From NCBI GenBank assembly GCA_964617695.1, contig CAZTYW010000002.1, positions 598 to 64,597 on the forward strand: a DNA stretch of 64,000 nucleotides. Reading direction: 5' to 3'. Below the pieces are notes generated by a model. The model worked only from the letters and a program-made list of their open reading frames with translations, made no database searches and had not been told where the DNA came from. This document shows positions 1 to 64,000 of the stretch, piece by piece; position 1 is the first letter of the stretch; each line of letters begins with the position of its first letter. The DNA is from an uncultured Dehalococcoidia bacterium (GTDB taxonomy: Bacteria; Chloroflexota; Dehalococcoidia; UBA2247; RBG-13-53-26). The translations under genes were made by a program, and so were the position numbers.

Positions 1-800
1 TCGAATACCGTCCTGGTATAGTAGTCCAGGCCCCGCACCAGGTAAGGGTTTATGTCATACGGTATTTGAAGGTGGCTCAGCAGCTCCTTGACAGAATCGA
101 AGTGGCTGCGACAGGCGGGGCAGAGATGCTCAGACATGGTTGGGGCACCCCTGATGGTGTCCTGGCAGGAGGTCTGCTTGCAGTCCAGCAAGCGCAGGGG
201 GTTTCGCTTCAGCCTCGTCCGGCAGTCCGGGCACAGCACCCGGGCATGCTCTGAATAGTAAGCTTTGAGCCGTTCCAGGTAGTGCGGTCGGCAATGCTGG
301 CAACCGATACTGTTGAGTTGGAGGCTAAGCGCCCGCAGACCCAGCGACGTGTAGAAATACCACGCCATGTCGATGACCTCTGCGTCCAGAGCCGGGTCTG
401 CGTCACCTATGGCCTCGACCCCGAACTGCCGGTGCTGGCGCATTCGGCCTCTCTGTGGCCTTTCGTAGCGAAAGATCGGCCCGAGGTAGTAAAGCCTTAC
501 CGGCTGTGGAAGGTTGTGCATGCCGTGCTCGATGTAGGCGCGGCACACCGGAGCCGTGCCTTCAGGACGCAGCGTCATGGCGTCCCCGCCCCTGTCTTCG
601 AAGGTGTACATCTGCTTCTCCACGATGTCCGTGCCTTCACCAACACTTCGGAGGAACAGCCCCGTCTGCTCAAAGACCGGTGTATCGATGCGTCTGTACC
701 CGTATAGCTGGCAGACCTCGCCGGCCTTCTCCTCCACGAATCTCCAGTAGGCCTGGTCCTGGGGTAGTATGTCCTGTGTGCCTCGGGGAGCCTTGTACAC
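1..800 (-). CDS. hisS: histidine--tRNA ligase, partial (C-terminal part lies beyond the window start); GTG start at 798-800
   Basis: Manual minus-strand translation gives MYKAPRGTQDILPQDQAYWRFVEEKAGEVCQLYGYRRIDTPVFEQTGLFLRSVGEGTDIVEKQMYTFEDRGGDAMTLRPEGTAPVCRAYIEHG...LYYLGPIFRYERPQRGRMRQHRQFGVEAIG. This is the class II HisRS N-terminus and motif 1/2 region. The frame stays open to position 1. A GAGGAAA Shine-Dalgarno sits 7 nt upstream of the GTG. It is not in the ORF track because the stop codon is outside the window. Confidence 0.8.
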   Translation of the reverse strand, partial: MYKAPRGTQDILPQDQAYWRFVEEKAGEVCQLYGYRRIDTPVFEQTGLFLRSVGEGTDIVEKQMYTFEDRGGDAMTLRPEGTAPVCRAYIEHGMHNLPQPVRLYYLGPIFRYERPQRGRMRQHRQFGVEAIGDADPALDAEVIDMAWYFYTSLGLRALSLQLNSIGCQHCRPHYLERLKAYYSEHARVLCPDCRTRLKRNPLRLLDCKQTSCQDTIRGAPTMSEHLCPACRSHFDSVKELLSHLQIPYDINPYLVRGLDYYTRTVF

Positions 801-904
801 GCCAGTTTCCTCGTCGTGGCAAGCATACCTTCGCAAACCGCGGTTAGTCAAGGCAGACCCCGTCCTGCTTGGTTGCGTTGATAACACGCTCGTGTTTTTG
901 CTAT

Positions 905-933
905 CCTTAGCTAAGGCTGGCTGATACAGCCAG
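905..933. promoter_or_regulatory. two abutting perfect palindromes, CCTTAGCTAAGG (905-916) and CTGGCTGataCAGCCAG (917-933), in the divergent hisS / acyl-CoA dehydrogenase intergenic region; candidate operator sites
   Basis: Perfect dyad symmetry read directly from the sequence. They lie between divergent starts at 800 (minus) and 1006 (plus). Confidence 0.3.
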
Positions 934-1005
934 AGGATGGTGGCCAAGGCGAGGGGCTCCAGAGACCTTCAGGGCGTAGTTGCCACGCAGGAGTAAGGAG
1001 GCGAA

Positions 1006-2136
1006 TTGGACCTGGACCTTTCCGAAGACCAGAAGATGTTGAAGACGGCAGCGCGAGACTTTCTGGAAAAGGAGTGCCCGAAGCAGTTTGTGCGTGACAT
1101 GGAGCAGGACGAGAAGGGTTACTCGCCGGAACTGTGGCTCAAGATGGTGCAACTCGGGTGGCAGGGGCTACCGTTCCCCGAAGCTCAGGGCGGCGGTGGT
1201 GGAAGCTTCCTCGACCTCGCAGTCCTGCTGGAAGAGATGGGTCGTGCTTGCCTGCCTGGGCCCTTCCTTGCCAGCGTAGTGCTGGCCGGATTGCCGATTC
1301 TGGCAGCGGGCAGCGAGGAGCAGAAGCGGGAGCTACTGCCGGCAATAGCCCAGGGAAAGATCTACACGCTTGCCCTGACCGAGCCTGATGGAATGTATGA
1401 CGCCGTCTCAGTCCGAACAACGGCGACACATGACAGGGATGATTGGGTCATCAGCGGGACCAAGACGTTCGTCCCCGATGCTCATGTGGCCGACGGTATC
1501 CTGTGCGTGGCCAGGACCGGCGAGGCTTCGTCCGGCAGCGACGGGACCAGCCTCTTCCTGGTTGATGCCAGAAGCCAGGGCATCAAGGTGACTGTGCTGC
1601 GCACCATAGCTGGCGATAAGCAATGCGAGGTAGTGTTCGATGGGGTGAAGGTGCCTGCGGCGAATGTGGTTGGCAGCGTCGGTCAGGGATGGCCGGTGGT
1701 GGAGAAGGCCCTGCAGTGGGCGGCCGCGGCCAAGTGTGCCGAGATGGTTGGTGCGGCCGAAGCCGTTCTGGAGATGAGCGTCGAGTATGCCAGGGAGAGA
1801 ACTCAGTTTGACAAACCCATTGGGAGTTTTCAGGCTATTCAGCACCATTGTGCCAATATGCGCATAGACATTGATGGCATGAGGTATCTCACATATGAGG
1901 CAGCCTGGTTGCTCAGCGAAGGGCTTCCGGCTGCAACGCAGGTTTCCATGGCCAAGGCCTGGGTTAGTGAGGCCATCTCGCGGGTCACCCGCCTGGGGCA
2001 TCAGATCCACGGCGGCGTGGGCTACATGATGGACCACGATATGCAGCTCTACTTCAGGCGGGGTGAGGCAGCCAGGGCGATGTTTGGTGATGCCAGTTTC
2101 CACCGTGAGTTGGTGGCCAGCCAGTTGGGCCTGTAG
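1006..2136 (+). CDS. acyl-CoA dehydrogenase family protein (TTG start)
   Basis: 376 aa. It has ACAD-family N-, middle and C-terminal regions (…TEPDGMYD…ISGTKTFV…QFDKPIGSFQAIQH…). AAGGAGG lies 4 nt upstream of the TTG. Confidence 0.85.
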   Translation: MDLDLSEDQKMLKTAARDFLEKECPKQFVRDMEQDEKGYSPELWLKMVQLGWQGLPFPEAQGGGGGSFLDLAVLLEEMGRACLPGPFLASVVLAGLPILAAGSEEQKRELLPAIAQGKIYTLALTEPDGMYDAVSVRTTATHDRDDWVISGTKTFVPDAHVADGILCVARTGEASSGSDGTSLFLVDARSQGIKVTVLRTIAGDKQCEVVFDGVKVPAANVVGSVGQGWPVVEKALQWAAAAKCAEMVGAAEAVLEMSVEYARERTQFDKPIGSFQAIQHHCANMRIDIDGMRYLTYEAAWLLSEGLPAATQVSMAKAWVSEAISRVTRLGHQIHGGVGYMMDHDMQLYFRRGEAARAMFGDASFHRELVASQLGL

Positions 2137-2154
2137 TCAGAAAGGGAGGGTAGG

Positions 2155-2502
2155 ATGGCACAGGAGTGTGTCTTTTGTCGCATCGTCGCGGGGCAGGTAC
2201 CGGCCACCATCGTGTACCAGGATGACATGGTCATCGCCTTCCGGGATGTCGAGCCTCAGGCGCCGACACACCTGTTGCTAATACCCCGGGAGCACGTAGC
2301 CTCCCTGGGAGAATTCGGCTCGCAGCATGAAGGGTTGATCGCCCAGTTGGTTCACGTTGCCAATGAGTTGGCGGCCAAAGAGGGGATAGCTGAGAGGGGG
2401 TATCGCCTGGTGGCGAACTGCGGCAAGGAAGGGGGGCAGGTCGTGCCTCACGTCCACTTCCATCTGCTTGGCGGTCGTGAGCTGTCCGGCGACATGGGCT
2501 AG
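2155..2502 (+). CDS. HIT family (histidine triad) protein
   Basis: 115 aa with a histidine triad HVHFHLLGG near the C-terminus and N-terminal CxxC. There is a GGAGGG Shine-Dalgarno. Confidence 0.85.
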   Translation: MAQECVFCRIVAGQVPATIVYQDDMVIAFRDVEPQAPTHLLLIPREHVASLGEFGSQHEGLIAQLVHVANELAAKEGIAERGYRLVANCGKEGGQVVPHVHFHLLGGRELSGDMG

Positions 2503-2540
2503 AGCACTTCTGGCCCCAGGGACACGTGCTGAGGTGCCAC

Positions 2541-3356
2541 ATGAACTTCTTTGACAAGCTTCTTAGGACAGTCGAGAGGAACGACAGCCTGCTCTGCGTC
2601 GGGCTTGACCCTGACCCGGCGATGATGCCCCGGATGAGCCTTTTCGACTTCAACAAGGCCATCATTGACGCTACCTCGGACCTCGTGTGCGCCTACAAAC
2701 CGAATCTTGCCTTCTACGAGGCCCTGGGCATTGAGGGGCTCCAGACACTCCAGCGGACTGTGGAGTACATACCTGATGACGTCCCTGTGATAGGAGACGG
2801 AAAGCGCGGTGACATCGGCAACACTGCCAGGGCCTATGCCAGAGCACTGTTTGAGGTGTTTGGCTTTGATGCCGCCACTGTGAACCCCTATATGGGCTAC
2901 GACTCCGTCGAGCCGTTTCTCGAATACACGGACAGGGCCACGTTCATCCTGTGCCGCACCTCGAATGCCGGTTCGCTGGATTTCCAGGCCCTGAACTACT
3001 CGTCAGGAAGGCTGGAATGCAGGCAGCAGCCGCTGTTCACGCTGGTGGCCGAAAAGGCCAGGCAGTGGAACAAGCATGACAACGTCGGCCTGGTTGTGGG
3101 AGCCACCTATCCGCAGGAACTGAAGGAAATAAGGCAGCTTTGCCCCGAGATGACCTTTCTCATACCGGGTATCGGAGCGCAGGGAGGGGAGCTGGCATCG
3201 GCCGTTCGCTACGGAGCGGGCTCTGACGGCCGGAAGGCGATTTTCAATAGTTCAAGGCAGATTCTGTACGCTTCCAGGGGCAACGACTTCGCACAGGCTG
3301 CGCGGCAGGCGGCCGACGGGCTGCGCTGCCAGATTAACTCCCTCCTACCTGACTGA
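2541..3356 (+). CDS. pyrF: orotidine-5'-phosphate decarboxylase (long type-2 form)
   Basis: MNFFDKLL…LCVGLDPDP…DGKRGDIGNTA is a type-2 OMP decarboxylase signature. The start was chosen at the internal ATG at 2541, preceded by GAGGTG. Confidence 0.85.
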   Translation: MNFFDKLLRTVERNDSLLCVGLDPDPAMMPRMSLFDFNKAIIDATSDLVCAYKPNLAFYEALGIEGLQTLQRTVEYIPDDVPVIGDGKRGDIGNTARAYARALFEVFGFDAATVNPYMGYDSVEPFLEYTDRATFILCRTSNAGSLDFQALNYSSGRLECRQQPLFTLVAEKARQWNKHDNVGLVVGATYPQELKEIRQLCPEMTFLIPGIGAQGGELASAVRYGAGSDGRKAIFNSSRQILYASRGNDFAQAARQAADGLRCQINSLLPD

Positions 3357-3369
3357 TCAGAGGCCCACG

Positions 3370-3573
3370 GTGTTGCTGGAATTGAACCCAGGGGATATAC
3401 TACGGCTTAAGAAACCACACCCTTGCGGCAGCTACGAATGGGAGGTGGTGAGGCCGGGGTCAGATGTCAGCATCAAGTGCGTTGGTTGCCATCGGCTGGT
3501 GCTTATGCCCCGCAGCACCCTCGAGAGAAAGGTGAAACAAATACAGAATGCAAAAGGAAAAGCTCAGGATTGA
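3370..3573 (+). CDS. DUF951 family small protein (GTG start)
   Basis: 67 aa with KKPHPCGS…W…R.G.D…KC.GC, typical of DUF951 (YyzM-like). It follows pyrF by 13 nt. Confidence 0.65.
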   Translation: MLLELNPGDILRLKKPHPCGSYEWEVVRPGSDVSIKCVGCHRLVLMPRSTLERKVKQIQNAKGKAQD

Positions 3574-3628
3574 CTGCTCTTCGTTTTGCATTTTGGGCTT
3601 TGAATTCTTACTCAGGGGGTGATTCGTC

Positions 3629-3886
3629 ATGGCAGAAGAACAGATAGTCGGCACTGTCAGCGATTTCTTCGCCCGGCCGGTAGTCGCAGGCGTCGATCTG
3701 ACGGCGGCCTTGAAGACTGGGGACAGGATACGGATCAGGGGACACACCACCGACCTTGAGCTGGTCGTTGAGTCGATGCAGATTCAGAACCAGAACGTGC
3801 AGGAAGCCAAGGCGGGGGACTCTGTGGGTATCAAGGTGCCCGACCGGGTACGGCGGGGAGACAGCGTATACAAGATCGTTGAGTGA
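3629..3886 (+). CDS. small EF-Tu domain-2-like beta-barrel protein (hypothetical)
   Basis: 85 aa. GGGGGTGA Shine-Dalgarno 5 nt upstream. Weak resemblance to a translation-factor domain II fold (…GDRIRIRG…AGDSVGIKV…). Confidence 0.5.
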   Translation: MAEEQIVGTVSDFFARPVVAGVDLTAALKTGDRIRIRGHTTDLELVVESMQIQNQNVQEAKAGDSVGIKVPDRVRRGDSVYKIVE

Positions 3887-3951
3887 TGTCTCAGAGGGCG
3901 AGACCGGTGGCCTCGCCCTCAACTAAACCTGGGAAGTGGTGCTTGGTCTGA

Positions 3952-4419
3952 CTACAGGTTCCTGACTAGGTTTGCCATTTCGATTGCGTTCATGGCGGCC
4001 CTGAAGCCCATGTTGCCTTCCTTTGTTCCTGCCCTCTCAATGGCTTGCTCCAGGGTGTCAGCCGTAATCACGCCGAAGATGACGGGCACGCCTGTATCCA
4101 GTCCCACTTTGGCAATCCCCTTGCTCACCTCAGCGGCGATGTAGTCGAAATGGGGTGTTCCGCCGCGGATAACCGCGCCCAGGCAGATGACGGCGTCGTA
4201 CTTCCCCGACTGTGCCATCTTCTTGGCAATAAGCGGTATTTCGAAGGAACCTGGCGTCCAGGCGATCTCGATGTCGTCCTCTTTGACACCGTGGCGCAGT
4301 AGCGCATCCTGGGCTCCCTCAAGTAGCCTGACCGAGATGAACTCGTTGAAGCGAGCTACGACCAGCATGAATTTGAGGCCCTCTCCCAGAAGCGCACCTT
4401 GGTAATGCTTGCCCATCAT
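3952..4419 (-). CDS. ribH: 6,7-dimethyl-8-ribityllumazine synthase
   Basis: 155 aa. Lumazine synthase signature …[12 protein letters not shown]…[15 protein letters not shown]… Last gene of the rib operon. Confidence 0.9.
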
Positions 4420-4425
4420 CTCCTC

Positions 4426-5631
4426 CTATCTAGGCTCGGGCACGAAGTGGTGTCCCAGTTTCTTGCCCTTGGTCTCCAGGTACGAGGCATTGTAGGGTGT
4501 TGCCGGGGCCACGATGGGTACCGTCTCTACCACCTTGAGACCGTATCCCTCCAGACCGACCACCTTCTTGGGGTTGTTGGTCAGCAGCCGAATGTTCTGC
4601 AGGCCAAGATCGACCAGAATCTGGGCCCCGATGCCGTACTCGCGCAGGTCAGCCGCAAATCCCAACACTTCGTTGGCTTCCACGGTGTCCATCCCCTGGT
4701 CCTGGAGAGCGTAGGCACGAAGCTTGTTGTGAAGCCCAATTCCCCGGCCTTCCTGGCGCATGTAAAGGAAAACGCCCTTGCCTTCAGCCTCAATTTCTTG
4801 GAGCGCCATGGCGACCTGTTGGCCACAGTCGCAGCGGAGGCTGCCGAAGACGTCTCCCGTGAGGCATTCACTGTGCACTCGCACCAGCACCGGCTCGTCG
4901 CCGGCGACATCGCCTTTGACCAGGGCAATGTGCTCGTCCGGGTCGACCGTGCTCCTGTAGGCAAAGGCCTTGAAGTCACCGTGTTTGGTCGGCAGGTTGG
5001 CCTCTGCCACGCGGCGGATCAGTTTCTCGTTGCGGCGCCGGTAAGTGATGAGGTCGGCCACGCTGATGATCTTCGTGTTGTGCTTGGCCGCCATGCTCTT
5101 AAGCTGAGGCAGACGGGCCATGCTTCCGTCGTCGTTCATAATCTCGCAGATGATGCCGGCGGGGTAGAGGCCTGCTAGCCTGGCCAGATCGACGATCGCC
5201 TCTGTATGCCCAGCACGCACAAGGACGCCGCCGCCTCTGGCTCTGATCGGGAATATGTGTCCGGGACGGGCTATGTCCTCCGGCTTGGTTGCCGGGTCGA
5301 GCACCGCCTGTATGGTGGCGGCACGGTCGTGGGCAGAGATGCCGGTGGTGACTCCGTGCTTGGCCTCGATAGATACGGTGAAGGCTGTGGAGAACTTGGA
5401 TGTGTTGTCGTGGACCATCATCGGGATTCTCAACTCATCGAGTCTCTCGCCAATTATGGGCATACAGATCAAGCCCCTCGCCTCCCTGGCCATGAAGTTG
5501 ACTACCTCGGGGGTAACCACCTCTGCAGCCATGGCCAGGTCCCCTTCATTTTCCCGGCTCTCGTCGTCGACAATGATGACAATCTTGCCGGCCCTTATCT
5601 CTTCGATCGCCTCAGGAATAGTGTCGAGCAT
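4426..5631 (-). CDS. ribBA: bifunctional 3,4-dihydroxy-2-butanone-4-phosphate synthase / GTP cyclohydrolase II
   Basis: 401 aa. N-terminal DHBP synthase (…RENEGDL…) and C-terminal GTP cyclohydrolase II (…CDCG.Q…RQEGRGIGL…). Confidence 0.9.
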
Positions 5632-5644
5632 CCAGACTCCTTCG

Positions 5645-6289
5645 CTAGCTTGAGTAAGCGGATCCGGTAGTTGAGAAGCCGTGCTCTGCCAGAAAGTCGA
5701 GGCTTATCCCCCCACGCTCTCCCGCAAACCGCTCCACGTACTTGGCCATGATATCCACTTCAAGATTGACCGCGTCACCTGGGCGCTTCCTGCCCAGGGT
5801 GGTGCGGTCCAGCGTGTACCCGACGAGCGAGACACTGAAAGTGGTGGTGTCATAGCCAGTGATAGTGAGACTCACTCCGTCGACGGCAATGAACCCTTTT
5901 TCCACCACGTAGCGCATCACTGACCCTGGGGCAGTGCATCTGGCAATAAGAGCCCTGCCCTCGGGCACCAGGGAAACGATCTTGCCCGTGGCGTCCACGT
6001 GCCCCTGGACGAGATGGCCACCGACACGGCCTCCCACCAGGAGAGCTCGTTCCAGGTTCACTACGGAACCAGGCCGCAGCAGGCCCAGGTTGGTGCGCCG
6101 CAACGTCTCCGGCGTCACATCCACGGAGAAAGACCTGTCACCCAGGGCACCCACAGTCAGGCATGCGCCATTGACAGCCAGACTATCGCCGGGCTTGGTT
6201 CCCTGCAGTACCTCAGCGGCGGTGACCGTCAGCCTATCTGACCGGGCCGCTCTTACCGTACCTACTTCTTCGACAATACCGGTGAACAA
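5645..6289 (-). CDS. ribE: riboflavin synthase alpha subunit
   Basis: 214 aa beginning MFTGIVEE. Two lumazine-binding repeats. Confidence 0.9.
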
Positions 6290-6341
6290 ACTGCTTTTCC
6301 CTTGTGCCTCTCACGTATCCGGCAATACGTTTCAACACTCT

Positions 6342-7451
6342 TCATCTGACAGGGTATCCACTGACCAGGATATCATTGCCTATCTTCTGCACCCTGACGC
6401 GGTCCAGGCTCATCGCCTGGGCTACTGTCTCCACGCCTTTGCCCTTGACGGGATTCTTAGCCTCCTCCCCGCCGATGATGATAGGCGCGACGAACACAAG
6501 CAGCTTATCCGCCAGACGGTGCTCAAAGAGTGAGCCAAAGACGCCGGCACCGCCTTCCACCATGATGCTGGTGATCTCCTTCCCCCCCAGGATCCCCAGC
6601 AAGGCTTCGAGGTCAACCAGCTCATCCTTGGAAGGTGCCACCAGCACCTCCGCCCCGGCCTTGGTGAGCGCTGTGGCTTTCTCCGGTTCCACCCCTTCCG
6701 ATACCGCAATTAGGGTCTTGCCTGGGACCTGCAGCACGCGGGCAGTGGGTGGGGTGCGGCCTTTGCTGTCGACTATCACCCGCAGGGGCTGTTTCTCTGC
6801 TTGACCGCCCTCTCTGCCTGCCCTCGCCGTAAGCTGGGGGTCGTCGGTGATTATGGTATCCACTCCGACCATGATGGCGTCCATCTGATGGCGCAGGCAG
6901 TGAACGTACCTTCTTGACTGTTCGCCGCTGATCCACTTGGCGTCGCCAGTCTTGGTGGCGATCTTCCCGTCGAGACTCATGGCGAACTTGCCTGTTACGA
7001 AGGGTAAACCCTCGGTGACGTACTTGACATAAGCCTCATTCAGCTCCTGGGCCTCCTCCTCGTGTTCGCTAAGGACGGTGGTTATGCCTGCCGCTTCCAG
7101 TTCCCTCTGCCCCCGTCCAGAGACACGCGGGTTGGGGTCGAGCATGGCCATATGGACATCGGAGATGCCGGCGGCTATTATGGCCTGGGTGCAGGGGCCG
7201 GTGCGCCCCTGGTAGCAGCACGGTTCCATAGTGACGTACATGGCCGCGCCGCTGGCCTTGTCGCCTGCCTGCTGCAGGGCGACGATCTCGGCATGATTCG
7301 ATCCCGGCGGCTGGGTATAGCCCTCGCCAACGATGGTCCTCCCCTTGACTATCACGGCTCCGACGGCAGGGTTTGGGCTGGAGTGCCCGAGAGCAAGGTT
7401 TGCCAGAGAGAGGGCATGCTTCATGTAGTCCATCACATCGGTCTCCCTCAT
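6342..7451 (-). CDS. ribD: bifunctional diaminohydroxyphosphoribosylaminopyrimidine deaminase / 5-amino-6-(5-phosphoribosylamino)uracil reductase
   Basis: 369 aa. CMP/dCMP-type deaminase zinc motif (HAE…PCxxC) plus RibD C-terminal reductase domain. First gene of the rib operon. Confidence 0.9.
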   Translation of the reverse strand: MRETDVMDYMKHALSLANLALGHSSPNPAVGAVIVKGRTIVGEGYTQPPGSNHAEIVALQQAGDKASGAAMYVTMEPCCYQGRTGPCTQAIIAAGISDVHMAMLDPNPRVSGRGQRELEAAGITTVLSEHEEEAQELNEAYVKYVTEGLPFVTGKFAMSLDGKIATKTGDAKWISGEQSRRYVHCLRHQMDAIMVGVDTIITDDPQLTARAGREGGQAEKQPLRVIVDSKGRTPPTARVLQVPGKTLIAVSEGVEPEKATALTKAGAEVLVAPSKDELVDLEALLGILGGKEITSIMVEGGAGVFGSLFEHRLADKLLVFVAPIIIGGEEAKNPVKGKGVETVAQAMSLDRVRVQKIGNDILVSGYPVR

Positions 7452-7700
7452 TTATTGGGGGGGAACTTCACTCCAGAGTCCGTCCTGAAAGCTTCAATCG
7501 TGCGGCAGACCTTCTCTTCCTCTGTCCGCCGCCGTGCCTGCTATTCGTCCCTCGCTATCACGGATACGAAAGTATAACTTTCGCCACAGCTTGTCAAGTT
7601 TTGGCAGCCTGGGGTTCTGCCAACCGGTTGAATGGTCTCGATACCCAGTCTATACTATATCCATCCTGCCTTCAAATCAGGGCGTCATGCGGTTCGGCAC
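7452..7700 (-). ncRNA. candidate FMN riboswitch (RFN element) in the 5' leader of ribD; exact boundaries not resolved
   Basis: There is a ~350-nt untranslated leader upstream of a complete rib operon. On the minus strand there are partial matches to conserved FMN-aptamer stretches: ATTCaACCGGtTGGCAG and cACgGCGGcGGacAG (consensus ACCGGCGGTAG), GCGAAAGTT, and GACGGactcTGGAgTGaAG (consensus GACGGT.AAAGTCCGGATGGGAG). I could not fold the element or make a covariance-model call by eye. Confidence 0.3.
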
Positions 7701-7803
7701 CGTGGCACGCTCTGGGCTATTTCCTTCGAGTTGGATGGAACAAGGGATTGGCTGGATAGTCAGTGGGCTGGCAACATGGCTCTCTTGAGCAAGGAGGACC
7801 AGA

Positions 7804-8394
7804 ATGGGGGAAATAAAGAGCGCCTTTGAGATAGCTATGGAGAAGGCGGCGAAGATCGGCCAGCCTTCGAAAGAGGAGACGCTGAAGTGGAAGTATGTTC
7901 CCGAGGGGCAGAGGTTGGCTGCTGAGTACTTCAGGGAGGAGGCCAGCCTGGTCGCGGAACTGGGCAAGTATGACCAGGAGGCGAGGCGCTTTGTGGCTCT
8001 GGGAGCGGAGGAAGTGCTCCTGGGCAACATCGGCCTGCCGGTCAACGATCTTGGCGAGAGGAACAACAAGCGGGCCATGGAGGCTATCAAGGCCATAAAG
8101 GGAGACAAGGGCGCGATTGAAAACGTGTATAGCAGGATGCGGCGCGTTTTCGAACACTATGAGCAACAAGGCGAGCAGCAGAGAAGAGAAGCCTATGAGG
8201 CCTTGAAGCAACACTTCCATGCGAGGCTGCAGCAGGCAGTTCGCCAGCAGGGCGGCTTGCCTGCCGGGGCCAGGATCGACGTCGAAAGCCAGCCGCAGTT
8301 TCAGGAGGAATGGCGCAGGACCCTTGCTCAGCTCGACTCTCAGTACGTCAAGCTGCTGGAAGAGTGCAAGCAGGAGATATCAAGCATCCGCTAG
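7804..8394 (+). CDS. hypothetical protein
   Basis: 196 aa. AAGGAGG Shine-Dalgarno 6 nt upstream of ATG. Charged, helical, with no recognisable family. Divergent from ribD. Confidence 0.55.
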   Translation: MGEIKSAFEIAMEKAAKIGQPSKEETLKWKYVPEGQRLAAEYFREEASLVAELGKYDQEARRFVALGAEEVLLGNIGLPVNDLGERNNKRAMEAIKAIKGDKGAIENVYSRMRRVFEHYEQQGEQQRREAYEALKQHFHARLQQAVRQQGGLPAGARIDVESQPQFQEEWRRTLAQLDSQYVKLLEECKQEISSIR

Positions 8395-8548
8395 GTTGGT
8401 CATGGCGCCACGCGCTGCCTCGGTGGCCTCTTGCGTCGGGATGGCGCAACTCCATGAGGTCCCGTTGCGGGGTGTTCGGTGACCTCCATTCGGACACAAG
8501 GCGGTTGTCACAGTGGGTCAGGTTCGATAGCACTGCCAGCCGACGATC

Positions 8549-9328
8549 ATGAATCCAGAGCCTGCGACCGGGTTGCTCAATATCACTTATGTCGGCCATG
8601 CTACTGTGCTGGTCGAGATGGACGGGACCCGTCTGTTGACAGACCCCGTTCTGCGGCATCGGGTTGGCCCTTTGATTCGCAGGGGCCCGGTGGCCGACCT
8701 CCAGGATCAGAGCGTGGACGCCGTGCTGATCTCGCATATGCACTGGGACCATCTTGATCTGGCATCCCTGCGGCTGCTGGGCGGGACGACGCGGCTGATT
8801 GTACCGAGGGGCATGGCTACCATGCTGCGGCGAAGAGGGTTTCAGAATGTCGAGGAGATGATGGCTGGTGGGACTACTTCAGTGGGGTCGCTGGTCATAG
8901 CTGCCACGCATGCCAGACACTCTCGGTCTCGCCATCTGTTCGGCCCGGCTGCCGACTGTCTGGGTTTCCTCGTGCGCGGGCCCTACGACGTCTACTTTGC
9001 CGGTGACACCGGCCTTTTCCCCGAAATGGCAGCCCTGGCCGGTGGTCTTGATGTGGCCCTGTTGCCGGTGTGGGGCTGGGGCCCGGTCCTGAGAGGCAGT
9101 CACTTGAGCCCGCGCCAGGCGGCCGAGTCTCTCACCCTGCTGCGGCCGCGTTTTGCCGTGCCGATCCACTGGGGCACGTTCTATCCACTGGGTGTGGGGT
9201 GGATGGGGCTGGAGTTCCTGACCCGTCCTCCGTATGCCTTTGCCCGGCTGGCGGCTCACCTTGCGCCTCAGGTGGAAGTGCGTGTACTGGCACCTGGCGA
9301 GAGCCTTCAACTGAAGGGGAGAGGCTAG
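8549..9328 (+). CDS. MBL-fold metallo-hydrolase
   Basis: 259 aa. Metallo-beta-lactamase fold motifs (…YVGHATVLVE…HMHWDH…). Confidence 0.8.
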   Translation: MNPEPATGLLNITYVGHATVLVEMDGTRLLTDPVLRHRVGPLIRRGPVADLQDQSVDAVLISHMHWDHLDLASLRLLGGTTRLIVPRGMATMLRRRGFQNVEEMMAGGTTSVGSLVIAATHARHSRSRHLFGPAADCLGFLVRGPYDVYFAGDTGLFPEMAALAGGLDVALLPVWGWGPVLRGSHLSPRQAAESLTLLRPRFAVPIHWGTFYPLGVGWMGLEFLTRPPYAFARLAAHLAPQVEVRVLAPGESLQLKGRG

Positions 9329-9441
9329 CGCGGGGGTGACGCAGAGACAATGCATGGGCCCGCTCTGCTCGCTGGTCTTGTTCATAATAAGCGAAACACT
9401 TAAGGTTTGGCCTCCTTAGAGGAAGCGCTGTCTCGGGGGAG

Positions 9442-12144
9442 TTGGGCCTGGTGGGAGGGAGCATGAGGCGCTTCTTACGCCTTGTCGTCCGCTTCTCAGT
9501 TGTTTGGGCCTTTGAGGCGCTATCGCTGCTGGTGCTGCACTGGCTCGTTCCGGGGATCAGCCTATCTGATCCGGAAGGGGTCGGCATCGCCACCGTGGCA
9601 ATGTCGGTGGCGCTGGTCCTGGCTGTCGTCAACGGCCTGATACGGCCCGTTGTCGTCATGCTGGCCCTGCCACTCAACATGATCACCCTCGGTCTTTTCA
9701 CCCTGGTCATCAACGCGGCTATGCTTCGCCTCACTGCTTACGTTCTGCCGGATTTTGTCGTGGACGGCTGGGGAGCAGCCCTGTTGGGCACCGTGGTGCT
9801 GGCGGCCGTCAATACGGTGCTGACAGCTATCACCACCATTGACGATGATTTCTCCTTTTTCGAAGGCGTGGTCCAGTGGCTGAGCAAACGCCGGCGGGTG
9901 GAAGTGGACGCCCATCCGGGCCGCGGGCTGGTGCTGCTGGAGATTGACGGGCTGAGCTGTCACCGAATGAGGCGGGCCGCGGAGAAAGGCTATATGCCTA
10001 CGGTGCGTGAGATGGTGCTCAACGGTACTCACAAGCTATCGGACTACGACTGTGGCCTGCCATCGCAGACCTCGTCGTGCCAGGCCGGAATAATGTACGG
10101 CGACAGCTTCGACATCCCGGCCTTTCGCTGGTACGACAAGGATCGTCGCAAGCTGGTGGCCTCCAACAACTTCCGGGACGCCGCGGAGATGAACGCTCGC
10201 TTCGCCCGCGGGCAGGGACTGCTGCGGGGTGGGTCGAGCGTCAATAACCACATGGCCGGCGATGCCAGGAAGACGCTGTTCACCATGAGCGTTCTCACAG
10301 ACAGGCCAGATGATATGCAGCGGCGGAGTCTCGGTGACCTCAACCTGTTCTTTGTGAACCCCTATATGTTCATCCGCACCCTCCTGTTGACTCTTTGGGA
10401 TGTTCTGGTGGAGCTGGGCCAGGGGCTTCGGCAGCGGCTCCGCAACGTTCGGCCGCGGGTGAACCGTTTGCACAAAGGCTACCCCTTCGTGCGGGCCGCC
10501 ACCAACGTTTTCCTGCGTGACCTGGCAACGTTCATGGTCATCATGGATGTGATTCGCGGGGAGCCCGTCATCTACACCACCTTTGTGGGATATGACGAGG
10601 TAGCCCATCACGCCGGTCCGGATACGAGCGACGCAATGAGGACCCTCAGGGGTTTCGACAAGCAACTCCGACGCATCATAGACGTCATAGAGCGCAAGGC
10701 CCCGCGTCCGTACGACGTGATCCTCCTCTCCGATCACGGCCAGACTCTCGGAGCCACGTTCGAGCAGCGGTACGGGCAGACGCTGACCGAGTTCATTGAG
10801 GGGCTATTGGAGGAGAAAGCTACTGTAACCGAGGTGAATGCCACCGAAAACAGCTACGGCCATGCGTTGAAGCTCATGGCCGAGATCCAGGCGATGGAGC
10901 AGCATGTGCCCGTGGGGAGGGTGAGAGAGGCTACGGTGGGCCGGGCCCGTGGGGCGATTCAGGGCCGGCTGGAGCGCTCGCAGCCTGCGGCGATGGATGC
11001 CCAGGTCATCGTGTGTGCCAGTGGCAATCTGGCCAACGTCTACTTCGACCTGCGTACTGGAAAGGTCAGCTTGCCCGAGTTGAATCTGGCTTACCCGGGT
11101 CTGGTGGACGCTCTGGTAGCACATCCCGGAGTGGGCTTTGTGGTGTCGTACGATCAGGATGGCGCGCCGTGGGCCTTCGGAAAGGACGGTGGGCGCAACC
11201 TCCAGACCGGCGCCGTGTCAGGGGCCGACCCGCTGCTCCCCTATGGTGCCCCCGACCATCGGGCGGCCCAGCTCCTCGGGATGGCAGGGTACCCCCACGC
11301 AGGGGACTTGATCGTCAACAGTACCCTTTTCCCCGATGGCCAGGTAGCGGCCTTTGAGGAGCTTGTCGGCAGCCACGGGGGTCTGGGCGGCCAGCAGACC
11401 GAAGCCTTTCTGCTGCACCCGGCGGATATGGTGGTGCGCCCCACATCCAGTGCGACGGAGGTGTTTTCGATGCTGGATGCGCGGCGTGGCCTTCCTGGAG
11501 AGCCACTCCGCCCCATCAGCGCATCCGGGGTGAATGCGTGGGCGCCGAAGAACCTGATGGTGGGTGTGCGCCAGGTACACACCTGGGCGCTGCGCCTGGT
11601 TCGAGCACTGCGTGTTGATCGCGCCGTATTCAGTGAAGTAGCCGATGACCCCTTTGCCACCGCCCAGGCGCTGGTCACCGTGCTGACGATACTGGCTGCC
11701 ACGGCCCTGGCAAGCAGTCTGGCCGTCCATGCTGAGGGGTCTATACCGGCCAGGTTTGCCGCCGAGCTTGTGGGCGGGCTTATTCGCTGGATGCTGATCG
11801 TCCTGTTCGCGCACACCGCCGGGCGGCTGCTCAGAGGAAAGGGCGACTTTACCCGGACCATGCGGGCCATGGCGTTTGCGCAGGTGCCCTACGTTGTTGC
11901 CGTGCTGGGACTCCTGCCGATAGTCGGCCCGTTGCTGTATCTGGTGGCCGTCCTTCTTGTGCTCTTCGCTACGTGGGTCGCATTGCAGGAAGCCCTTGGC
12001 CTGCGGCGCCTGGTGGCACTGGCAGTTCCCGTGTTGGGCACCCTGGTCTACCTGGCGGTGGCGCTGTTGGTCTTCGCTATGGTGGGCGGCGCGGCGCTCA
12101 CGCTGGAGACGCTGCTGTCGCAATTTGGGATTTCCACGGGTTGA
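9442..12144 (+). CDS. multi-domain membrane protein: N-terminal 4-TM phage-holin-family (superfamily IV) domain, central alkaline-phosphatase-superfamily type I phosphodiesterase/nucleotide pyrophosphatase domain, and C-terminal Yip1-like multi-TM domain
   Basis: 900 aa. N-terminus …VPGISL…GIATVAMSVALVLAVVNGLIRPVV…LGLFTLVINAAML matches the holin-4 family. The middle …EIDGLS…SQTSSCQAGIMYG…GYDEVAHHAGP…LSDHGQT carries alkaline-phosphatase-superfamily metal-ligand motifs. The C-terminal ~190 aa are hydrophobic and Yip1-like. Confidence 0.75.
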   Translation: MGLVGGSMRRFLRLVVRFSVVWAFEALSLLVLHWLVPGISLSDPEGVGIATVAMSVALVLAVVNGLIRPVVVMLALPLNMITLGLFTLVINAAMLRLTAYVLPDFVVDGWGAALLGTVVLAAVNTVLTAITTIDDDFSFFEGVVQWLSKRRRVEVDAHPGRGLVLLEIDGLSCHRMRRAAEKGYMPTVREMVLNGTHKLSDYDCGLPSQTSSCQAGIMYGDSFDIPAFRWYDKDRRKLVASNNFRDAAEMNARFARGQGLLRGGSSVNNHMAGDARKTLFTMSVLTDRPDDMQRRSLGDLNLFFVNPYMFIRTLLLTLWDVLVELGQGLRQRLRNVRPRVNRLHKGYPFVRAATNVFLRDLATFMVIMDVIRGEPVIYTTFVGYDEVAHHAGPDTSDAMRTLRGFDKQLRRIIDVIERKAPRPYDVILLSDHGQTLGATFEQRYGQTLTEFIEGLLEEKATVTEVNATENSYGHALKLMAEIQAMEQHVPVGRVREATVGRARGAIQGRLERSQPAAMDAQVIVCASGNLANVYFDLRTGKVSLPELNLAYPGLVDALVAHPGVGFVVSYDQDGAPWAFGKDGGRNLQTGAVSGADPLLPYGAPDHRAAQLLGMAGYPHAGDLIVNSTLFPDGQVAAFEELVGSHGGLGGQQTEAFLLHPADMVVRPTSSATEVFSMLDARRGLPGEPLRPISASGVNAWAPKNLMVGVRQVHTWALRLVRALRVDRAVFSEVADDPFATAQALVTVLTILAATALASSLAVHAEGSIPARFAAELVGGLIRWMLIVLFAHTAGRLLRGKGDFTRTMRAMAFAQVPYVVAVLGLLPIVGPLLYLVAVLLVLFATWVALQEALGLRRLVALAVPVLGTLVYLAVALLVFAMVGGAALTLETLLSQFGISTG

Positions 12145-12398
12145 TAGGACTGTCCCAGGTCGCAGGCATGGGCCAGGGGGTGCGAGCCTGTCTCCTCCAT
12201 TTCGCACGCCTTGTCCCGCTCCCACCGCCGCGGAACGGCAAGTACAGCCGTGCCGCGGCGTGTGCTATCATGGACAGGGATCGGAAGCATCGGCGGCACG
12301 CCACGCTTTGTTCTCTGCTTGGCTCCCCTGGAGACAGTTCGTCTTGCGGTCATCTGCCTTCCACAGTCGAGATGCTGCAGCGGAACAGGAGTTGGTCT

Positions 12399-13847
12399 AT
12401 GGCTGAGAAGGTAGTCCTGGTGAATCCGAACCGGATGAAGCCGGCGGTGGCTCCAATAGCCCTGGACTATCTTGCCCATGCCCTCACAGAGCGCGGGTTC
12501 CAGGCGGACGTGCTCGACCTCTGCTTTTCCCCCGACTGGCAGGAAGACATCAACAGCTATTTCGCCAGGAACTCGGTTTCGGCAGTTGGCATCAGCCTGC
12601 GCAACACCGACGACACCTCTTTCGCCAGCCAGCAGTTCTTCATCCCTGAGTTCAAGGATGTGATTGACGAAATCAGGACGCGGACGTCTGCTCCGCTGAT
12701 ATTGGGAGGCTCGGCATTCTCCATCATGCCTGAAGAGATCCTCGATTACTGTGGGGTCGACCTGGGCCTCACTGGGGACGGTGAGGAGTCGCTGCCCCTC
12801 CTGGTAAGCAGGCTCGTGTCCGGTGGGGACTGCTCCTCCGTTCCGGGGCTGGTCCTCCGTGAGGGAGGGGCCTTCAGGTGCAATCTCCCCTCGTATATTG
12901 ACCTCAGCCACAGCCCGTGTCCCGGCAGGACCTCGGTCGACAATTGCCGTTACTTTGCTGAGGGCGGCATGGGAAACATTGAGACCAAACGGGGCTGCAG
13001 CAAGGGCTGCGTCTACTGTGTTGATGCGCTGGGCAAAGGGCGGGCATTCAGGTTGCGCTCCCCTGAAACCGTGGTCGATGAGATGGCGTCTCTGCTTGAG
13101 ATGGGCATTGACTGTTTCCATGTTTGTGACAGCGAGTTCAATTTGCCCCCCTCTCATGCCGAGCAGGTCTGCCACCAGATCGTCCGCCGCGGGCTGGGGG
13201 GCAGGGTGAACTGGTATGCTTATGCCAGCCCGGTGCCCTTTACCAGGGGAATGGCTGCCCTGTTTCAGAGGGCCGGCTGCGCCGGGCTGAACTTTGGGGT
13301 GGACAGCGGTAGTGACGCTATGCTCCATGCGCTGGGCCGGGACTTCGGGGTGGAGGACCTGCGCCGCACAGGCGGCATCTGCCGGGAACAGGGTCTGGTC
13401 TTTATGTATGACCTTCTTCTGGGAGGTCCAGGGGAAACCCGGGATACACTGAGGCAGACCATCGAGGTCATGAAGGATATCTCTCCGGCGAGGATCGGAG
13501 CCGCCACGGGGCTGCGCATCTTTCCCGGAACGGCGCTGGCCAAAATGGTGCGGGAAATGGGGCCACTCCGCACCAACCCACACATCCAGGGCAACGTTGA
13601 CGGGAACGAGAACTTCTTTGCCCCTGTGTTCTACCTGTCAGCAGCCCTGGGGCAGGAGGCCGTGGACTATGTGGATGACCTCATAGGCGGCGATGAGCGG
13701 TTCTTCTTCATGAGGCCGGCCACGTCCAGCGACAGGAACTACAACTACAATGACAATACCTTGCTGGTGGAGGCAATTCGCCAGGGCTATAGGGGAGCCT
13801 TCTGGGATATCTTGAGGCGATTGTCTGACCGCGACCCTTCAGCCTGA
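12399..13847 (+). CDS. B12-binding domain-containing radical SAM protein
   Basis: 482 aa from the ATG at 12399, whose frame is continuous with the longer track ORF. N-terminal cobalamin-binding Rossmann-like domain (VVLVNPN…ISLRNTDD…LILGGS). The radical SAM motif is CSKGCVYC. Confidence 0.8.
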   Translation: MAEKVVLVNPNRMKPAVAPIALDYLAHALTERGFQADVLDLCFSPDWQEDINSYFARNSVSAVGISLRNTDDTSFASQQFFIPEFKDVIDEIRTRTSAPLILGGSAFSIMPEEILDYCGVDLGLTGDGEESLPLLVSRLVSGGDCSSVPGLVLREGGAFRCNLPSYIDLSHSPCPGRTSVDNCRYFAEGGMGNIETKRGCSKGCVYCVDALGKGRAFRLRSPETVVDEMASLLEMGIDCFHVCDSEFNLPPSHAEQVCHQIVRRGLGGRVNWYAYASPVPFTRGMAALFQRAGCAGLNFGVDSGSDAMLHALGRDFGVEDLRRTGGICREQGLVFMYDLLLGGPGETRDTLRQTIEVMKDISPARIGAATGLRIFPGTALAKMVREMGPLRTNPHIQGNVDGNENFFAPVFYLSAALGQEAVDYVDDLIGGDERFFFMRPATSSDRNYNYNDNTLLVEAIRQGYRGAFWDILRRLSDRDPSA

Positions 13848-13853
13848 GACAGG

Positions 13854-14423
13854 CTACTTCCCCTGCACCAGGGAGAGGAACTCGGCCCTGGTGGCCGGTC
13901 TGGTGCGAAAAAGCCCGCGGTTGGCCGAGGTGACGATATTGCTCCCCGGCTTCTTTATGCCGCGCATGGTCATGCACATGTGCTCCGCCTGTATGATCAC
14001 TGCCACCCCCTGGGGCTTGAGTGCATCCAGAATAGCTTCGGCGATCTGAGTGGTCATCCGCTCCTGGATCTGGGGACGGTGGGCGATGATTTCTACCACC
14101 CTGGCCAGCTTGCTGGCTCCGACCACTCTGCCGTGGGCGTTGGGAATATAGCCCACGTGGGCCACTCCGTAGAACGGTAGCAGGTGGTGCTCGCACATCG
14201 AGTAGAACGGAATGTCCTTCAGCACCACCATCTCCCTGTGTCCCTCCATGAAGCCGACACTCAGTTCCTCTTTAGGGTCCTTGTCGACTCCGCTGAAGAG
14301 ATCGGCGTACATCTCAGCCATCCGCTCCGGGGTGCCTATGATACCCTCCCTCTGGGGGTCGTCACCGATGGCTTCAATGATAGACGTTACTGCTTGCCGA
14401 ATCTTGGCCTGGTCGACGGCCAT
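13854..14423 (-). CDS. folE: GTP cyclohydrolase I
   Basis: 189 aa with …[26 protein letters not shown]… The FolE signature including CEHH. Confidence 0.9.
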
Positions 14424-14677
14424 GCGCCCTCCTTCGAGCGGAACGGTCTACGCCGGTGGCCCGTTCCAGTGCCTTACGCCGACGCCGCCGTGTGGCTGCG
14501 CGGGCGCAACCTTCGGGTCAGCATGGAAAGCGACTGTTACTGCCGGTTCGTGGCAGCAACAGGAAGACCGACCGCCACCTATATAACTTGTCAGGGCTGC
14601 ACGGCCCCGACTATTCCCTGACTGAGCCTCAGACGGGCTCGATTCCCTCGCGGTGAAGAGACGCCGCCCTTTGCCTG

Positions 14678-15772
14678 CTACCTCCAGCCGAGCGCCTCTT
14701 CCACCCTGCTCAGGTCCGCAGGAAGCTCGATGAAAGGAGCCGTATCTCTCGTAGCAGTGTCCGGGTCCTTCAGCCCGCTACCGGTAACCACGCAGACCAC
14801 CCTTTTCTCAGAGAAATCGTACTTTGGGGACGACTTGATCAGACCGGCAAGCGAAGCCGCCGAGGCTGGCTCGCCAAAGATGCCCCCCTTTGTGGCCAGG
14901 AGGCGGTAGGCTGCTATGATTTCGTCGTCACTAACCATGTCAATAACACCGCCGGACTCGTCTCGTGCGGCTGTCGCCCCTTTCCAACTGGCCGGATTGC
15001 CGATGCGTATCGCCGTGGCGACAGTCTCAGGATGGGAGACCCTTTGGCCTCTTACGATGGGGGCTGCTCCCTCTGCCTGGAATCCCATCATTTTGGGAGT
15101 CTGGCTGGCGATTCCCGCTTTGCGGTACTCGACGAACCCCTTCCAGTAGGCAGTGATATTGCCGGCATTCCCCACAGGGATGAACAGATAGTCGGGCGCC
15201 TCGCCCAGGCTGTCTACAATCTCGAAGACAGCCGTTTTCTGGCCCTCGATACGGTTAGGGTTAATGGAGTTGACCAGAGTGACGGGGTGCTTCTCTACCA
15301 GGCTCCGCACTATTTCCAGGGCCTGGTCAAAGTTGCCGTCAACAGCGACTATCGTCGCCCCGTAGACGATGGCCTGTGCTAGCTTGCCCAGGGCAATGTT
15401 GCCCTTTGGCACAACTATGATCGTTTTCAGGCCGCAGATTGCCCCGTAAGCTGCAGCCGAGGCACTGGTATTGCCGGTGGAAGCACAGATAATGGCAGAG
15501 TTTTTGGCCTCCGAGGCCTTGGCCACGGCTACCACCATGCCCCGGTCCTTGAATGAGCCGGTGGGATTGCATCCCTCCAGCTTGAAGTACAGCTCCCCGC
15601 ACCCGATATCGGCCTCCAGCCTCGGGGCCCTGACCAGCGGAGTGTCTCCCTCTCCCAGGGTTATTCGGGGAGTGTCAGGTGTCAGAGGCAGGAATGGAGC
15701 GTATCTGGCCAGTACCCCTGAAGGGGACTCGCTGTCCCTAGAGGAAAGTCTCGGACTCGTGTCCCTTTTCAT
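14678..15772 (-). CDS. thrC: threonine synthase
   Basis: PLP-fold with [17 protein letters not shown]. The start is taken at the internal ATG at 15770-15772. The 41 aa upstream in the track ORF are low-complexity and overlap a better-supported small ORF. Confidence 0.85.
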
Positions 15773-15944
15773 CGTATTTCCGCTTGAGGTATCCCTTGGC
15801 TTCTGAGCACTGCTGACACAGGCGCACAGGCGGCTGGCCGTCTTCGCAAACATAGCCGTACCTCTCAGGATGTCTGACGACCCTGCCACAGCCATCGCAC
15901 ACCAGCTCTCCAGTAGCTATCAGCCCAGCAACCCAGGATGTCAT
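15738..15944 (-). CDS. candidate small zinc-ribbon protein (CxxC…CxxC) between hom and thrC
   Basis: 68 aa with C16xxC19 and C43xxC46. GGTAGGTGA Shine-Dalgarno 7 nt upstream of the ATG. The start lies 12 nt after the hom stop and its last 34 nt overlap the thrC start in another frame. High GC inflates chance ORFs, hence modest confidence. Confidence 0.4.
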
Positions 15945-15955
15945 CTGGCAATCAC

Positions 15956-17290
15956 CTACCCTTCAACCCTGATGAAATTGCATATTTCTTTGACTGCCAC
16001 AAGTTTCTCCATTTCTTCCAGCGCCTGCTGCATAAACTGCTCCCGGGCGGGATGCGTCATGATCACTATCTCAGCCGTTTGAGTGGCCGCATCGGCTTCT
16101 TTCTGAATCACTGAGGAAATACTGATGGAGCGGTCGCCCAGGACCTTGCTTATCTGGGCAAGAACACCGGGGCTGTCGACCACACTCATTCTCAGGTAGT
16201 AGCGGGTCTCCAGTTCCGAAATTGGCTTGACGGCTTTGACAGCCTGCGACGCAGCGGAATCGGGGGACATGGTCTCAGCAAGGGACGGTGCTCGTGATTG
16301 TGACTCGTCTTGACGCATGATGGCCTTGGCAGCCAGGATGACGTCGGCCACGATGGCGCTGGTGGTGGGGGACGAGCCAGCTCCCTCACCGTAGAAAAGT
16401 ACCTTGCCCACCAGGTCACCTTCTATCTGGATGGCATTGTAAACGCCGTCCACCTTGGCCAGCAGAAAGTCCATGGGAATGAGAACGGGGTGGACCCTGG
16501 CCTCGATAGACCCGTCTGCCTTCTTTGCGATAGCCAGGAGCTTTATCTCGTAGCCCAGCTCTTTGGCGTACCGAAAGTCGCGTTCCCCAATGCGGGTGAT
16601 GCCCTGGAAGTAGATGTCCTCAGGACGGACCGGGGTGCGAAAGGCAGCAGTGGCAAGAATAGCCAGCTTAAAGGCCGCATCTGTGCCCTCAATGTCATTG
16701 GCGGCGTCAGCCTCGGCGTAGCCCAGTTCCTGGGCCTTCCTCAGGGCATGTCCAAAGCTGACTCCCTCAGCGGACATCCTGGTGAGAATGTAGTTGGTGG
16801 TGCCATTGATTATGGCGTAGATGGCTGAGATCTCATTGGCGGGCAGGCTCTGGCTGAGCGGAAGGAGCAGGGGGATACCACCGCCCACACTGGCTTCGTA
16901 CAGCAGGCTCACTCCGTGCTGGCGGGCTGTTTGTCCAAGCTCCAGACCGTGTTTGGCTATCACCTCTTTGTTTGCTGTCACCACGGACTTGCCAGCCAGG
17001 AGAGCCTCCCTGATATACACCAGAGCAGGGTGCTCGCCGCCGATGAGTTCGATGACAATGCCTATTTCGGGGTCAGCCAGGATCGCCTGTGGATCGGAGG
17101 TCAGAAGTTCAGAGGGCACTGCAGCCGGGCGTGGTTTTGAAGGCTCGCGGACCAGGATTCGGCGCAGTTCCAGGTTGGAACCTACCTCCTCCGCCAGGGC
17201 CTCGCCCTTCTCCTGTAGCGCCCTGGCTACCCCGCTGCCCACCACCCCAGCCCCCATCAGCCCGACCCCGATACTCTTCTTTTGCCGCAC
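15956..17290 (-). CDS. hom: homoserine dehydrogenase (with C-terminal ACT domain)
   Basis: 444 aa. NAD-binding GxGxxG at the N-terminus (GLMGAGVVGSGV), a catalytic domain and an ACT domain. Confidence 0.9.
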   Translation of the reverse strand: MRQKKSIGVGLMGAGVVGSGVARALQEKGEALAEEVGSNLELRRILVREPSKPRPAAVPSELLTSDPQAILADPEIGIVIELIGGEHPALVYIREALLAGKSVVTANKEVIAKHGLELGQTARQHGVSLLYEASVGGGIPLLLPLSQSLPANEISAIYAIINGTTNYILTRMSAEGVSFGHALRKAQELGYAEADAANDIEGTDAAFKLAILATAAFRTPVRPEDIYFQGITRIGERDFRYAKELGYEIKLLAIAKKADGSIEARVHPVLIPMDFLLAKVDGVYNAIQIEGDLVGKVLFYGEGAGSSPTTSAIVADVILAAKAIMRQDESQSRAPSLAETMSPDSAASQAVKAVKPISELETRYYLRMSVVDSPGVLAQISKVLGDRSISISSVIQKEADAATQTAEIVIMTHPAREQFMQQALEEMEKLVAVKEICNFIRVEG

Positions 17291-17307
17291 TGCCAGCTTC
17301 CCTGCGA

Positions 17308-18627
17308 TCAGATATGGTCCAGGGCCCAGAAGATCTTCTCGTCGTCCAGGTAGTCCTCTATCCGGTTGTCTTCCGACTCCCGTTCCTGTTCAACCCACTC
17401 CCGAAATACCTGGTCGACCAGAATATCCCTGTGTTGGTCGCTGAGGACTCTCTCTTCTTTCTCCACGACCTCTATCAACCAGTACCCCGACTGCTTGCTG
17501 GTGTCTTCATTGAGAATAGGCTCACTCAGGGTGGTTCCATCCCGGGGAAGATCAAGAACGGCCGCCCCGATTCTGGTCTCAGCGTCTTCCAGGCTCAGCC
17601 AGCCCATGTCGCCACCGGCGCCTTGTGAAGCCGAGTGCAATGAATGTTCTTCGGCCAGTTCGGCGAAATTCTCTCCGTCGAACTGGCTGGCCACTTCGAT
17701 GGCTTTGAAACTGCTGTCCAGCAGGATTCCCTGGATGTGGAGCTCTGTCTCCTCGCCCTCTTCCCTTTCCTCAAGAACTATCGCCAGCCAGTAGCCACCC
17801 TTGGTCGGGTATTGTGTGTCAGCGGTGGGGCTGCTTACCACGCCTATTTCCGTTACGTTGCTGAAAGCGTAGTCGTCGAAGGCCGAACTCTCGATGCCCG
17901 GTGGCAGCCAATCCACTCCATCTGCGTCGGGATAGTAATGTGATGACGATGTCATGTTGACAAGTTGTTCAATAGTCTCTGTAGTCTCTGTCCCCCAGGT
18001 GCTCCTTATCTCTAGTGCCTGATCCTCGGTTCCCACCAGTATGGCTTGGATCCTGACCTGGGTAAATGGCTGGTCCTGGGGGTATTCGTTGTTTCCAAGG
18101 TACGCTCGCAGCTCGGTTTGGATCAGCATCGGCCCGATGTAGATTTCCCTGAAGGCTGCATCGGATACTCCGAACGTGTCGAGCACCTCCTTGTACCGCT
18201 GCTTGAATTCTTCGTCGCTCAACTCTTCATCAGATGAGGTCAGCAGTTCCTTGATCTTGGCGTCAATGCTCTCCTCGCTGATGACAATGCCCACCTCGGG
18301 TGACTCTGCCATCTGCCTCATGAGCTCGTAGTTCTGCATTACCGTGACCACCTGGCGGGCCAACTCGTAGTCCTGGTAAGGATTCTGCCCCGCACCCCAG
18401 AGGCGGAGGGTATTCACAAAGTAGCGCATGTCAAGTACGGTGCCGTTTACCCTCACTATGGCCTGGTGCCACGGCCTGATGCTGCTATCGTAGTAACCGT
18501 AGCCGACTATTGACACAACGGCAATAATGGCTATCAGGATTGCGATCTCGGCGATGCGTCGTCTTCGGCGCTCCCTTTCCCACTTGGACGGGACACGCTT
18601 TGGCTCCGGCGGTCGTCTTCTGCTCAA
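17308..18627 (-). CDS. membrane-anchored SurA-N/PpiC-like periplasmic chaperone (peptidyl-prolyl isomerase family, possibly degenerate)
   Basis: 439 aa with a poly-basic N-terminus, one TM helix, a SurA-N-like region and a parvulin-like segment. Confidence 0.6.
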   Translation of the reverse strand: MSRRRPPEPKRVPSKWERERRRRRIAEIAILIAIIAVVSIVGYGYYDSSIRPWHQAIVRVNGTVLDMRYFVNTLRLWGAGQNPYQDYELARQVVTVMQNYELMRQMAESPEVGIVISEESIDAKIKELLTSSDEELSDEEFKQRYKEVLDTFGVSDAAFREIYIGPMLIQTELRAYLGNNEYPQDQPFTQVRIQAILVGTEDQALEIRSTWGTETTETIEQLVNMTSSSHYYPDADGVDWLPPGIESSAFDDYAFSNVTEIGVVSSPTADTQYPTKGGYWLAIVLEEREEGEETELHIQGILLDSSFKAIEVASQFDGENFAELAEEHSLHSASQGAGGDMGWLSLEDAETRIGAAVLDLPRDGTTLSEPILNEDTSKQSGYWLIEVVEKEERVLSDQHRDILVDQVFREWVEQERESEDNRIEDYLDDEKIFWALDHI

Positions 18628-18712
18628 GTCTTACTCCCTCAATAAGGAAACGACCGGTCGCATCAATGGAACACTCTGGAGGCTCGCAGGCAGGGAAGGC
18701 CCGGCCCAGCGG

Positions 18713-19000
18713 TCAAGGCCCTGCCATTTCGTGGATATGCTCTGCGGTATAAGGCAACAGAGCCAGATGTCTGGCTCGCTTTATCGCCTGGGCCAGAGCC
18801 CGCTGGTGCTTTGCGCAGTTGCCATTCCTGCGCCGAGGTTCGATTTTCGCCCGGTCGGAAACGTAGCGGCGCAGGTGCTCCGGCTTCTTGTAGCTTGCCT
18901 CAACTTTGTCAGCGCAGAAAACGCACACCCTGCGCCTGGGAACGTATCTCGAGCCCCTGCCGCCCTTTCTGCTGGTCTTTGGTCTTCTTCCGTACGCCAT
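18713..19000 (-). CDS. rpsR: 30S ribosomal protein S18
   Basis: 95 aa; …[11 protein letters not shown]…[17 protein letters not shown]… is the S18 signature. Confidence 0.9.
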
Positions 19001-19015
19001 CTTGCTCGTCCTTAC

Positions 19016-19432
19016 CTAGAAGGGGAGATCCTCTGCCTCCACTACCACATCCTCTACCTTATCCTCTACCTTGGCCTCATCCGATAGAGGAACGGTTGCC
19101 GGTTGCCTGTCGAGGAAAAGGACTCTGTCTGCCACTATCTCAACTCGACTGCGCCTCTGCCCGTCCTGTCCTTCCCAGGCGCGGGTCCGCAGCCTACCCT
19201 CAACATAAGCTCGCTTGCCTTTGGTCAGGAACTGGTTGCAGCTCTCTGCCAGTTTGTTCCAGGTGACTACCGTGAACCACTCCGTCTCTTGCTTTCGCTC
19301 CCCTTCAGGGGTGGTGAAAATCCTGCTGGAAGCCATGCGAAACGTGGTTACCGGGTTGCCATTAGGGGTGAAACGCATTTCGGGGTCAGTTCCGATATTC
19401 CCAATGATCATTACCTTGTTCAAATTCGCCAT
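19016..19432 (-). CDS. ssb: single-stranded DNA-binding protein
   Basis: 138 aa. OB-fold (MANLNKVMIIGNIG.DPE.RFT.NG…) and an acidic C-terminal tail ending DLPF. Confidence 0.9.
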   Translation of the reverse strand: MANLNKVMIIGNIGTDPEMRFTPNGNPVTTFRMASSRIFTTPEGERKQETEWFTVVTWNKLAESCNQFLTKGKRAYVEGRLRTRAWEGQDGQRRSRVEIVADRVLFLDRQPATVPLSDEAKVEDKVEDVVVEAEDLPF

Positions 19433-19547
19433 CTCTAGTTATCCCCCTCCCTGTTACTCCAAGCATGCTTAGCATCTTACCTCACATAACGACTGAAGTA
19501 AAGAGGTCGGACTGTGGGGGGTGGCTGAGGTCGTGAGAGAAACGTGC

Positions 19548-19838
19548 TCAGTCCTCCAGTCTTACCAGCAAATGTCGCAGTATCCCTTCCGAGCTTTCGA
19601 GGTTCCTCTCCAGTTCTGCCGTTTGGCTTGGGTCGAGCGTGAACTGCGTCAACACGTAGTTCCCTTCCCTGAAGTTGCCTATTGGATAGGCCAGTTTACG
19701 TTTTCCCCACCGGTTGACCCCGGCGGTGATGGCGCCCTCTTTCTGGGTGATGAACCCGGTAACCCTCTCGATCTCGTTGTCTATGTCCTCATCGGCAATC
19801 TCAGGGCTGAAGACTACTGTCAGCTCGTATTCCTTCAT
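19548..19838 (-). CDS. rpsF: 30S ribosomal protein S6
   Basis: 96 aa; MKEYELTVVFSPE…GVNRWGKRKLAYPI…. Confidence 0.9.
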   Translation of the reverse strand: MKEYELTVVFSPEIADEDIDNEIERVTGFITQKEGAITAGVNRWGKRKLAYPIGNFREGNYVLTQFTLDPSQTAELERNLESSEGILRHLLVRLED

Positions 19839-19938
19839 GGCTTGTACCTGTTATTTCCTCCTTTGGGCATCAGCTAATCGGACACCCGTTGCCAAAACAA
19901 AATCAACTATAGCACATAACTGAGTGGCTGGACAAGGA

Positions 19939-21171
19939 TTAGTGTATCGGGAAGCGGCGACAGATCCCCTCCACCTCGCCACAGGCCTGGCTTTTCACCC
20001 TCTCGTCTCGCGGGCTGGTCAGCACGCGGTGGATCAAGGACGCAATCTGCCTCATCTCCTGCGGCCCAAGCCCCCTGGTTGTCACCGCCGGAGTGCCGAG
20101 CCTGAGGCCGCTGGTCGTCTGCGGGGGTAATGGATCAAAGGGGATGCCGTTTCGGTTGGCGGAGAGACCCACGCTGTCCAGGACTTCCTCGGCTGTCCTG
20201 CCTGTTATTCCCAGCGGGCGAAGATCGATCAGAAGCAGGTGGCTGTCGGTCCCTCCGGTGACTAGCCGGAACCCCAGCCTGGTCAGTTCGCTGGCCAGAG
20301 TCCTGGCATTCTCCAGCACCCTCTCCTGATAGGTGACAAAATCCGGTTGCATCGCCTCGTGGAAGGCAATGGCTTTGCCGGCGATAGCATGCATCAGCGG
20401 TCCCCCCTGGGTCCCGGGGAAGACGGCAGGGTCAAGGCGCCCGGCAAACTCCTGCCGGGACAGGATAAAGCCGCCGCGCGGCCCGCGCAGCGTCTTGTGC
20501 GTAGTAGAGGTCACCACCTCGGCCCAGGGGACCGGCGAAGGGTGCACCCCGGCGGCAACCAGGCCAGCAGTGTGCGCCATGTCTACCATGAGCAGCGCCT
20601 CAACCTCGGCGCCGATATCGTGCAACCTCTGGCAATCAATGATTCTGGGATAGGAGCTGGCTCCAGCCACGATCAGCTTCGGTCTGTGTTCCTTCGCTAG
20701 CCGCTCTATCTCGTCATAATCGAGCAGCTCTGTTTCTCTGTTCACCCCGTAGTGGACAAATCGGTACCATTTGCCTGAGAGACTGGCCGGGCTCCCGTGA
20801 CTCAGGTGGCCACCGTGAGCCAGGCTCATGCTCATGACAGTGTCTCCGTACTCCAGGAGAGCAAGATAGACTGCTAGATTCGCCTGGGTTCCGCTGTGGG
20901 GCTGGACATTGGCGTGCTCCGCGCCAAACAACCGCTTGGCCCTGTCGACGGCCAGCCTTTCCACCTGGTCGATCTCCTGGCAGCCGCCATAATAGCGGCG
21001 TCCCGGGTAACCCTCCGCGTATTTGTTTGTCAGGACTGAGCCCTGGGCCTCAAGCACCTGTTCTCCGGCGTAGTTCTCGGCAGCGATTAGTACCAGTTTG
21101 CGTGACTGGCGCTCCTTCTCCCTCTGGATCAGCGCAGCGGTCTCAATGTCTTTCTCTGACATGTCTCTCAT
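19939..21171 (-). CDS. glyA: serine hydroxymethyltransferase
   Basis: SHMT signature …[16 protein letters not shown]…[12 protein letters not shown]… The start is assigned to the internal ATG at 21169-21171 (or 21160-21162), overlapping the comF stop by a few nt. Confidence 0.9.
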
Positions 21172-21875
21172 CCTTCCCGAGCCAAGGTTAGGCCCCACAC
21201 GGAGCTGGCCCCCGCTTCTTTCAGGGCCGCGGCACAGGAATCTAGTGTCGCTCCTGTAGTGCAGACGTCGTCGATAATCAGTACCTGCTTTCCTTCCAGC
21301 CTGCTATCGTTGCAGCAGAAAGCGCCTCGAACGTTGTTGCGGCGCGCCTCAGCGCTGGCGGTTCGGGCTTGAGCAGGCGCATCCCTGTGCCTGACAAGCG
21401 GCTTGTCCGTGACCGGCAAGCCGCTTCGTTTGCCCAGCTCCTGGGCCAGGAGCCCTGACTGATTATAGCCGCGCTCCCGCAGCCGCCGGGGGTGAAGGGG
21501 CACCGGTACTATGACGTCCGCTGGCACAGGTTTCGTTTCCAGGCTCTCGGCCATGAGTTGGGCGAGTGGGGAAGCCAGGGATTTGACACCATGATACTTG
21601 AACTGATGGATCGCCTGTCGCACCGATCCCTGGAAGAGGAACAGGGAACGAATACCATCGATTTCCAGCTTCCATGTCGAGCATGTGGGACAGCGGTCCT
21701 CCTCGATCAAGGGCCTACCGCATCTGGGGCACAGCGGCGGAAGGAGGCGGGGAAGAGTACGTCGGCATGAGGTACAGATTAGAGTACCTTCTCTGCCACA
21801 GCCCAGGCAATGCAGCGGGAAGAACAGGTCAAGAAGCACGCCCTTTAGCTGGTCGAGCTGGGCATTGAAATTCAC
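21168..21875 (-). CDS. comF: ComF family protein (phosphoribosyltransferase domain with N-terminal zinc finger)
   Basis: 235 aa. N-terminal double CxxC. C-terminal PRTase motif [14 protein letters not shown]. Confidence 0.8.
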
Positions 21876-21897
21876 ATCCGGTGTTCACCAGGATATT

Positions 21898-22113
21898 CTA
21901 ACGTCCTCGGGCGGAAGCATGCAGTGCGCCGTTTATGACTGGCTCGTTTATGTAAACGTCACCGTTCCTTATCTTCAGGTTGAAGCCACAGGTCGGGTTG
22001 GTGCATACCCATGCCTTGTAGTGGATGGCTGCCCCCTGGCTGCCAAAGTCGGACAAGGGCACGAGATCACCAACGCTGCATTTCTGGCACTTGGGGAAAG
22101 AGGAGTTCTCCAC
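21898..22113 (-). CDS. candidate small Cys-rich protein (CxxC…CxxxxC); start uncertain
   Basis: The track ORF begins at a TTG that is itself part of a GGGAGGTGG Shine-Dalgarno-like motif, so the likelier start is the GTG at 22111-22113, giving ~71 aa (…PKCQKC…CTNPTC…). No family recognised. Confidence 0.25.
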   Translation of the reverse strand: MENSSFPKCQKCSVGDLVPLSDFGSQGAAIHYKAWVCTNPTCGFNLKIRNGDVYINEPVINGALHASARGR

Positions 22114-22313
22114 AAAGCCACCTCCCAACTAAGTAGTTTGGTTAAAGTAGTATATACTATCGCCCCGTGCTTTGGCAATATTGGGGCGTGCGTCGGCTGC
22201 AGGGCCGTACCAGGCCTCGACCAGGCTGAGCGTACCAGGACGTCGTACCGATTGACGTCCAGTCCAATGTGTTGGTAAACTCGTGTCGGTACGGGTGTGA
22301 GGAGCAAGAAGCA

Positions 22314-22946
22314 GTGGGCATAAGCCTCCCCTTTCTTCCCAAAGGTGACAAGTTCTTTGACCTGTTCGAAGAAGGAGCGGCCAATCTGCTGAAGACAGCC
22401 AGGGTGTTCTGCGACCTTGTGGGAAGCTGGGAGGACGTCGAGGCCAGGGTAAGGGAGATCACCGACCTGGAGCACGCGGGCGATGACATCACCCATCGCA
22501 TTATGTCTAACCTGCACAGCACCTTTTTCACGCCTCTGGATCGTGAAGACATCGCCGCTTTGTGTCAGTCGTTGGACGATGTGGTCGACTTCATCAAGGC
22601 TGCAGCCGACGCCATGCTGGTCTACAAGACAGGTCGTCCGACGGCGAGTGCCATCGAGCTGGCGAACATTATTGTGGACGGTGCCCTTGAGATAGAGCGC
22701 GCCATGCCCAACTTGCGCCGTCGAAGTGCACTCAAGCGGATGTTACCATGCTGCGTGGAGCTGAACCGCCTCGAGAATGAGGGGGACCGGGTGCAGCGCC
22801 AGGCGCTGGTCGATCTGTTCGACCACGGGGCCGAGATCACTGACATAATCAAGTGGAGGGAGATCTACGAGCACATGGAGAGTGCCACGGATCGTTGTGA
22901 AGACGTAGCCAACGTGCTTGAGGGAGTCGCGCTCAAGCATGCCTGA
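22314..22946 (+). CDS. DUF47 family protein (PhoU-like regulator usually paired with Pit)
   Basis: …FLPKGDKFFDLFEEGAANL… is a typical DUF47 N-terminus. The start is taken at the GTG at 22314, with GAGGAG 9 nt upstream. The track ORF begins at an upstream GTG at 22269, which is also possible. Confidence 0.7.
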   Translation: MGISLPFLPKGDKFFDLFEEGAANLLKTARVFCDLVGSWEDVEARVREITDLEHAGDDITHRIMSNLHSTFFTPLDREDIAALCQSLDDVVDFIKAAADAMLVYKTGRPTASAIELANIIVDGALEIERAMPNLRRRSALKRMLPCCVELNRLENEGDRVQRQALVDLFDHGAEITDIIKWREIYEHMESATDRCEDVANVLEGVALKHA

Positions 22947-23943
22947 TGAGCCGTCTCTGGCGCTCTTTGTAGTTATCACGATTCTTGCCCTCGCCTTCGG
23001 TTTCACCAACGGTCTCAATGACGCTGCCAACGCCATCGCCACAGCCGTAGGTACAAGGGTCCTCTCACCTCGTGCTGCTGTCCTTGTGGCGGGTGTGGGC
23101 AACTTTGCCGGGACAGCCACCGGCACTGCCGTGGCCGCCACGATTGGCAAGGGTATTCTGGTGCCCGAAGCTGTCACCCAGTGGACGTTGATTGCCGCCC
23201 TGGCTTCTATCGTCGTCTGGGGTCTGCTGTGCACCCGACTGGGCCTGCCCATAAGCCTCAGCCACGGTCTGGTGGCCGGCCTGGTGGGGGCTGGAATAGC
23301 GACCGCAGGCACGCAGGTGATTCAATGGAACGTCTTTGGCAGGGTGCTGTCAGCCGTAGCTATCGCTCCGGCCCTGGGGTTCGTGGGTGGATTCGCCTTG
23401 ATGGCGGCCTTGATGTGGGTTTTCCGTGACAGCACGCCAGCCAGCATGCGCAACCTCTTCGGCAATCTCCAGATTCTCTCCTCTGCCTTCATATCTTACA
23501 GCCACGGCAAGAACGACGGACAGATGGCCATTGGAGTGATCACGGCTGCGTTGATCTACTATACAGGGGATGAGACGCTCTGGGATGGCATTCCCTGGTG
23601 GATCATCGGGTCATCGGCTTTCATGATGGCGCTGGGGACAGCCTTGGGTGGTTGGAGAGTCATGCGCACGGTTGGCCTGAGGATAACCACCCTTCGCCCG
23701 GTGCACGGGTTTGCTGCTCAAAGCTCGGCGGCCGCGGTCATCGAGGCAGCCTCTCATCTGGGCATCCCGGTGAGCACCACGCACTGCATCAGCTCGTCCG
23801 TTATGGGTGTGGGGGCTACCAGGCGCTTGTCCGCCGTGCGGTGGGGAGTGGCGGGCAACATGGTGGCCGCGTGGGTGATAACTTTTCCGGCCTGCGCTGG
23901 GCTTGGCTGGCTTCTGGGCTGGATATTCCGGGCCGGTTTCTAA
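22939..23943 (+). CDS. pit: inorganic phosphate transporter, PiT family
   Basis: …GFTNGLNDAANAIATAVGTR… is a PiT signature, duplicated in the C-terminal half (…YSHGKNDGQ…). The ATG at 22939 overlaps the DUF47 stop by 8 nt. Confidence 0.85.
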   Translation: MPDEPSLALFVVITILALAFGFTNGLNDAANAIATAVGTRVLSPRAAVLVAGVGNFAGTATGTAVAATIGKGILVPEAVTQWTLIAALASIVVWGLLCTRLGLPISLSHGLVAGLVGAGIATAGTQVIQWNVFGRVLSAVAIAPALGFVGGFALMAALMWVFRDSTPASMRNLFGNLQILSSAFISYSHGKNDGQMAIGVITAALIYYTGDETLWDGIPWWIIGSSAFMMALGTALGGWRVMRTVGLRITTLRPVHGFAAQSSAAAVIEAASHLGIPVSTTHCISSSVMGVGATRRLSAVRWGVAGNMVAAWVITFPACAGLGWLLGWIFRAGF

Positions 23944-24659
23944 GGTTCGGCCACGGGCTCCAGCCCCAGACTCTTCCCGATTCCCGCCAGTTGAGCAAAG
24001 GTCACTTCCTCCCCCCAGAGTTCGCCGCAAAGCTTGTCTACACTGACTTGAGGCTCTCTGCCGGGGCACAGACTCTGCATGACCCTTTTAGCTTCTTCCA
24101 GCCGTTCAGCCCTGGAGTAGTGGGGCCTTCCCAGGGCCTCCAGTCTGCCGTCAATGGAAAAGTGCCACAGCACATCCAGCCATTCGCCCACGTTCACCAG
24201 CGGGTGAGCAGCGGGGAACCTGCGTTCCCACCGGTCCTTGGCGTGCATTGCCTGATGCCACAGCACCAACTCGTATTCGAACTTATATACAAAGGGGTTC
24301 TTGGTGAGGATGATCAACACCGTGTCCCTGTCCCCGTTCACCGGGGCTCTTCCTTCGACGGAGTAAAGACTGTTGGCAGAACCGTGCTCCCAGAGTTGCA
24401 GCACGGTCCTTGATGGCTTCACCGCCAGGTCCCTGAGAATTCGCTTCAGCATCCTGGCCAGTGAGCTGACGCCTTCTGGTGGAAACTGGCTGTGCAGGCG
24501 CTGCTCAGTGTAGTCTACAAGTGCGTAACTGATGCTGACTCCGTGTCTCTCTTCGCTGATGGGGACAGCGAGAGTGTCGATCACTTCGCCTTTGCCGGTA
24601 ACGTAGGGCACTTCATATGTGAGCTTCAACTCTTCGACAACGTCGGCTCTGGTGCTCAT
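23940..24659 (-). CDS. hypothetical protein
   Basis: 239 aa with no recognisable domain. Convergent with pit, overlapping it by 4 nt. Monocistronic. Confidence 0.5.
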   Translation of the reverse strand: MSTRADVVEELKLTYEVPYVTGKGEVIDTLAVPISEERHGVSISYALVDYTEQRLHSQFPPEGVSSLARMLKRILRDLAVKPSRTVLQLWEHGSANSLYSVEGRAPVNGDRDTVLIILTKNPFVYKFEYELVLWHQAMHAKDRWERRFPAAHPLVNVGEWLDVLWHFSIDGRLEALGRPHYSRAERLEEAKRVMQSLCPGREPQVSVDKLCGELWGEEVTFAQLAGIGKSLGLEPVAEP

Positions 24660-24761
24660 CGCTCACTATTATAAGGCTTGTGAGTCCCTGTTTCCCATTT
24701 TGACAGGCTGCAGGTGCCCACCTATACTCTGTTATGTTATCTTCGAAGGTGTTTTGTGCCA

Positions 24762-25784
24762 ATGAGCAGCCCGAAGCAGGAGATTGCTGAGCGCGTTCTG
24801 GGGTTCATCCGACGCCACAGCCTTGTCTCACCGCCGGAGACTCTGGTGGTTGGAGTCTCTGGCGGGCCGGACTCGGTCTGCCTGCTGCACCTTCTGGTAC
24901 GGCTCAAGGACAGCCTTGGCATCGGACTGCACGTGGCACACCTGGATCATGCTTTGCGAGGAGCCGAGTCGCGGGCCGATGCTGAGTACGTTTCGGAGCT
25001 CGCCCATCGGCTGGGCATACCCGCTACTATGGGACGGAGGGACGTCAGGGACTATCGGGCCAGACACCGCCTGTCCCTGGAAGAGGCGGCGCGCCGGGTG
25101 CGATATGAGTATCTTGCCGGGGTGGCTGCTGATGTGGGGGCAGGCAGGATCGCCGTAGGCCACAATGCGGATGACCAGGCAGAGACCATCCTGATGCGAT
25201 TGCTGCGCGGGGCCGGCGCTCTTGGGTTGCAGGGCATGCAGCCCCTGACGGCGTGGGGTTCACTCGGCGGCAACAGGGGCCTGAAGGTGATTCGCCCAAT
25301 CCTTGAGGTGACCAGAAAGGAAGTGGAGGCGTACTGTCAGCAACATGGCCTCTCTCCGAGGCAGGACTCCTCCAACCTTTCCCGTTCACATCTGAGGAAC
25401 CGCGTTCGCCACGAGCTCGGACCTTTGCTGGAAAGCTACAACCCGAGAATCAATCAGGCCCTGCTTCGCACCGCCGATACGCTGGCCATTGAATCGTCCT
25501 TCTTTGAAGAACGGGTCAGAGATGTATGGGATGAAGTGGTCAGTGAAGAGGGCTCGGGGCTGCTCCTGAGGGCAACCGAGATCAGGTCATTGCATCCTGC
25601 CCTGCAGCGCCATCTGCTGCGCCAGGCGGCGAGGAGGGTGCTGGGCAGCCTCGAGGATATCGAGTGGAAGCACGTGGACAGGATGGCACGAGCTTTGAAG
25701 CTGCCTGCGGGCAAGCGGGTGGTCTTGCCCCGTGGCTTGACTCTCTACGTGGAAGATGCTGGCTACCGCGTAGCCGTGGAATAG
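24762..25784 (+). CDS. tilS: tRNA(Ile)-lysidine synthetase
   Basis: PP-loop SGGPDS in …LVVGVSGGPDSVCLLHLL… The internal ATG at 24762 is taken as the start. Confidence 0.85.
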   Translation: MSSPKQEIAERVLGFIRRHSLVSPPETLVVGVSGGPDSVCLLHLLVRLKDSLGIGLHVAHLDHALRGAESRADAEYVSELAHRLGIPATMGRRDVRDYRARHRLSLEEAARRVRYEYLAGVAADVGAGRIAVGHNADDQAETILMRLLRGAGALGLQGMQPLTAWGSLGGNRGLKVIRPILEVTRKEVEAYCQQHGLSPRQDSSNLSRSHLRNRVRHELGPLLESYNPRINQALLRTADTLAIESSFFEERVRDVWDEVVSEEGSGLLLRATEIRSLHPALQRHLLRQAARRVLGSLEDIEWKHVDRMARALKLPAGKRVVLPRGLTLYVEDAGYRVAVE

Positions 25785-25795
25785 GGCCTCCGGCG

Positions 25796-26101
25796 CTACT
25801 CCCTGGACGCCCAGTCCTGCATCAGCTTCTTGATTTCCTCTGCCAGCTTGGGGTTCGATTTCAGCCGTCTGACGAAGATCGGGCAGCCTTCCAGGAGCAC
25901 GTTCTGTGCCACCGCCGCCATGTTCGTCATGAAGCTGCGAAATTCCTGTTCACTCTGTTGATTGTAGCCTGTGCCAGGCATCTGGCGCATCTCTCGCATC
26001 AGGTCCTCTGTTCCGAACCTCATCGGCATGACGCAAGATTTGTACCAGGGGCATTGTTTGCACTCTATCAGGGAAGAAGCTTCATCCAGGATGTCACCCA
26101 T
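25796..26101 (-). CDS. hypothetical small protein (101 aa, four Cys), co-transcribed downstream of the MiaB-like gene
   Basis: Its start overlaps the stop of the upstream methylthiotransferase gene by 8 nt. No family recognised. Confidence 0.45.
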   Translation of the reverse strand: MGDILDEASSLIECKQCPWYKSCVMPMRFGTEDLMREMRQMPGTGYNQQSEQEFRSFMTNMAAVAQNVLLEGCPIFVRRLKSNPKLAEEIKKLMQDWASRE

Positions 26102-27371
26102 GTCTGTCCTCCGTCACCAGCTCCCCAAGCAGCCCACCGGCACGCTCGGCTGCCAGCCTTACTTCCAGCAATTGATTTGTCAGGTCTTCCTCGCTCTCGG
26201 TGAATACCCGAAGATAGTTGGCAGTGAGTCCGCTCCAGGTTGATTGCTCCATTCTACTCTCCCACAGCACTGTCATCCTCCGCCCTACGTGCCGTTCCAT
26301 GAAACGCTGCCTGCTTTGCCGGGCAAGCGCCAGCATTCTCTGGCTGCGCTGTCTCTTCACCCTTTCATCCACACGGTGCGGCATGGCTGCGGCAGCCGTG
26401 CCGGGCCGCATCGAATAGGGGAAGACGTGAATCCCGGCAAAGCCGATACTCTGGCAGAAGCGATAGCTCTCCTCAAACTCCCTCTCCCCTTCACCCGGGA
26501 AGCCAACAATGATATCGGTGGTGATGGCCAGGTCAGGGATTGCCGCCCTGGCAAGGGACACTGCCCTCTCGTAATCGGCAGCGGAGTACGGCCGCTTCAT
26601 TCTTTCCAGTATTACCTGGCTGCCGCTTTGCAGCGGCATATGGATGTGAGGGCAGACGCGTTCGTTAGCCCACAGCCCGAGCAGCGCCGGGGTCAGGTCC
26701 TGAGGCTGCAGGGAAGAGAGGCGCAAGCGCTCGATATCCGTCCTGTCCAGAATAAGATCAACCAGGTGTGGCAGGCCAAACCGCCCCTGTCCATTCCACC
26801 GGTAGGCTCCTACCCTGGTTCCGGTGAGGACGACTTCCTTGTAGCCTGACGCTGCTCTTACATCGACCTGATGCACGATTGTCTCGGGGGGAAGGCTGTG
26901 CTCCTTGCCTCGTGTGTACGGGACCACGCAGAAGGAGCAGAAGCTGTCGCAGCCCTCCTGGATCTTGACCAGGGACCGGGTCCGGGTTTGATAGTCCCTG
27001 CCGCGTCCTCCCTTTGCCGTGGCTCCGATGCTGCCTCTGGCCTCCAGTATGTCCACCAGCCTGTCCTTTTCCCTGTTTCCCAGGACCAGGTCTACCGCAC
27101 CCAGCCGGCCTAGCTCATTGCCTGCCCGCTCGGCGTAGCAGCCGATGGCCACCGTGGTCGCTTCCGGGTTGGCCCGCTGCGCTGCCCGCAGCAACTGGCG
27201 AGCCTTCCGGTCAGCCACGTGTGTGACGGTGCAGGTGTTCAGCACGTACACGTCGGCCTCTTTGGCTGACTCCGTCAGTTGATGACCTCTGTCGATGAGC
27301 TGGCGGGCAAGCGACTCGGTCTCCGCCTGGTTCAGCTTGCACCCCAGGGACTCCAGGGCGATCTTGCTCAT
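26094..27371 (-). CDS. MiaB/RimO/MtaB-family radical SAM methylthiotransferase
   Basis: N-terminal MTTase domain (…LGCKLNQAE…VYVLNTCTVT…), radical SAM core (…CDSFCSFCVVP…) and TRAM-like C-terminus. The start is taken at the internal ATG at 27369-27371. Confidence 0.85.
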   Translation of the reverse strand: MSKIALESLGCKLNQAETESLARQLIDRGHQLTESAKEADVYVLNTCTVTHVADRKARQLLRAAQRANPEATTVAIGCYAERAGNELGRLGAVDLVLGNREKDRLVDILEARGSIGATAKGGRGRDYQTRTRSLVKIQEGCDSFCSFCVVPYTRGKEHSLPPETIVHQVDVRAASGYKEVVLTGTRVGAYRWNGQGRFGLPHLVDLILDRTDIERLRLSSLQPQDLTPALLGLWANERVCPHIHMPLQSGSQVILERMKRPYSAADYERAVSLARAAIPDLAITTDIIVGFPGEGEREFEESYRFCQSIGFAGIHVFPYSMRPGTAAAAMPHRVDERVKRQRSQRMLALARQSRQRFMERHVGRRMTVLWESRMEQSTWSGLTANYLRVFTESEEDLTNQLLEVRLAAERAGGLLGELVTEDRHG

Positions 27372-27586
27372 TTCTGCATCCAGGTCCAATTCTATAATGG
27401 ATGCCGTGGGACTTCAAAGAGGGCCAGGGCTGAGCCAGCAGCCCCTTCGATGTTGGAGCAGGGACGGTGCTTGTGCACGGGACCAGAGCGGTGGTTGGGC
27501 GGCGGCCGCGCTTGCCCGACTTACCCACTTGGTATAAGATATAACCCTTGCGAGCACTGGACCCAGAATAGGCCAGGAGGGGCGGT

Positions 27587-28564
27587 ATGTGGCTTCAAAC
27601 GAGAATGTTCTTGCTGGTAGCTCTGCTCTTCGCCATTCTGTACGGCGTGATCACCGGAATTGGGACGTGGGTAGGTGGCTTCAACCCCATTGTTTTCCTC
27701 ATAATCGGGTTCGGGTTCCTTTTCATCCAGTACCTGATCGGGCCGTCGATAGTGGGCTGGACGATGAAGGTAAGATGGGTATCCGAGAAAGAGGCTCCGG
27801 ACCTGCACAAGCTCGTTGCGGAACAGGCAGAGAAGGCTGGCATCCCCAAGCCCAGGGTGGGCGTTTCTCAGTTGTCCGCTGCGCCACCCAACGCCTTTGC
27901 CTTTGGCAGAACGCATCGAGACGGGCGGGTCTGCGTCACGCCGGCGATCGTGCGTCTGTTGAGTCGGGATGAACTGAAGGCCGTCGTGGGGCACGAAATG
28001 TCACATATAAAACACAGGGACATGGCTGTTATTACCGTGCTGTCGGCGATCCCGCTCATCATGTACTGGATTGCCTTGACCTTCATGTTCCGGGGCATGT
28101 TCGGTGGCAGGAGAGAAGGCGGCGGCTATGCTGTCTTTATCGGTCTCGGCGCATTTGTGCTCTACCTGATCACCAACCTGCTTGTGCTCTACGGTTCTCG
28201 CATCCGCGAGTACTATGCCGATCGAGGCAGCGTCAGGCTGGGCAATCCGCCGCATCATCTTGCCACGGCCTTATACAAGCTGGTGTACGGCAACGCCCGG
28301 TATAAGGACAGGCCGGAGCTCAAACAGATAGAGGGGGTGAAGGCGTTCTTCGTCAATGACCCCAGCCGGGCCTGGAGTGAGGTCAAAGAGTTGTCTCAGG
28401 TCGATACCGACATGAGTGGCACCATTGACCCCCTTGAACTGCAGGCGCTACGTTCCAAATCCATTCGCCTTACGTCGCAGGACAGGATGATGGAGGTAAT
28501 GAGCACCCACCCCAATATGCTGAAGCGGCTTCAGCACCTTTCCTCGCTGGCGCCTGGCCAGTAG
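27587..28564 (+). CDS. htpX: zinc metalloprotease HtpX homolog (peptidase M48)
   Basis: 325 aa. HEMSH zinc motif. Four predicted TM segments. Confidence 0.85.
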   Translation: MWLQTRMFLLVALLFAILYGVITGIGTWVGGFNPIVFLIIGFGFLFIQYLIGPSIVGWTMKVRWVSEKEAPDLHKLVAEQAEKAGIPKPRVGVSQLSAAPPNAFAFGRTHRDGRVCVTPAIVRLLSRDELKAVVGHEMSHIKHRDMAVITVLSAIPLIMYWIALTFMFRGMFGGRREGGGYAVFIGLGAFVLYLITNLLVLYGSRIREYYADRGSVRLGNPPHHLATALYKLVYGNARYKDRPELKQIEGVKAFFVNDPSRAWSEVKELSQVDTDMSGTIDPLELQALRSKSIRLTSQDRMMEVMSTHPNMLKRLQHLSSLAPGQ

Positions 28565-28621
28565 TCGGGAGGCTGGCCCGTTGGCAGGGCCGCCCGGCAT
28601 CGTGGGATGCAATAGCGAGCC

Positions 28622-30031
28622 CTAGTTCCTTCGGCCGCGGCGTGGGGCGCCCCTGGCCTGCTGAGCGGTGGAGCGGTCAGCCCGGTAGTCGGGAGCAACG
28701 ATGTTGAACACCAGACTGAGTCGCGGGTCTGCCAGACGTGAGCTGATTCGGCTCTCGATTTCCTCCAGTGAAGAGCACATGGTGACGGCCATGGGCAGGC
28801 GGGCATTGTACCGGTAGTTGATGAGCTGGTACAGCTTCTCCTGTGCCCAGGGCGTGCTGCTGTGCTCCCCAAAGTCATCCAGGATGAGAAGAGGCGTAGT
28901 CCTCACCTTCTCGAAGAGTTCGTCGTATGTCACCTTGCTTTCCGGGCCGAAAGTGGACCTTAAATGGTCCAGGAAATCGGGGACGATGACGAGACAAACA
29001 GGGTTGCCCCGCCGCACCCGGTAGTTGGCAATGGCGGCGGCCAGATGCGTCTTGCCGCAGCCGTTGTCTCCCTGAAATATGAGCCAGCCGTCTGGAGACT
29101 CGGCAAAGCTCTTGGCAAGGCGAAATGCCTGCTCCAGGTTCTGGCGTTGGTCCGGGGGCAGATTGACGCGTTTGGCGTCAAAGTTGTCAAAGGTCATGCT
29201 GCTGAGCAACTCCAACCCCAGTACGCCTGAATAGTCAAGTATGGAGCGACCCTTTTCCTCCAGCACGTGAACCTGGGAGAGGCTCGGGGCGGTCAGCCGG
29301 CTGTACCATCTCTCATCCAGTTCTTCCAGGACGACGCCGGCCGCTATGTTTATCACGGTAGGCAACTGGTCGTTGAACCGGCGGTTGATGATCTGCAACA
29401 GCTTCTCTTCTGCCCAGGCGGTGCTGGTGTGGATTCCCAGATCGTCCAGCATGAGAAGCGGCGCGGCCTGCACCTGCTCGAAGAGTTCGTCGTAGGAGAC
29501 GTCGCTTGCCGGACTGAAGGCGGAGCGCAGATGGTCGAGCAGATCGGGAACGCTGATGAAGAAAGCTGGCGCCCCTTGCCCCACGCGCTCGTTGGCGATA
29601 GCCGCGGCCAGGTGGGTCTTGCCGCAGCCGCTCGGCCCCATGAACACCAGCCACCCTTCCGGGTGCCTGGCGAAGGACATCGCTGCCTTGCAGGCACGCA
29701 GGAACCTCTCCTGATTGGATGGATCACTGCTGCGGCCCTCGGGTATCAGGTTTTCAAAGGTGAGGCGAGTCAGGCAGCCCAGGTTGCTGTAGCGTTGAAG
29801 TCTGGCCTGCCGGTTCTCTTCAAGCTCTTTCCGGGCGCATTGACAGGGCACCAACTGGCTGTAGTCCGGGCCGCCTGAAGGCAGCCGGGGGTGGACGAAC
29901 CCCGCCCCCCTGCAATGAGGGCACGGCGGGGGCACCTCCGACGGCTCAGCGCTGGACCAGGTGTCCGTACTTGCCCTTGAAGTATCGGTTAGGGTCCTTT
30001 TTCTTCTTAGGATCTCTCCCAGGCTCTCCAC
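28622..30031 (-). CDS. DnaC/DnaI-like helicase-loader ATPase with internally duplicated AAA+ module and N-terminal zinc ribbon
   Basis: 469 aa. N-terminus CPHCRGAGF…VPCQCARKE. Two tandem repeats each carry a Walker A GxGKTHLAAAIAN followed by …VPD(L/F)LDHLRS(A/T)F… and …LDD(L/F)G…: GPSGCGKTHLAAAIANERV… and GDNGCGKTHLAAAIANYRV…. Confidence 0.8.
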   Translation of the reverse strand: MESLGEILRRKRTLTDTSRASTDTWSSAEPSEVPPPCPHCRGAGFVHPRLPSGGPDYSQLVPCQCARKELEENRQARLQRYSNLGCLTRLTFENLIPEGRSSDPSNQERFLRACKAAMSFARHPEGWLVFMGPSGCGKTHLAAAIANERVGQGAPAFFISVPDLLDHLRSAFSPASDVSYDELFEQVQAAPLLMLDDLGIHTSTAWAEEKLLQIINRRFNDQLPTVINIAAGVVLEELDERWYSRLTAPSLSQVHVLEEKGRSILDYSGVLGLELLSSMTFDNFDAKRVNLPPDQRQNLEQAFRLAKSFAESPDGWLIFQGDNGCGKTHLAAAIANYRVRRGNPVCLVIVPDFLDHLRSTFGPESKVTYDELFEKVRTTPLLILDDFGEHSSTPWAQEKLYQLINYRYNARLPMAVTMCSSLEEIESRISSRLADPRLSLVFNIVAPDYRADRSTAQQARGAPRRGRRN

Positions 30032-30701
30032 TCTCCCTACCCTCCGACGACCATCGCTCCAGAATGCGGGCGATGTATTTCCAGTTGCGCTTATTCAGGC
30101 TGACGGCCTCCTTGAAGGCATCCTCGATCCACCGCGGGGGATAAAGCCTCTCCGCCTCCTCCAGTTCGTCGGCGATGATCGGGGTCAGCAGACCGATGTT
30201 CTGCTCGTACAATGTGTAGATGTTGGGCCTTTCGTCTTTCGTGGCTGGCTGCGGCTGCGGCAAGGCACCCAGGGACAGTCTGCCCTCCTGTACGTCTGCG
30301 ATAGTCCCCCTGTTTGCTTCCGTGTTTATGAAATAGACCTCTTCCTGATCTCCCTCTTTCTCAACAACCAGGCGCAAAAGGATACCGTCGGCTACGGCTG
30401 CCTCCAGCGCACCTCCCACGGCTTCAGCAGGGTCGCCGCTGGTATCCATACCTGTCACCAGCCCCTTGTCGCCCATGAGCTCCTTCCCGGTGACAAACCT
30501 GACAGGGCCCTGCTTCTGGTACAGCCGCCAGAAGATGTGCAGCACCAGCTTCAACTCTGCCAGGTTGTCGATGTCGGGCAGTAGCCTGTTGAAGAAAAGG
30601 TTCGGGACAGGCGTGAAGCTCAACCTACTTGGGAAACCGCGGAAGGGTTGTTTGTTCACTATCCTCGTCCTGCGACCAGTAGTTCTCGAACTTGATGACA
30701 T
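29946..30701 (-). CDS. DnaD-domain replication-initiation protein (true start probably downstream of the annotated one)
   Basis: N-terminus …FTPVPNLFFNRLLP… and C-terminal …AFKEAVSLNKRNWKYIARILERW… are DnaD/DnaB(Bsu) helical-domain hallmarks. The track ORF overlaps dnaB by 77 nt, so an internal GTG/TTG start is likely. Confidence 0.7.
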   Translation of the reverse strand: MSSSSRTTGRRTRIVNKQPFRGFPSRLSFTPVPNLFFNRLLPDIDNLAELKLVLHIFWRLYQKQGPVRFVTGKELMGDKGLVTGMDTSGDPAEAVGGALEAAVADGILLRLVVEKEGDQEEVYFINTEANRGTIADVQEGRLSLGALPQPQPATKDERPNIYTLYEQNIGLLTPIIADELEEAERLYPPRWIEDAFKEAVSLNKRNWKYIARILERWSSEGRESGEPGRDPKKKKDPNRYFKGKYGHLVQR

Positions 30702-32031
30702 TCTGGCGGAACCTCAGGTGCCTCTGTCCGGTGGGCCCGTTGCGATGCTTGGCTACTATGATAGTGGCCAGTCCCTCGGGATACTGCTTGTCGGGGTGCC
30801 GCATCTCCCATTCCTCCCTGGTGTGGTACACGTCTTCCCGGTAGATAAACAGCACAACATCGGCATCCTGCTCGATGCTGCCACTTTCCCTCAGGTCGGA
30901 AAGCTGAGGCCGCGGAGGGCTGCGTGATTCCACGGCTCTGCTCAACTGCGATAGGGCAAGGACGGGGACTTCGAGTTCGCGAGCCAGAGCTTTGAGTGAG
31001 CGGGAGATTTCGCCAATCTCCTGCGCCTTGTTCTCCGACCTGCCGTCACCCCGAATTAGCTGCAGGTAGTCCACAATGATGAGGTCTATACCCTGATCGT
31101 AGTAGAGGCGGCGGGCCTTGCCTCGCATCTCCACCACCCTCAGAAGTGGCGAATCGTCCACGTATATGGGTGCCCCGGAGAGTTCGCCAGCGGCCTCCAT
31201 GATGCTCCTCTCCTGCGAGGCCGTGTACTGTCCCGTTCTGACCTGCCTGGAGTCGACCTCAGCCTCGCTGGATAGGAAGCGCTGCACCAACTGCTCCTTG
31301 GACATTTCCAGGCTGAAAATAGCCACTCGGGCCCCCTGGTCCATAGCCGCATTCCTGGCGATATTCAGCGCCAGGCTGGATTTCCCCAGGGCTGTTCTGG
31401 CCGCCAGCACTATCATGTCAGAGCGCTGCAGACCGCCAAGCATGTCATCCAGACCGGCAAAGCCCGTCAGCACGTGAGGCAGATGGCCGGCGGAGTCGGG
31501 TGGCGCCGGGGCAAAACCGGTCTCCTCGAAGTACTCGTCCAGGACGCTGCGGATGTGGACGAAATCGCGGCGGCTCTCGCCGCGGCGTATGCGGTACAGT
31601 ATGTCCTCCGCCTTGCTGAGGGCTGTGTCCACATCGGGGTCCGCTTCGTAGCCTATGGCGGCGATTTGCCCTGAGGCGCTGATCAGGCGCCGCATCAACG
31701 CCAGGCGGTGCACAATCTGAGCATAGTATTCAGCGTGAATCGAAGTGGGAAGTACAGAGACCAGATGACTCAAATACGCAGCACCGCCAACCTCATCCAG
31801 CTTGCCTTGCCTGGTCAACTCCTGGGCGACGGTTATCTGGTCTATTCGCTCGTTTCGCTCGTAGAGAGACAGGCAGGCATCGTAGAGCCACTGGTTCTTC
31901 TCCCGATAGAAGGCCTCAGACCTGAGAAAGTCCGCGGTCTTGAGGATTGCCTCGGGGTCAACAAGTAGCGAGCCGATTACCGCCTCTTCCGCCTCAATAT
32001 TGTGAGGAGGTAACCTCTCGCCGTCGGCCAC
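30625..32031 (-). CDS. dnaB: replicative DNA helicase (GTG start)
   Basis: 468 aa. N-terminal …NIEAEEAVIGSLL… and a RecA-like domain with Walker A …ARTALGKSSLALNIA…. Confidence 0.9.
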   Translation of the reverse strand: MADGERLPPHNIEAEEAVIGSLLVDPEAILKTADFLRSEAFYREKNQWLYDACLSLYERNERIDQITVAQELTRQGKLDEVGGAAYLSHLVSVLPTSIHAEYYAQIVHRLALMRRLISASGQIAAIGYEADPDVDTALSKAEDILYRIRRGESRRDFVHIRSVLDEYFEETGFAPAPPDSAGHLPHVLTGFAGLDDMLGGLQRSDMIVLAARTALGKSSLALNIARNAAMDQGARVAIFSLEMSKEQLVQRFLSSEAEVDSRQVRTGQYTASQERSIMEAAGELSGAPIYVDDSPLLRVVEMRGKARRLYYDQGIDLIIVDYLQLIRGDGRSENKAQEIGEISRSLKALARELEVPVLALSQLSRAVESRSPPRPQLSDLRESGSIEQDADVVLFIYREDVYHTREEWEMRHPDKQYPEGLATIIVAKHRNGPTGQRHLRFRQNVIKFENYWSQDEDSEQTTLPRFPK

Positions 32032-32032
32032 G

Positions 32033-32482
32033 CTATTCCTCCGGGGAAACGGTGACTCTGATCTTGGGGGCGGAATCCGTACCCAGCCGGACGGTTACCT
32101 CGTATTCTCCCAATTGACGGATGGGCTCCTGAAGCTCGATCTTTCTTCGCTCGATCTCCGAGCCGGTCAACCGGCTCAACTCATCGGCGATGTCGCTGTC
32201 CCTGATGGAGCCGTAGAGTCGGTCCTCTTCCACGACCTTGGCCTTAAAGGTGACCAGCAGTCCTTCCAGTTGCTGCGCCAGTTCGCCGGTCTCGGCGGCA
32301 ACACGCTGTTGCCTTTCTCGCTCCTTCTGGACCTGCACCTCTGCTGCCTTCAGAGCCGACGGTGTGGCCAGCAAGGCGAGCTTCCTGGGAAGCAGGTAGT
32401 TCCTTCCGTACCCATCAGCCACGTCCTTCAAGTCTCCGGCCCTGGCTACGTTGGGGACGTCTTTGAGGAAGATGACCTTCAT
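32033..32482 (-). CDS. rplI: 50S ribosomal protein L9
   Basis: 149 aa; MKVIFLKDV…GDLKDVADGYGRNYLLPRKLA. Its stop abuts the dnaB start. Confidence 0.9.
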   Translation of the reverse strand: MKVIFLKDVPNVARAGDLKDVADGYGRNYLLPRKLALLATPSALKAAEVQVQKERERQQRVAAETGELAQQLEGLLVTFKAKVVEEDRLYGSIRDSDIADELSRLTGSEIERRKIELQEPIRQLGEYEVTVRLGTDSAPKIRVTVSPEE

Positions 32483-32587
32483 CGGCCAATATTATACCCC
32501 GCAGCACGGAAAACCGAAAGCCCTTTTCGAAGATGCCAGGCAGTCATTTCGCGTTTCATCTGGCGGACTGAGCGGGCGACACCCGCC

Positions 32588-33874
32588 ATGTCGCAAGGCC
32601 CGCCCTCGGTCTTTGGCGAAGCGTCGCTGCCTGGTTCCAGCCAGGACTGGCATTGTGTGCTGCGCCTTCGCTATAATGACAACGCTTTGAATAACGCAGC
32701 GGACAGGCTCGACAATCAGATCATTGATGAAGTGGAGGCTCACCGCGCTGAACTGATTGACCTCAGCCTCCGGATCCATGCCAATCCCGAGTTGGGGCTT
32801 CAAGAAGTCAGCGCAGCGGCCTGGCTTACGGAGTTCCTGGAAGCCAGGGGCTTTCAGGTCGAGAGGGGCGTGTGTCAGCTGCCCACTGCTTTCAAGGCTA
32901 CGTATGGTCAAGGCAGCCCGGCGATCGCCTTTCTGGCCGAGTATGATGCTTTGCCGGGCCTGGGGCATGCTTGCGGACACAACATAATAGCCGCGGCTGC
33001 GGTGGGGGCTGCGCTGGCCACCAGGGTTGCAGTTGACCAATCGGGAGGGCGAGTCCTGGTGATCGGCACCCCCGGCGAGGAACTCTATGGCTGCAAGGCC
33101 AGCATGGTGGAGAGGGGGGCTTTCGACGGCGTGGATGCGGCAATGATGGTGCATCCGGGAACGCGGGACATCATCGCCCTTCCGGCGCTCGCCTGTTCCT
33201 CCCTGGAGGTGGAGTTCTTCGGGAGGGCGGCTCATGCTGCCGCACGCCCTGACGAGGGCATCAATGCTCTGGAGGCCTTGATCCTGGCCTTCAACAATAT
33301 TAACTCGCTGCGCCAGCATGTTGCGGAGCGCAGTCGCATCCACGGGATAATCATCGAGGGTGGCCAGGCAGCCAACATTGTCCCCGCCCATAGCAAAGCA
33401 CTGTTCCTGGTGCGGGCTGCCAACGAGGCGTATCTTGGCGAGCTGAAGGAAAGAGTGTTGAACTGCTTTAGTGCTGCCGCTCTGGCTACCGGCGCTCGCC
33501 TGGAGTATAGATGGGCGGAAGTAACCTACGCTCCGCTTCGCACCAACGCTGTACTTGCGGAAGTCTTCACTCAGAAGATTGAGACTTTGGGCCGCAAACT
33601 CGACACTTTTGATCCCCAGCGGGGTCTTGGCAGCACGGATATGGGCAATGTGAGTCAGGTGGTGCCCAGCATCCACCCGTTGGTAGCTATCGCCTCTCCC
33701 GAGGTCCTGGAGCATTCGCCCGAGTTCGCTGCTGCGGCCGCCTCGGAGGCGGGGCAGCAGGGGCTCATGGACGCAGCAAAGGCACTTGCTCTTAGCGGGG
33801 CTACCCTCCTGGTTCACCCGGAGTTGCTGGATAGAGTCAGGGCAGAGTCTGCGAGTGGGCAGGGGCCTGCGTAG
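32588..33874 (+). CDS. M20D-family amidohydrolase (aminoacylase / hippurate-hydrolase-like)
   Basis: …AEYDALPGLGHACGHNIIAAAAVGAA…MMVHPG… Start taken at the ATG at 32588. Upstream track residues look non-coding. Confidence 0.8.
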   Translation: MSQGPPSVFGEASLPGSSQDWHCVLRLRYNDNALNNAADRLDNQIIDEVEAHRAELIDLSLRIHANPELGLQEVSAAAWLTEFLEARGFQVERGVCQLPTAFKATYGQGSPAIAFLAEYDALPGLGHACGHNIIAAAAVGAALATRVAVDQSGGRVLVIGTPGEELYGCKASMVERGAFDGVDAAMMVHPGTRDIIALPALACSSLEVEFFGRAAHAAARPDEGINALEALILAFNNINSLRQHVAERSRIHGIIIEGGQAANIVPAHSKALFLVRAANEAYLGELKERVLNCFSAAALATGARLEYRWAEVTYAPLRTNAVLAEVFTQKIETLGRKLDTFDPQRGLGSTDMGNVSQVVPSIHPLVAIASPEVLEHSPEFAAAAASEAGQQGLMDAAKALALSGATLLVHPELLDRVRAESASGQGPA

Positions 33875-34027
33875 GAGGCGGCGCTGCGCCCAGCGGTCCG
33901 GCCTGGATTGTGGACATCCCACCATGCTTCTAGGGAGGACAACGTGAGGAAAAAGAGGGACTTGTCACAACGTGAATCTGCCACTATACTTAGCAGAAAA
34001 CCAGACGAAGCTGGAGAGGAGGTAAAG

Positions 34028-34267
34028 ATGAATCTGCGATGGCTGGTGTGCGGGGGTGGTAACCTGCATATCGTCGGCCCTTGCCCCGATTGCTATGGCA
34101 CTCAAGGGGGGTTGATTCTGGGCACTGTGGCCAGTACCTTCAAAGGCAGGATAGCGGCAAAGTGTGTGGACTGTGGTAAGGCCCTGGACTACTATGTCGA
34201 TGCCAATGAGGGTAAGATCTGGAAGCTCGAGCCTGTTGACGCAAAGGGGATCCGCGTAGAAGTATAG
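34028..34267 (+). CDS. small zinc-ribbon protein (CxxC…CxxC), hypothetical
   Basis: 79 aa from the ATG at 34028, which has a strong GGAGAGGAGG Shine-Dalgarno 5-8 nt upstream. The N-terminal 40 aa of the track ORF precede this and look non-coding. Confidence 0.55.
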   Translation: MNLRWLVCGGGNLHIVGPCPDCYGTQGGLILGTVASTFKGRIAAKCVDCGKALDYYVDANEGKIWKLEPVDAKGIRVEV

Positions 34268-34558
34268 ACTTGACCATCTGAAGAACCCCTACACCAGACA
34301 CCCTGATTGCTGCCTTATCGTCTGCAAGAACCTCAAGGAGGAGGGTTTTTCAGAACGTTCGTTACAGGGTGCTGGGGTCGCCCAGGGGCTCAATCATAAC
34401 CGCTCAGGGTGACCTTGACTCATAAGCTGGCATCGGCGATAGGTCAGCCGTTAGCAGGGTTGGCTCCGGCAAGTTTGGCTAGCTTCGATCTGGTTCAGTT
34501 AGAGCCAGAGCCAGTTTTCTGACAAGATCTTTGTAGGTACAGAGTTCATTCGAAAGTA

Positions 34559-34594
34559 GTTGCCCCCGAGGGATCGGGGGCAACTGCGTTTCTG
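34559..34594. terminator. bidirectional rho-independent-terminator-like hairpin between convergent genes
   Basis: Perfect 11-bp stem GTTGCCCCCGA / TCGGGGGCAAC with a 4-nt loop, followed by TGCGTTTCTG on the plus strand and CTACTTTCG on the minus strand. Confidence 0.5.
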
Positions 34595-34665
34595 CTCCTG
34601 GCACTGTAATCGAAAGCTTCACGGCCTGCAAGGCACATCGGCAGTGGCTGGCAGGTCCCTGGTGT

Positions 34666-35448
34666 CTACCTCCCCTTCCACACTGGCTTTCTCTTCTCGG
34701 CAAAGGCCCTCGGTCCCTCCATGGCATCCTCGGTCTTGATCAGCCGCGCACCGATCTCCTGCTCCAGTTTCAAACCGTTGGTCAGGCTCATCTCCATGCC
34801 GCGATAGGCCAGTTCCTTGACTGCCCTTACTGCCAGGGGGCCATTCTCGCAGATTCTGCCGGCCATTGCCTCTGCCTCGGGCATGAGTTGATCGAAGGCG
34901 ACCACCTTGTTGACCAGCCCCAGGCGGCAAGCTTCCTCAGCATCGACGAGATCACCGGTCATGAGCATCTCCAGGGCCTTGGCAAAAGGTATAAGGCGGG
35001 GCAGCTTCTGACTGCCACTGTTCCCCGGTATAACACTTGACTTCACCTCGGCCAGGCCCAGCCTGGCCGTGTCCGCAGCTATCCTGATGTCGCAGGCCAG
35101 GGCCAGTTCCAGTCCGCCGCCGATGCAAAGGCCGTTGATGGCGCAAATGACCGGTTTCCATATCTGCATGCCGCGCATCGGGTTAATCTCGGGCAGGGGC
35201 ATCGGAGGACGCTTGTCCTCCGGAATGGCCATCCACTCGGCCACCTCCTTCAGGTCCTGTCCTGAAGAGAAAGCCTTGTCTCCGGTGGCGGTTACTATGG
35301 CGGCCCAGATGTCGGGATCGTCTCCCACATCTGTCCATGCCTTGATCAACCCGTCCCAGACGGCGCGGTTCATGGCATTGCGGGCCTCGGGACGGTTTAT
35401 GGTCAGGATCGCGATCCTACCTTTCTTCTCGTACATGAACTCTGCCAT
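34666..35448 (-). CDS. enoyl-CoA hydratase/isomerase (crotonase) family protein
   Basis: 260 aa. …AAINGLCIGGGLELALACDIRIA… crotonase oxyanion-hole motif. Confidence 0.85.
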   Translation of the reverse strand: MAEFMYEKKGRIAILTINRPEARNAMNRAVWDGLIKAWTDVGDDPDIWAAIVTATGDKAFSSGQDLKEVAEWMAIPEDKRPPMPLPEINPMRGMQIWKPVICAINGLCIGGGLELALACDIRIAADTARLGLAEVKSSVIPGNSGSQKLPRLIPFAKALEMLMTGDLVDAEEACRLGLVNKVVAFDQLMPEAEAMAGRICENGPLAVRAVKELAYRGMEMSLTNGLKLEQEIGARLIKTEDAMEGPRAFAEKRKPVWKGR

Positions 35449-35933
35449 TCAGCTACCTCCTTTCCGAGTCGCAAAGCTGCCCCATTTTACGACAAAACCC
35501 GTTTGGCTGGCCACCGTCTGAAGCGGGCGTAGGGATCTTTCGGCGGTTGGCGAACGACGGCGCCGGTTCACCCCGTTCGTGCGCACCGGGCCTCGGCTGG
35601 CTCGCTCCGCTACTGGCAGCCCCGAAGAACAGCACGGACTGTGCGCAAGTTCTCGGGCAACCGTTACCGAGAGGCCACTCCTTTTTAACAGCCAGCAACC
35701 CGTTCTTTACCCCCCGGTCTGTATCCTGTACTTGGACGGCTCCAGAGTGAGGATGTCCCGGGGGGTCGAGGTTGGGTAAGTCTGCCCGGAGCTGAGAATG
35801 TTGCAGGCGACGTTTGACAGGGGCGGGTCAAAGAGGGTGTGAGGCCCCGGCGGGCCGCGGGAGGTGGTGAGGACAAATGGTTTAGCGAGTTGCTGCAGTT
35901 GACTATTTCATTCGTCAGAGAAAGGAGAGGTAG

Positions 35934-37436
35934 ATGAAGATAAAGCGATGTATGGCAGGTCTAATCGTGGCCGCTCTACTGGTCCTGGCCATGGCGTTGC
36001 CGGGAGCGGCGCAGCCAGGCCCGGGTGATTCGGTGCCGGTGTGGCCCTCGAACGTGACGGCCGAACTGGCGCCCGGGGAGACCATGTGCGTCAACAAGAC
36101 TGTGACGGTCCCTACGCTTCTTCCCAAGGCTGATGTGGTCATATCCGTGGACCTGACGGGCAGCATGATTGAGGAGTTGACCAACCTCAAGACGGAGATC
36201 GCCAGCATAGTCGAGGCGCTCTCGAATGAGACTGCAGACCTGAACGTCGGGATAGTCTCCCATGAGGACTACCCGGAGTATTATGACTACTGCGGCTACG
36301 CAGCGCACTACGGGGACGCAACGAACGAGCCCTTCCGGGTTGATCAGGCCGTGAGTGGCGATTTTGCAGCCGCAAAGGCTGCCGTCCAGGCGATGAGTGC
36401 GGGAGGCGGAGCAGACCTCCCCGAATCGTATGCCCGGGTCATGTGGGAGAGTGGCCACTCTGACAATCTGATGGGCTACCGCGCCGATGCCCAGAAGATA
36501 TTGATCATGTTCCTGGATGACCGTCCGCACGACTGCGGTCTGGATACCGGACGCGACCCGGGACGTGACGCAGATGTCGGGACAGGGGACGACATCGACC
36601 TTGAGGACGATGCTATTCCAGCTATGCAGGCTGCCGGGGTGACATTGCTGGTGGTGTCCAGCGGTACTCATACAGCTCTGTGGAATGGGATCGCTGGGGT
36701 CACCGGGGGCTCTGCTGTGCAGATCAACGCCGATGGCACAGTGCCGGGTGGAATCAGCTTGACGGAGCTGATCCTGGACCTGGTAGCCGAGGTGGAGACG
36801 GACGTATGGTGGCAGGTAGCGGCTGATCCCGGCCTGAGCGTTGTGCTTACCCCCGCGGTACACTACGATGTGCCGGGCGGGAGCACCGTTCAATTCCAGG
36901 AGACGATAACGGTGGCCGAGGATGCAACCCCGTGCACTACTCTGGATGCTGTTGTCACCTTCTACGCCAACAGCTACCCTGAAGAAGGGGCGGTGATCGG
37001 CCGGCAATACGTCAGCATCAAGGTGGAGGAGGAGTGCCCTCCGCTCGTAGTATGGTGTGTTGAGAGCGTCAACCCGCACGGGCAAAAGGTGCCGCCTGCC
37101 GGCAAGACTACTATGCCGGGTCCGAAGGGCGGCCAGAACGAGGACGGTTTCTACCAGCTTCTGGCCTCCGGCGGCTGTGGCGAGCCAGAGGACATTGAAA
37201 TATATGTCGACTACGCCGGCGGCAGCTTCGGGCCGTTCGTGAACGGGACCGTCATCAAGTTCACCGAGGCACCTGGGGCGCCCCCCTCGCAGAAGAAGAT
37301 AGGCAGTGCCAATGGCCAGGCAGGCGCAGTGTCCTGGCACATCACCCTGCCTTCCGACCCGGTGATCAGAGCTGTTGACGTTGCTGGCAACGTGGCGACT
37401 TGCGACTGCTGTCTGGTGCCGCCTCCTCCCAAGTAG
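35934..37436 (+). CDS. secreted von Willebrand factor type A (VWA) domain protein
   Basis: 500 aa. N-terminal signal peptide (MKIKRCMAGLIVAALLVLAMALPGAA). MIDAS-like DLTGSM motif. Cys-rich C-terminal tail …CDCCLVPPPPK. AAAGGAGAGG Shine-Dalgarno. Confidence 0.7.
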   Translation: MKIKRCMAGLIVAALLVLAMALPGAAQPGPGDSVPVWPSNVTAELAPGETMCVNKTVTVPTLLPKADVVISVDLTGSMIEELTNLKTEIASIVEALSNETADLNVGIVSHEDYPEYYDYCGYAAHYGDATNEPFRVDQAVSGDFAAAKAAVQAMSAGGGADLPESYARVMWESGHSDNLMGYRADAQKILIMFLDDRPHDCGLDTGRDPGRDADVGTGDDIDLEDDAIPAMQAAGVTLLVVSSGTHTALWNGIAGVTGGSAVQINADGTVPGGISLTELILDLVAEVETDVWWQVAADPGLSVVLTPAVHYDVPGGSTVQFQETITVAEDATPCTTLDAVVTFYANSYPEEGAVIGRQYVSIKVEEECPPLVVWCVESVNPHGQKVPPAGKTTMPGPKGGQNEDGFYQLLASGGCGEPEDIEIYVDYAGGSFGPFVNGTVIKFTEAPGAPPSQKKIGSANGQAGAVSWHITLPSDPVIRAVDVAGNVATCDCCLVPPPPK

Positions 37437-37473
37437 GTGGGACCAGGGGCAGACACCCAGCACGTACGGACAG

Positions 37474-37512
37474 GGAGGGGATGCCAGACCGGCATCCCCT
37501 CCTTCGTTTGCC
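37474..37512 (+). terminator. rho-independent terminator after the VWA gene
   Basis: Perfect 12-bp stem GGAGGGGATGCC / GGCATCCCCTCC with loop AGACC, followed by TTCGTTTGCC. Confidence 0.6.
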
Positions 37513-37567
37513 TGCGGGGCCTGGGGTAGGGGGGGTGTTTCTGGCTCGGGTGCCGCTGGCGGCGAGT

Positions 37568-37606
37568 TTTCGATTCGAGAGTGCAGTGTGCTATAATCTA
37601 GCTAGA
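37568..37606 (+). promoter_or_regulatory. candidate promoter of the GRE operon: extended -10 TGcTATAAT (37589-37597) with weak -35, immediately followed by the perfect 10-bp palindrome TCTAGCTAGA (37597-37606)
   Basis: Read directly from the sequence. Located 32 nt upstream of the GRE GTG start, between the upstream terminator and the AGGAGG Shine-Dalgarno (37616-37621). Confidence 0.45.
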
Positions 37607-37628
37607 GACGCCCTCAGGAGGTTTAGCC

Positions 37629-40031
37629 GTGGACACTGCGATCAAAGACCTGAAGGATAACGTAATCATCAAGGCGGTCAAGGGCCTTTACAGGGGTCAA
37701 CAGAGGGTGGACGAGGATGCCGGCTACAGGGCAGAGGTGAAAGTCTGCCTGGAGCGGGCCCGGCTGATCACAGAGTCCTACAAGGAGACCGAAGGTGAGC
37801 CCATGATTACCAGGAGGGCCAAGGCCCTCAAGAAGATCCTGGAGAACATGACTATCTACATCCAGGACAAGGAGCGCCTGGTGGGCAACCTGGCCCGGGA
37901 CCAGTTCTCCCTGCCGCTTTATCCCGAGCTCTACTGGAGATGGCTGGAGAAGGCCCTGGACAATGAGTACCAGCACCTGCTGGACGATGAGGGGAAGAAG
38001 GAGCTCAAAGAGATTAACAAGTACTGGGTCAGGCTGTCTGTGCACGGCATGGAGCGGAACCTGGTGCCGCCCAGCCTCAAGCCGTTTACGCGCTACACGC
38101 CGGTGACCGTCTTCAGCTATACGTGGGACATGGTGTTGCCCAACTACGAGAAGATACTCAAGGTGGGCCTCAGGAGCATCGTAAAGGAGGCAGAGGACAG
38201 GCTGAGGGAGATCGAGTCAGACGTCACAATGCATGCCAGGGAGTACCTGGAGCAGAAGAGGTTTCTCCAGGCCGCCATAATGTGCCTGGAGGCGACTATC
38301 ACTTTCTCCAGGAGGTACGCTGCGCTGGCCAGGGATAAGGCAGCGAGTGCCACCGATCCGGAGGAGAAGGCCAGACTGGAACGGATTGCCGAGATATGCG
38401 ATTGGGTGCCGGAAAACCCGGCCAGGACGATGCACGAGGCTATGCAGTGCTTCTTCATAATCCATTTGATCGTCGGTTTTATCGAGCTGCCTTCGGTAGG
38501 CTGCGGCGTGAGACTGGATAAGGTCATGTACCCGTACTATAGGAAGGACATGGATGAGGGCAGGCTGACCAAGGAAGAGGCCCTGAACCTGATAGAGTCG
38601 CTGTGGATCAAGTTTGAGGAGATGGGATTCATCCATCCACCCAGGTTGTTCGGGTCGGCTGGTGGGGGGCTGGCCTGGCAGAACGTCACGCTCGGTGGAG
38701 TGGATGAGAAGGGCAACGATGCCAGCAACGAGTTGTCCTACATGATTCTGGATGCCACCAGGGAGTTGCATTCTGTTCAGCCTCCCCTGTGCTTCAGGTA
38801 CCACGACAAGATACCCAGGGACCTGGTGTTGAGGGCGGTAGATACCCAGAGGACGAGGGTAGCCCAGCCAGCCTTCTTCAATGACAAGATGATGATTCCC
38901 TACCTGACGGAGAAGGGTATACCTCTGGAGGACGCCCGGGACTACGCCTACAGCAACTGCATGTCCTGGACGATTCCGGGAAAGAGTATGGTCTACCGGC
39001 AGGGTATGGGTATGTTCTCGTTCACCAACTGCCTGCAGTTGGCGCTTAACCAGGGCAAGGACTGGCGCACCGGCCAGCAGTTTGGCTGCCCCACTCCCGA
39101 TCCGCTGACCTTCAAGTCGGTCGATGAGATCATAGATGCGACCATGGAGCAGTACCGCTTCTTCTTTGAGAAGCAGACCTACATCAACAATTTGGCGGAT
39201 GCCCTCTACGAGGAGTACCTGCCCCGGCCGCTCATTTCGGCGCTGGTGGACGACTGTATCCAGAAGGGCAAAGACTGCCGGAGGTGGTACTACCATCACC
39301 GCAACTACGTGATGCCTACCGGGGTGAACAACGCAGCCGACTCGCTGGCGGCCATAAAGAAGTTCGTGTTTGAGGAGAAGAAGGCCAGCATGGCTGAGCT
39401 CCTCGAAGCTTTGAAAGGCAACTTCGAAGGAAACGAGGAGCTGCGTCAGAAGCTACTCGGTGCCCCCAAATTTGGCAACGACCAGGACTATGTCGACAAC
39501 ATCGCCAGAACGCTTCACGTGCGGATAAAGGAGGAGACGCAGAAGTATAAGACGTATTACGGGTATCCTTTCGACGTTGACGGTACCAACGCGTCGGTGG
39601 GCTACTACCTCGGCATCGACGTTGGCGCTACGGCCGAGGGCCGCAAGGCCGGAGAGCCGCTGCACGACGGCAGTATCTCGCCGGTGCAGGGCCAGGACAA
39701 GAAGGGGCCTACCGCCGTGCTCAACTCTGTGGCCAAGGTCGATCCGCTGCGCTCTGCCAACCACCTGTTCAACCAGAGGTTTGCGCCTGAGTTCCTGGAG
39801 GGACCCAACCGGGACATCTTTGCCAGCTACCTCAAGACCTGGGCTGATCTGGGAATTCACCACATCCAGTTCAACGTCGTAGACCCGGAGATACTTCGGG
39901 ATGCTCAGGAACATCCCGAAAGGCATGCCGACCTGATAGTCAGGGTGGCGGGATACGCGGCCTACTTCGTGGACTTGACCAGGTCTCTTCAGGATGACAT
40001 TATCGCCAGGACTGAGCAGCGCTTCTCCTGA
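37629..40031 (+). CDS. glycyl radical enzyme (pyruvate formate-lyase superfamily; non-PFL clade), GTG start
   Basis: 800 aa. C-terminal glycyl-radical motif …IVRVAGYAAYFVDLTRSLQDDIIARTEQRF. The active-site Cys loop reads …DYAYSNCMSWTIPG… (single Cys, no CC, no C-x-E). AGGAGG lies 7 nt upstream of the GTG. Confidence 0.9.
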   Translation: MDTAIKDLKDNVIIKAVKGLYRGQQRVDEDAGYRAEVKVCLERARLITESYKETEGEPMITRRAKALKKILENMTIYIQDKERLVGNLARDQFSLPLYPELYWRWLEKALDNEYQHLLDDEGKKELKEINKYWVRLSVHGMERNLVPPSLKPFTRYTPVTVFSYTWDMVLPNYEKILKVGLRSIVKEAEDRLREIESDVTMHAREYLEQKRFLQAAIMCLEATITFSRRYAALARDKAASATDPEEKARLERIAEICDWVPENPARTMHEAMQCFFIIHLIVGFIELPSVGCGVRLDKVMYPYYRKDMDEGRLTKEEALNLIESLWIKFEEMGFIHPPRLFGSAGGGLAWQNVTLGGVDEKGNDASNELSYMILDATRELHSVQPPLCFRYHDKIPRDLVLRAVDTQRTRVAQPAFFNDKMMIPYLTEKGIPLEDARDYAYSNCMSWTIPGKSMVYRQGMGMFSFTNCLQLALNQGKDWRTGQQFGCPTPDPLTFKSVDEIIDATMEQYRFFFEKQTYINNLADALYEEYLPRPLISALVDDCIQKGKDCRRWYYHHRNYVMPTGVNNAADSLAAIKKFVFEEKKASMAELLEALKGNFEGNEELRQKLLGAPKFGNDQDYVDNIARTLHVRIKEETQKYKTYYGYPFDVDGTNASVGYYLGIDVGATAEGRKAGEPLHDGSISPVQGQDKKGPTAVLNSVAKVDPLRSANHLFNQRFAPEFLEGPNRDIFASYLKTWADLGIHHIQFNVVDPEILRDAQEHPERHADLIVRVAGYAAYFVDLTRSLQDDIIARTEQRFS

Positions 40032-40102
40032 GGTTTTGAGCCAAGCAGAGTAAATCCGGTCCAGGGTGGCATAGAACAAAACGACAGAAGGGGGTCAAAC
40101 GT

Positions 40103-41017
40103 ATGGAGCTAAAGGATGTTCGGGCTATCGACACCATGTGCCGGGCAGGATATGCCGGGATCGTGACCGAGGAGGAGTGGAAGGAGACCTGGAGCTTCTA
40201 CGAGTCTCAGGCCTGTGTCAAGGGCACCTTCGGCGGCGTGCTGAAAAAGCTGGGTGTGTCGGAGGAGGACGGCTGGAAGGTCGTCGCCTCTCAGTACAAG
40301 GCTTCGGTCGACGACATGATCAAGGAGATGGACGAGGTGGGGGTGGACAAGGCCTTCGTAGACCAGCAGTTGATATGGTCCAGGCACGAGAACAAGCTGG
40401 TGACTGGCTTCACCGTGGATCGAATTGCCGAGATAGTGGACAAGGGCAAAGGCAGGATCGTTGGTGGTGCCGGCTATAACCCCTTCCGGATAGAGGAAAG
40501 CCTTAAGGACCTGGAAAGGGCGGTCAAGGAGTGCGGCTTCAAGTACGTGTGGTTTCACCCCAATAGCTTTGGCGTCAAGGCCAGCGATGCCAGGTGCTAC
40601 CCGCTGTACGCCAAGTGCATAGAACTGGACATACCAGTCAGTTTCCAGACGGGGCACTCGGCGGAGCCCCTGCCCAGTGAAATAGGCCGTCCAATGTACG
40701 CCGACGAAGTAGCTATGGATTTCCCCAATCTGAAGATGGTCCTTACCCACACTGGTTGGCCGTGGATCGGTGAGTGGTGCTCCATGATCTGGCGCCACCC
40801 CAAAGTCTACGGGAACATCGGCGCCTACTATCCTGCCAGCCTCCATCAGGAGACGATTGACTTTCTCAGTGGGCCGATTGGCAGGAGCAAGGTGTTCTGG
40901 GCTACGAATGGCTTCGGGCTGACGCGCTGCAAGCAGGAGTTCGTCGACCTGCCTATGAAAGACGCCAACAAGCAGGCTATTCTCAGGGACAACGCCGTAG
41001 CCGTGTTCAAGCTATAG
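40103..41017 (+). CDS. amidohydrolase-2 (PF04909-like TIM-barrel metal-dependent hydrolase / reversible decarboxylase family) protein
   Basis: 304 aa. …WFHPNSFG…FQTGHSAEP…MVLTHTGWPW… is typical of the ACMSD / LigW / gamma-resorcylate-decarboxylase family. Sits 71 nt downstream of the GRE. Confidence 0.8.
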   Translation: MELKDVRAIDTMCRAGYAGIVTEEEWKETWSFYESQACVKGTFGGVLKKLGVSEEDGWKVVASQYKASVDDMIKEMDEVGVDKAFVDQQLIWSRHENKLVTGFTVDRIAEIVDKGKGRIVGGAGYNPFRIEESLKDLERAVKECGFKYVWFHPNSFGVKASDARCYPLYAKCIELDIPVSFQTGHSAEPLPSEIGRPMYADEVAMDFPNLKMVLTHTGWPWIGEWCSMIWRHPKVYGNIGAYYPASLHQETIDFLSGPIGRSKVFWATNGFGLTRCKQEFVDLPMKDANKQAILRDNAVAVFKL

Positions 41018-41084
41018 TGCGGCAGGCAGAGGGGGATTCGCTCAGCCGAACTCTCCCCGACCGAAGACATTGTACAACAGCATT

Positions 41085-41125
41085 GCCCCTTCCACTTCTG
41101 AAGTGGAAGGGGCAGATTTTATCTC
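41085..41125 (+). terminator. rho-independent terminator ending the GRE-amidohydrolase unit
   Basis: Perfect 11-bp stem GCCCCTTCCAC / GTGGAAGGGGC with loop TTCTGAA, then AGATTTTATCTC. Confidence 0.6.
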
Positions 41126-41179
41126 AGGGCGTGCTGCACTCGCCAGGGCGCAAACCCGGCCCGTGCTGGGCTCACGACG

Positions 41180-42268
41180 TCAGGACGACTTGTCGGATTC
41201 TGATCTACCCCCCCAGTAGGAATATGGCTGCAGCCTGTAGTAAGTCTTGAACTTCTCCCAGCGATAGTACAGTCCTCTCGGCTGGAACATCATGAACAGG
41301 ACGATTACCAGACCAAACACTATGAGCCCCATGGCCACGGGAAGCTGCCGGGCCCAGTCGGCAGGGAGATTGTCGACGAGGAATGGGTTTATGTAGTCAT
41401 TCAGCATAACCTCTAGAAGTCCGAGAAAGGTGGCACCCATGTAGACCCCGGCCGTGCTTCCCCAGCCGCCGATTATCAACATCCCTACGTACCACATGGA
41501 GTTCATAAGCTCGAACTGGTTTGGATTCACCCTGAGCTGAGAGTAGGCCCACAACCACCCTGCCAATCCGGCAAAGACGCAGCCGATAAAGAAGGCCAGC
41601 ATTTTGTAGCGAAATATGGCGATCCCGCTGACCTCAGCGGCCAATTCGTTGTCCCGAATGGCCACGAAGGCCCTCCCGGCGGCAGTCCTCTGGATATTCT
41701 TGGCGAAGAAGGTGGCCACGATCATGATCACCATGGTCAGGGCATAGAAGGCATTGCGATTGGCGAAGTCGATGGGACCCAGCCTGAGCGGCTCCAGACC
41801 CAGGCCGGAGTACCCGCCGGTGACCGAAGTGTAGTGTTCCACGAACCAAAGGATGATGAAGCTGGCGGCCAGTGTCGATATAGCCAGATAGAATCCTCTC
41901 AGCCTGAAACAGGGCAGTCCAAACAGCAGCCCCACGACGCCAGCAGACAACCCGGATATGGGCAGGCAAAGCCATCCGTTCCACCCGGACCTGACGGTAA
42001 GAATGGCAACCGCGTACGCTCCCACAGCCATGAACGCGGCGTGTCCGATGGAAAATTGCCCGCACAGCCCCGTCAACACGTGCAGGCCGAGGACTGCTAC
42101 TATGGTTATGCCCAGCATGCTCAGCCAACTGACCCAGTAGGAACTTGCAAACAAGGGGATGCTGAACAGGACTGCGGTTCCCAGGGCCAGCAGGACCCAT
42201 TGCGTCCGTGTACGCATGATGGCCATGTCTGACTCGTACCTGGTGTTGAAGAGCCCGCCGGGCAGCAC
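41180..42268 (-). CDS. branched-chain amino acid-type ABC transporter permease (LivM family)
   Basis: 362 aa, polytopic, LivM-like. Confidence 0.85.
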   Translation of the reverse strand: MLPGGLFNTRYESDMAIMRTRTQWVLLALGTAVLFSIPLFASSYWVSWLSMLGITIVAVLGLHVLTGLCGQFSIGHAAFMAVGAYAVAILTVRSGWNGWLCLPISGLSAGVVGLLFGLPCFRLRGFYLAISTLAASFIILWFVEHYTSVTGGYSGLGLEPLRLGPIDFANRNAFYALTMVIMIVATFFAKNIQRTAAGRAFVAIRDNELAAEVSGIAIFRYKMLAFFIGCVFAGLAGWLWAYSQLRVNPNQFELMNSMWYVGMLIIGGWGSTAGVYMGATFLGLLEVMLNDYINPFLVDNLPADWARQLPVAMGLIVFGLVIVLFMMFQPRGLYYRWEKFKTYYRLQPYSYWGGRSESDKSS

Positions 42269-42270
42269 TC

Positions 42271-43158
42271 TCAGATCCTCCGTATTCCTTTCAGACCGAA
42301 GAGACCGTGCGGTCTGATAATCAGAATAGCTACCATCAGAATGTATGGCAGTAGCTGCCTGAATCCGCTGACGTGCGGATCGATGTAGGTTCCGGCCAGG
42401 CTTTCTGTCAGGCCGATCACGATGGCGCCGATAAAGGCGCCGGGGATCGATTCAATCCCGCCTAGCAGCACCACAGGCAGAGCCCTCATGATGGCGAAGC
42501 CTCCTATGTTGCTGTTCACGACGAACATCGACCCCAGGAGCATGCCCCCAAGTGCGGCCGACAGGCTGCCGACCACCCAGGATAGGGCGAATATCCTCTT
42601 GACGTTTATGCCGAGGCTTTGACTGATGAGGTGGTCTTCGGATACGCATCTCATCGCCAGGCCGCTCTTGGTGGAGCGGAAGTACGACACGAATGCCAGG
42701 AACATGACCGTAGCCACGATGAAGGAAAACAGCCAGGTGTAGGGGAAGCTGACGTTTCCGATGCCAAAGCTGCCAGACGGAAAGATCTCGGGCATGACTC
42801 TGGGCGTGCCTCCCCAGATCAGCATGGCAGCCCCGTGAATAACCGAGAAGCCCAGTACCAGGGTCAGGATGAAGGTTGTCAGCCCGCTTTGCCCTATCAT
42901 GGGTCTCATTATCAAACGGTCTATGCCCAGGCCAATCAACACGCTGGCAAGCGCCAGTATTCCCAGGGCAGCCGCAAGATGCAACCCCAGTGTGGCCAGC
43001 AGCCACCAGAGGAGATAGGCCAGCAGCATCAAAATGCCGCCGTGGGCCAGGTTGAACACCTTGGTGGCCTTGAACACCACTACCACACCGAGTGCAATTA
43101 GAGCGTAGACTCCGCCGAGTAACACTCCTTCAATAGACGCCCGTAGAAAAGTGTCCAT
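42271..43158 (-). CDS. branched-chain amino acid-type ABC transporter permease (LivH family)
   Basis: 295 aa, LivH-like. Its stop abuts the livM start. Confidence 0.85.
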   Translation of the reverse strand: MDTFLRASIEGVLLGGVYALIALGVVVVFKATKVFNLAHGGILMLLAYLLWWLLATLGLHLAAALGILALASVLIGLGIDRLIMRPMIGQSGLTTFILTLVLGFSVIHGAAMLIWGGTPRVMPEIFPSGSFGIGNVSFPYTWLFSFIVATVMFLAFVSYFRSTKSGLAMRCVSEDHLISQSLGINVKRIFALSWVVGSLSAALGGMLLGSMFVVNSNIGGFAIMRALPVVLLGGIESIPGAFIGAIVIGLTESLAGTYIDPHVSGFRQLLPYILMVAILIIRPHGLFGLKGIRRI

Positions 43159-43175
43159 TCTCGCTTACTAGCTCG

Positions 43176-44366
43176 CTACTCCAGCATCAGCTTCTCTTCG
43201 GGTGCGACTGTGACCACACCCCCTTGCGTCGAACCAAAGACCTGCTGCAGGTCGATGCCGATGGCGCGGAAGAACCTGACGGTTTCTGGGGATGCTCTCT
43301 TGCCGGCGGCGTAGACCAGTCTTGCCCTGTTGAAGCCATGCTTGTCTCTCAGTGGCCGGAAGACCAGGGCTTCGGCGATGGCGTGGCGGAATCTCTTGGG
43401 CAGGCCAACGCGGTCATTGCCCATGGATTCCTCCGCTACCTCCTGGCCAATAGACAGACTCCAGTTGAACAACCTCCTTTTCAGCCGGGTGCCGTCTGCT
43501 ACATTGGTCTGAATTGCCGAGGCGATGTCCGCCCATACCCGGGGTGGATAGACCAGGACGTTTGGGGATATCTCTCTAGAGTCTTCAGGAGCGGTCTCCA
43601 CGCGCTCGGCAAAGTTGAGCTTCTGACCTTTGACCAGACAGGCGGTGAACCCCAGTGTCTGTTCGAACAGCCAGCCGGGAGTGATGACCGATACGTAGTC
43701 GTCGGTGTCGTACACCGGGTTCGACGCCAGGACGTTTTCCAACGAGGAGATCAGGAACCCGTGCGTGGCCGGCACCACCTTCAGCGAGTCGTTGGCTCCC
43801 AGGGCGAAGATTATCATCGCCAGGTCATCGCCCCTGCCATGAGCCATTTTTCGCTCGAATTCTCCCGGGTGGTTCCGCTCCCGTTCTTCTCCCAGCTTGA
43901 TAACTTCAGCCAGGCTGATCAGGATCGGGTTGTTGTAGTGCCGGAGTCCCTTCTCGTTCCAGTACACCACTCTCTGCAGCGAGGGGGCACCGTCCTTTAC
44001 CTCCAGCAGCTTGTCGACCTGCTCCTGGTCCTGGGCCAGTACGAACTTTGGCTGCGCAAGAAGCATGAGACCTTTAGTGTCCTCCGCAGACCCTGCGGGG
44101 TTGAGCCCGGTGACAATTCCCCTGGCTGCCAGTACAGCCAGCTCACACCAGAACCACTCGGGGTTGCTGTCGGCCAGTATGGATACACCGCTTCCGGCTT
44201 CGAGCCCCAAACTTGCCAGGCCTCCGAAGATGGCCTTCACCTTGTGGTAGCAGTCTTCCCAGGTATGCTCTCTCCAGACGCCGTACTCTTTCTTGCGCAG
44301 GGCCACGCGGCTACTGCCCCACTGCTGGCAGTTACGAAAGAGCAGCTTGGGGAACGTATCTTCCAC
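43176..44366 (-). CDS. AMP-binding (acyl-CoA synthetase-like) N-domain protein, apparently degenerate
   Basis: 396 aa resembling the large N-domain of ANL adenylating enzymes. The phosphate-binding loop position reads MIIFALGANDSLKV instead of (T/S)SGTTGxPKG. The ~110-aa C-terminal ANL domain is absent. Confidence 0.65.
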   Translation of the reverse strand: MEDTFPKLLFRNCQQWGSSRVALRKKEYGVWREHTWEDCYHKVKAIFGGLASLGLEAGSGVSILADSNPEWFWCELAVLAARGIVTGLNPAGSAEDTKGLMLLAQPKFVLAQDQEQVDKLLEVKDGAPSLQRVVYWNEKGLRHYNNPILISLAEVIKLGEERERNHPGEFERKMAHGRGDDLAMIIFALGANDSLKVVPATHGFLISSLENVLASNPVYDTDDYVSVITPGWLFEQTLGFTACLVKGQKLNFAERVETAPEDSREISPNVLVYPPRVWADIASAIQTNVADGTRLKRRLFNWSLSIGQEVAEESMGNDRVGLPKRFRHAIAEALVFRPLRDKHGFNRARLVYAAGKRASPETVRFFRAIGIDLQQVFGSTQGGVVTVAPEEKLMLE

Positions 44367-44503
44367 GTTCGGCAGCCTAGAATACCCTTTTCGCTATCAT
44401 TTGTGGCCTGTCGGCCCACTCGTGGGGGCGAGCCCGCGCCCCCACCGGCCCCTTCCTCCCCCGGCTAATTGCGGGGCATTGGCGCCATTCCAGTCATCAA
44501 CTT

Positions 44504-45556
44504 TCAGGATTTCAATTCCCCTGTCACCGACTGCAGCACGCTCCTGGCTTCGGCAACGATTCGCTCGATCAGCTCCTGCACGCTGGGCACGTCGTCTATC
44601 CTGCCACAGACCTGGCCGCTGGGCATCACTCCGAAATCTGTGTCACCTTCGATCATCGCTCTCACAATGCGCACGCCGCCCGCGGCCAGATGCCCCAGTT
44701 CCGAGATGGAAGCTTGGTACTCTTTCCTCATGCTCCAACCGGCGACTATGAACCGCCACCAGGAAACCCCCAGCATTCTTCGGACTTCAAGCGCGCCCGA
44801 TATCTTTTCTGTCCAGGATAGGCTCCTGCCTTCACCCAACGTGTCGGTGAACCTGTTGCTGATCACCCTCAATGGTGTGCCAGTGATGGCAGGCGTGACC
44901 ACGGTGTCGTTTTCGCTTGAGGCAAGGTATCGCTGCTTGACGCTGTCGGGGATAGGACTCTCCTTGGTCACTGCGAACCTGGTGCCCATGGCAATGGCTT
45001 CGGCCCCCAGAGCAAGGGCTGCCACAAGGCCCCTGCCATCGCAGAAGCCTCCTGCGGCCACCACCGGGATCTGGACCTTGCCTGTGATGAGCGGCAACAA
45101 CACCATAGTGGTGACTTGCCCGACGTGTCCCCCTGCCTCAGACCCCTGCACCATGACGGCATCAGCCCCGTCCTGCTCGGCCCGGACGCCGTGCCTTACA
45201 GACCCAATCATGGGCATTATCTTGATGCCGTGTCCCTTAGCTGCCCCAATCAGCCATTTGGGGTTGCCTCTGGAGTGGCAGATCAGAGGCACCTTCTCCT
45301 CGATGAAAACCTCGGCCAGCCTTTCATAACCCGGATTGCCCGCTATGAGGTTGACACCAAACGGCTTGTCAGTCAGGTCTCTAACAGCCCTGATGTCCTG
45401 TCTGATTACATCGGGTGCAAGCCGGCCTGAGGCCAGGATTCCGAGGCCGCCGGCATTGGAGACTGCTGCCACAAGCTGCGGGACTCCAACGAAATTGGCT
45501 GGTGCCTGAATGATAGGATACTTTATTTTCAGTAGATCAGTTATTCGAGTTCTCAT
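44504..45556 (-). CDS. nitronate monooxygenase / 2-nitropropane dioxygenase family (FMN-dependent) protein
   Basis: …KYPIIQAPANFVGVPQLVAAVSNAGGLGILA… NMO-family motif. Start taken at the internal ATG at 45554-45556. Confidence 0.8.
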   Translation of the reverse strand: MRTRITDLLKIKYPIIQAPANFVGVPQLVAAVSNAGGLGILASGRLAPDVIRQDIRAVRDLTDKPFGVNLIAGNPGYERLAEVFIEEKVPLICHSRGNPKWLIGAAKGHGIKIMPMIGSVRHGVRAEQDGADAVMVQGSEAGGHVGQVTTMVLLPLITGKVQIPVVAAGGFCDGRGLVAALALGAEAIAMGTRFAVTKESPIPDSVKQRYLASSENDTVVTPAITGTPLRVISNRFTDTLGEGRSLSWTEKISGALEVRRMLGVSWWRFIVAGWSMRKEYQASISELGHLAAGGVRIVRAMIEGDTDFGVMPSGQVCGRIDDVPSVQELIERIVAEARSVLQSVTGELKS

Positions 45557-45584
45557 CCAACGGACGATCTGCGGTACGCTGAAC

Positions 45585-46304
45585 CTATTCTTTTTCTCTC
45601 CAAACCCCGTCCACGAAGACCTTCTTCTCTTTCTCTTTAACGCGCACCCCACGAGAGGTGGTCAGGAATTCCTCGGGCATTGCGACCCCGGCCTCTGCTG
45701 CATATTTTGTCATTCTGGCAATCTCGACGACTTTCAAGGCCACGTTCCTCACACGCGCCATACCGAGCTTGTCATCCAGTACACCGTTCTTCAGATAGGC
45801 CGGCCTTCTGCCGAAGGCCGCTTCGCTGGCCACAGCCCAGCCCCTGGCTACCACAAAACCCGAGCCTCTGCCAACAACTTCCAGGTCTTCCAGCGCCCGC
45901 TCCATCCCCATGCCCAGGAAACCTACGGTGAGCAGGCCGGACACCTTGTTCCTGAAGTTGTAGGTGAAGAACTGGTGGTACCTCCATCTGGATATAAGTG
46001 TAGCCATGATCGGAGCGGCGCCAATATTCCATACGGGTGCTCCAAGGATCAAGCCATCACTTGCTATCATTCTATCGAATACCGCGTTGGCATCGTCCTC
46101 TATTCTGCACGGCGCCATGTTCTCTATGCACCACTGGCAATGACGGCAGAGTGCGATCTGCTTGTCGGCCAACGTGATGAACTCGGTTTCCACGCCTGGT
46201 ATCTGGGAGGCAACGTTCAGCGCCTCCTGCACCATTGTGTCACAGTTTCCGCCCTTGATGGGAGTCGCGGAGATCCCCAAAACTCTGACGTTGACAGGTA
46301 TCAT
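45585..46304 (-). CDS. NADPH-dependent FMN reductase / iron-sulfur flavoprotein-like protein
   Basis: Flavodoxin-like N-terminus (…VRVLGISATPIKGGN…) with a compact Cys cluster CRHCQWC…C. Start taken at the internal ATG at 46302-46304. Confidence 0.7.
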   Translation of the reverse strand: MIPVNVRVLGISATPIKGGNCDTMVQEALNVASQIPGVETEFITLADKQIALCRHCQWCIENMAPCRIEDDANAVFDRMIASDGLILGAPVWNIGAAPIMATLISRWRYHQFFTYNFRNKVSGLLTVGFLGMGMERALEDLEVVGRGSGFVVARGWAVASEAAFGRRPAYLKNGVLDDKLGMARVRNVALKVVEIARMTKYAAEAGVAMPEEFLTTSRGVRVKEKEKKVFVDGVWREKE

Positions 46305-46487
46305 AGATCGGGTTTCCCTCCGTTCCGAGCTTCTTCTGGTCAATTCACGCCTTCGTGGCGCCATCTGTTCCCAACTTGCGGCTGCACTCGGGTCGCCTGT
46401 TAAACCGACGCGGACTCCCATGTCCATAGCCCGCACCGGCCATCTCTGCTATTGCCGGCCCTCCGCCCACAGCCGCGGGCCCTCTAT

Positions 46488-47336
46488 CTATTGCTTCGGC
46501 TGTGCGGGGCGGGAGAATTCCTTAGGAGGCCCCTTCTTGGCCAGCTCGCAAACAAGGGCAGCAATCGGGCTGGACTGGTTCAACTCGTGCCCGATGGCCA
46601 GAGCGTAGCTGAGGTCCTTGGCACCAACGTAGTAAGTGGGCGGCGGCGGATCCGTCCACATCGACTTGAGCCATCCCCAGTTTTGCACCGAGAAACTGTT
46701 CCCGGAACCTATCTTGATGTGCTCGACGAGCAAGTCTTCACCGGCGCCGTTCTTCATACCCCAGGCTATGGCTTCGGCGGCCACCCATGCGTTGGTTATG
46801 GCGCACATGTTATTCACCAGTTTCACGATCTGGCCCATTCCAAGATCGCCACAGTAGGTGATCCTGCCCATTCTCTCCAATACGTCGCGATACTTCTCAA
46901 GCCTGTCTTTATCGCCCCCGACGCTAATTCCCAATGTTCCCGCCTCGGCCCCCATGCGGGCTCCAACCACCGGGGCATCAAACACGTCCGCCTTCTTGGC
47001 CTTGGCCGCCTCTGCCACTTTGTTGCAGAAGGTAGGAGAAAACGTGCCCATGAGGAGAATGCCGTCGCCTTCTTTCACCCCTTCCAGAAGACCGTCAGGC
47101 CCAAAGACCACCTCCTCAGCCTGTTTGTCGTTCTGCACCATGATGATGGTGGCCTCAGATGACCGGGCAACCTCTCTGGGTGTCTTGACCTCCGTGGCTC
47201 CGAGGCCCTTCATTTCCTCAATGGGCGCTCGCCTTACGTGACCGCAAACCGTCGTCTCGAAACCGCCGGTTACCACCCTCTTCGCCATAGGAAGTCCTAT
47301 ATCTCCCAGGCCAATGAATCCAACCTTCACCGTCAT
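46488..47336 (-). CDS. 3-hydroxyisobutyrate dehydrogenase-like NAD(P)-binding dehydrogenase (paralog 1)
   Basis: 282 aa. N-terminal Rossmann fold VGFIGLGDIGLPMAKR. HIBADH / 6PGDH NAD-binding family. Confidence 0.8.
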   Translation of the reverse strand: MTVKVGFIGLGDIGLPMAKRVVTGGFETTVCGHVRRAPIEEMKGLGATEVKTPREVARSSEATIIMVQNDKQAEEVVFGPDGLLEGVKEGDGILLMGTFSPTFCNKVAEAAKAKKADVFDAPVVGARMGAEAGTLGISVGGDKDRLEKYRDVLERMGRITYCGDLGMGQIVKLVNNMCAITNAWVAAEAIAWGMKNGAGEDLLVEHIKIGSGNSFSVQNWGWLKSMWTDPPPPTYYVGAKDLSYALAIGHELNQSSPIAALVCELAKKGPPKEFSRPAQPKQ

Positions 47337-47524
47337 TCTTGATTCCTCCTTTCCCGGCCGTTCTTCACCAAGTATCCCGATATGTCAATGCCTCATTGAA
47401 CCGACACCACCACGAGCCACCTTCGGCTCGAAAGACACCGGTGCCATGGTGACGTCGCTTCGCGCGGCTTGGCGCATCCCCGGGCATGTTTCCGCCGGCT
47501 CTGCCGCACAGCGCTCTATGTGTC

Positions 47525-49687
47525 TTACTTCCTCTTGTACCTCATGAACTTGTGCTCATCCAGCTCAATGTAGTTCTGAGGGGGGACGAGCAGCGTTGTC
47601 ATGGTATGCTCGACGATGGCCGGCCCGTCGACCCTGTTGCCCGCTTCCAGCAAGTCCTGCTCCCACAGGTCGAAGGTCACCCACTGCCCGTCGAAGAAGG
47701 CATCACGCTGACCTTTGTAGGCGTTCTTGGGCGGTTCTTTGCCCTGAGGCGGATGCGTGGGTATAATGGGCTTCGGTTTCTTGGCCACCGCCTCTACATA
47801 GACCTCGGTTATCTGGTAGCCTGACTCTGGATACCGGGCTCCGGCGGGATAGATGCTGGTATAGGTCTTCTCAAAAGCGCCTATCACTTTGTCGAGGTCC
47901 TCGAGACTCTGTACTCTGGCTACGTCAACAGGAACCCCCCAATTCGACATCTGACCTATGTATCGGCACGATATCCCACGCCTGAAGCTCACGTCCTCGG
48001 CTACGATGCCTTCAGCTTCGAGTTCCGTGAGCCCCCTCTCTTCCAGCTCTTGCCAGGCCTGGCTCAGAACGCTGCCCTGGAATATTTTGATCTCGTCGGG
48101 CATCTGCGGAGTCAGGAAGAAGGTGACGGCCTTGTCATAGCGATGGAAGTAGTCAGCAGCAGCCACTCCAAAAGAGGAAAACACTGCCGCCCAGGGTACC
48201 ACGATAACCTCGTTGAAGTGGATGGCGCGCTCCAGCCCCCACAGGTGGAGAGGACCGGCAGCTCCGTAGACGAGTAGAGTGAACTCAGCCGGGTTCAACC
48301 CTCTCGACAGAAGCACACCGTTGATGTGGTCGGCTACTTTGGCGTGCAGCAAGTCCAGGATCTTGCTCGACACGTCGTAGACGTCCTGGCCAAGTGGCTT
48401 GGCCACCCTCTCTGTCAACTCATGCTCCGCCCTGTCGCGGTTGACCTTGATGGTTCCTCCGAGATAGTAGTCCGGGTCCAGGTACCTCATGGTCAGGTCA
48501 ATGTCGCCGATCGTCACCTGGTCCGAGGCGTACATGGTGCCCAGGTCGGCCCTGACACTCTCGGGCCCGATGGTAATCCGCTTCGTCACCGGGTCTGCGT
48601 GTACCACGTGGCTGCAGCCGGCGCCGAGACAGTCGATGGCGATCATGGGCATCCTCAACCGGTGGCCGGAAAACTCCGGCTCCTTGTTCACCGGCAGAAG
48701 CCGGTTGGCAATCAGACCAATGTCGCAGGTGGTACAGCCCAGGTCCCAGCAAACCAGGTTGGGGATATTCAGAAAGTCGGCGATGAACTTCCCGCCGAGC
48801 AGGCCTCCAACCGGACCTGAGATGGCCGCCTCGGCCAACTTGGGATAGCGGATCGTTGCCGCCGCTCCGTAACCCAGCAAGGTCAACAACTCGTGGTTGT
48901 AGCCTTCTTTCCTGGCTGCCTCCTCCACCAGGAACAGCTTCCTCCTGGCGATCTCTGCTATGTAGCACTGAATAAGAAGGGTCTTCAGTCTTTCGTTCTC
49001 GTTGGGGACGGAACACATTTCGTGAGAGGCGACCACAGGCACGTCAAGGCCGCGCCTCTCCACCATCTCCCTGGCGATCTGGGCAATCCGCATCTCGTGG
49101 GCAGAGTTTGCATACGATGCGAGGGTTAGAATGCCAATTACCTCTACCCCGGAGTCCAGAAGTTCGGTGACTGCCTGCACTGCCTCGTCCTCCACCAGCG
49201 GAATGACGACCGTGCCGGGGAAGTAGTGGTGCTCCATGTAGTAGCTGCCAACCGAGATTCGCTCGGTCACCTCCTTGATGTTCTCAGGGTTCACCATCCA
49301 GGGCGTGTGTTCATGCAATTGCTGGTGCAGTATGTCCTCGTAGGACTGGCCTATCCAGGTGAGGCCCCTTTCCATGATGGGCATGTCGGCGAATCCCCTG
49401 GTTACGATCAAACCCACTTTGCTCCCACTCTGGGTTACCAGGATGTTGACCATCGACGTCCCGGTGTATGTGGATGACCGCGCTGCCTGATGAATCTGGG
49501 CCGTGGTCATTTCCCAACGTCGGGCCGCGTCTTCCAGCGAGCCAAGGTAGCTGATCGCCTCGTCTTCGGGGTGAGTCAGGAACTTCCCGGTAGAAAACGC
49601 TCCGTCCTCGTCGACCAGGAAGCAGTCTGTCATGGAACCGCCCGCGTCCTGGGCGATTATGTACCTCTCTTCTACCTTGTCCGCCAT
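47525..49687 (-). CDS. hydantoinase A / acetone carboxylase beta-subunit-like protein (ATP-binding)
   Basis: ~720 aa from the internal ATG at 49685-49687. Hydantoinase/oxoprolinase N-terminal plus HyuA domains. Confidence 0.8.
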   Translation of the reverse strand: MADKVEERYIIAQDAGGSMTDCFLVDEDGAFSTGKFLTHPEDEAISYLGSLEDAARRWEMTTAQIHQAARSSTYTGTSMVNILVTQSGSKVGLIVTRGFADMPIMERGLTWIGQSYEDILHQQLHEHTPWMVNPENIKEVTERISVGSYYMEHHYFPGTVVIPLVEDEAVQAVTELLDSGVEVIGILTLASYANSAHEMRIAQIAREMVERRGLDVPVVASHEMCSVPNENERLKTLLIQCYIAEIARRKLFLVEEAARKEGYNHELLTLLGYGAAATIRYPKLAEAAISGPVGGLLGGKFIADFLNIPNLVCWDLGCTTCDIGLIANRLLPVNKEPEFSGHRLRMPMIAIDCLGAGCSHVVHADPVTKRITIGPESVRADLGTMYASDQVTIGDIDLTMRYLDPDYYLGGTIKVNRDRAEHELTERVAKPLGQDVYDVSSKILDLLHAKVADHINGVLLSRGLNPAEFTLLVYGAAGPLHLWGLERAIHFNEVIVVPWAAVFSSFGVAAADYFHRYDKAVTFFLTPQMPDEIKIFQGSVLSQAWQELEERGLTELEAEGIVAEDVSFRRGISCRYIGQMSNWGVPVDVARVQSLEDLDKVIGAFEKTYTSIYPAGARYPESGYQITEVYVEAVAKKPKPIIPTHPPQGKEPPKNAYKGQRDAFFDGQWVTFDLWEQDLLEAGNRVDGPAIVEHTMTTLLVPPQNYIELDEHKFMRYKRK

Positions 49688-49691
49688 TCTT

Positions 49692-50261
49692 CTATGCCTC
49701 CTTTGCCCACTGGGCAGGCCTATCCAGCGTCTTGTCCTGGTACCAATCGGGGTTCTCGTCTCCCAGCGGTGCGCCCAACCACTCCCGATAGAACGTGTCC
49801 AGATCGGGCAGCATCTCGAATATCGGCGGATAGCCGATGGGAACAACCTCGACCCCTAGCTGGGCAAAGCATCCGGGACAGTAAAACTCCCTTATTTCTA
49901 CCAGATGCGGGTCGTTGACCGCTTCCTCTACGGGCATTACCACCGCCATCTCTTCGTGCGTCCTCCTCCCCAGGATCCGGCAGCTCAGCTTCCAGTTGAT
50001 GCGATAGTCGCCGAATTCCTGTCCGCAGTCGCACTTGACCACACGGCCCCCGCTGTCCTTGGCCACGATATAGAGGTGGTCCGAGATGCGGAGAAGTATC
50101 TTGTCCTGCCACGGAACGCGTTCCTGCAGCACCTCAAGGTACTTCCAGAACCGCCGTTTGTCTTTGGGAGACAGGCGCATGAGTCTCTTTGCGTCCTCCC
50201 AGGGCAGCTTGCCGTCTACCAGAAGCTTCAGGTTTTCCTTGGTAGCAATGTCCTCTGACAT
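49692..50261 (-). CDS. acetone carboxylase gamma-subunit-like zinc protein
   Basis: 189 aa. …VKCDCGQEF…EFYCPGCF… Cys4 pattern and size match AcxC-type gamma subunits. Lies between the two large subunit genes. Confidence 0.7.
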   Translation of the reverse strand: MSEDIATKENLKLLVDGKLPWEDAKRLMRLSPKDKRRFWKYLEVLQERVPWQDKILLRISDHLYIVAKDSGGRVVKCDCGQEFGDYRINWKLSCRILGRRTHEEMAVVMPVEEAVNDPHLVEIREFYCPGCFAQLGVEVVPIGYPPIFEMLPDLDTFYREWLGAPLGDENPDWYQDKTLDRPAQWAKEA

Positions 50262-50270
50262 CTTCCCTCC

Positions 50271-52451
50271 TTACAGCCGATAATCGTCGTCCAACTGCCA
50301 CATCCCCACCAACTGACGTCGGAACTTCTCGTATTTCATGCCGTCGGCAAACATGCTGTAAACGTCTTCACCCCAGTCCTTATTCAACACATGCTGCCTC
50401 TCTTCCCGCCACCAGTCCTTGGCGTCGACCGACTTCTCTTTCCTGGCGTTGCGAATCTGCTGCCTCAGCTCGCCGGTCTCCGCTGCCTTTGCTTTGCCGT
50501 TCTCATCGACTACTACGCCATACAGAGTCCTGGCCACATCCGCCGTGACCCAGCCATACCTTGCGTCCTCCTCCACCAGGCCCGGGTCCCTTTCCAGAAC
50601 ATCCCCCCAGCCTCCCCGGCAGGCTGAGGCGCTGGCGAACAGGTCGCCGTCCTTGCAGAGTATGTTCGGCGTGGCGCCTTTGAAGGCCTCCACGCTTCCA
50701 GCTTTTAGCTTCCCTTCTTTCAACCACTCCCTCATCTGGATGAAGTCGGTGGGATAAGGTTTGCCTTCCTGTATGAGTTCCCTCATGTTCGTGTCGTGGG
50801 CGAAGACAACAACGTCGTTCGACCCAGGGTAGCCACCACACATTCCCGTGGCGGACCTGCCCATGCCGTTGGTGGAGGCGAAAGTCGCCACTATCAGCGA
50901 CTGGCCGGGCTCGGTGATCATCTGGAGCATTGCTATTCCCAGCCCGCCTCTGAATTTGCCGTGCCCACAGTAGTTGGGTACGAGCTTCTTGCCAATGTTG
51001 AGATTGGTTGGCTGCAAGAACTCAGCCAGCTCCGTCTCTCCCATATCCGGCGCGGGATTGGGTGTGCACACCGCAGCCGAAAGCCCGTCTCTGTAAGGCA
51101 TACCGCCCTCGCTCCAGCAGGTGATGAGGGTCATGTCGCCCCCAGCCCAGCGGAACCCGTCTTTCATTATGCCAGCCAGCCCGTAGCCAACACCGCAGCC
51201 ATCCATCGGGAAGGTCTCCTCCAGGTAGCCTCTGGCAAAGAACGCCATACTGAGCGTGTTGTGGAACAGGAAGCAGTATTTGCCGATCTCGGCCAGGCAC
51301 ATGACCGTGGCCGCAAAGGGGTTTTGTGGATTGAACATGCAGCCAGGAGGCAGGTTCCACTCAGTCATATACATCAGTGACGAGTTCAAGGTCGAGGTAT
51401 AGGCGAACATTGGCCAGCAGCCGAGCGAGGTCAGCATTCTTACCGCAGGTTCATAGCCATTGCAGTGGAATTCGTCTTCGCTGGTTAGCCCTTCTGCATC
51501 CATGTACAGGCTGCCGTCCGGCCGGACATGAAGCGTGCAAGGCTCATGAAGGAGCCAGTCTCTGTTCGAACCGGCAAACAGCTTGCCCACGACTCCTTTG
51601 TACTTCACCATGTTCAGGTGAAGATAGTTGTACATCCCGGGCACCGCCTGAGTCTTTATCCTCTCTACCAGGAGTCGCCGCTCCCTCTCAATGATCTCCT
51701 TCACCCCCCTCCGGTAGTACTCAACCCCGAACTCTTCAATGATGTCCAGAACGCGGTCGTGCAGCGCCACCGCTCCGGCAGTCCTCATTTTGTCATCCAG
51801 GATATTGAAGGCCTCCGTCCGCGTCCGCCTCTTCCAGTGTAGCTCCCACCACTTGTGCGTCTTGAAATTCGCCCCTATTTTGGTGGGCGGATAGGTGAAT
51901 CCGTCGGTGAAAACGCTGGGCGAAATGGTGCCCAGACCGCCGGGCTGGAGGCCCCCGACATCCACAATGTGGTTCAGCCCTGCAGTCCAGCCAATTAGTT
52001 CATCTTTATAGAATATGGGCACCCAGGTGTAATTGTCTGCGTTGTGGGGAGCGCCGTAGAGAGCGTCATTCGTGGCGAACACGTCCCCCACGTTGATTCC
52101 GGGGTCCTCTTCAAAGCCCAGATCAGCTATCGATCGGATCATGAAAGGGAAGGATTGGATATGCCCGGCCAGCCCGTAGGAAGCGGAAACAATGTCTCCC
52201 TCCGGAGTTGCCAGCATAAACAAGAGCTCCCCCTGGATCAGGGACATGGGGTTGGCCGATATCAACTTGGCCATCTCCCTGGCATTTATGCAGGCGGCTA
52301 CCAGCCTCATCTGGAACCTCATGAATTTGGCCGGGTCACTTTCCACCAGTTCCAGGTTCTCCAGCCCGTAGGCAAAGCCGGTATCCTTGAATAGCCGCTC
52401 CTTCTCGTCCACTACCTCCTTCAGCGTGTTGGCCTGATAGCAAATGCCCAT
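50271..52451 (-). CDS. hydantoinase B / acetone carboxylase alpha-subunit-like protein
   Basis: 726 aa. HyuB / oxoprolinase family (…DVFATNDALYGAPHNADNY…). Confidence 0.8.
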   Translation of the reverse strand: MGICYQANTLKEVVDEKERLFKDTGFAYGLENLELVESDPAKFMRFQMRLVAACINAREMAKLISANPMSLIQGELLFMLATPEGDIVSASYGLAGHIQSFPFMIRSIADLGFEEDPGINVGDVFATNDALYGAPHNADNYTWVPIFYKDELIGWTAGLNHIVDVGGLQPGGLGTISPSVFTDGFTYPPTKIGANFKTHKWWELHWKRRTRTEAFNILDDKMRTAGAVALHDRVLDIIEEFGVEYYRRGVKEIIERERRLLVERIKTQAVPGMYNYLHLNMVKYKGVVGKLFAGSNRDWLLHEPCTLHVRPDGSLYMDAEGLTSEDEFHCNGYEPAVRMLTSLGCWPMFAYTSTLNSSLMYMTEWNLPPGCMFNPQNPFAATVMCLAEIGKYCFLFHNTLSMAFFARGYLEETFPMDGCGVGYGLAGIMKDGFRWAGGDMTLITCWSEGGMPYRDGLSAAVCTPNPAPDMGETELAEFLQPTNLNIGKKLVPNYCGHGKFRGGLGIAMLQMITEPGQSLIVATFASTNGMGRSATGMCGGYPGSNDVVVFAHDTNMRELIQEGKPYPTDFIQMREWLKEGKLKAGSVEAFKGATPNILCKDGDLFASASACRGGWGDVLERDPGLVEEDARYGWVTADVARTLYGVVVDENGKAKAAETGELRQQIRNARKEKSVDAKDWWREERQHVLNKDWGEDVYSMFADGMKYEKFRRQLVGMWQLDDDYRL

Positions 52452-52462
52452 AGCGCCTCCTT

Positions 52463-53686
52463 CTAGAGAATCGTGCCTTCGCTCTTGAGCCCGGCTATGT
52501 CATCCCAGGTATAGCCAAGGTCCAACAGGATTTCCTCTGTGTGCTGTCCCAACTCTGGCGCCAGCGACTTCACCGTGGCTGGGGTCTTGCTGAACTTGAC
52601 GGGGCTGTTTATCGCCTTGAACCGCACACCGGGGGCGTACTCCAATTCAATGAAGAAGTCGTTTTCCCAGGCTTGTGGGTCGCCGGCCACTTCCACGGGT
52701 GTCTGGATGCGCCCCAGAACCAGATCGAACTCCTGCGCTATTGCCTCCCACTCGGCAGCGGTCTTGCCGGCTATGATCTCATCCAGTGCTGCTATCAGGG
52801 TCAGGTTCTGCTCCATCCTCTTCATATGGGAGTCGAACCTGGCTTCCTTTTCCCACTCGGGCTTGCCTATTGCCTTGCAGAACGCGGGCCAGTGCCGGTC
52901 CGTTTGGGGCATTACCAGCATTATCCATTTCCCATCTTTGGCCTGATAGCAGTTCCACAACGCGTTGGTGACGCGTCTTCTGTCCGTCTGCGGCAGGTTG
53001 ACTCCCTGATGCAACGCGGTGCCAACATCGAAACTCAGCCCCCATACCGCCAGGTGATACAGATTGAGCTCGACCTTCTGGGCCACACCTGTTTTCTCCC
53101 GACAGAACAGCGCTGCTGCGATAGCTCCGGCGATAGCCGGAGAGGCCAGGTTATCCCCCAGGCCCGGCCGCTGCGGACGCAGGGCCTCACTGGGCGCCGA
53201 TAGTCGGTCCATCATGCCGCTCCTGGCCCACCACGCCGCATAGTCGAAGCCGGGCTTGTGCCGGTCGGGACCGCCGGTCCCGTACCCGGTGCACTGGCAG
53301 TAGATCAGGCTGGGGTTTATCTTGCTCAGAGTCTCGTAGTCGGCCTTTGCCCGCTCAATAGCTCTCGGATCGAAGTTTGTGGCAAAGACATCGGCGTTTT
53401 CCACCAGCTTGTAGAGTATCTCTCGGCCACGCTCCGTCATCACATTCAGGCCGATGCCCCTCTTGTTGCGATTGAAGTAGTGAAACCACATGCTGGGTTT
53501 GATGTCTGCAGGTGGCGCCTGTCCTTCTATGGCCTGCGGGAACCGCACCGGATCCCCACCCGCCTTGAAGTTCTCCACCTTGATGACTTCGGCACCCCAA
53601 TCGGCAAGAATAGCGGTGGCGGTCGGCACGAGCAGGAAGTGACCGAACTCAATTACCTTCACGCCATCGAAAGCTCCACTGCTCAT
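52463..53686 (-). CDS. family III CoA-transferase (CaiB/BaiF family)
   Basis: …FDGVKVIEFGHFLLVPTATAILADWGAEVIKVE… Start taken at the internal ATG at 53684-53686. Confidence 0.85.
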   Translation of the reverse strand: MSSGAFDGVKVIEFGHFLLVPTATAILADWGAEVIKVENFKAGGDPVRFPQAIEGQAPPADIKPSMWFHYFNRNKRGIGLNVMTERGREILYKLVENADVFATNFDPRAIERAKADYETLSKINPSLIYCQCTGYGTGGPDRHKPGFDYAAWWARSGMMDRLSAPSEALRPQRPGLGDNLASPAIAGAIAAALFCREKTGVAQKVELNLYHLAVWGLSFDVGTALHQGVNLPQTDRRRVTNALWNCYQAKDGKWIMLVMPQTDRHWPAFCKAIGKPEWEKEARFDSHMKRMEQNLTLIAALDEIIAGKTAAEWEAIAQEFDLVLGRIQTPVEVAGDPQAWENDFFIELEYAPGVRFKAINSPVKFSKTPATVKSLAPELGQHTEEILLDLGYTWDDIAGLKSEGTIL

Positions 53687-53783
53687 TTCTCCTTCAGCCT
53701 CCTTATCCTTCACGCGGCGGAGCAAGCTCCGCCGCGTGAGCAGTCATAGGAAACCTCCCAGGTCGGTCCTCCGTAACCGGGCC

Positions 53784-55010
53784 TTACTCGAGAACAATGG
53801 GCAGCCAGTCAGTAACCTTCCTCACAATATCCTCGTCTGCAGCGCTCCACTCGTATATACCGGTGTAATTCCAGGTATACCGCTTCGTGTCGCTGAAGCC
53901 CCACGTCTCGTAACCGTCCCAGGTCGTCTCAAACCCTATAGCTGTGTCATAAAAGGCCTGACTGTCGTAGTTCTCCAGCCCCACTTCCTTCACCGTTTCC
54001 TCCAGGACCTGGAAGAAAGCGTAACACTGGTGGAATCCACCTATGTAGCCTATGCCGGCATGGACCAGAGCGTCATACTGGTCCGGGTGATAGTTGCTCA
54101 GGAGCTCCTCGGCCAGCTCGACCACCGGCCCGGTCTCACCCCACCAGCGCGTTGGCTGACTGGCGAGCATTCCATCGACGGCGTCCCAGCCGGCCAGGTC
54201 AATAATCAGGTCCCTGTAGGCAGCGTGAGCGTCAGTGCCGATGAATGGGGCGTCGTATCCCTTGTCTCGATACTGCTTTATGAACGTGGACGTGCCTGTA
54301 CCGGTCGAGGGCGGGAATAAGTAGTCACAGTTCTTCAACGCCTCCACCTCACCACTCCACATGTTCACCCCCATAGGAGCCAGGAACCCACCCACCCACT
54401 CGAACTGCTGCGGATGGGCCTGGGCATAGTCCCTTATGGCGTCTCTACAGGCGATAGCATAGGGTTCCTGCCAGCCGGCGGAGCCAATCTTGGCTGGTCC
54501 GTTCGTCTCCCAGTCCCAGTCTTCCTCGCTGATCCACTGCAGAAGGGTGTCAATCAGGCCGTAGGTGGGAGAGTTGGCGCAGAATACCCAGCCGGGCGGG
54601 TCTATCAGCGGGGGAGTCGTGATCAGTGCCCATAGCGGCATCTTGTCCGTCTCGGCGCGGGTGTCCAACGTCTCCGCGGTGGTGGGCAAGGCCGTCACGG
54701 CGACCTTCGCCCCCCTGTCCCTGACCCAGTTCCAGCCAGGTATGTCGTATTTAGGGTTATACCTGGCGTCGTAAGTGACGACCTTTATCTTCGCGCCCGG
54801 GATAATGTCGTTCTCGTTGTAGTACTTGGCCAGGTCCTCTATGGCGTAGTTGATTGGCACCAGCGCCGTCGAAGCTGGCCCCGTCATGTCTGAGATATGC
54901 CCTATGATAATCTGGCCTTCTTCCTCACCTGCGCAGCCTACGCAGAGGGTGGCGATCAGAGCCAGAACCATGAGAGCAGACACGGCCACTTTCCTCAGAC
55001 CATATTTCAT
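53784..55010 (-). CDS. ABC transporter substrate-binding lipoprotein (Liv/amide-type family)
   Basis: 408 aa. Signal peptide with lipobox LCVGC. Periplasmic-binding type I fold. Confidence 0.85.
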   Translation of the reverse strand: MKYGLRKVAVSALMVLALIATLCVGCAGEEEGQIIIGHISDMTGPASTALVPINYAIEDLAKYYNENDIIPGAKIKVVTYDARYNPKYDIPGWNWVRDRGAKVAVTALPTTAETLDTRAETDKMPLWALITTPPLIDPPGWVFCANSPTYGLIDTLLQWISEEDWDWETNGPAKIGSAGWQEPYAIACRDAIRDYAQAHPQQFEWVGGFLAPMGVNMWSGEVEALKNCDYLFPPSTGTGTSTFIKQYRDKGYDAPFIGTDAHAAYRDLIIDLAGWDAVDGMLASQPTRWWGETGPVVELAEELLSNYHPDQYDALVHAGIGYIGGFHQCYAFFQVLEETVKEVGLENYDSQAFYDTAIGFETTWDGYETWGFSDTKRYTWNYTGIYEWSAADEDIVRKVTDWLPIVLE

Positions 55011-55132
55011 TTCTCCTCCTTTCTGCTCCTCTGCTCCGTTTGCCGGGCTGCAAACGCCCAGAGGAAGCCCTGTTGATGACGTAAGCTCGTCCCCATTGCC
55101 GCTATGGCTACCGGCATCCCTGTGCCGGTGGT

Positions 55133-55963
55133 CTACATCTCAGGCAGCTTCAGCACCCCGGCCCTGAACCGTTCCTCGCACAGAGTGGCCAGCGGACAGG
55201 GTTGCCCAACCTCCTGACTGATTCGCAGGGCGTATTCGAGGTCCTTCGCCCCCAGGTGAAACGTGAGTGGTGGTGGGTCAACGTTCATTGACTTGACAAA
55301 CTCCCAGTTCTGTACCACCCAGCTATCCGCAGTGCCTATTCTCATCAACTCCACCAGCAGCTCTTCGTCAGCCCCGTTCCTTATACCCCAGGATATCGCC
55401 TCGTAGGCGCCCTCAACGTTGATCATCAGCGCCATGTTATTCGCCAGCTTGACTATCTGACCCATGCCCAGTCCACCGCACAATATGATCTTACCCATGG
55501 TCTCCAGAATGGGACGGTACTTCTCTACCAGTTGCCTGTCGCCGCCGACCATTATGCCCAGCTCTCCTGTAGCAGCCCGCATGCGGGTTCCCGTGACTGG
55601 GGCATCCAGAACGCCGACACCTCTCGGCGATGCTGCGGCTGCCACCTCTCGACAGAAAGCAGGTGACAGCGTGCTCATCAGTATGATTCCTGAGCCCTGT
55701 CTCCCCGACTCGACAATGCCGTCAGGGCCCATGACCACTTCTCGCGTGGCAGTGTCGTCTCGAAGCACGGTGATGGTCACGTCGGAGGCTTGCGCTACAT
55801 CCTTTGGTGTCTTGACCTCCCGCGCACCCAGGCGCTTCACCTCGTCGACGGGCTGTCGCCTTTTGTGCCCACAGACTGTAACCTGGTAACCATGGGTTAC
55901 CAACCTCTTTGCCATGGGCAGCCCCACGTCTCCCAGGCCGATGAACCCCACCCTTTCTGCCAT
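55133..55963 (-). CDS. 3-hydroxyisobutyrate dehydrogenase-like NAD(P)-binding dehydrogenase (paralog 2)
   Basis: Clear paralog of 46488-47336: VGFIGLGDVGLPMAKRLVTHGYQVTVCGH versus VGFIGLGDIGLPMAKRVVTGGFETTVCGH, with similarity throughout. Start taken at the internal ATG at 55961-55963. Confidence 0.8.
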   Translation of the reverse strand: MAERVGFIGLGDVGLPMAKRLVTHGYQVTVCGHKRRQPVDEVKRLGAREVKTPKDVAQASDVTITVLRDDTATREVVMGPDGIVESGRQGSGIILMSTLSPAFCREVAAAASPRGVGVLDAPVTGTRMRAATGELGIMVGGDRQLVEKYRPILETMGKIILCGGLGMGQIVKLANNMALMINVEGAYEAISWGIRNGADEELLVELMRIGTADSWVVQNWEFVKSMNVDPPPLTFHLGAKDLEYALRISQEVGQPCPLATLCEERFRAGVLKLPEM

Positions 55964-56206
55964 CCTCAACCTCCTTTGCCGGCCTGCCCAATCTGCAGGA
56001 CCCCCACCAGTATCGTACCCGAGCACCGTCTGCGGTTCAATCCGCCTGAGTACTCATTCTCAATGCTAACATCGCGGGCTCGCCGTGTGTCGGTAACAGC
56101 AATGCGCCTCGGGAGAAACAGCACAATACCCACAAATCGGTACGATGTGCTACGCCATTTGGGCGAGATCTCTACGCAGATTGCGCATCATTTGTGGCAT
56201 GTTTGC

Positions 56207-56236
56207 TTGACACATGACGTTATCGTTGACTATCAT
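56207..56236 (+). promoter_or_regulatory. candidate sigma-70-type promoter for the two-component operon: TTGACA (56207-56212), 18 nt spacer, TATCAT (56231-56236)
   Basis: Read from the sequence. Lies 42 nt upstream of the response-regulator ATG, in the divergent region shared with the minus-strand catabolic array. Confidence 0.35.
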
Positions 56237-56277
56237 AGTGCTTGCCACCGCCCATCAAATCTGCCGCAGGTAGAGAG

Positions 56278-56973
56278 ATGTCTACTGCAGCTTCACCGGA
56301 GATGGTTACAGAGAAGATAAGGGTTCTCTTGGCTGATGATCATCGCGCCTTCCGCGAAGGATTGAGTCGGCTTCTTGGGGAAGAGAGCGACCTTGAGATT
56401 GTTGCTGTGGTAGGTGACGGTGCGGAGGCTGTTCGGCTCACCAGGGAGATGTCACCCGATGTTGCCATCATAGATATCGCCATGCCTGAGCTGAACGGGA
56501 TCGAGGCAATCCGGCAGATCAAGGCGGCCAGGCCTGAGACGGCTGTCGTAGTGCTGAGTGCCTATGGCTACGAGTCGTACGTGTTGCCTGCCATGGAGGC
56601 TGGAGCGGCTGCCTACCTGCTCAAAACCGTGGGTGTTCGCGACGTCGCTGGCGCTGTCAGAGCTGTGCACGCCGGCCAAACGGTGCTGGATCCGACGGCG
56701 TCTGACAAGGTTCTGACGCGCCTTGCATACGCTACAGGCCGGGTCAAATCGGAAGGCGCGCCGCGGCCGTTGCATCAACGCGAACTGGAGGTGCTTCGTC
56801 TCGGGGCTCAAGGTCTGAGTAACAAGGAAATCGCCAGCAGGCTCGTCATAGGGGAGCGTACTGTCCAGACTCATTTCCGCAATATCCTGCGGAAGCTGGG
56901 CGTTGGTTCACGCACAGAGGCAGTGCTCCACGCCCTGAGGGAGGGTTGGATCGCTCTCGACGATCTGCCCTAG
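56278..56973 (+). CDS. two-component response regulator, NarL/LuxR family
   Basis: Receiver domain (…RVLLADDH…DVAIIDIAMPELNG…) plus C-terminal LuxR-type HTH (…LSNKEIASRL.I.ERTVQTH…). Confidence 0.85.
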   Translation: MSTAASPEMVTEKIRVLLADDHRAFREGLSRLLGEESDLEIVAVVGDGAEAVRLTREMSPDVAIIDIAMPELNGIEAIRQIKAARPETAVVVLSAYGYESYVLPAMEAGAAAYLLKTVGVRDVAGAVRAVHAGQTVLDPTASDKVLTRLAYATGRVKSEGAPRPLHQRELEVLRLGAQGLSNKEIASRLVIGERTVQTHFRNILRKLGVGSRTEAVLHALREGWIALDDLP

Positions 56974-57032
56974 CTGCTGGGCCGTCAAAACAGTGCTGTG
57001 ACGGCTACTTATTGTACTCAGGAGCAAGTTTG

Positions 57033-58862
57033 ATGGAAGTCGCCAACTTTCTTACCGAGCGTTACCAGGAAATCTTTGAGGTCTTCAGCGATGCGGTGGT
57101 CCTTTGGCGGCCGGACGGCAAGATCATCGGTGCGAATGGCGCCATGGCTACCCTCACCGGTTACCCTCCCGGCGAACTTCGAGGAATGAGCGTCGCACAG
57201 TTCCTCACCCCAGACGATTTTGCCCGGCTCGTGGAGGGTCAGCGGCAACAGCTCACGGGGGAAGCCGTGAGCCGGTCCTACGAATCGGGGCTGATAAGGA
57301 AGGACGGCACGCACGTGGTTGGCGAGTGGGCCACCAAGCTGGTGACTCAGCGGGGAAAGCCTCTTGGCGTGCTGGCTGTCATCAAGAACGTCACTGAGCA
57401 GAAGCTGGTGGAAAAAGCCCTCCGCGAAGAGAGGGATAGGGCGCAACGGTATCTCGATGTTGCCGGGGTGGCCATCGACGTAATGGACGCCGGCGGAAAC
57501 ATAATGCTGCTGAACAAGAAGTCCTGCGAGATACTCGGGTACGAAGAGAATGAGATCGTTGGCCAGAACTGGTTTGACAAGATTTCCGTCGACAGGAATA
57601 GAGCCAGGGCAAAGGCGCTTTTCGCCAAGATGATTACCGGTGCGATCGAGCTGGACAAATGCCATGAAAGCCCAGTTGTGACCAAAAGCGGTGAGGAAAG
57701 GATCATGGCGTGGTATAACACCACTCTGCTACGGGATGAGGCGGGTAATGCCATTGGCGTGCTGGGTTCGGGGGAAGATATCACCGAGCGGAAGCAGATG
57801 GAGAAGGCGTTGCGGGACAGCGAGGAGAAATACCGCACGCTCTTCGAGGATTCCAGGGACGCCATCTGTATCCTCACCAGAACTGGCAAAGTCATGCATG
57901 CCAACCAGGTTGCGCTGGACCTGTTTGGTCACACCAGGGATGAAATGATGGGGCTAGACGTTTGGGAGACCCCGGTCTATCCCACTGAGGTGGAACGCTT
58001 TCGGAGTGAAATAGAGCATAGGGGCTTTGTCAGGGACTTCGCCATGAGGCTGCGCAAGAGAGACGGAACCGAGATGGACTGTCTGCTCACTTTCACCATT
58101 TGGCGCAGCGACGACGGGAGCATATCAGGATACGAGGGCAGTATCCGTGACACCACCGAGCACAAACGACTGCAGGAGAATCTTCAGCGCTATGTCACAG
58201 AGGTGACCCGGGCACAGGAGGAGGAACGCAAGCGCATTGCACGGGAATTGCACGACGAGACTATTCAGGATTTGGCCATGCTATCGCTTGACATCGAGGC
58301 CGTGATCAGGGCGAGGAAGCGGTCATCAGACGGCTCTGTCAAGGGGCTACTGCAGATTCAAGAGAAAGTCAACCGCATAGCCGAGGAACTGAGTCGGCTC
58401 AGCCATGCGCTGCGGCCAAACGTCTTGGACCACCTGGGTCTGGTACCGGCGGTGAAGGTGCTCATTGGCGACCTGAGCAAGGCCGGCAACGTTGCCATCG
58501 ACTTGCAGGTGGTTGGCCGGGAGCGGCGTCTGTCACCGGAGGTGGAGTTGGGCCTGTTCCGTATCATCCAGGAAGCCATCAGGAACATCAGGAAGCATTC
58601 GGGGGCGGCGACCGCTGCGGTGACTGTCGAGCTTGACTCTGACAAGGTCAGGGTAACGATCGCTGACGATGGTGATGGGTTCGAACTGCCGAAGAGACTG
58701 GGCGATTTGACCGCCAAGGGCAAGCTGGGGTTGGTCGGGATGCAGGAGCGGGCGCAGTTGTTCGACGGAACCCTTTCAGTCCAGTCCTCGCCGGGCGAGG
58801 GGACCAGGGTGGTGATTGAGGTGGGCAATGCTGCGTCGCCCGTTGCCGTCCACGGTGGCTGA
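57033..58862 (+). CDS. multi-PAS sensor histidine kinase (HisKA_3 + HATPase_c; NarL-partner type)
   Basis: ~610 aa. At least three PAS-like repeats, then H-box …ERKRIARELHDETIQDL…, then an ATPase domain (…RNIRKHSGA…GDGF…GLVGMQERA…). Confidence 0.85.
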   Translation: MEVANFLTERYQEIFEVFSDAVVLWRPDGKIIGANGAMATLTGYPPGELRGMSVAQFLTPDDFARLVEGQRQQLTGEAVSRSYESGLIRKDGTHVVGEWATKLVTQRGKPLGVLAVIKNVTEQKLVEKALREERDRAQRYLDVAGVAIDVMDAGGNIMLLNKKSCEILGYEENEIVGQNWFDKISVDRNRARAKALFAKMITGAIELDKCHESPVVTKSGEERIMAWYNTTLLRDEAGNAIGVLGSGEDITERKQMEKALRDSEEKYRTLFEDSRDAICILTRTGKVMHANQVALDLFGHTRDEMMGLDVWETPVYPTEVERFRSEIEHRGFVRDFAMRLRKRDGTEMDCLLTFTIWRSDDGSISGYEGSIRDTTEHKRLQENLQRYVTEVTRAQEEERKRIARELHDETIQDLAMLSLDIEAVIRARKRSSDGSVKGLLQIQEKVNRIAEELSRLSHALRPNVLDHLGLVPAVKVLIGDLSKAGNVAIDLQVVGRERRLSPEVELGLFRIIQEAIRNIRKHSGAATAAVTVELDSDKVRVTIADDGDGFELPKRLGDLTAKGKLGLVGMQERAQLFDGTLSVQSSPGEGTRVVIEVGNAASPVAVHGG

Positions 58863-58964
58863 CCCGACGGCGACCTTTTGTGTTGCGGTGTGACGTTGAC
58901 TGGCAGGTCTCTCCGACTCTCTGGTTAGGCAGCGGCAGGACCTCAGCAACTTGTGGTCACGGAC

Positions 58965-59744
58965 TCAGGACGCCCGACTGTCCAGTCTCTCCTTCTCCAG
59001 TCTGTCCAGCCACTGCGCTGACTTCAGCTCACGCTCCAGCAGGTATCGCAGGTACCGTTGCATCAGCTGCCGTAGCTCAAGGGAGAGTTCGGGGCCTACC
59101 TTCAGTTGATCAACTGCCGCATGCTCACTTCTTTGAAGGAAGCGGAGCACTTTGAGGGCGTTGACTGAGATAGGATGGAGGACTGATTCCTGGCTGGCGC
59201 AGCCTGGGCAGACGACTCCTCCACCGCTGGGGCTGAAGTAGTTGGCAGCGGGCCTGATGGCGGACTGGCAGACCACACATTGCTCAAGCTGCGGGCGGTA
59301 TCCAAGATGACCCAACAGGTGAAGCTCAAAGTGTCGGAGAACCATGTCCCCATGCCGGGCTCGGCACAGCCAATCAAGTGTATCAACAACCAACCTGAAG
59401 AGAGGGTGGTTCTCCTCCTCTTCCGCGGTGAGTCGATCAACCAGTTCAACCACATAGAGAGCCGAAGAGGTTCGCCACAGGTCATCGCGCAGGCCCAGGA
59501 AGCTATGGATGGTCTGGCTCTGGGTGACGATGTCAAGATTCCTGGACCGGACCAGCATCAACTGGCTGTGGGCGAGCACTTCGACGTGGCCCCCCAATCT
59601 GCTTTTGGGACGCCTGGCTCCCTTGGCCACGGCCCTTACTTTGCCAAGACGTGGCGTGTACAGCGTGAGGATGCAATCGGCCTCACCCAGTTCGGTTTTC
59701 CTGATGACGATCGCTTCGGTGCTGCAGAGCCTGGGTATACTCAC
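58965..59744 (-). CDS. recO: DNA repair protein RecO
   Basis: 259 aa. N-terminal OB fold (…EAIVIRKTELGEADCILTLYT…) and C-terminal zinc motif CxxC…CxxC. Confidence 0.85.
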   Translation of the reverse strand: MSIPRLCSTEAIVIRKTELGEADCILTLYTPRLGKVRAVAKGARRPKSRLGGHVEVLAHSQLMLVRSRNLDIVTQSQTIHSFLGLRDDLWRTSSALYVVELVDRLTAEEEENHPLFRLVVDTLDWLCRARHGDMVLRHFELHLLGHLGYRPQLEQCVVCQSAIRPAANYFSPSGGGVVCPGCASQESVLHPISVNALKVLRFLQRSEHAAVDQLKVGPELSLELRQLMQRYLRYLLERELKSAQWLDRLEKERLDSRAS

Positions 59745-59858
59745 GGCGTCTGAGAATGTCCCTTCAATCCTTCAATCGGGAGAGACTGGCTTCTGGCTTG
59801 TACCCGCCTTCGCCTGGCCTGCGGAGCGCGTGAAGCAGCTCTTCAGGGGAGCCGGAAT

Positions 59859-60470
59859 CTAAATCTCCTGCCTTCCCTCCAGTGCGCGGGTCAAAGTGAC
59901 TTCGTCGGCATATTCCAGGTCGCTGCCAAAGGGAAGTCCCCTGGCCAGTCTGGTGATCTTCACTCCCAGGGGGGCTACCAGGCGCTGAAGGTACATGGCC
60001 GTGGCTTCACCTTCCAGATTGGGGTTTGTGGCTAGAATGAGTTCCTGTACAGACCCGCCCTGAAGACGGTCCAGGAGTTCCCTCATCCTCAGGTTCTCCG
60101 GCCCCACACCGTCCATTGGGGATATGGCGCCATGAAGGACGTGGTACAGGCCATGATACGCGCGGGTCCGCTCCAGCGCCAGGACGTCCAGCGGCTTCTC
60201 CACGACGCAGATTCTGGCACGGTCGCGCTCTTCGTCCTGGCATACAGGACAGGGGTCAACCTCGGTTATGTTCTGGCATGTCGAGCAAAAGACCAGCTTC
60301 TCTTTCACTGCTACGATGGCTTCAGCCAGAGCCCTGGCCTGATCCTCCGGGGTATGCAGCAGGAAGTAGGCCAACCGTTGGGCGTTCTTTGGGCCTATGC
60401 CAGGCAGCTTGTGTAACTCCTCGATCAGGCGTGCCATCGGCTCCGCCACGGGAACGTTGTCAATGCGCAA
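59859..60470 (-). CDS. recR: recombination protein RecR
   Basis: 203 aa. HhH, C4 zinc finger (CSTCQNITEVDPCPVC) and Toprim. Confidence 0.9.
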   Translation of the reverse strand: MRIDNVPVAEPMARLIEELHKLPGIGPKNAQRLAYFLLHTPEDQARALAEAIVAVKEKLVFCSTCQNITEVDPCPVCQDEERDRARICVVEKPLDVLALERTRAYHGLYHVLHGAISPMDGVGPENLRMRELLDRLQGGSVQELILATNPNLEGEATAMYLQRLVAPLGVKITRLARGLPFGSDLEYADEVTLTRALEGRQEI

Positions 60471-60485
60471 AGCTGCACTGCCTCC

Positions 60486-60791
60486 TTACATGAGGCCCGG
60501 GATGTTGAGGCCCCCGGTCAGCGCGCCGAGGCGGTCCTGGGCCAACTCCTGGGCCTTCTTGATGGCTTCGTTTACGGCTGCCAGCACCAGGTCTTCCAGG
60601 AGGCCGATGTCGTCGGGGTCAACCGCGTCAGGAGAGATCTTCACTGACTTGACATTCTGGTGCCCGTCAATGGTGACGGTCACCGCCCCGCCGCCTGCAC
60701 TTCCCTCCACTTCAGTGTTGCCCAACTCCTCCTGTGCCTTGGCCAGCTTTGCTTGCAGTTCCTTCACCTGCCGCATCATTTGCTTGTTCAT
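60486..60791 (-). CDS. ybaB: YbaB/EbfC family nucleoid-associated protein
   Basis: ~101 aa from the internal ATG ([16 protein letters not shown]…). Overlaps the dnaX stop by 4 nt. Confidence 0.85.
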
Positions 60792-62416
60792 TCTGCTCCT
60801 CCTGCCAGATTCGGGTCTTCCTCCACTCTGGTGACCCTGCCGCCCATCTCGAGAGCCGCTTTGACCAGATGTCCTTCCATGACACGTTGCCTGCCCTTCG
60901 GCCGGAGGATGCAACGCACCTTGTTGGGACTGCCGAACTTGTCGGCCAGCTTCTGCTCCACCATTCGGCGATACTTGGTGTCCTCTATCTTGTCTTTGTG
61001 AAAGGGATAGTAGAAAGCCAGCACCAGTGTGTCGTCTTCAACACCCACTGGCTCGCAGGCACTCCTCAAGAAGGCGTCCAGGTTTCCACCGGAGCCGACG
61101 CCTCGCAGGGTGCCCACGAACTCATCCCAATGGGCACGCACGTGTTCCAGCCCGGCGTCTGGTACAGGAAGAGGTGTCCCCTCTTGGGGCAGCTCGGCTT
61201 CCCGGATCTGGGGTGGCTGGACCGTGGCGGTCTCGACACCGGCTGACATAGCTGGCTTGGCGGGAGCACTCTTACCCCTCTCAGGCGCAGGCGGCTTGCC
61301 CCGGAGGCCCGCTTTCTGGGGCAGTGTATCTCTTTCTTCGACCAGAGCACACTCCACCAGTGCAAGTTCCAGCGGCAGGGAGGAGTATTCCCTCGAACGG
61401 AAGTCTATTTGCCCGAAAAGCTTGATCGCTCTCAGGATGTCTTCCATCGAAATCTTTTCGGCCAGATGCTTGACCTCGGCTGCGTCTTCTGAGGCGAGGT
61501 CAAGCGAGGTCTCTGCCCCGGACTTGGCCAGCAACATGTTTCTCAGATACTCTACCAGCCCCCGGTTGAACTGTGGCAGGTCCAGGCCGTCGTTGAGAAC
61601 GCTGTTGATGGTAGCCAGCCCGGCTGCAACGTCCTTGGCGGCTATGTGCTCGACCAGTTCCCTGACTCTGGAGTCGGTGGTGACGCCCAGCATGTCTTCG
61701 ATCTGGTGGACGTCGACCTGGTTTCCGTAATAGACCACCAGTTGCTGCAGCAGGTTCTCGGCGTCGCGGAGGCTGCCAGAAACAGTCCTGGCCACCAGCC
61801 TCAGGCCCTGAGGTTCGATGGAGATACCTTCCTGCTGGCATATGTGCTGCAGTTTGGTGACGACGGCATCGTGGGACAGCCTGCGGAAATCGAACCTCTG
61901 GCAGCGAGACAGGATGGTGGTCAGCAGCTTATGTGGCTCCGTAGTGGCCAGTACGAAGATAGCATGAGGTGGAGGCTCCTCCAGGGTTTTCAGCAGGGCA
62001 TTGGAGGCTGGCTCGGTGAGCATGTGGACTTCATCGATGATGTATACCTTGTACCGGGCAATGTTAGGTGAAAACTTGACCCTCTCACGCAGTTCTCGGA
62101 TGTCGTCGATGCCGCGGTTGCTGGCCGCGTCGACCTCTATGAGGTCCAGGGCTCTCCCCTGGGTGATAGCCTGGCACATGTCGCACTCGTTACACGGCTC
62201 GCCGCTGCCGTTGTTGAGACAGTTGACCGCCTTGGCCAGGATTCGCCCTGTACTGGTCTTGCCTGTGCCTCTGGGACCACAAAACAGGTACGCGTGCGAC
62301 AGCCGTCCTGTTTGCAGCGCATTGCGCAGGGTTTGCGTGACGTGCTCTTGCCCGACTACCTCGGCCAGTGTTTGGGGACGCCACTTACGGTAGAAGACCT
62401 GCGACGTCATCACCAA
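60788..62416 (-). CDS. dnaX: DNA polymerase III subunit gamma/tau
   Basis: 542 aa; …[20 protein letters not shown]… plus zinc module CxxC…C. Confidence 0.9.
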
Positions 62417-62940
62417 TCTCCGTTGTCAGTGGTCGTCAAGTTGCCTTCAACTTCGGACAGTATCCGTTGCTCCACTGCCCTGAGTTCACGTTCACGGGCT
62501 GGCTCATCGTGTTCGAAACCCAGGAGGTGAAGCGTGCCGTGGATGACAAGCAGGGCCAGCTCCTTACTGGTGCCATGCTTCCTCTCTTTGGCCTGCTCCA
62601 CGGCTCGTGGATACGACACGATCACTTCTCCCAGGTGCAGGATGCCATCGGGCGGCGCTACAAAACCAGGCAGGTCAGCCTCGGGCCTGCCCTCCGTCAA
62701 AGCAAAGGAGAGCACGTCGGTAGGCTCGTCTATGCCCCGATATCTCCTGTTGAGCTCCTGCACGGTCTCATCATCGGTGATGAGCAAACCCAGTTCCACC
62801 TCAGCCCCGTGACTTTGAACGGAGAGCGAGTGCTCGACCACTTTCTGCAGCCATTCCTGGCTGAGGCATGGTTGGAACTTCTGGTCTATCTGGATTCCCA
62901 GTTTCATGGGCTGCCATAAGTTTAGCCGAAATCGGCTCAC
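62410..62940 (-). CDS. ybeY: rRNA maturation RNase YbeY
   Basis: Zinc motif HGTLHLLGFEH. The start may be the internal ATG at 62905-62907. Confidence 0.85.
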   Translation of the reverse strand: MSRFRLNLWQPMKLGIQIDQKFQPCLSQEWLQKVVEHSLSVQSHGAEVELGLLITDDETVQELNRRYRGIDEPTDVLSFALTEGRPEADLPGFVAPPDGILHLGEVIVSYPRAVEQAKERKHGTSKELALLVIHGTLHLLGFEHDEPARERELRAVEQRILSEVEGNLTTTDNGDW

Positions 62941-63036
62941 CTTGAAAGTAGGGCCGGTGGGCGTCGGCCCTTCGAGGGCGAGATAGAGCCCAAGGGGGGT
63001 GACCCCTTGGGCTGAAGACTGAAGTTACCGTTGCGC

Positions 63037-64000
63037 CTACGGGCGCTGCAGGGTTCGCACTATGTTTCCGGCTTTGTCCCGTATTTTGATTTCCAGGGGC
63101 ATCTGGCCGGGCAGGGTGTGGGTTGCACAGGCGAGACATGGATCATAAGCCCTGAACGCCATCTCAACCATGTTCAGCAGGCCCTCCTTGACCTCCGGAC
63201 CTTTGACGAACCCCATGGCCGCCTTCTTAACCGACAGACAAATCGGAGCCGCGTTGTGCTGTGTGGCCACGATGAGGTTGACCGTGGTGGCTATGCCGTC
63301 GTCATCTGTCTCATAGTGGTGGATCAGCGTTCCGCGAGCCGCCTCAACGCAGCCAATTCCCACCTTCTTCAGCTTGAGGTTCATGTTGCGCGTGTCCCTG
63401 CTGATCAGCATGGGGTCGTTGGCGATCCTTTGCATGTCTTCGGCGGCCTGGAGCGCCTCAATCAACCTTGCCCAGTGGAAGGCCAGCGTGTGGTGACTTG
63501 GCTTGCCGCCGAGTGTGGTAAACATCTCTTGATACTCCGCTTGCGCCAGCGGCGTGGCCATACCTTCGGCTGCGTTCAACCTGGCAAGGGGGCCCACCCG
63601 GTATAACGAGGTGCCGTCGCCTTCGTTGAGACCGTTCCAGCCGATCTTCCTCAGGTGTGTCAACCTGATGTAGGTCCAGGGTTCGACCCACTCACCTACG
63701 TAGTCAACGTACCGGCTTGGATCAAACACCGCATATTCGTTCCCTTTTGGATCAACTACCCTCAGCTTGCCTTCATAGAAGTTCACCTTGTTGTTATCGT
63801 CTACCAGGCCCATGTAGTACGTCTTGAGGCTGTAGGGATCGCTCATGATGAGACCGAGGTACTCGTCGTCGGCCAGAACGACACGCTTGAATAGCTTCAG
63901 GGCGAACCTGGCAAACTCCACTGCATCGTCTGCAGTCTCCCTTATCCATCTGCGCTCGTCGGGGGTGACACGCCTGGAGACTCCTCCGGGGAGGCCGCCT
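63037..64000 (-). CDS. [NiFe]-hydrogenase large subunit, group 3-like (partial; N-terminus beyond window end)
   Basis: C-terminal signature …DPCLACATH followed by a short tail. The frame stays open to position 64000 (upstream translation …GGLPGGVSRRVTPDERRWIRETADDAVEFARFALKL…). Confidence 0.8.
   Translation of the reverse strand, partial: GGLPGGVSRRVTPDERRWIRETADDAVEFARFALKLFKRVVLADDEYLGLIMSDPYSLKTYYMGLVDDNNKVNFYEGKLRVVDPKGNEYAVFDPSRYVDYVGEWVEPWTYIRLTHLRKIGWNGLNEGDGTSLYRVGPLARLNAAEGMATPLAQAEYQEMFTTLGGKPSHHTLAFHWARLIEALQAAEDMQRIANDPMLISRDTRNMNLKLKKVGIGCVEAARGTLIHHYETDDDGIATTVNLIVATQHNAAPICLSVKKAAMGFVKGPEVKEGLLNMVEMAFRAYDPCLACATHTLPGQMPLEIKIRDKAGNIVRTLQRP

What the first reader, a model, noticed from the sequence alone, without database searches (positions are those of the whole stretch)
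28622..30031. Helicase loader with internally duplicated DnaC/DnaI AAA+ module
A single 469-aa ORF contains an N-terminal Cys4 zinc ribbon and two consecutive ~170-aa repeats. Each has Walker A G(P/D)(S/N)GCGKTHLAAAIAN, the downstream …VPD(L/F)LDHLRS(A/T)F… and …LDD(L/F)G… (Walker B) segments, and …W(A)(E/Q)EKL(L/Y)Q(I/L)IN(R/Y)R(F/Y)N… The two repeats are ~50% identical to each other.

It is the last gene of a dnaB / DnaD-like / DnaI-like cluster, which is Firmicutes-style primosome organisation, directly downstream of rplI. A loader carrying two ATPase modules in one chain is unusual, since DnaC/DnaI normally has one AAA+ per protomer. It could reflect a pseudo-dimeric loader or a recent tandem duplication.
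Basis: seen in the sequence. Interest (0 to 1): 0.55.

Follow-up and report, generated by a model that had tools for sequence, protein, structure and literature searches.

The report
Double-ATPase helicase loader of Chloroflexota
This gene encodes a DNA-replication helicase loader that carries two ATPase engines in one chain instead of the usual one; the doubled form is old, is standard in at least two large classes of Chloroflexota bacteria, and I found no paper describing it.

Summary
ORF 28622-30031 (-) encodes 469 aa: a conserved N-terminal peptide, a Cys4 zinc ribbon, and two DnaC/DnaI-type AAA+ modules (residues 84-257 and 272-450; 51% identical over 171 aa, E 8e-60).

It is not an assembly artefact or a recent duplication. 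The same two-module protein sits in the same rplI-dnaB-dnaD-like-loader operon in 79 of 80 Dehalococcoidia species genomes. It is also the usual form in Anaerolineales. Modules at the same position in different lineages are more alike than the two modules of one protein.

Both modules keep the Walker A Lys, Walker B Asp-Asp, the arginine finger and the four ssDNA-contact residues known from E. coli DnaC. In Dehalococcoidia, module 1 has lost the canonical sensor-II motif (0/121 against 120/121 in module 2), has a variable sensor I, and evolves faster.

Best reading: this is the resident replicative helicase loader, built as a covalent asymmetric pair with one helicase-binding head per two ATPase modules. 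Three chains per DnaB hexamer is inferred, echoing the trimer of dimers seen for DnaI.

No paper describing this architecture was found. I rate it a new variant of a known kind. Stoichiometry and the role of each ATP site are untested.

The parts
28622..30031 (-). Whole loader gene: 469 codons plus stop, GTG start.
   Evidence: One search lists the ORF. More than 120 full-length homologues of 400-475 aa at 59-99% identity. The N-terminal MESLGEIL... peptide is conserved, which supports the long start.
30041..30045 (-). Shine-Dalgarno-like GGAGG, 9 nt upstream of the GTG start and inside the DnaD-like gene.
   Evidence: Read directly from the sequence.
29927..30031 (-). N-terminal peptide, residues 1-35. 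Its first 86 nt overlap the 3' end of the DnaD-like gene in another frame.
   Evidence: Peptide conserved among homologues. AF2 confidence is low here. The overlap recurs in 79 of 80 loci.
29783..29926 (-). Cys4 zinc ribbon (C37, C40, C63, C65; a CPxCxGxG-type motif) plus helix 64-81. Presumed helicase-binding head; only one copy per chain.
   Evidence: The four Cys are invariant in alignment A1. AF2 pLDDT is about 80-84. The NCBIfam PRK06835 match spans residues 37-247. Taken alone, the region shows no significant similarity to DnaI_N.
29261..29782 (-). AAA+ module 1 (residues 84-257). Walker A K138, Walker B D196-D197, sensor I N228, arginine coupler R241, arginine finger R245. ssDNA residues R169, F172, T204, W206. 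No canonical sensor-II motif.
   Evidence: Sensor-II motif present in 0/121 close homologues. Sensor I is V54/N39/T22 in the clade. Core identity among orthologues is 67%.
29219..29260 (-). Inter-module linker (residues 258-271): variable and predicted disordered.
   Evidence: pLDDT below 50 for residues 261-273. All-against-all identity is 39%.
28682..29218 (-). AAA+ module 2 (residues 272-450). Walker A K327, Walker B D385-D386, sensor I T417, arginine coupler R428, arginine finger R432, sensor II R450 in the motif APDYR. ssDNA residues R358, F361, T393, W395.
   Evidence: Sensor II present in 120/121. Core identity among orthologues is 74%.
28622..28681 (-). Basic C-terminal tail (residues 451-469) and the stop codon.
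   Evidence: An Arg/Lys-rich tail is present in most homologues. AF2 confidence is low here.
29946..30701 (-). DnaD-domain protein (251 aa), the presumed co-loader or origin remodeller.
   Evidence: Pfam DnaB_2 2.6e-09; TIGR01446 DnaD_dom 43 bits against a cut-off of 25. PHROG 186, 'DnaD-like helicase loader'. Present upstream of the loader in 79 of 80 loci.
30625..32031 (-). Replicative DNA helicase DnaB (468 aa).
   Evidence: TIGR00665 511 bits against a cut-off of 385; Pfam DnaB plus DnaB_C.
32033..32482 (-). rplI (ribosomal protein L9), the first gene of the cluster.
   Evidence: ORF listed. Named L9 from its sequence and position, not checked with a family search here. tblastn with this ORF finds a homologue upstream of dnaB in 62 loci.

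Best explanation
**What it is.** This is the resident chromosomal loader for the replicative helicase DnaB in a Dehalococcoidia bacterium. It belongs to the DnaC/DnaI (AAA+ initiator-clade) kind. An old internal duplication has placed two complete AAA+ modules behind a single zinc-ribbon head.

**Proposed mechanism.** Steps marked inferred are not shown by any test here.
1. The gene is co-transcribed with dnaB and a DnaD-like gene and is translationally coupled to the latter. The gene order and the overlap are shown; the coupling is inferred.
2. The zinc-ribbon head docks on DnaB, as the N-terminal domains of DnaI and DnaC do (inferred).
3. The two AAA+ modules act as a covalent dimer. Three chains would then supply the six ATPase modules that line a DnaB hexamer, hard-wiring the 'trimer of dimers' seen for DnaI on DnaB (inferred).
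4. Both modules bind ATP and ssDNA. This is inferred from the conserved Walker A/B motifs and the K143/F146/S177/Y179-equivalent residues in both modules.
5. The two ATP sites are not equivalent. Module 2 has every catalytic element. Module 1 in this clade lacks the canonical sensor-II arginine motif and has a variable sensor I. Module 1 is therefore probably a slow or non-hydrolysing, ATP-dependent assembly site, while module 2 is the hydrolytic switch that times loader release. The motif pattern is shown; the consequence is inferred from the E. coli DnaC R237D phenotype.
For: **Identity**
- PF01695 in two stretches.
- PHROG 50 'DnaC-like helicase loader', 271 bits, two stretches.
- The best PDB sequence hits are E. 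coli DnaC (6qel) and B. subtilis DnaI (4m4w), E about 1e-13.
- Single modules of the AF2 model superpose on DnaI 2w58 (TM 0.73, rmsd 3.3) and Aquifex DnaC 3ecc (TM 0.78, rmsd 2.8).

**Residency**
- The rplI-dnaB-dnaD-like-loader order holds in 79 of 80 species genomes and in Anaerolineae loci.
- The surrounding window holds housekeeping genes and no mobile-element genes.
- Brezellec et al. 2016 (PMC5109545) record one domesticated dna[CI] gene in Chloroflexi.

**Age and breadth**
- 120/120, 118/118 and 118/119 of the closest homologues in three searches have two modules.
- At least 438 species genomes hold a relative.
- Same-position modules are 49-51% identical between two Dehalococcoidia groups, against 44-47% for different-position modules. 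Within-protein identity equals between-protein identity at 47%.

**Both modules look functional**
- Across 3 x ~120 homologues, the Walker A Lys, both Walker B Asp, R407 and the Y179-equivalent Trp are invariant in both modules. The arginine finger and the K143-equivalent Arg are nearly so (at least 116 of 118 in every group).
- Landmark spacing is identical in both modules.

**Asymmetry**
- Sensor II is present in 0/121 module 1 against 120/121 module 2, and in 0/118 against 116/118 in the second group.
- Module 1 sensor I is V54/N39/T22, against T in 121/121 for module 2.
- Module 1 core identity is 67%, against 74% for module 2.

**Literature**
- In E. coli DnaC, R237D (sensor II) abolishes ATPase activity but leaves loading near wild type (PMC8213410).
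- DnaI on DnaB forms a three-fold 'trimer of dimers' whose two members contact the helicase differently (PMC3791466).
Against: - No biochemical or structural test of stoichiometry exists. Six chains, giving twelve modules per hexamer, is not excluded.
- AF2 gives no confident inter-module packing: pTM is 0.50 and the linker is disordered. No coordinates were available to inspect the interface.
- Taken alone, the N-terminal head shows no significant sequence similarity to DnaI_N or to the DnaC N-terminal domain. Its helicase-binding role is assumed from position only.
- Module 1 keeps a conserved basic residue (K/R in 110/121) 15 residues after the arginine finger. This particular protein also has an unconserved Arg (R262) at the sensor-II spacing. 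Module 1 could therefore still hydrolyse ATP.
- In Anaerolineales the pattern differs: module 1 always has sensor II, and module 2 has it in 74/118. A single rule for which site is degenerate does not hold.
- I could not check whether the same genome also encodes DciA or another loader.
Confidence: 0.72

Rival explanations
1. The doubled module is a recent tandem duplication or an assembly artefact (a repeat joined or collapsed wrongly) peculiar to this contig.
For: The two modules share long identical peptide runs, such as GCGKTHLAAAIAN, and a 261-nt DNA stretch at 75% identity. A few odd relatives could be artefacts: P0122 has two modules 83% identical to each other, and P0140 is a one-module form 73% identical to module 2.
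Against: The same architecture occurs in hundreds of independent assemblies, including Mb-size contigs and a complete chromosome. Synteny is conserved in 79 of 80 loci. The modules are only 51% identical, and outside the core the DNA no longer aligns. Modules at the same position are more alike across lineages than the two modules of one protein. No within-protein sister pairs appear among 64 diverse two-module proteins.
Confidence: 0.01
2. One module is a dead pseudo-ATPase that serves only as a spacer or scaffold. Functionally this would be an ordinary one-ATPase loader with extra mass, used at six chains per DnaB hexamer.
For: Module 1 lacks the canonical sensor-II motif in all 239 Dehalococcoidia homologues examined. 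It also has valine at sensor I in about 45% of the close clade and evolves faster. The arginine coupler is lost from module 1 in the second Dehalococcoidia group.
Against: Module 1 keeps the Walker A Lys/Thr, both Walker B Asp, the arginine finger (120/121) and the ssDNA-contact residues as strictly as module 2, with identical landmark spacing. That degree of conservation is not expected of a passive spacer. In Anaerolineales module 1 is the fully canonical module.
Confidence: 0.15
3. It is a mobile-element or prophage gene (an IS21 IstB-type transposition helper or a phage DnaC-like loader) rather than the host's own loader.
For: The best Pfam model is IstB_IS21, and the best PHROG is the phage 'DnaC-like helicase loader' family. 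dna[CI] genes are thought to derive from phages (PMC5109545).
Against: NCBIfam IS21_help_AAA scores 124 against a cut-off of 200. No transposase or phage genes are nearby, and the neighbours are housekeeping genes. The position after rplI-dnaB is fixed across species. PADLOC gives only generic P-loop matches.
Confidence: 0.02
4. The two modules serve two different helicase rings or partners. For example, one chain could bridge the two DnaB hexamers that must be loaded in opposite directions at the origin, or one module could engage DnaA or the DnaD-like protein rather than DnaB.
For: There is only one helicase-binding head per two modules. The linker is long and flexible. The pre-AAA segment of module 2 carries module-specific invariant residues (R288, L291, R296, N298, L299), which could form a distinct interface. 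Module number varies from 1 to 4 among relatives.
Against: No direct evidence. Both modules retain the same ssDNA-contact residues, which suggests that both sit on ssDNA in one spiral.
Confidence: 0.1

Closest known systems
Bacillus subtilis / Geobacillus DnaI (PDB 4m4w, 2w58)
   Same: A zinc-binding N-terminal region is followed by a DnaC/DnaI-type AAA+ module with a DD Walker B motif. It works in a system that includes a DnaD-domain protein. On DnaB, the loader forms a three-fold trimer of dimers (PMC3791466). The AAA+ fold superposes at TM 0.73.
   Different: DnaI has one AAA+ module per chain; this protein has two fused. NCBIfam DnaI scores 122 against a cut-off of 228. Taken alone, the N-terminal head has no detectable similarity to DnaI_N and carries a Cys4 CPxCxGxG-type motif. 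The gene follows dnaB (helicase) and the dnaD-like gene directly, instead of sitting in the Bacillus dnaB(co-loader)-dnaI operon (Bacillus arrangement from general knowledge).
Escherichia coli DnaC (PDB 6qel/6qem)
   Same: It is the best PDB sequence hit (E 7e-14). K112, D169, N203, R216, R220, R237 and the ssDNA tetrad K143/F146/S177/Y179 all have counterparts in module 2. All but R237 have counterparts in module 1.
   Different: DnaC is a single-module protein with a helical, zinc-free N-terminal domain, used at six chains per hexamer. NCBIfam DnaC scores 137 against a cut-off of 357. Its Walker B is DE rather than DD.
Clostridial-type DnaC-like proteins (NCBIfam PRK08116 / PRK06835)
   Same: These are the best NCBIfam models. 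PRK08116 scores 222 bits. The PRK06835 match spans the zinc ribbon and module 1 (residues 37-247).
   Different: Those models describe proteins of about 270-330 residues with one module (profile lengths 269 and 330). The above-cut-off PRK08116 score here is the sum of two module matches.
IS21 IstB transposition helper (PDB 5bq5, 8q3w)
   Same: The same Pfam family (PF01695) and the same AAA+ sub-type.
   Different: There is no IstA partner and no mobile context. The NCBIfam score is below the cut-off (124 against 200). The chromosomal position is conserved.
Type II tandem AAA+ proteins (p97/VCP, NSF, ClpB)
   Same: Two AAA+ modules in one polypeptide. One module is often degenerate in hydrolysis.
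   Different: They belong to a different AAA+ clade with stacked double rings (general knowledge). Foldseek aligns them only loosely: TM about 0.28, rmsd 14-20 Å, 15% identity.

Membership tests
DnaC/DnaI-class AAA+ helicase loaders (Pfam PF01695, 'AAA-CI' of Brezellec 2016) | AAA+ module matching PF01695 above the gathering score. | tested here: met
   105 bits against 24.1, in two stretches. PHROG 50 'DnaC-like helicase loader', 271 bits.
DnaC/DnaI-class AAA+ helicase loaders (Pfam PF01695, 'AAA-CI' of Brezellec 2016) | Walker A Lys, Walker B acidic pair, sensor I and arginine finger. | tested here: met
   Module 1: K138, D196/D197, N228, R245. Module 2: K327, D385/D386, T417, R432. Conserved in about 360 homologues, except module 1 sensor I, which varies.
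DnaC/DnaI-class AAA+ helicase loaders (Pfam PF01695, 'AAA-CI' of Brezellec 2016) | Sensor-II arginine (E. coli R237). | tested here: inconclusive
   Module 2 has it: R450 in APDYR, 120/121. Module 1 lacks the canonical motif, 0/121, although K/R sits at +15 in 110/121 and this protein has an unconserved R262.
DnaC/DnaI-class AAA+ helicase loaders (Pfam PF01695, 'AAA-CI' of Brezellec 2016) | Initiator-clade two-helix insertion between strands beta2 and beta3, and overall fold. | tested here: met
   AF2 secondary structure shows E157-160, H161-170, H180-188, E193-198 in module 1 and the same pattern in module 2. Foldseek gives TM 0.73 and 0.78 to the DnaI and Aquifex DnaC AAA+ domains. The model is predicted, not solved.
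DnaC/DnaI-class AAA+ helicase loaders (Pfam PF01695, 'AAA-CI' of Brezellec 2016) | ssDNA-binding tetrad (E. coli K143, F146, S177, Y179). | tested here: met
   R169/F172/T204/W206 and R358/F361/T393/W395, conserved in both modules.
DnaC/DnaI-class AAA+ helicase loaders (Pfam PF01695, 'AAA-CI' of Brezellec 2016) | One AAA+ module per polypeptide, as in all characterised members. | tested here: not met
   Two full modules. This is the point of difference.
DnaC/DnaI-class AAA+ helicase loaders (Pfam PF01695, 'AAA-CI' of Brezellec 2016) | Resident gene with conserved chromosomal context ('domesticated'). | tested here: met
   rplI-dnaB-dnaD-like-loader in 79 of 80 species genomes, and in Anaerolineae.
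DnaC/DnaI-class AAA+ helicase loaders (Pfam PF01695, 'AAA-CI' of Brezellec 2016) | Binds DnaB and loads it on ssDNA. | not testable with these tools
   Needs biochemistry or genetics.
B. subtilis-type DnaI (NCBIfam NF006505; Pfam DnaI_N) | Score above the equivalog cut-off, and a DnaI_N zinc domain. | tested here: not met
   122 bits against 228. No DnaI_N hit even at E 10, and no PDB hit for the head alone. Only a weak extension of the 4m4w alignment reaches into residues 46-83.
E. coli-type DnaC (NCBIfam NF005931) | Score above the equivalog cut-off. | tested here: not met
   137 bits against 357.
NCBIfam PRK08116 subfamily (NF005992) | Score above the subfamily cut-off. | tested here: inconclusive
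   222 bits against 189, but the score sums two module matches to a 269-position, one-module profile.
IS21 IstB helper ATPase (NF038214) | Score above the cut-off, and an adjacent IstA transposase. | tested here: not met
   124 bits against 200. The neighbours are dnaB, a dnaD-like gene and htpX.
Type II tandem AAA+ (p97/NSF/ClpB) | Two AAA+ modules of the classical clade forming stacked rings. | tested here: not met
   Two modules are present, but of the DnaC/DnaI type. Foldseek gives TM about 0.28 and rmsd 14-20 Å to p97.

The most novel reading that the evidence does not exclude
Chloroflexota replicate with a helicase loader whose working unit is a covalent, functionally asymmetric pair of AAA+ modules.

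Three chains, and therefore only three helicase-binding heads, would coat one DnaB hexamer, with hydrolytic and non-hydrolytic ATP sites alternating around the spiral. This would turn the transient 'trimer of dimers' of DnaI/DnaC into a fixed architecture.

The number of modules per chain is itself evolvable. One-, two- and four-module forms occur in the same operon slot, and different classes have let different sites degenerate.
Probability: 0.35. Interest if true: 0.72.

Novelty: new variant of a known kind. Interest (0 to 1): 0.58.

Why it matters
How DnaC/DnaI-type loaders use six ATP sites is still debated. Open questions include which sites must hydrolyse, whether the loaders act as dimers, and how many helicase contacts are needed.

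A natural loader in which pairs of modules are fused, and in which one site of each pair has drifted from the canonical catalytic set, is a ready-made experiment on those questions. Individual sites can be mutated without mixing subunits.

It also shows that the replication-initiation machinery of a large, environmentally dominant and mostly uncultured phylum departs from both the E. coli and the Bacillus paradigms. The group includes organohalide-respiring Dehalococcoidia, SAR202 and Anaerolineae.

Current annotation hides this, because the proteins are labelled only 'ATP-binding protein' or 'DnaC'.

Tried and rejected
- **Assembly artefact or recent duplication.** Rejected on conserved architecture and synteny and on module comparisons.
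- **IS21 or phage origin of this copy, or a defence-system ATPase.** Rejected on context and on sub-threshold or generic matches.
- **One duplication or several.** I looked for indel or residue signatures shared by module 1 (or module 2) across Dehalococcoidia and Anaerolineae. None was found: landmark spacing is identical and there were 0-2 signature columns. The NJ tree is star-like. The identity matrix supports a duplication older than the Dehalococcoidia radiation. It only weakly favours a shared event with Anaerolineae: module 2 to module 2 is 0.52 against 0.48, but module 1 to module 1 is 0.45 against 0.47. Left unresolved.
- **N-terminal head.** Searched alone against Pfam and PDB sequences; nothing significant.
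- **Inter-module geometry.** It could not be examined. The AF2 output gives no coordinates or PAE, and pTM is 0.50. The whole-chain Foldseek hits to p97 are topological only.
- **One-module relatives.** I tested whether they are the common ancestral form in other Chloroflexota. The nearest relatives of P0247 are almost all two-module proteins, so one-module forms are rare. Some are fragments (P0232, P0263, P0268).
- **Organism names.** A cluster look-up gave mostly unnamed MAG proteins.
- **RNA genes.** Rfam and tRNA scans of the window found nothing.
- **Literature.** Six full-text searches found no description of a tandem DnaC/DnaI loader. The library lacks most subscription-journal papers, so absence is not proof.
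Full report
**1.

The minus-strand ORF 28622..30031 starts with GTG and encodes 469 residues.

BLASTP of the N-terminal part against the C-terminal part aligns residues 84-254 with 272-442. Identity is 51% over 171 positions with one 2-residue gap, E 8e-60. At DNA level only the core still aligns, at 75% over 261 nt.

Pfam IstB_IS21 (PF01695), the model that covers DnaC, DnaI and IstB, matches twice and scores 105 bits against a cut-off of 24.1. NCBIfam lists PRK08116, PRK06835, DnaC, IstB and DnaI, each with two matched stretches.

The upstream genes on the same strand are:
- a DnaD-domain protein at 29946-30701,
- the DnaB helicase at 30625-32031 (TIGR00665, 511 bits),
- rplI at 32033-32482.

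The wider window carries housekeeping genes: SHMT, a phosphate transporter, a TilS-like protein, a MiaB-like radical-SAM enzyme, HtpX and homoserine dehydrogenase. There are no phage or transposon genes.

**2. It is neither an artefact nor recent**

A search of 5.8 billion proteins returned more than 120 full-length relatives. They are 400-475 aa long and 59-99% identical. Where named, they are labelled Chloroflexota, Dehalococcoidia or Dehalococcoidales 'ATP-binding protein' or 'DnaC'.

A scan of one genome per GTDB species found at least 438 genomes with a relative. The best 80 were all Chloroflexota, mostly labelled Dehalococcoidia, and included a complete chromosome.

In 79 of those 80 loci the DnaD-like gene lies directly upstream. 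dnaB and rplI precede it wherever the contig reaches.

An exhaustive HMMER search of 50%-identity cluster representatives found 677 relatives at E below 1e-30. Most of the best 150 are 400-500 aa long, carry two Walker A motifs about 188 residues apart, and align colinearly with the query down to 33% identity.

Searches seeded with two distant relatives gave the same picture. All 118 closest relatives of an Anaerolineales-type protein have two modules, as do 118 of the 119 closest relatives of a rare one-module protein. Many lie on Mb-size contigs.

The Anaerolineae genes sit in the same dnaB-DnaB_2-loader arrangement.

**3. Age of the duplication**

In a neighbour-joining tree of 143 modules, the two modules of a protein are never sisters in any of the 64 diverse two-module proteins included.

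With well-defined groups, modules at the same position are more alike between two Dehalococcoidia groups (0.51 and 0.49) than the two modules of a protein are (0.44-0.47). Within-protein identity equals between-protein identity at 0.47, so there is no sign of ongoing gene conversion.

The duplication therefore predates the radiation of Dehalococcoidia. Whether Anaerolineae share the same event is unresolved:
- module 2 to module 2 identity across the classes is 0.52 against 0.48,
- module 1 to module 1 is 0.45 against 0.47,
- no indel or signature columns discriminate.

**4. Anatomy**

| Residues | Feature | Evidence |
|---|---|---|
| 1-35 | Conserved peptide (MESLGEIL...), low model confidence | |
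| 36-83 | Cys4 ribbon (C37, C40, C63, C65, all invariant) plus a helix | |
| 84-257 | AAA+ module 1 | |
| 258-271 | Variable, disordered linker | |
| 272-450 | AAA+ module 2 | |
| 451-469 | Basic tail | |

The duplicated unit begins after the zinc ribbon, so there is one head for two ATPase modules.

The AF2 model has mean pLDDT 79 and pTM 0.50. It gives each module the beta2-helix-helix-beta3 pattern expected of the initiator clade. Single modules superpose on DnaI (TM 0.73) and Aquifex DnaC (TM 0.78). Whole-chain hits to p97 are loose, at TM about 0.28.

Taken alone, the head has no significant match to DnaI_N or to anything in the PDB. Its helicase-binding role is an assumption from position.

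**5. State of the two ATP sites**

I used the phmmer alignment to E. coli DnaC and the residue roles listed by Puri et al. 2021 (PMC8213410). I moved sensor I and the two arginines a few residues from the printed alignment, because the conserved R-x3-R spacing fits better there.

| E. coli DnaC residue | Role | Module 1 | Module 2 |
|---|---|---|---|
| K112 | Walker A | K138 | K327 |
| D169/E170 | Walker B | D196/D197 | D385/D386 |
| N203 | Sensor I | N228 | T417 |
| R216 | Arginine coupler | R241 | R428 |
| R220 | Arginine finger | R245 | R432 |
| K143/F146/S177/Y179 | ssDNA tetrad | R169/F172/T204/W206 | R358/F361/T393/W395 |

Across three sets of about 120 homologues:
- The Walker A Lys, both Walker B Asp, R407 and the Y179-equivalent Trp are invariant in both modules.
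- The arginine finger and the K143-equivalent Arg are nearly invariant, at 116 of 118 or more in every group.
- The S177 position is always Thr or Ser.
- The spacing between landmarks is identical in the two modules.

The exception is sensor II (E. coli Y236-R237):
- Module 2 ends in APDYR, with R450 present in 120/121 close homologues.
- Module 1 has no such motif in 0/121, nor in 0/118 of a second Dehalococcoidia/SAR202 group.
- In the close clade, sensor I of module 1 is V54/N39/T22, against Thr in 121/121 for module 2.
- The module 1 core evolves faster: 67% against 74% identity.

In Anaerolineales the pattern differs. Module 1 always has sensor II, and module 2 has it in 74/118.

Two caveats apply. 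Module 1 in the close clade keeps K/R at +15 after the arginine finger in 110/121. This particular protein also has an unconserved Arg (R262) at the sensor-II spacing.

**6. Most likely mechanism**

Shown by the tests here:
- a resident DnaC/DnaI-class gene fixed in an operon with dnaB and a dnaD-like gene,
- two structurally intact modules, both conserved for nucleotide and ssDNA contacts,
- a single head,
- asymmetric catalytic motifs.

Inferred:
- The protein acts as a covalent dimer. Three chains would provide the six AAA+ modules that line a DnaB hexamer.
- Module 2 would be the hydrolytic switch.
- Module 1 would be an ATP-dependent but slow or non-hydrolysing assembly site.

Two published results make this plausible. 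In the DnaB-DnaI-DnaG crystal structure, the loader is a three-fold 'trimer of dimers' whose two members contact the helicase differently (PMC3791466). In E. coli DnaC, the sensor-II mutant R237D loses ATPase activity but loads DnaB almost normally (PMC8213410).

Which arginine finger serves which site, and the true stoichiometry, could not be tested.

**7. Comparison with known systems**

It works like DnaI or DnaC, and it passes the family tests for the DnaC/DnaI AAA+ class. The exception is the one-module-per-chain architecture shared by all characterised members.

It does not reach the NCBIfam equivalog cut-offs for DnaC (137 against 357), DnaI (122 against 228) or IstB (124 against 200). 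Its above-cut-off PRK08116 score is inflated because two module matches are summed.

Brezellec et al. 2016 recorded a domesticated dna[CI] gene in Chloroflexi, but the sections I read do not mention a duplicated module (PMC5109545). Six full-text searches found no description of a tandem DnaC/DnaI loader.

I therefore rate it a new variant of a known kind. The sequences are public but annotated only generically.

**8. Verdict**

- The interpretation as a helicase loader with an internally duplicated module is supported.
- 'Recent duplication' and 'artefact' are rejected.
- The doubled architecture is ancient and is the standard form in Dehalococcoidia and Anaerolineales.
- Interest is moderate to high for replication specialists, because it offers a natural fused-dimer loader with non-equivalent ATP sites.
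- The mechanistic model remains inference.

Noticed in passing
window 29946-30031 (-); also L001-L080, L081 6001-6038, L082 6001-6011: The loader's GTG start lies 86 nt inside the 3' end of the DnaD-like gene, in another frame, with a GGAGG 9 nt upstream. Both reading frames are conserved across the overlap in 79 of 80 Dehalococcoidia loci. Shorter overlaps (38 and 11 nt) occur in two Anaerolineae loci. This suggests translational coupling of the co-loader and the loader.
   Followed up: partly
L082 6001-8484 (protein P0121): An 827-aa loader with four AAA+ modules, 40-65% identical to each other. All four have intact Walker A/B. The first three are followed by (L)PDYR or PNFR and the last by APDYQ. 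It occupies the same dnaB-DnaB_2-loader slot on a 64-kb contig and was seen on two contigs. Module number per chain is therefore variable.
   Followed up: partly
L082 3433-5259: The dnaB gene next to the four-module loader is 608 aa and carries an intein (PF14890 Intein_splicing).
   Followed up: no
proteins P0247, P0486, P0191, P0226, P0140 (no locus fetched): These are rare one-module relatives (259-287 aa) with the same MESLG... N-terminus, zinc ribbon, APDYR motif and basic tail. P0140 is 73% identical to module 2 of the window protein, as if module 1 had been deleted or the repeat collapsed in assembly. Most sit on very short contigs.
   Followed up: partly
proteins P0083 (638 aa) and P0122 (792 aa): P0083 reads as a DnaD-like protein fused in frame to the loader. 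P0122 has three modules, the first two 83% identical, and a repeated C-terminal tail. Either could be real fusions or expansions, or frameshift or assembly errors.
   Followed up: no
window 37629-40031 (+): An 800-aa glycyl-radical enzyme (PFL-like 605 bits plus the Gly_radical domain), followed by an amidohydrolase (40103-41017). No activating enzyme was looked for.
   Followed up: no
window 35934-37436 (+): A 500-aa ORF with a signal-peptide-like N-terminus and no Pfam match at E 1e-5.
   Followed up: no
window 9442-12144 (+): A 900-aa ORF combines a 4-TMS holin-family domain (Phage_holin_4_2), a type I phosphodiesterase domain and a Yip1 domain. This is an odd combination that may reflect fused ORF calls.
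   Followed up: no
window 1-64000: No tRNA genes and no Rfam family at gathering threshold in 64 kb.
   Followed up: yes

Follow-up and report, generated by a model that had tools for sequence, protein, structure and literature searches.

The window (the whole 64-kb stretch of DNA that was analysed) contains a two-gene unit in which a gene for an uncharacterised, oxygen-sensitive glycyl radical enzyme (GRE) is followed, on the same strand, by one for an Amidohydro_2 TIM-barrel protein (AH). The unit lies between two strong hairpins, and the 71-nt gap between its genes contains no terminator. The features are collected in Table 1. At the upstream hairpin, the segment 37468-37520 folded with a dG of -33.9 kcal/mol (z -4.75; as good in 0 of 200 shuffles). 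It is followed by UUCGUUUG and was not called by a simple consensus terminator scan because its T-run is weak. The downstream hairpin at 41083-41115, which was called by the scan, has a 15-bp stem and an AUUUUAU tail and folds with a dG of -26 kcal/mol on either strand (z -4.5 and -5.0). The sequence-only reading had described strong bracketing terminators; the strength of both hairpins was borne out, and the upstream one is a likely terminator with a weak U-tract.

Table 1. Features of the GRE-AH unit and of other genes in the 64-kb window
Feature	Position	Strand	Remarks
B12-binding radical-SAM enzyme	12405-13847		CxxxCxxC site
MiaB-like enzyme	26094-27389		CxxxCxxC site
Enoyl-CoA hydratase (ECH; crotonase)	34666-35448	-	260 aa; Pfam ECH_1, 209 bits
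Protein with hydrophobic N-terminus	35934-37436	+	500 aa; sub-threshold VWA match; between ECH and GRE
Likely terminator of upstream gene	37474-37512	+	Strong hairpin, weak U-tract
Extended -10 promoter element TGCTATAAT	37589-37597	+	TGnTATAAT
10-bp palindrome TCTAGCTAGA	37597-37606		Probably without function
Ribosome-binding site AGGAGG	37616-37621	+	7 nt 5' of GTG start; read from sequence
GRE	37629-40031	+	800 aa; GTG start; Cys444, Gly775, Arg457
AH	40103-41017	+	304 aa; BB4693 type, without canonical metal ligands
Intrinsic terminator, unit and convergent ABC permease gene	41083-41125	both	Hairpin on both strands

The proposal that the unit has its own extended -10 promoter was supported. 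When both strands were scanned, TGCTATAAT was the sole TGnTATAAT within 64 kb, and an equivalent element with the same spacing to the ribosome-binding site was present in at least nine relatives (L001, L015, L016, L018, L019, L021, L024, L046 and L083). The AGGAGG site was kept in all relatives compared. The palindrome TCTAGCTAGA, noted before over the predicted transcription start, fared differently: the window has 65 perfect 10-bp palindromes where chance predicts 62, and this one was kept in none of the relatives searched. It is a chance-level occurrence, probably without function, and a role as an operator was not supported. The 500-aa protein upstream of the GRE scored 21.9 bits for VWA (Pfam cut-off, 23.8 bits) and in tblastn over the loci was matched only by the window and L010, which is the same sequence. 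By this distribution it is placed outside the conserved module described below.

The GRE matched the Pfam families PFL-like (605 bits) and Gly_radical (97 bits). Judged from its Gly loop (RVAG775YAAYF...QDDIIARTEQRF) and its Cys loop (YSNC444MSW), the glycyl-radical site at Gly775 and the thiyl site at Cys444 are intact. It scored 608 bits against TIGR01774, below the subfamily cut-off of 678, and about 110 bits against TIGR01255 (PFL; cut-off 994), in agreement with its earlier placement on the PFL2/dehydratase/X-succinate synthase (XSS) side of the family and not with true PFL. None of the NCBIfam equivalog cut-offs was reached, with a shortfall of roughly a factor of two or more: scores and cut-offs were 543 and 1000 for HpsG, 516 and 1100 for HypD, 458 and 1050 for CutC, 426 and 1100 for IAD, and 327 and 1150 for HPAD. 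The best PDB match was glycerol dehydratase (508 bits, about 35% identity), and no characterised GRE above about 35% identity was found among the PDB structures and NCBIfam equivalogs compared, so that the position outside characterised clades claimed before was upheld. The AF2 model (pLDDT 92.8) gave TM scores of 0.88-0.92 against all solved GREs. The GRE belongs to a large superclade of environmental sequences, and none of the solved structures and NCBIfam equivalogs compared represents a functionally characterised member of it.

In a HMMER alignment, C444-M-S446 was placed onto GCVEP, GCVET or GCIET of glycerol dehydratase, HypD, YbiW and PflD; the glutamate of C-x-E is therefore serine in this GRE. 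Of 112 full-length homologs, none had C-x-E, the motif by which eliminases and isomerases are marked. The single Cys and the missing Glu read from the sequence were upheld. Arg457, about 13 residues C-terminal to Cys444, was kept in 107 of these 112 homologs, while other pocket positions differed between subclades. The C-M-S triplet is identical to that of benzylsuccinate synthase (BSS; loop NVL-C493-M-S-P in BssA), a likeness that had been missed earlier; loci L190, L173 and L153 supplied the BssA references, in which 16 literature residues served to validate the numbering (PMC4848970). As far as its sequence goes, the Cys loop resembles those of hydrocarbon-activating enzymes, not those of dehydratases.

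It is quite improbable that the GRE is a 1,2-eliminase or isomerase in which another general base, or a substrate needing none, replaces the Glu of C-x-E. B12-independent glycerol dehydratase is its best match in both sequence and fold, and a Glu is found two residues N-terminal to Cys in many relatives (E-[AG]-C-M-R-W), but the query's own clade has Ser or Asn, not Glu, ahead of Cys. Moreover, C-x-E is kept by every eliminase (C-O, C-N or C-S) and every isomerase characterised so far (PMC13450708), and the genomic context is one of acyl-CoA metabolism, not of diol, amine or sulfonate use, with microcompartment genes absent. It also appears unlikely that the GRE is a decarboxylase of the arylacetate type (AAD/phenylacetate decarboxylase-like) with a variant Cys loop, releasing CO2 from an acid held by Arg457. 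The AAD loop, GGC-V-L, and phenylacetate decarboxylase likewise do without the Glu of C-x-E, AAD needs no small subunit (PMC13450708), its score (7e7l, 432 bits) is within the range of other GREs, and a carboxylate substrate would fit the conserved Arg. However, the loop of the GRE is C-M-S as in BSS and not C-V-L or C-x-Q, the IAD and HPAD scores fall far under their cut-offs, and the GRE decarboxylases known so far act at the end of fermentations, outside any setting of ECH, ACAD and CoA-transferase genes.

No activating enzyme was found in the 64 kb, as had been stated before: a Pfam scan of large ORFs gave no PflA-type activase, and a six-frame scan yielded only two in-ORF CxxxCxxC radical-SAM sites, those of the B12-binding and MiaB-like enzymes. 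Within 10 kb on either side of the GRE, none was found in any close relative (clade-A loci). The search for small BssB/BssC-like subunits that had been suggested returned no such ORF, neither in the window nor at any of the loci of clades A and B; subunits of this type are present in every characterised XSS (PMC13450708). In a sister clade with 60-63% GRE identity, an activase gene lay 13-190 bp 3' of the GRE in 10 of 10 loci, and AH in the query clade occupies exactly this slot.

The order GRE then AH was conserved in at least 12 distinct relatives, with 75-83% identity for GRE and 77-86% for AH; the loci named for it are the window, L001, L003, L015-L019, L022, L030 and L034. Across these loci the identities of the two proteins varied in step, and the GRE was full-length in all loci. 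Three close GRE paralogs (L014, L021 and L025) had no adjoining AH, and distant AH genes were located directly 5' of a GRE in L008 and L064. No description of a GRE-amidohydrolase pairing was found in the literature searched. The crotonase ECH, a conserved third member of the module, had been overlooked; against NCBIfam it gave generic crotonase matches only, all below cut-off. Its orthologs (73-89% identity) were divergently oriented 185-250 bp upstream of the GRE in L015, L016, L018 and L030 and were farther upstream in L001, L003 and L046. The conserved core contained no CoA-transferase, ligase or acyl-CoA dehydrogenase; its link to CoA consists of ECH and the contexts of the AH family elsewhere. 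More distant GREs of the superclade adjoined two family-III CoA-transferases and an acyl-CoA dehydrogenase (a bbsEFG-like set), ECH and NMO genes. In the overall explanation given below, the unit is the core of this conserved three-gene module of uncultured Dehalococcoidia (Chloroflexota), in which ECH is divergent from a GRE-AH operon.

The adjacency could be meaningless if the clade had lost its activase and the GRE were an unactivatable relic beside a β-oxidation pair of ECH and AH. This is highly improbable, although an activase is absent from every clade-A locus, AH sits in the slot of the lost gene, and in other organisms, an aerobic haloarchaeon among them, the AH family functions with no GRE. 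Gly775, Cys444, Arg457 and the whole radical domain were invariant in 16 clade sequences of 56-100% identity, which together with the full-length reading frames, the conserved promoter and ribosome-binding site and the in-step divergence argues against a relic. Trans-acting activases are also known: E. coli TdcE and GrcA use PflA.

AH scored 98 bits for Amidohydro_2 (PF04909). Its strand-1 motif is AIDTMCR, and neither HxH nor ExH follows this strand. Of 118 homologs, 36 have Gln in place of His185, and Asn269 stands at the position of the strand-8 Asp. LigW/ACMSD-type decarboxylases are fold-level neighbours (TM about 0.65, 15-19% identity), and sequence similarity to LigW and LigJ reached at best an E value of about 1e-3. 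The earlier assignment of AH to the LigW/ACMSD-type reversible (de)carboxylases was not supported, given the missing metal ligands and the likeness at fold level only. Relatives of AH with 55-60% identity occurred without a GRE in β-oxidation-type clusters, often adjoining ECH, as in Desulfoscipio gibsoniae and a Smithellaceae MAG (55-57% identity). A Halorientalis relative lies among SDR, acyl-CoA ligase, ACAD and thiolase genes, one relative adjoins a DUF35-thiolase, and another lies beside a true X-succinate synthase operon, where the genes for BssC_TutF and an XSS α-subunit are 1.3 kb away.

The sequence-only reading had combined the GRE with an ACMSD/LigW/γ-resorcylate-type reversible non-oxidative (de)carboxylase acting on an aromatic or hydroxy-acid substrate and feeding the downstream catabolic genes, a combination that we consider rather unlikely. 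Membership of AH in Amidohydro_2 fits it, as does the order of solved folds, in which γ-resorcylate, 2,3-dihydroxybenzoate and 5-carboxyvanillate decarboxylases follow BB4693, and the Arg kept in the GRE could bind a carboxylate. The decarboxylase-defining ligands are, however, absent across the AH family, and direct support for such a substrate was not found; the clusters in which AH relatives occur are those of acyl-CoA β-oxidation, not of aromatic acids. The downstream array (18 kb) is on the opposite strand, convergent with the unit and not conserved with it: at that place L001 carries a single NMO gene, and L003 a different set.

The best explanation overall, to which we give somewhat less than an even chance, is that the GRE is no eliminase, is activated in trans and stands at the start of a CoA-dependent catabolic route. 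Its activase, of the PflA type, is assumed to be encoded at another place in the genome. The reaction would be of a non-eliminative C-C bond type, as in X-succinate synthases (hydroalkylases) or a relative, and not a dehydration, deamination or desulfonation. The acid product may then enter a CoA-dependent, β-oxidation-like route, in which the co-inherited AH, a ThnN/BB4693-like TIM-barrel protein, would work with the crotonase as a hydratase, hydrolase or C-C cleaving enzyme and presumably not as a Zn/Mn decarboxylase. Since the GRE-AH pairing is kept in about a dozen relatives, the unit points credibly to anaerobic chemistry that is still unassigned, with the GRE function predicted from sequence and context.

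Compared with known systems, the GRE shares with glycerol dehydratase (1r8w) and the other C-x-E eliminases and isomerases its fold (TM 0.92-0.94), single catalytic Cys and length class, but has Ser446 for Glu and Asn443 for the Gly preceding Cys. With BssA/TutD and other X-succinate synthases it has in common the GRE fold (TM 0.92), the C-M-S triplet, hydrophobic pocket residues that vary between subclades, superclade relatives beside bbsEFG-like genes and a conserved Arg shortly past the Cys loop; Arg457 falls on BSS Arg508 when gap penalties are lowered, a match that depends on gap placement. It differs from BssA/TutD in its identity of about 31-33%, in an N-terminus 60 residues shorter and without the RCRWKHASAGEF segment, and in its lack of the fumarate ligands (Y197→W166, S199→M168, W613→Y560, N615→M562, Q707→T653), and the unit has neither β/γ subunits nor an adjoining BssD-type activase.

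The best match of AH in both sequence and fold is BB4693 of Bordetella bronchiseptica (PDB 3irs; E 1.5e-14, 20% identity, TM 0.70-0.75), in which the strand-5 His and strand-8 Asp are likewise missing. BB4693 is an uncharacterised structural-genomics TIM-barrel protein without assigned function, and therefore no function can be transferred to AH. ThnN is an amidohydrolase beside the crotonases ThnL and ThnM in an anaerobic naphthalene operon, and BamU belongs to a Geobacter benzoate cluster; ThnN/BamU is a candidate ring-opening hydrolase with no assigned function (PMC12016498, PMC6849830). Like AH, these are amidohydrolase/TIM-barrel proteins; their genes adjoin those of crotonases and acyl-CoA dehydrogenases in anaerobic pathways of CoA esters, a kind of neighbourhood shared by the AH relatives with 55-57% identity. 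This likeness is one of family and genomic context only, and neither protein is reported to adjoin a GRE. The sister-clade Dehalococcoidia GREs (P0024-P0030; loci L005, L026-L029, L033, L036, L079, L080 and L082) differ at pocket positions 168, 343, 560, 562 and 564, have no AH, and are always followed by their activase, a radical-SAM enzyme with ferredoxin inserts. They resemble the GRE of the window in length, in Arg457 and in their N-N-C-M-[SA]-W loop.

The glycyl radical enzyme (GRE) gene and the following gene for an Amidohydro_2 family protein (AH) form a two-gene unit, as the sequence-only reading had proposed, and its open reading frames, flanking hairpins and extended -10 promoter were confirmed by ORF, Pfam and folding analyses. 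The two genes are separated by 71 nt, and a ribosome-binding site, AGGAGG, was found 7 nt ahead of the GRE start codon. The upstream hairpin lies 38 nt past the stop codon of the preceding gene, and the downstream hairpin has an equally good fold on the opposite strand, which faces a convergent permease gene. The position of the promoter, TGnTATA[AC]T, was kept in nine loci of clade A, the group formed by the window GRE and its relatives at 75-100% identity. In five clade-A loci a Fur-family gene ends directly before the GRE gene and replaces the TGnTATAAT promoter; this may place an oxygen-sensitive enzyme under the control of metal or peroxide sensing. A perfect 10-bp palindrome over the predicted transcription start had also been pointed out. 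It is present, yet 65 such palindromes were observed in the window against 62 expected and it was not conserved among the relatives compared, so an operator role was rejected. Recent horizontal transfer of the unit was likewise rejected because its GC and GC3 contents are similar to those of the neighbouring genes (GC of the window, 59%).

Features of the window and of related loci (positions refer to the window unless a locus is named)
Feature	Position	Strand	Remarks
GRE ORF	37629-40031	+	GTG start, 800 aa; Pfam PFL-like 605 bits, Gly_radical 97 bits
AH ORF	40103-41017	+	304 aa; Pfam Amidohydro_2 98 bits, cut-off 26
Enoyl-CoA hydratase (crotonase, ECH) ORF	34666-35448	-	260 aa
Upstream hairpin	within 37468-37520		-33.9 kcal/mol, z -4.75; then UUCGUUUG
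Extended -10 element TGCTATAAT	37589-37597		sole TGnTATAAT within 64 kb
Palindrome TCTAGCTAGA	37597-37606		10 bp
Downstream hairpin	41083-41115		scan: 15-bp stem; -26 kcal/mol, z -4.5; then AUUUUAU
B12-binding-domain radical SAM gene	12405-13847		within longer open frame 11973-13847
UPF0004/MiaB-type methylthiotransferase (radical SAM) gene	26094-27389
Catabolic/transport array	41180-58862	opposite to unit	18 kb, between AH and RecO/RecR/DnaX
500-aa protein gene	35934-37436		between crotonase and GRE
Acyl-CoA dehydrogenase gene	1006-2136
OMPdecase-family gene	2526-3356		beside acyl-CoA dehydrogenase gene
NiFe-hydrogenase-like ORF	63037-63921		294 aa
Fur-family genes before GRE	L003 9599-9988; L014 467-922; L025 5530-5922; L020; L022
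OMP-decarboxylase-family gene past GRE P0032	L006 10064-10852; L007 4757-5545
Tandem GRE paralogs	L037, about 9982-19900	one strand	four copies
AH relative near BssC_TutF gene	L215 1-607, 1883-2842

The surroundings of the unit were compared with two related loci. The upstream frame of DnaB-loader, M48 and M20 genes is common to locus L001, and the downstream frame of RecO, RecR and DnaX genes is common to L001 and L003. The array between the unit and the downstream frame encodes a branched-chain-type ABC transporter, an AMP-binding enzyme, NMO, FMN reductase, two 3-hydroxyisobutyrate-dehydrogenase-like (HIBADH-like) proteins, hydantoinase A/B-type proteins (acetophenone carboxylase- or caprolactamase-like), a family-III CoA-transferase and a two-component system. 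The earlier suggestion that the unit feeds this array did not hold, since the array runs on the other strand and its place is taken by the NMO gene alone in L001 and by glyoxalase, DUF35 and thiolase genes in L003. The array is a variable slot and no fixed partner of the GRE-AH unit. Near the window end, an ORF matches the profile of the NiFe-hydrogenase large subunit in its C-terminal third alone (334-508 of 508) and may represent a gene that was truncated or split.

The GRE superfamily fold consists of a ten-stranded barrel plus a C-terminal glycyl radical domain, and both domains were found in the GRE (Pfam PFL-like and Gly_radical). Its Gly loop reads LIVRVAG775YAAYFVDL...QDDIIARTEQRF and its Cys loop DYAYSNC444MSWTIPGK; RVAG775Y and C444 showed no variation in 16 clade sequences or in 40 sequences of the superclade, the wider uncharacterised group. 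The GRE did not reach the cut-off of the NCBIfam subfamily TIGR01774 (PFL2/glycerol dehydratase; 608 bits, cut-off 678) or those of the eliminase equivalogs HpsG (543, cut-off 1000), HypD (516, 1100), HpfG (462, 1000) and CutC (458, 1050), and its scores for the decarboxylase equivalogs HPAD (327, 1150) and IAD (426, 1100) place it outside both. It is not a member of the PFL/TdcE group, having a single Cys, not two adjacent cysteines, and scoring about 111 bits against TIGR01255 (PFL; cut-off 994). The best PDB sequence match was B12-independent glycerol dehydratase (508 bits); CutC, IseG, AAD, HypD, PD, HpsG, BSS, IslA, YbiW, PflD, HplG and MASS followed at 369-444 bits, the lowest scores were those of HPAD (239 bits) and PFL (115 bits), and eliminases ranked first in all PDB fragment searches. 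The AF2 model (pLDDT 92.8) gave TM values of 0.88-0.94 to solved GREs at 30-35% identity; since all solved GREs give similar values, the model identifies the superfamily and not the class. Relatives in the protein collection were at 75-83% identity (Chloroflexota, Dehalococcoidia MAGs), at 60-62%, and then, by the hundreds, at 45-56% (Dehalococcoidia, Desulfobacterota, Nitrospinota, Actinomycetota and Jordarchaeaceae), and no GRE relative in this large collection bore a functional name. Members of the superclade occur in Dehalococcoidia, Desulfobacterota, Actinomycetota and Asgard archaea, some of them in MAGs recovered from cold-seep, hydrothermal, tar and groundwater samples. As judged by sequence, the GRE lies outside every characterised clade.

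When the GRE was aligned by HMMER with solved structures, C444-M-S446 fell over the C-V-E or C-I-E of glycerol dehydratase, HypD, YbiW and PflD. The C-x-E motif is that of the eliminases and isomerases (GD, PD, HypD, CutC, IslA, HpsG, HplG, YbiW, PflD), whereas the GRE is without it, and none of 112 full-length GRE homologs contained it. The Cys loop reads SNCMSW in clade A and NNCM[SA]W in clade B, the sister clade at 60-63% identity; elsewhere NNCM[FYVW]P, E[AG]CMRW, TGCVYIE and others were found. According to a 2026 review of GREs, C-x-E is retained by all C-O, C-N and C-S eliminases and by the three isomerases, and the only non-PFL classes without it are the X-succinate synthases (XSS) and two decarboxylases (PMC13450708). 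An eliminase working with another base would agree with the ranking of the PDB searches, but it is less consistent with such a loop. An arylacetate-type decarboxylase would belong to one of the classes without C-x-E, but this reading is also less consistent, the AAD loop being GGC-V-L, unlike the C-M-S of the GRE. The results show the predicted enzyme to be an intact member of an uncharacterised superclade without C-x-E.

For comparison with benzylsuccinate synthase (BSS), references for its α subunit, BssA, were taken from metagenome contigs in which the pattern of the bssA primer 7772f was found; they are three full-length genes (L190, L173 and L153). A tblastn search found no bssA among plasmids, where the matches were PFL, CutC and GDH-type genes only. 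In the L190 BssA, 16 of 16 literature residues were found at their published numbers (E189, Y197, S199, I384, F385, L391, L492, C493, R508, W613, N615, I617, Q707, V709, L711 and G829; PMC4848970). The BssA loop reads N-V-L-C493-M-S-P-G, so C-M-S is common to the GRE and BSS, although the flanks differ (N before and W after in the GRE). Arg508 of BSS, the fumarate anchor, lies at C+15 and Arg457 of the GRE at C+13. Arg457 does not vary within clades A and B and occurs in 107 of the 112 homologs; its match with R508 depends on the alignment, as MAFFT sets R508 in an adjoining 3-residue insertion and milder gap costs pair the two. The BSS fumarate ligands are not kept in the GRE (Y197 to W166, S199 to M168, W613 to Y560, N615 to M562 and Q707 to T653), and across the superclade subclades the BSS-pocket positions vary widely while the Arg is constant. 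XSS enzymes have β and γ (FeS) small subunits beside α, whereas the GRE unit is without either. When the six-frame ORFs of 25 aa or more were searched by hmmsearch, the BssB and BssC profiles detected no small-subunit ORFs in the window or in related loci L001-L093, apart from control L041; profile matches were confined to controls L215 and L041.

Gene contexts were collected from exact-protein look-ups and one scan of 185,579 species-representative genomes (80 loci), and ten panel proteins served as tblastn queries to annotate them. In clade A an AH ortholog (77-86% identity) lies 52-335 bp past the GRE gene, and this order was found in the window (identical to L010), L001/L002, L003/L004, L015, L016, L017, L018, L019, L022, L030 and L034. 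An ECH ortholog (73-89% identity) is divergent, 185-250 bp upstream of the GRE gene in L015, L016, L018 and L030, and farther away where genes intervene, namely the 500-aa protein in the window, HicAB in L001 and regulators in L003. The identities of GRE and AH rise and fall together in clade A. AH and ECH have been co-inherited with the clade-A GRE. Three close GRE paralogs (L014, L021 and L025) have neither AH nor ECH, and some MAGs hold both types of copy, with and without these genes.

Several further arrangements were observed. The 500-aa protein, whose N-terminus is hydrophobic and whose VWA match stays below the threshold, was found in this genome only. Two GRE copies per MAG at about 80% identity occur as L014/L015 (CAVRFM01), L016/L020 and L030/L043; in CAVRFM01 ECH and AH accompany one of the copies but neither accompanies the second, and L020 and L043 are truncated loci. 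The tandem paralogs in the Dehalococcoidia UBA2777 locus L037 are 48-51% identical to the query, and other MAGs carry two or three GRE copies on separate contigs. The GRE family is expanding within Dehalococcoidia. Behind GREs at 43-52% identity there is often an activase gene, or else a pair of family-III CoA-transferase genes with an acyl-CoA dehydrogenase gene (L008, L055, L056, L058, L061 and L067), and ECH and NMO/FabK-like genes frequently flank these GREs. In L008 and L064 the GRE is immediately preceded by a distant AH gene (38% and 26% identity). The GRE P0032 (56% identity) has an OMP-decarboxylase-family gene directly past its stop and no activase, and a gene of that family also occurs in the window (see table).

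No gene for a radical-SAM activating enzyme (activase) of the GRE was found in the 64 kb, as had been noted earlier. The six-frame scan of the window revealed two in-ORF CxxxCxxC radical-SAM sites, neither of PflA type, and the Pfam matches of the large ORFs contained housekeeping and catabolic genes and no PflA-type enzyme. Both radical-SAM candidates, the B12-binding enzyme, which is unrelated to GRE activases, and the MiaB-like enzyme, were rejected as activases because each has the wrong domain architecture and no synteny with the GRE in relatives. No activase was found within ±10 kb of the GRE across the clade-A loci. In clade B, a ferredoxin-insert radical-SAM activase lies 13-190 bp past the GRE gene in 10 of 10 loci and AH in none of the 10; in L005 the activase gene is at 3390-4313. 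Since AH follows the GRE in clade A where clade B has the activase, AH occupies the slot of the activase. The radical would be installed in trans, by an activase encoded away from the unit. A relic enzyme would likewise lie in a unit that carries no activase, but this reading is less consistent with the conservation of the glycyl and cysteine loops.

The AH protein is an Amidohydro_2 (PF04909) TIM barrel (AF2 pLDDT 94.2; Foldseek probability 1.0 to family members). No NCBIfam family was found for AH, and ECH had generic crotonase matches only. The nearest solved relative of AH is the uncharacterised BB4693 (3irs; E 1.5e-14, TM 0.70-0.75), followed by the folds of γ-resorcylate, 2,3-dihydroxybenzoate and 5-carboxyvanillate decarboxylases (TM about 0.65, 15-19% identity). 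Decarboxylases of the ACMSD/LigW/γ-resorcylate type hold their metal by HxH or ExH after strand 1, His after strand 5 and Asp after strand 8. With residues assigned to strands from the AF2 secondary structure, the strand-1 motif of AH is A-I-D10-T-M-C-R, not HxH/ExH. At position 185, 82 of 118 homologs have His and 36 have Gln, and at the strand-8 position, which is Asn269 in AH, 107 of them have Asn and 10 have His. The residues invariant in the 118 homologs include D10, E34, W92, S93, Y166, Y169, K171, Q182, E188, D201, H216, E224, W225, R275, E279 and N297; of the metal-site positions, only D10 and H216 are among them. These differences at strand 1, position 185 and strand 8 mean that the metal site defining the decarboxylases is not kept, and BB4693 is also without those residues. 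The sequence-only reading had taken AH for a LigW/ACMSD-type decarboxylase paired with the GRE. The fold-level neighbours agree with such a pairing, but the metal ligands are missing, and the proposal is less consistent with the data.

There are AH relatives at 55-60% identity that have no GRE beside them. In Desulfoscipio gibsoniae one follows a 260-aa crotonase in a cluster of thiolase, acyl-CoA dehydrogenase (ACAD), 3-hydroxyacyl-CoA dehydrogenase and ECH genes; in a Smithellaceae MAG one follows a crotonase amid ACAD, acyl-CoA ligase and CoA-transferase genes. In Halorientalis, an aerobic haloarchaeon, a relative precedes two ACADs and a thiolase, and in a Chloroflexota MAG a DUF35-thiolase pair. 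In L215, by contrast, 1.3 kb separate a 58%-identical relative from a BssC_TutF gene and the N-terminus of a true XSS α subunit, 48-50% identical to BssA, and two ACADs follow the relative. In the anaerobic naphthalene operon, the amidohydrolase ThnN (N47_E41360) is encoded beside the crotonases ThnL and ThnM and is a candidate ring-opening hydrolase, and BamU of Geobacter shows a similar pattern (PMC12016498, PMC6849830). The likeness of AH to ThnN and BamU is one of family and neighbourhood pattern only.

We suggest that the GRE would catalyse a carboxylate-anchored, non-eliminative reaction, of hydroalkylase type or of related C-C radical chemistry, and that its product would be handed to CoA-dependent processing, in which AH would work with the crotonase. 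This reading is weakened by the loss of the fumarate ligands, by the lack of small subunits, by the alignment-dependent Arg equivalence and by a conserved core that contains no CoA-activating gene. The eliminase, arylacetate decarboxylase, decarboxylase-partner and relic readings each fit the loop, the context or the conservation less well. It is unlikely that clade A represents a new GRE class, either subunit-free, with a BSS-type loop and CoA-linked partner substrates, or with a radical that does not come from a dedicated PflA-type activase. In a CoA-linked case, for instance, the enzyme would carry out radical addition to an enoyl- or acyl-CoA, or cleave one, with the crotonase supplying or removing it and the ligand-poor AH as an obligatory second catalyst.

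In metagenomic surveys such genes are usually labelled loosely as 'assA/bssA-like' or 'pflD'. The literature searched contained no description of a GRE followed by AH with a divergent crotonase, of AH in place of an activase or of a BSS-type loop in a subunit-free GRE, and that on GREs in Dehalococcoidia contained none of a GRE-AH-ECH module. The locus is a tractable target within a very large environmental superclade, and the module could offer a first functional handle on amidohydrolases of the ThnN/BamU/BB4693 type. Should the GRE turn out to catalyse C-H activation or C-C coupling, biocatalysis would gain a hydroalkylase far simpler than BSS or MASS, and the inference from metagenomes of hydrocarbon and organic-acid turnover by subsurface Chloroflexota would change; an ordinary decarboxylase or dehydratase variant would be a routine family extension. 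Whole GRE clades are still unannotated and many await assignment (PMC13450708); as the review stresses this, the module is useful as a target for experiments but does not yet come as a surprise. The GRE family and the folds of both proteins were known already.

Follow-up and report, generated by a model that had tools for sequence, protein, structure and literature searches.

A conserved, probable operon of 14 genes that combines a two-component regulator with an acetone-carboxylase-like complex in an uncultured Dehalococcoidia-type member of the Chloroflexota

Does a run of twelve minus-strand genes with a divergent regulator pair form one unit, and what chemistry does it serve? The question arises from a 64,000-nucleotide stretch of DNA (the window) from an uncultured Dehalococcoidia-type member of the Chloroflexota, in which a sequence-only reading had described an accessory catabolic island. 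Gene identities were assigned with Pfam and NCBIfam profiles, and every gene named in that reading was recovered in its place (Table 1). Together they make up one conserved unit of 14 genes, presumably an operon, which includes a two-component regulator of its own. Intergenic gaps in the minus-strand array measure 2-188 nt, and a terminator-like scan found no hairpin in any of them; on its 3' side the array is bounded by the best hairpin of the region.

Table 1. Genes and putative control elements of the operon.
Feature	Coordinates	Strand	Evidence or remark
Hairpin with 15-bp stem, between the convergent LivM and Amidohydro_2 genes	41083-41115	not assigned	terminator-like scan, best of region
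LivM-type ABC permease	41180-42268	-	PF02653 4e-43
LivH-type ABC permease	42271-43158	-	PF02653 1.5e-33
Truncated long-chain-acyl-CoA-synthetase homologue without P-loop, 396 aa	43176-44366	-	PF00501
12-mer ATCATTTGTGGC, second exact copy	44396-44407	+	30-40 nt upstream of the AMP-binding gene start
FMN-dependent NMO-family, FabK-like enzyme	44504-45556	-	PF03060 2e-74
FMN_red-family flavoprotein, CX2CX2CX6C motif	45585-46304	-	PF03358 4e-19
Second HIBADH-family paralogue	46488-47336	-	PF03446+PF14833
Carboxylase beta (Hydantoinase_A; Acx beta)	47525-49687	-	three Pfam domains
Carboxylase gamma (Acetone_carb_G)	49692-50261	-	PF08882 4e-31
Carboxylase alpha (Hydantoinase_B)	50271-52451	-	322 bits to 5svb_A
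Family III CoA-transferase (CoA_transf_3)	52463-53686	-	PF02515 1e-101
LivJ-type solute-binding (lipo)protein (Peripla_BP_6), signal peptide ending ...LCVGC	53784-55010	-	PF13458
First HIBADH-family dehydrogenase, first gene of array	55133-55963	-	PF03446+PF14833
Promoter-like element for array, GGATTGAAC...GAC.G	56012-56046	-	-35 TTGAAC, 17 nt, -10 TACGAT
Inverted pair of 8-mer ATTTGTGG, control region	56130-56137 and 56190-56197	inverted	feature span 56130-56198
Regulator-operon promoter, TTGACA-18-TATCAT	56207-56236	+	11/12 consensus positions
NarL/FixJ-type response regulator (REC + GerE HTH)	56278-56973	+	PF00072 + PF00196
Soluble sensor kinase, 3xPAS-HisKA_3-HATPase_c	57033-58862	+	Pfam

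The gene order recurs in two related loci, both from Chloroflexota MAGs, whose proteins are 57-86% identical to those of the window. L011 carries all 14 genes in identical order, including the divergent regulator and the three-PAS kinase, and L012 has 13 of the 14 in colinear arrangement, the NMO gene not being detected there. Synteny is partial in L014, L009 and L007, and the gene set is present but rearranged in L001 and L005. LivM (65-73% identity) occupies the matching position in L001, L011, L012 and L014, and LivH shows 70-76% identity in the syntenic loci. The CoA-transferase gene (75-86%) immediately precedes that of alpha in L005, L007, L011, L012, L015, L016 and L017. In L011 and L012 the response regulator (61-64%) is likewise transcribed away from the array, and the sensor kinase is 57% identical in both. 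The 17-kb unit might still be an artefact of genes sharing one strand, made up of chance neighbours or several unrelated small operons, since three gaps of 122-188 nt could house internal promoters and the 12-mer that is repeated ahead of the AMP-binding gene may point to a sub-operon under control of its own. Because the order is repeated in L011 and L012 at this level of divergence, a chance neighbourhood is largely refuted, and the flanks do not travel along: none of nine tested flanking genes of the window recurs in any related locus. We regard this explanation as extremely improbable, and the single functional unit proposed before is borne out by synteny in relatives.

Recent horizontal acquisition, as the term island had implied, is not supported. 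GC3, codon usage and tetranucleotide composition of the region equal those of the housekeeping flanks, and neither tRNA, integrase nor flanking repeat was found at the region. A suggested functional tie to the neighboring glycyl-radical enzyme is likewise not supported: its gene is convergent to the array past the hairpin, none of the 53 related loci contains it, and it is never syntenic. The gene that follows it (40103-41017), formerly taken for an activase, encodes an Amidohydro_2 protein, and no activase-like radical-SAM gene was found across the 64 kb.

The TTGACA-18-TATCAT element had been proposed as the catabolic promoter; it lies on the plus strand and would drive the regulator genes instead. 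No other site in 18 kb fits the sigma-70 pattern as well; the element has identical hexamers and spacing in L011 and the form TTGACA-18-TATTAT in L012. Upstream of the first HIBADH gene, which has AAGGAGG 6 nt ahead of its ATG at 55963, the window, L011 and L012 have a single conserved block in common, a weaker promoter-like element (TTCAAA-17-TATCAT in L011, TTCAAA-17-TAGCAT in L012) that may serve as a weak promoter of the catabolic array. Two repeats are candidate control sites: the 12-mer ATCATTTGTGGC, a candidate operator, has two exact copies in the 64 kb, both in intergenic DNA of the cluster, and the 8-mer ATTTGTGG has three, all likewise located, two of which form the inverted pair that may be bound by the regulator. 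In the sensor kinase sequence no membrane segment was seen.

Comparison with PDB structures gave 322 bits for alpha against acetone carboxylase (5svb_A; nearest hydrolase 75), 475 bits for beta against acetone carboxylase beta (5m45_B; acetophenone carboxylase 279, caprolactamase 194) and 123 bits for gamma against 5svb_C, with both Cys pairs aligned and no hydrolase match. The alpha metal site (E75, H136, D139, H161) aligns with E89, H150, D153 and H175 of acetone carboxylase, and its ligands are invariant in 13 relatives. The gating residue, at acetone carboxylase position 89, is Glu as in that enzyme, whereas other family members have Asp (PMC5543143; PMC8453981). Gamma carries a Cys4 zinc site (C77, C79, C128, C131, aligned to the site in PMC5543143), and beta has the phosphate-1 motif DAGGSMTD and a variant phosphate-2 motif, DLGCTTCD. 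Because of gamma with its Cys4 site, PDB scores far above those of hydrolases and the Glu gating residue, the hydantoinase-like complex is assigned to the carboxylase rather than the oxoprolinase/hydantoinase type, in agreement with the sequence-only reading; homology suggests a carboxylase that runs on ATP and is a distant relative of acetone carboxylase. Alpha is 31% identical to the Xanthobacter enzyme. The pocket of the characterised acetone carboxylase is narrowed by three tryptophans (PMC8453981); its positions W401, W438, W479 and F456 correspond to a gap, Gly, Pro and Ile in alpha. These correspondences come from aligning the two sequences pairwise, at 31% identity, and gaps fall close to two of the three tryptophans.

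The solute-binding protein has an AlphaFold model with a pLDDT of 93.8, and Foldseek assigned it the LivJ/urea/aromatic-acid binding-protein fold at 13-19% identity. Ligands known for this fold are amino acids, urea, and aromatic, fatty and oxo acids, and the importer is presumably one for polar solutes. LivG/LivF ATPase genes were found neither in the window's locus nor in any of the related ones, which leaves some doubt that the importer works in the assumed way. The AMP-binding protein, previously called degenerate, belongs by its sequence to a conserved truncated family without P-loop: its PF00501 match spans profile positions 2-333 of 384 only, and the motif TSGTTGxPKG is replaced by ALGANDSLKV. 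The homologues in L012 (398 aa) and L014 (399 aa) terminate at the matching residue; that of L001 has 623 aa and the intact-type TAGTTGLPKG. Among the short homologues the P-loop is missing in all 66 and the end is shared by 50 of 57, and the gene always lies directly upstream of the LivH-LivM permease gene pair. The protein is probably a pseudoenzyme partner of LivHM.

The NMO-family FMN enzyme is probably an ene-reductase or dehydrogenase, judged from its matches to FabK (TIGR03151, 298.6, under the cut-off of 453; best PDB match Thermotoga FabK 5gvh/5gvj, 240 bits). In relatives the FMN_red gene always adjoins that of the NMO enzyme. The FMN_red flavoprotein has an Isf-like Fe-S site (cysteines 97, 100, 103 and 110, long-ORF numbering); its sole solved relative is the flavone ene-reductase FLR (7D38), and its gene may start at 46364. 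The HIBADH paralogues are 56% identical to each other; the second falls under all NCBIfam cut-offs, and the CoA-transferase under all NCBIfam equivalog cut-offs. Neither a thiolase nor a 3-hydroxyacyl-CoA dehydrogenase is encoded within the operon, which leaves the downstream route incomplete. A crotonase gene (34666-35448), earlier placed just upstream, lies past the 3' end of the array with three plus-strand genes in between.

Gene identities, a conserved gene order, intact motifs for metal, zinc and ATP and the conservation of both promoters are shown directly, and it is fairly probable that this is an inducible catabolic operon for uptake of a polar compound, ATP-dependent carboxylation, CoA transfer and redox tailoring, in an anaerobic Chloroflexota host and without recent island origin. 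We infer the order of steps, the redox direction and the substrate as follows. The cytoplasmic three-PAS kinase and the NarL-type regulator, transcribed from their own conserved strong promoter, would activate the 12-gene array at its weak activator-type promoter. The lipoprotein binding protein and LivH/LivM would import a small polar compound, with the P-loop-less acyl-CoA-synthetase-like protein alongside and ATPase subunits encoded elsewhere. The HIBADH-type dehydrogenases and the FabK-like/Fe-S flavoprotein pair might adjust hydroxyl/keto and C=C groups, so that a ketone is made or processed further. Beta would use ATP to phosphorylate the enolisable ketone and bicarbonate, which would be joined at the alpha metal site to a beta-keto acid; this acid or its reduced beta-hydroxy form would become a CoA ester through the family III CoA-transferase for beta-oxidation-type breakdown, for which a crotonase gene is nearby. 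The carboxylase clade has two to three copies in many Dehalococcoidia MAGs, in differing gene contexts. Paralogous or more distant clusters combine it with SDR, Zn-ADH or HIBADH dehydrogenases, OYE ene-reductases or NMO reductases, a CoA-transferase or ligase, and ECH, ACAD, HADH and thiolase, and the general scheme, already outlined in the sequence-only reading, is also the best reading of the paralogous ones. Against it stands the energy cost: spending ATP on carboxylation is expensive for a strict anaerobe, and those sulfate reducers that have been characterised do without it (PMC7888143, PMC8084838).

The earlier caution that sequence alone allows no substrate assignment was right; acetone, listed there as plausible, now appears less likely because alpha is so distant, the pocket tryptophans are missing and a binding-protein-dependent importer is present. 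The substrate is probably not acetone and most likely a larger, polar acid of the oxo, hydroxy or enone kind. A genuine acetone/butanone carboxylase operon, converting acetone to acetoacetate and, after CoA-transferase activation, to acetyl-CoA, would fit acetone carboxylases as best solved relatives, the gamma subunit, the Glu89-type ligand and the literature reading of homologues in RBG-1351 and DEH-C11 (PMC3971608, PMC4959651). We consider it unlikely: the 31% identity of alpha compares with 68% between two characterised acetone carboxylases (PMC10865871), the three tryptophans are absent (PMC8453981), acetone needs no such importer, thiolase and family I 3-oxoacid CoA-transferase are lacking, two HIBADH genes and an ene-reductase pair would have no role in its breakdown, and two to three paralogues per genome occur in differing contexts in many MAGs.

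Somewhat less probable again is an operon working in the reductive direction, as an electron sink or for carbon assimilation rather than energy yield, in which ketone and CO2 would give a beta-keto, then a beta-hydroxy compound (HIBADH), a CoA ester, enoyl-CoA (crotonase) and acyl-CoA by the FabK-like reductase fed by the Fe-S flavoprotein. The enzyme set matches this series, enoyl reductases are closest to the NMO protein, and HIBADH, CoA-transferase, ECH and NMO accompany the carboxylase also in the more distant L039 and L041; however, ATP would be spent with no evident return, dehydrogenase direction is not readable from sequence, and paralogous clusters contain full oxidative beta-oxidation sets. 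Still more doubtful is a reading in which the complex is a hydrolase that opens rings with ATP (of the hydantoinase, 5-oxoprolinase or lactamase type) and the operon degrades an N-heterocycle or lactam brought in by an ABC system of amino-acid type. The superfamily holds such hydrolases and shares the His-Asp-His triad throughout (PMC8453981), LivHM and this binding-protein family often transport amino acids, amides or urea, and an Amidohydro_2 gene adjoins the array. That gene, however, lies on the opposite strand past the hairpin, and of the related loci only L044 has a homologue, which is weak (28% identity) and sits in a different position; hydrolase scores are far lower and the gating residue is Glu, not Asp. 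Moreover, gamma is present, whereas hydantoinases, oxoprolinases and caprolactamase have A- and B-type parts only, and this subunit is considered to set acetone carboxylases apart from hydantoinase-type enzymes (PMC8453981; PMC4959651).

Among known systems, the catabolic operon preferred here resembles AcxABC of Xanthobacter autotrophicus Py2 and Aromatoleum aromaticum (5SVB, 5M45) in three subunits of the same families, Glu-His-Asp-His ligands in alpha, Cys4 zinc in gamma, ASKHA-type phosphate motifs in beta and a presumed mechanism of ATP phosphorylation of enolate and bicarbonate with coupling at a distant metal site. It differs in its alpha, which is about 50 residues shorter besides its low identity and altered pocket, in gene order (alpha-gamma-beta), in NarL-type two-component control, in its partners (family III CoA-transferase, two HIBADH, flavoenzyme pair and ABC importer, without thiolase) and in its anaerobic Chloroflexota host. 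Apc of Aromatoleum aromaticum (5L9W) shares the superfamily and the logic of carboxylation followed by CoA activation of a beta-keto acid, but has five subunits, including two Hydantoinase_A-type chains, and Asp as gating residue; the proteins of the operon score far under its NCBIfam cut-offs (276 vs 1500). Caprolactamase, 5-oxoprolinase and hydantoinase (HyuAB/CapAB/OplAB) share with it the A- and B-type subunits, the His-Asp-His triad and a chemistry that depends on bicarbonate and ATP, but lack gamma, hydrolyse instead of forming a C-C bond and match much more weakly (75-194 bits). Uncharacterised carboxylase clusters belonging to this clade, from the cultured Firmicutes Desulfofundulus thermosubterraneus DSM 16057 (L051) and Paradesulfitobacterium ferrireducens (L048), have a short-alpha-type alpha-gamma-beta set (alpha 35-37% identity) adjoined by a family III CoA-transferase and crotonase, with an MFS transporter, IclR regulator, PrpD-family protein and full beta-oxidation set instead of HIBADH, flavoenzymes and ABC importer. 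The "acetone carboxylase" genes of RBG-1351 (Hug et al., 2013, PMC3971608) and DEH-C11 (Wasmund et al., 2016, PMC4959651), from the same phylum, probably belong to the same clade; they are sequence predictions, given as carboxylase subunits alone with acetone assumed. Neither paper describes the conserved unit of 14 genes, its regulator, the altered pocket or the expansion of paralogues.

The ORF listing and the Pfam and NCBIfam scans recovered all genes that an earlier sequence-only reading had named in this region, in the order it gave. Several start codons were set downstream of the longest-ORF starts, according to where homologue alignments begin and to Shine-Dalgarno-like sequences. As in NarL/FixJ-type two-component systems, a regulator with REC and GerE domains is co-encoded with a kinase carrying HisKA_3 and HATPase_c domains. 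The sole solved relative of the FMN_red protein is the flavone ene-reductase FLR, and its cysteine motif is Isf-like. FabK enoyl reductases are the closest match of the NMO protein (240 bits, PDB sequence search); its score against TIGR03151 (FabK) is 298.6 bits with a cut-off of 453.1, and its gene context is catabolic. The NMO protein is FabK-like, not FabK.

Positions of the carboxylase cluster, its control elements and its flanks in the window
Feature	Position	Strand	Basis or remark
DnaC-like, DnaD-like, DnaB, L9	28.6-32.5 kb		housekeeping flank
Secreted VWA-like protein, 500 aa	35934-37436		
Glycyl-radical enzyme (GRE)	37629-40031	plus	PF02901+PF01228
Amidohydro_2 protein	40103-41017		convergent to LivM
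Hairpin, 15-bp stem	41083-41115		between LivM and Amidohydro_2 gene
LivM	41180-42268	minus	Pfam
LivH	42271-43158	minus	Pfam
AMP-binding fragment, 396 aa	43176-44366	minus	Pfam
NMO-family protein	44504-45556	minus	Pfam
FMN_red protein	45585-46304	minus	CX2CX2CX6C motif
HIBADH-2	46488-47336	minus	56% identity with HIBADH-1
beta, Hydantoinase_A	47525-49687	minus	Pfam
gamma, Acetone_carb_G	49692-50261	minus	Pfam
alpha, Hydantoinase_B	50271-52451	minus	Pfam
Family III CoA-transferase	52463-53686	minus	Pfam/NCBIfam
Peripla_BP_6 binding protein	53784-55010	minus	signal peptide end ...LCVGC
HIBADH-1, HIBADH-family dehydrogenase	55133-55963	minus	Pfam/NCBIfam
Conserved block 5' of HIBADH-1	56040-56012	minus	GGATTSAAMYCRRGACRG then TAnnAT
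TTGACA-18-TATCAT promoter	56207-56236	plus	regulator operon
Response regulator, REC+GerE	56278-56973	plus	Pfam
Soluble kinase, 3xPAS-HisKA_3-HATPase_c	57033-58862	plus	Pfam
GGATTGAAC element, ATTTGTGG	regions 56000-56240, 44367-44503		candidate regulator targets
8-mer ATTTGTGG	56130-56137, 56190-56197, 44399-44406		first two an inverted pair
RecO, RecR, DnaX	58.9-62.4 kb		housekeeping flank

Relatives of the alpha subunit are numerous (52-85% identity) and nearly all come from MAGs labelled Chloroflexota or Dehalococcoidia. Every window protein was compared by tblastn with 53 related loci, 49 of them from a scan of species-representative genomes and four from contigs encoding homologues (handles of the form L001 denote related carboxylase or AMP-binding loci, mostly from MAGs). 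Locus L011 contains all 14 genes in exactly the order and orientation of the window: the regulator and kinase genes on one side and, divergently, HIBADH-1, binding protein, CoA-transferase, alpha, gamma, beta, HIBADH-2, FMN_red, NMO, AMP-binding protein, LivH and LivM. L012 keeps this order with 13 of the 14 genes colinear, a homologue of NMO not being detected by tblastn between the FMN_red and AMP-binding genes. Protein identities in these two loci are 57-86%, excepting a degraded AMP-binding ORF of 262 aa in L011. Three further loci (L014, L009, L007) retain the segment from alpha to LivM or from alpha to NMO in window order, and L001 and L005 carry the same gene set rearranged. The conserved synteny thus upholds the proposal that these genes belong together, and shows that the 14-gene unit is under selection. 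Six alpha relatives (66-83% identical; L006, L018, L023, L030, L034, L042) come from bins labelled Desulfobacterales, Syntrophobacteria or Thermodesulfobacteriota; they lie mostly on short contigs. Either mis-binning or transfer between sediment lineages would account for them.

The sequence-only reading had further described the cluster as an accessory island. The GC profile is level across the region (0.57-0.60), and GC3 of the cluster is 0.727 compared to 0.724 in a set of 24 housekeeping genes. In codon usage the cluster is at a distance of 0.045, no more than random halves of this set are from each other (0.044 +/- 0.007), and the tetranucleotide correlation of the cluster with the rest of the window (r = 0.963) is like that between halves of the rest (0.958). 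A tRNA scan and an Rfam search gave no match, a search for flanking direct repeats found none, and no integrase or transposase is present among the annotated ORFs of the window. Since composition and codon usage are at flank values and mobility marks are lacking, the cluster is not an island that is distinct in composition or recently acquired. The neighbourhoods of the cluster do differ in other MAGs, because the flanking genes of the window recur in none of them, which says little at such an evolutionary distance.

Several ORFs elsewhere in the window deserve mention. At 32114-33874 (+), an M20-family amidohydrolase ORF shares much of its DNA with a minus-strand ORF of 477 aa (32492-33925, -) that has no family match; homology supports the M20 reading alone, from about residue 200 on. 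The 624-aa ORF at 11973-13847 (+) contains a CxxxCxxC radical-SAM motif near 12996 and is too long for a glycyl-radical activase. A 900-aa protein encoded at 9442-12144 (+) is an unusual fusion of 4-TMS holin-like, type I phosphodiesterase and Yip1 domains, and a 294-aa ORF at 63037-63921 (-) matches NiFe hydrogenase large subunits in their C-terminal third only, being either a fragment or a case of a mis-called start.

Two neighbouring genes had been proposed to take part in the pathway. The GRE is a genuine member of the PFL2/glycerol-dehydratase family with an RVAGY glycyl motif; it scores under every NCBIfam equivalog cut-off, and its cysteine loop reads SNCMSW, with Ser, not Glu, two residues past the Cys, so that its specificity may be one not yet assigned. 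Its gene, encoded on the other strand, converges on the array and lies between the genes for the VWA-like and Amidohydro_2 proteins. Homologues of the GRE and of the 500-aa ORF were found by tblastn in none of the 53 related loci, the Amidohydro_2 protein has one weak match among them (28% identity, L044) that is placed differently, and no GRE activase is encoded in the 64-kb window. The GRE supports the anaerobic lifestyle that had been read from it, but its co-occurrence pattern and the missing activase argue against membership in the carboxylase pathway. In L016 and L017, a paralogous carboxylase cluster has, next to its regulator pair, a gene for a crotonase that is 63-70% identical to the one at 34666. 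The proposed crotonase association therefore recurs, though in the window the gene is not contiguous with the array.

The binding protein and both permeases of a LivJHMGF-type (HAAT) importer are present, and the two ATPase subunits are missing. No annotated ORF of the 64-kb window was identified as an ABC ATPase gene, and none was seen in the syntenic loci, one sub-threshold ABC_tran match lying inside the DnaC-like ATPase (28622-30031). AlphaFold predicts for the binding protein (pLDDT 93.8) a LivJ-type fold, for which amino acids, urea, and aromatic, fatty and 2-oxo acids are known ligands. Comparison with PDB sequences gave a single weak match, and the ligand class could not be read from the model, which matched binders of amino acids, urea, aromatic acids and fatty acids equally (13-19% identity).

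The AMP-binding protein had rightly been labelled degenerate: in place of the ANL loop [ST]SG[ST]TGxPKG (TSGTTGxPKG) it has ALGANDSLKV, and it ends at about position 333 of the 384 in the profile, short of the C-terminal domain that bears the catalytic lysine in ANL enzymes. Orthologues in L012 (398 aa, 16883-18079) and L014 (399 aa, 7862-9061) are 59-60% identical and have the same end residue, and the L001 homologue has 623 aa and an intact loop. The lengths of 120 database homologues are bimodal (about 395-417 aa and 586-660 aa); the loop is missing in all 66 short forms, and 50 of 57 end at a common alignment column. A fresh pseudogene can be ruled out, as more than 60 sequence clusters conserve both the truncation point and the degenerate loop. 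In three loci with unrelated contexts (L058-L060, 7001-8250), a divergent short form is directly followed by two LivH/LivM-type genes. The short forms, homologues of long-chain acyl-CoA synthetases, thus have LivH and LivM genes directly after them in the window, L012, L014 and L058-L060 alike. The truncated protein looks like a conserved accessory of the LivH/LivM permease pair. ABC ATPase genes are mostly not found near members of the short family.

The TTGACA-18-TATCAT promoter noticed earlier in the shared control region is present, but it lies on the plus strand and is a strong promoter of the regulator operon; L011 (TTGACA-18-TATCAT) and L012 (TTGACA-18-TATTAT) have such hexamers at a distance of 18 nt as well. 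On the side of the array, one block 5' of HIBADH-1, GGATTSAAMYCRRGACRG followed by TAnnAT, is conserved in the window, L011 and L012, and reads as a weak -35/17/-10 promoter of the activator-requiring kind. The three copies of the 8-mer ATTTGTGG in the 64 kb are all intergenic within the cluster, the third being upstream of the AMP-binding gene, and the 12-mer ATCATTTGTGGC occurs exactly twice in the window, at 56187 and 44396. This repeat is significant within the window; the corresponding regions of L011 and L012 lack it, and it is therefore a candidate operator only. A second shared 12-mer, CGCGGGCTCGCC, is located at 56073 and, reversed, near 44428, within a GC-rich hairpin that follows the NMO gene. 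Pairs of a NarL-type regulator and a PAS/HisKA_3 kinase are also found beside the paralogous clusters L002, L016/17 and L059.

The core of the operon consists of the adjacent Hydantoinase_B, Acetone_carb_G and Hydantoinase_A genes (47525-52451, Pfam). All three products match acetone carboxylase best among the PDB sequences compared, followed by acetophenone carboxylase and caprolactamase: 322, 149 and 75 bits for alpha, 475, 279 and 194 bits for beta, and 123 and 43 bits for gamma, which has no match to caprolactamase. The metal ligands of acetone carboxylase are Glu89, His150, Asp153 and His175 (PMC5543143). All members of the superfamily share the His-Asp-His triad; Glu as the first ligand is the acetone-carboxylase state, Asp being found in hydrolases and acetophenone carboxylase (PMC8453981). 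Alpha residues E75, H136, D139 and H161 align with these four positions of 5SVB and are invariant in 13 relatives, and gamma C77, C79, C128 and C131 align with the Cys4 zinc site of acetone carboxylase (Cys74, 76, 124, 127). In beta, the phosphate-1 motif is kept and phosphate-2 is a clade-specific variant, DLGCTTCD as opposed to DLGGT(T/S)FD. The two-cysteine form (beta residues 367-376, about 48590-48560) occurs in the window and most Dehalococcoidia relatives (L001-L030); L014, L019, L025, L029, L039 and L041 as well as proteobacterial and Firmicute relatives have DLGGT(T/S)FD instead.

The structural features of an acetone carboxylase are thus present, while close relatedness and an acetone-sized pocket are not. 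Identity with the Xanthobacter enzyme is 31% for alpha and about 28-33% for all 53 related loci (full-length alignments); the two characterised acetone carboxylases, from Xanthobacter and Aromatoleum, share 68% (PMC10865871). In the Xanthobacter enzyme Trp401, Trp438, Trp479, Phe456 and Met187 are reported to narrow the product pocket to the size of acetoacetate (PMC8453981). A sequence alignment places a gap, Gly424, Pro464, Ile443 and Leu173 of alpha at these positions, and Gly424 and Pro464 are near-invariant across the clade. Short-alpha genes also occur as two or three paralogues in 11 of about 30 MAGs (e.g., L021/L028/L032, L005/L008/L044, L035/L040/L052, L043/L045), in differing contexts, and in L001 a second alpha gene immediately follows beta. 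Paralogues are accompanied by SDRs and an OYE/Pyr_redox_2 reductase (L003/4, L016/17), by beta-oxidation genes together with OYE, Zn-ADH and CoA ligase genes (L055) or, in the cultured Desulfofundulus thermosubterraneus DSM 16057 (L051), whose member of the clade is only distantly related, by a family III CoA-transferase with ACAD, HADH, ECH and thiolase. The low alpha identity, the replaced pocket tryptophans, the importer with its binding protein and the varied contexts of the paralogues speak against acetone, which had been counted among the plausible substrates and is probably not the substrate here.

The clusters would share the sequence alcohol or enone, ketone, carboxylation, CoA ester and beta-oxidation, with tailoring enzymes that differ by substrate; in the window, these roles would fall to the pair of HIBADH paralogues and the NMO/FMN_red pair. 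That the complex works by the general mechanism of a ketone carboxylase is moderately likely, and confidence in any one particular substrate is low. A more far-reaching reading, speculative and rather unlikely, is that the short-alpha carboxylases expanded in Dehalococcoidia form a family of ATP-dependent enzymes that act on polar oxo, hydroxy or enone acids of sedimentary organic matter instead of acetone, each with its own dehydrogenases, ene-reductases and CoA-transferase. Here, import would proceed through LivHM with an obligatory P-loop-less synthetase pseudoenzyme as a hitherto unrecognised transporter accessory, and a methyl-ketone acid, for example, would be converted to a 3-oxo-dicarboxylate and then to its CoA ester, giving a new anaerobic carboxylation route. 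Ketone breakdown in sulfate reducers follows a different, non-carboxylase route (PMC7888143, PMC8084838), and "acetone carboxylase" is already listed for Chloroflexi in metagenome papers (PMC3971608, PMC4959651). Literature searches returned no characterised member of the clade, no description of the conserved operon, and no characterised system joining an acetone-carboxylase homologue, a family III CoA-transferase and an NMO enzyme.

In anoxic sediments and aquifers, Dehalococcoidia belong to the most abundant bacteria, yet what they use as carbon sources is mostly guesswork based on annotations; one of these, "acetone carboxylase", has been carried over from genome to metabolic model for ten years. 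Our analysis suggests that these genes are a distinct multi-copy clade whose operons are conserved and regulated and include importers and redox enzymes ill-suited to acetone as substrate. Identification of the substrates would reveal which recalcitrant carbonyl compounds are consumed and how carboxylation at the expense of ATP is affordable for a strict anaerobe. Though not surprising in kind, the operon is a well-defined, testable handle on the diet of abundant uncultured Dehalococcoidia, and its alpha-beta-gamma enzyme, its binding protein and its regulator, the last together with the candidate operators, are targets that can be cloned. A separate, smaller riddle of transporter biology is posed by the conserved truncated synthetase-like protein beside LivHM.

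Comparison with known systems separates the complex from its nearest counterparts. Acetophenone carboxylase (Apc) has five subunits with two Hydantoinase_A-type chains, whereas the window has one Hydantoinase_A gene, and the scores against the Apc NCBIfam equivalogs (276, 155 and 34 bits) are below the cut-offs of 1500, 1500 and 250. Against the caprolactamase models CapA and CapB the scores are 275 and 77 bits, with a cut-off of 1000. As far as sequence can answer, the gamma subunit, the Glu ligand, the Cys4 site and the PDB scores place the complex with the carboxylases, as originally proposed, and not with the two-subunit hydantoinases or oxoprolinases. Hydantoinase, oxoprolinase and caprolactamase are two-component A/B enzymes without gamma, whereas the window has a gamma gene placed between those for alpha and beta.
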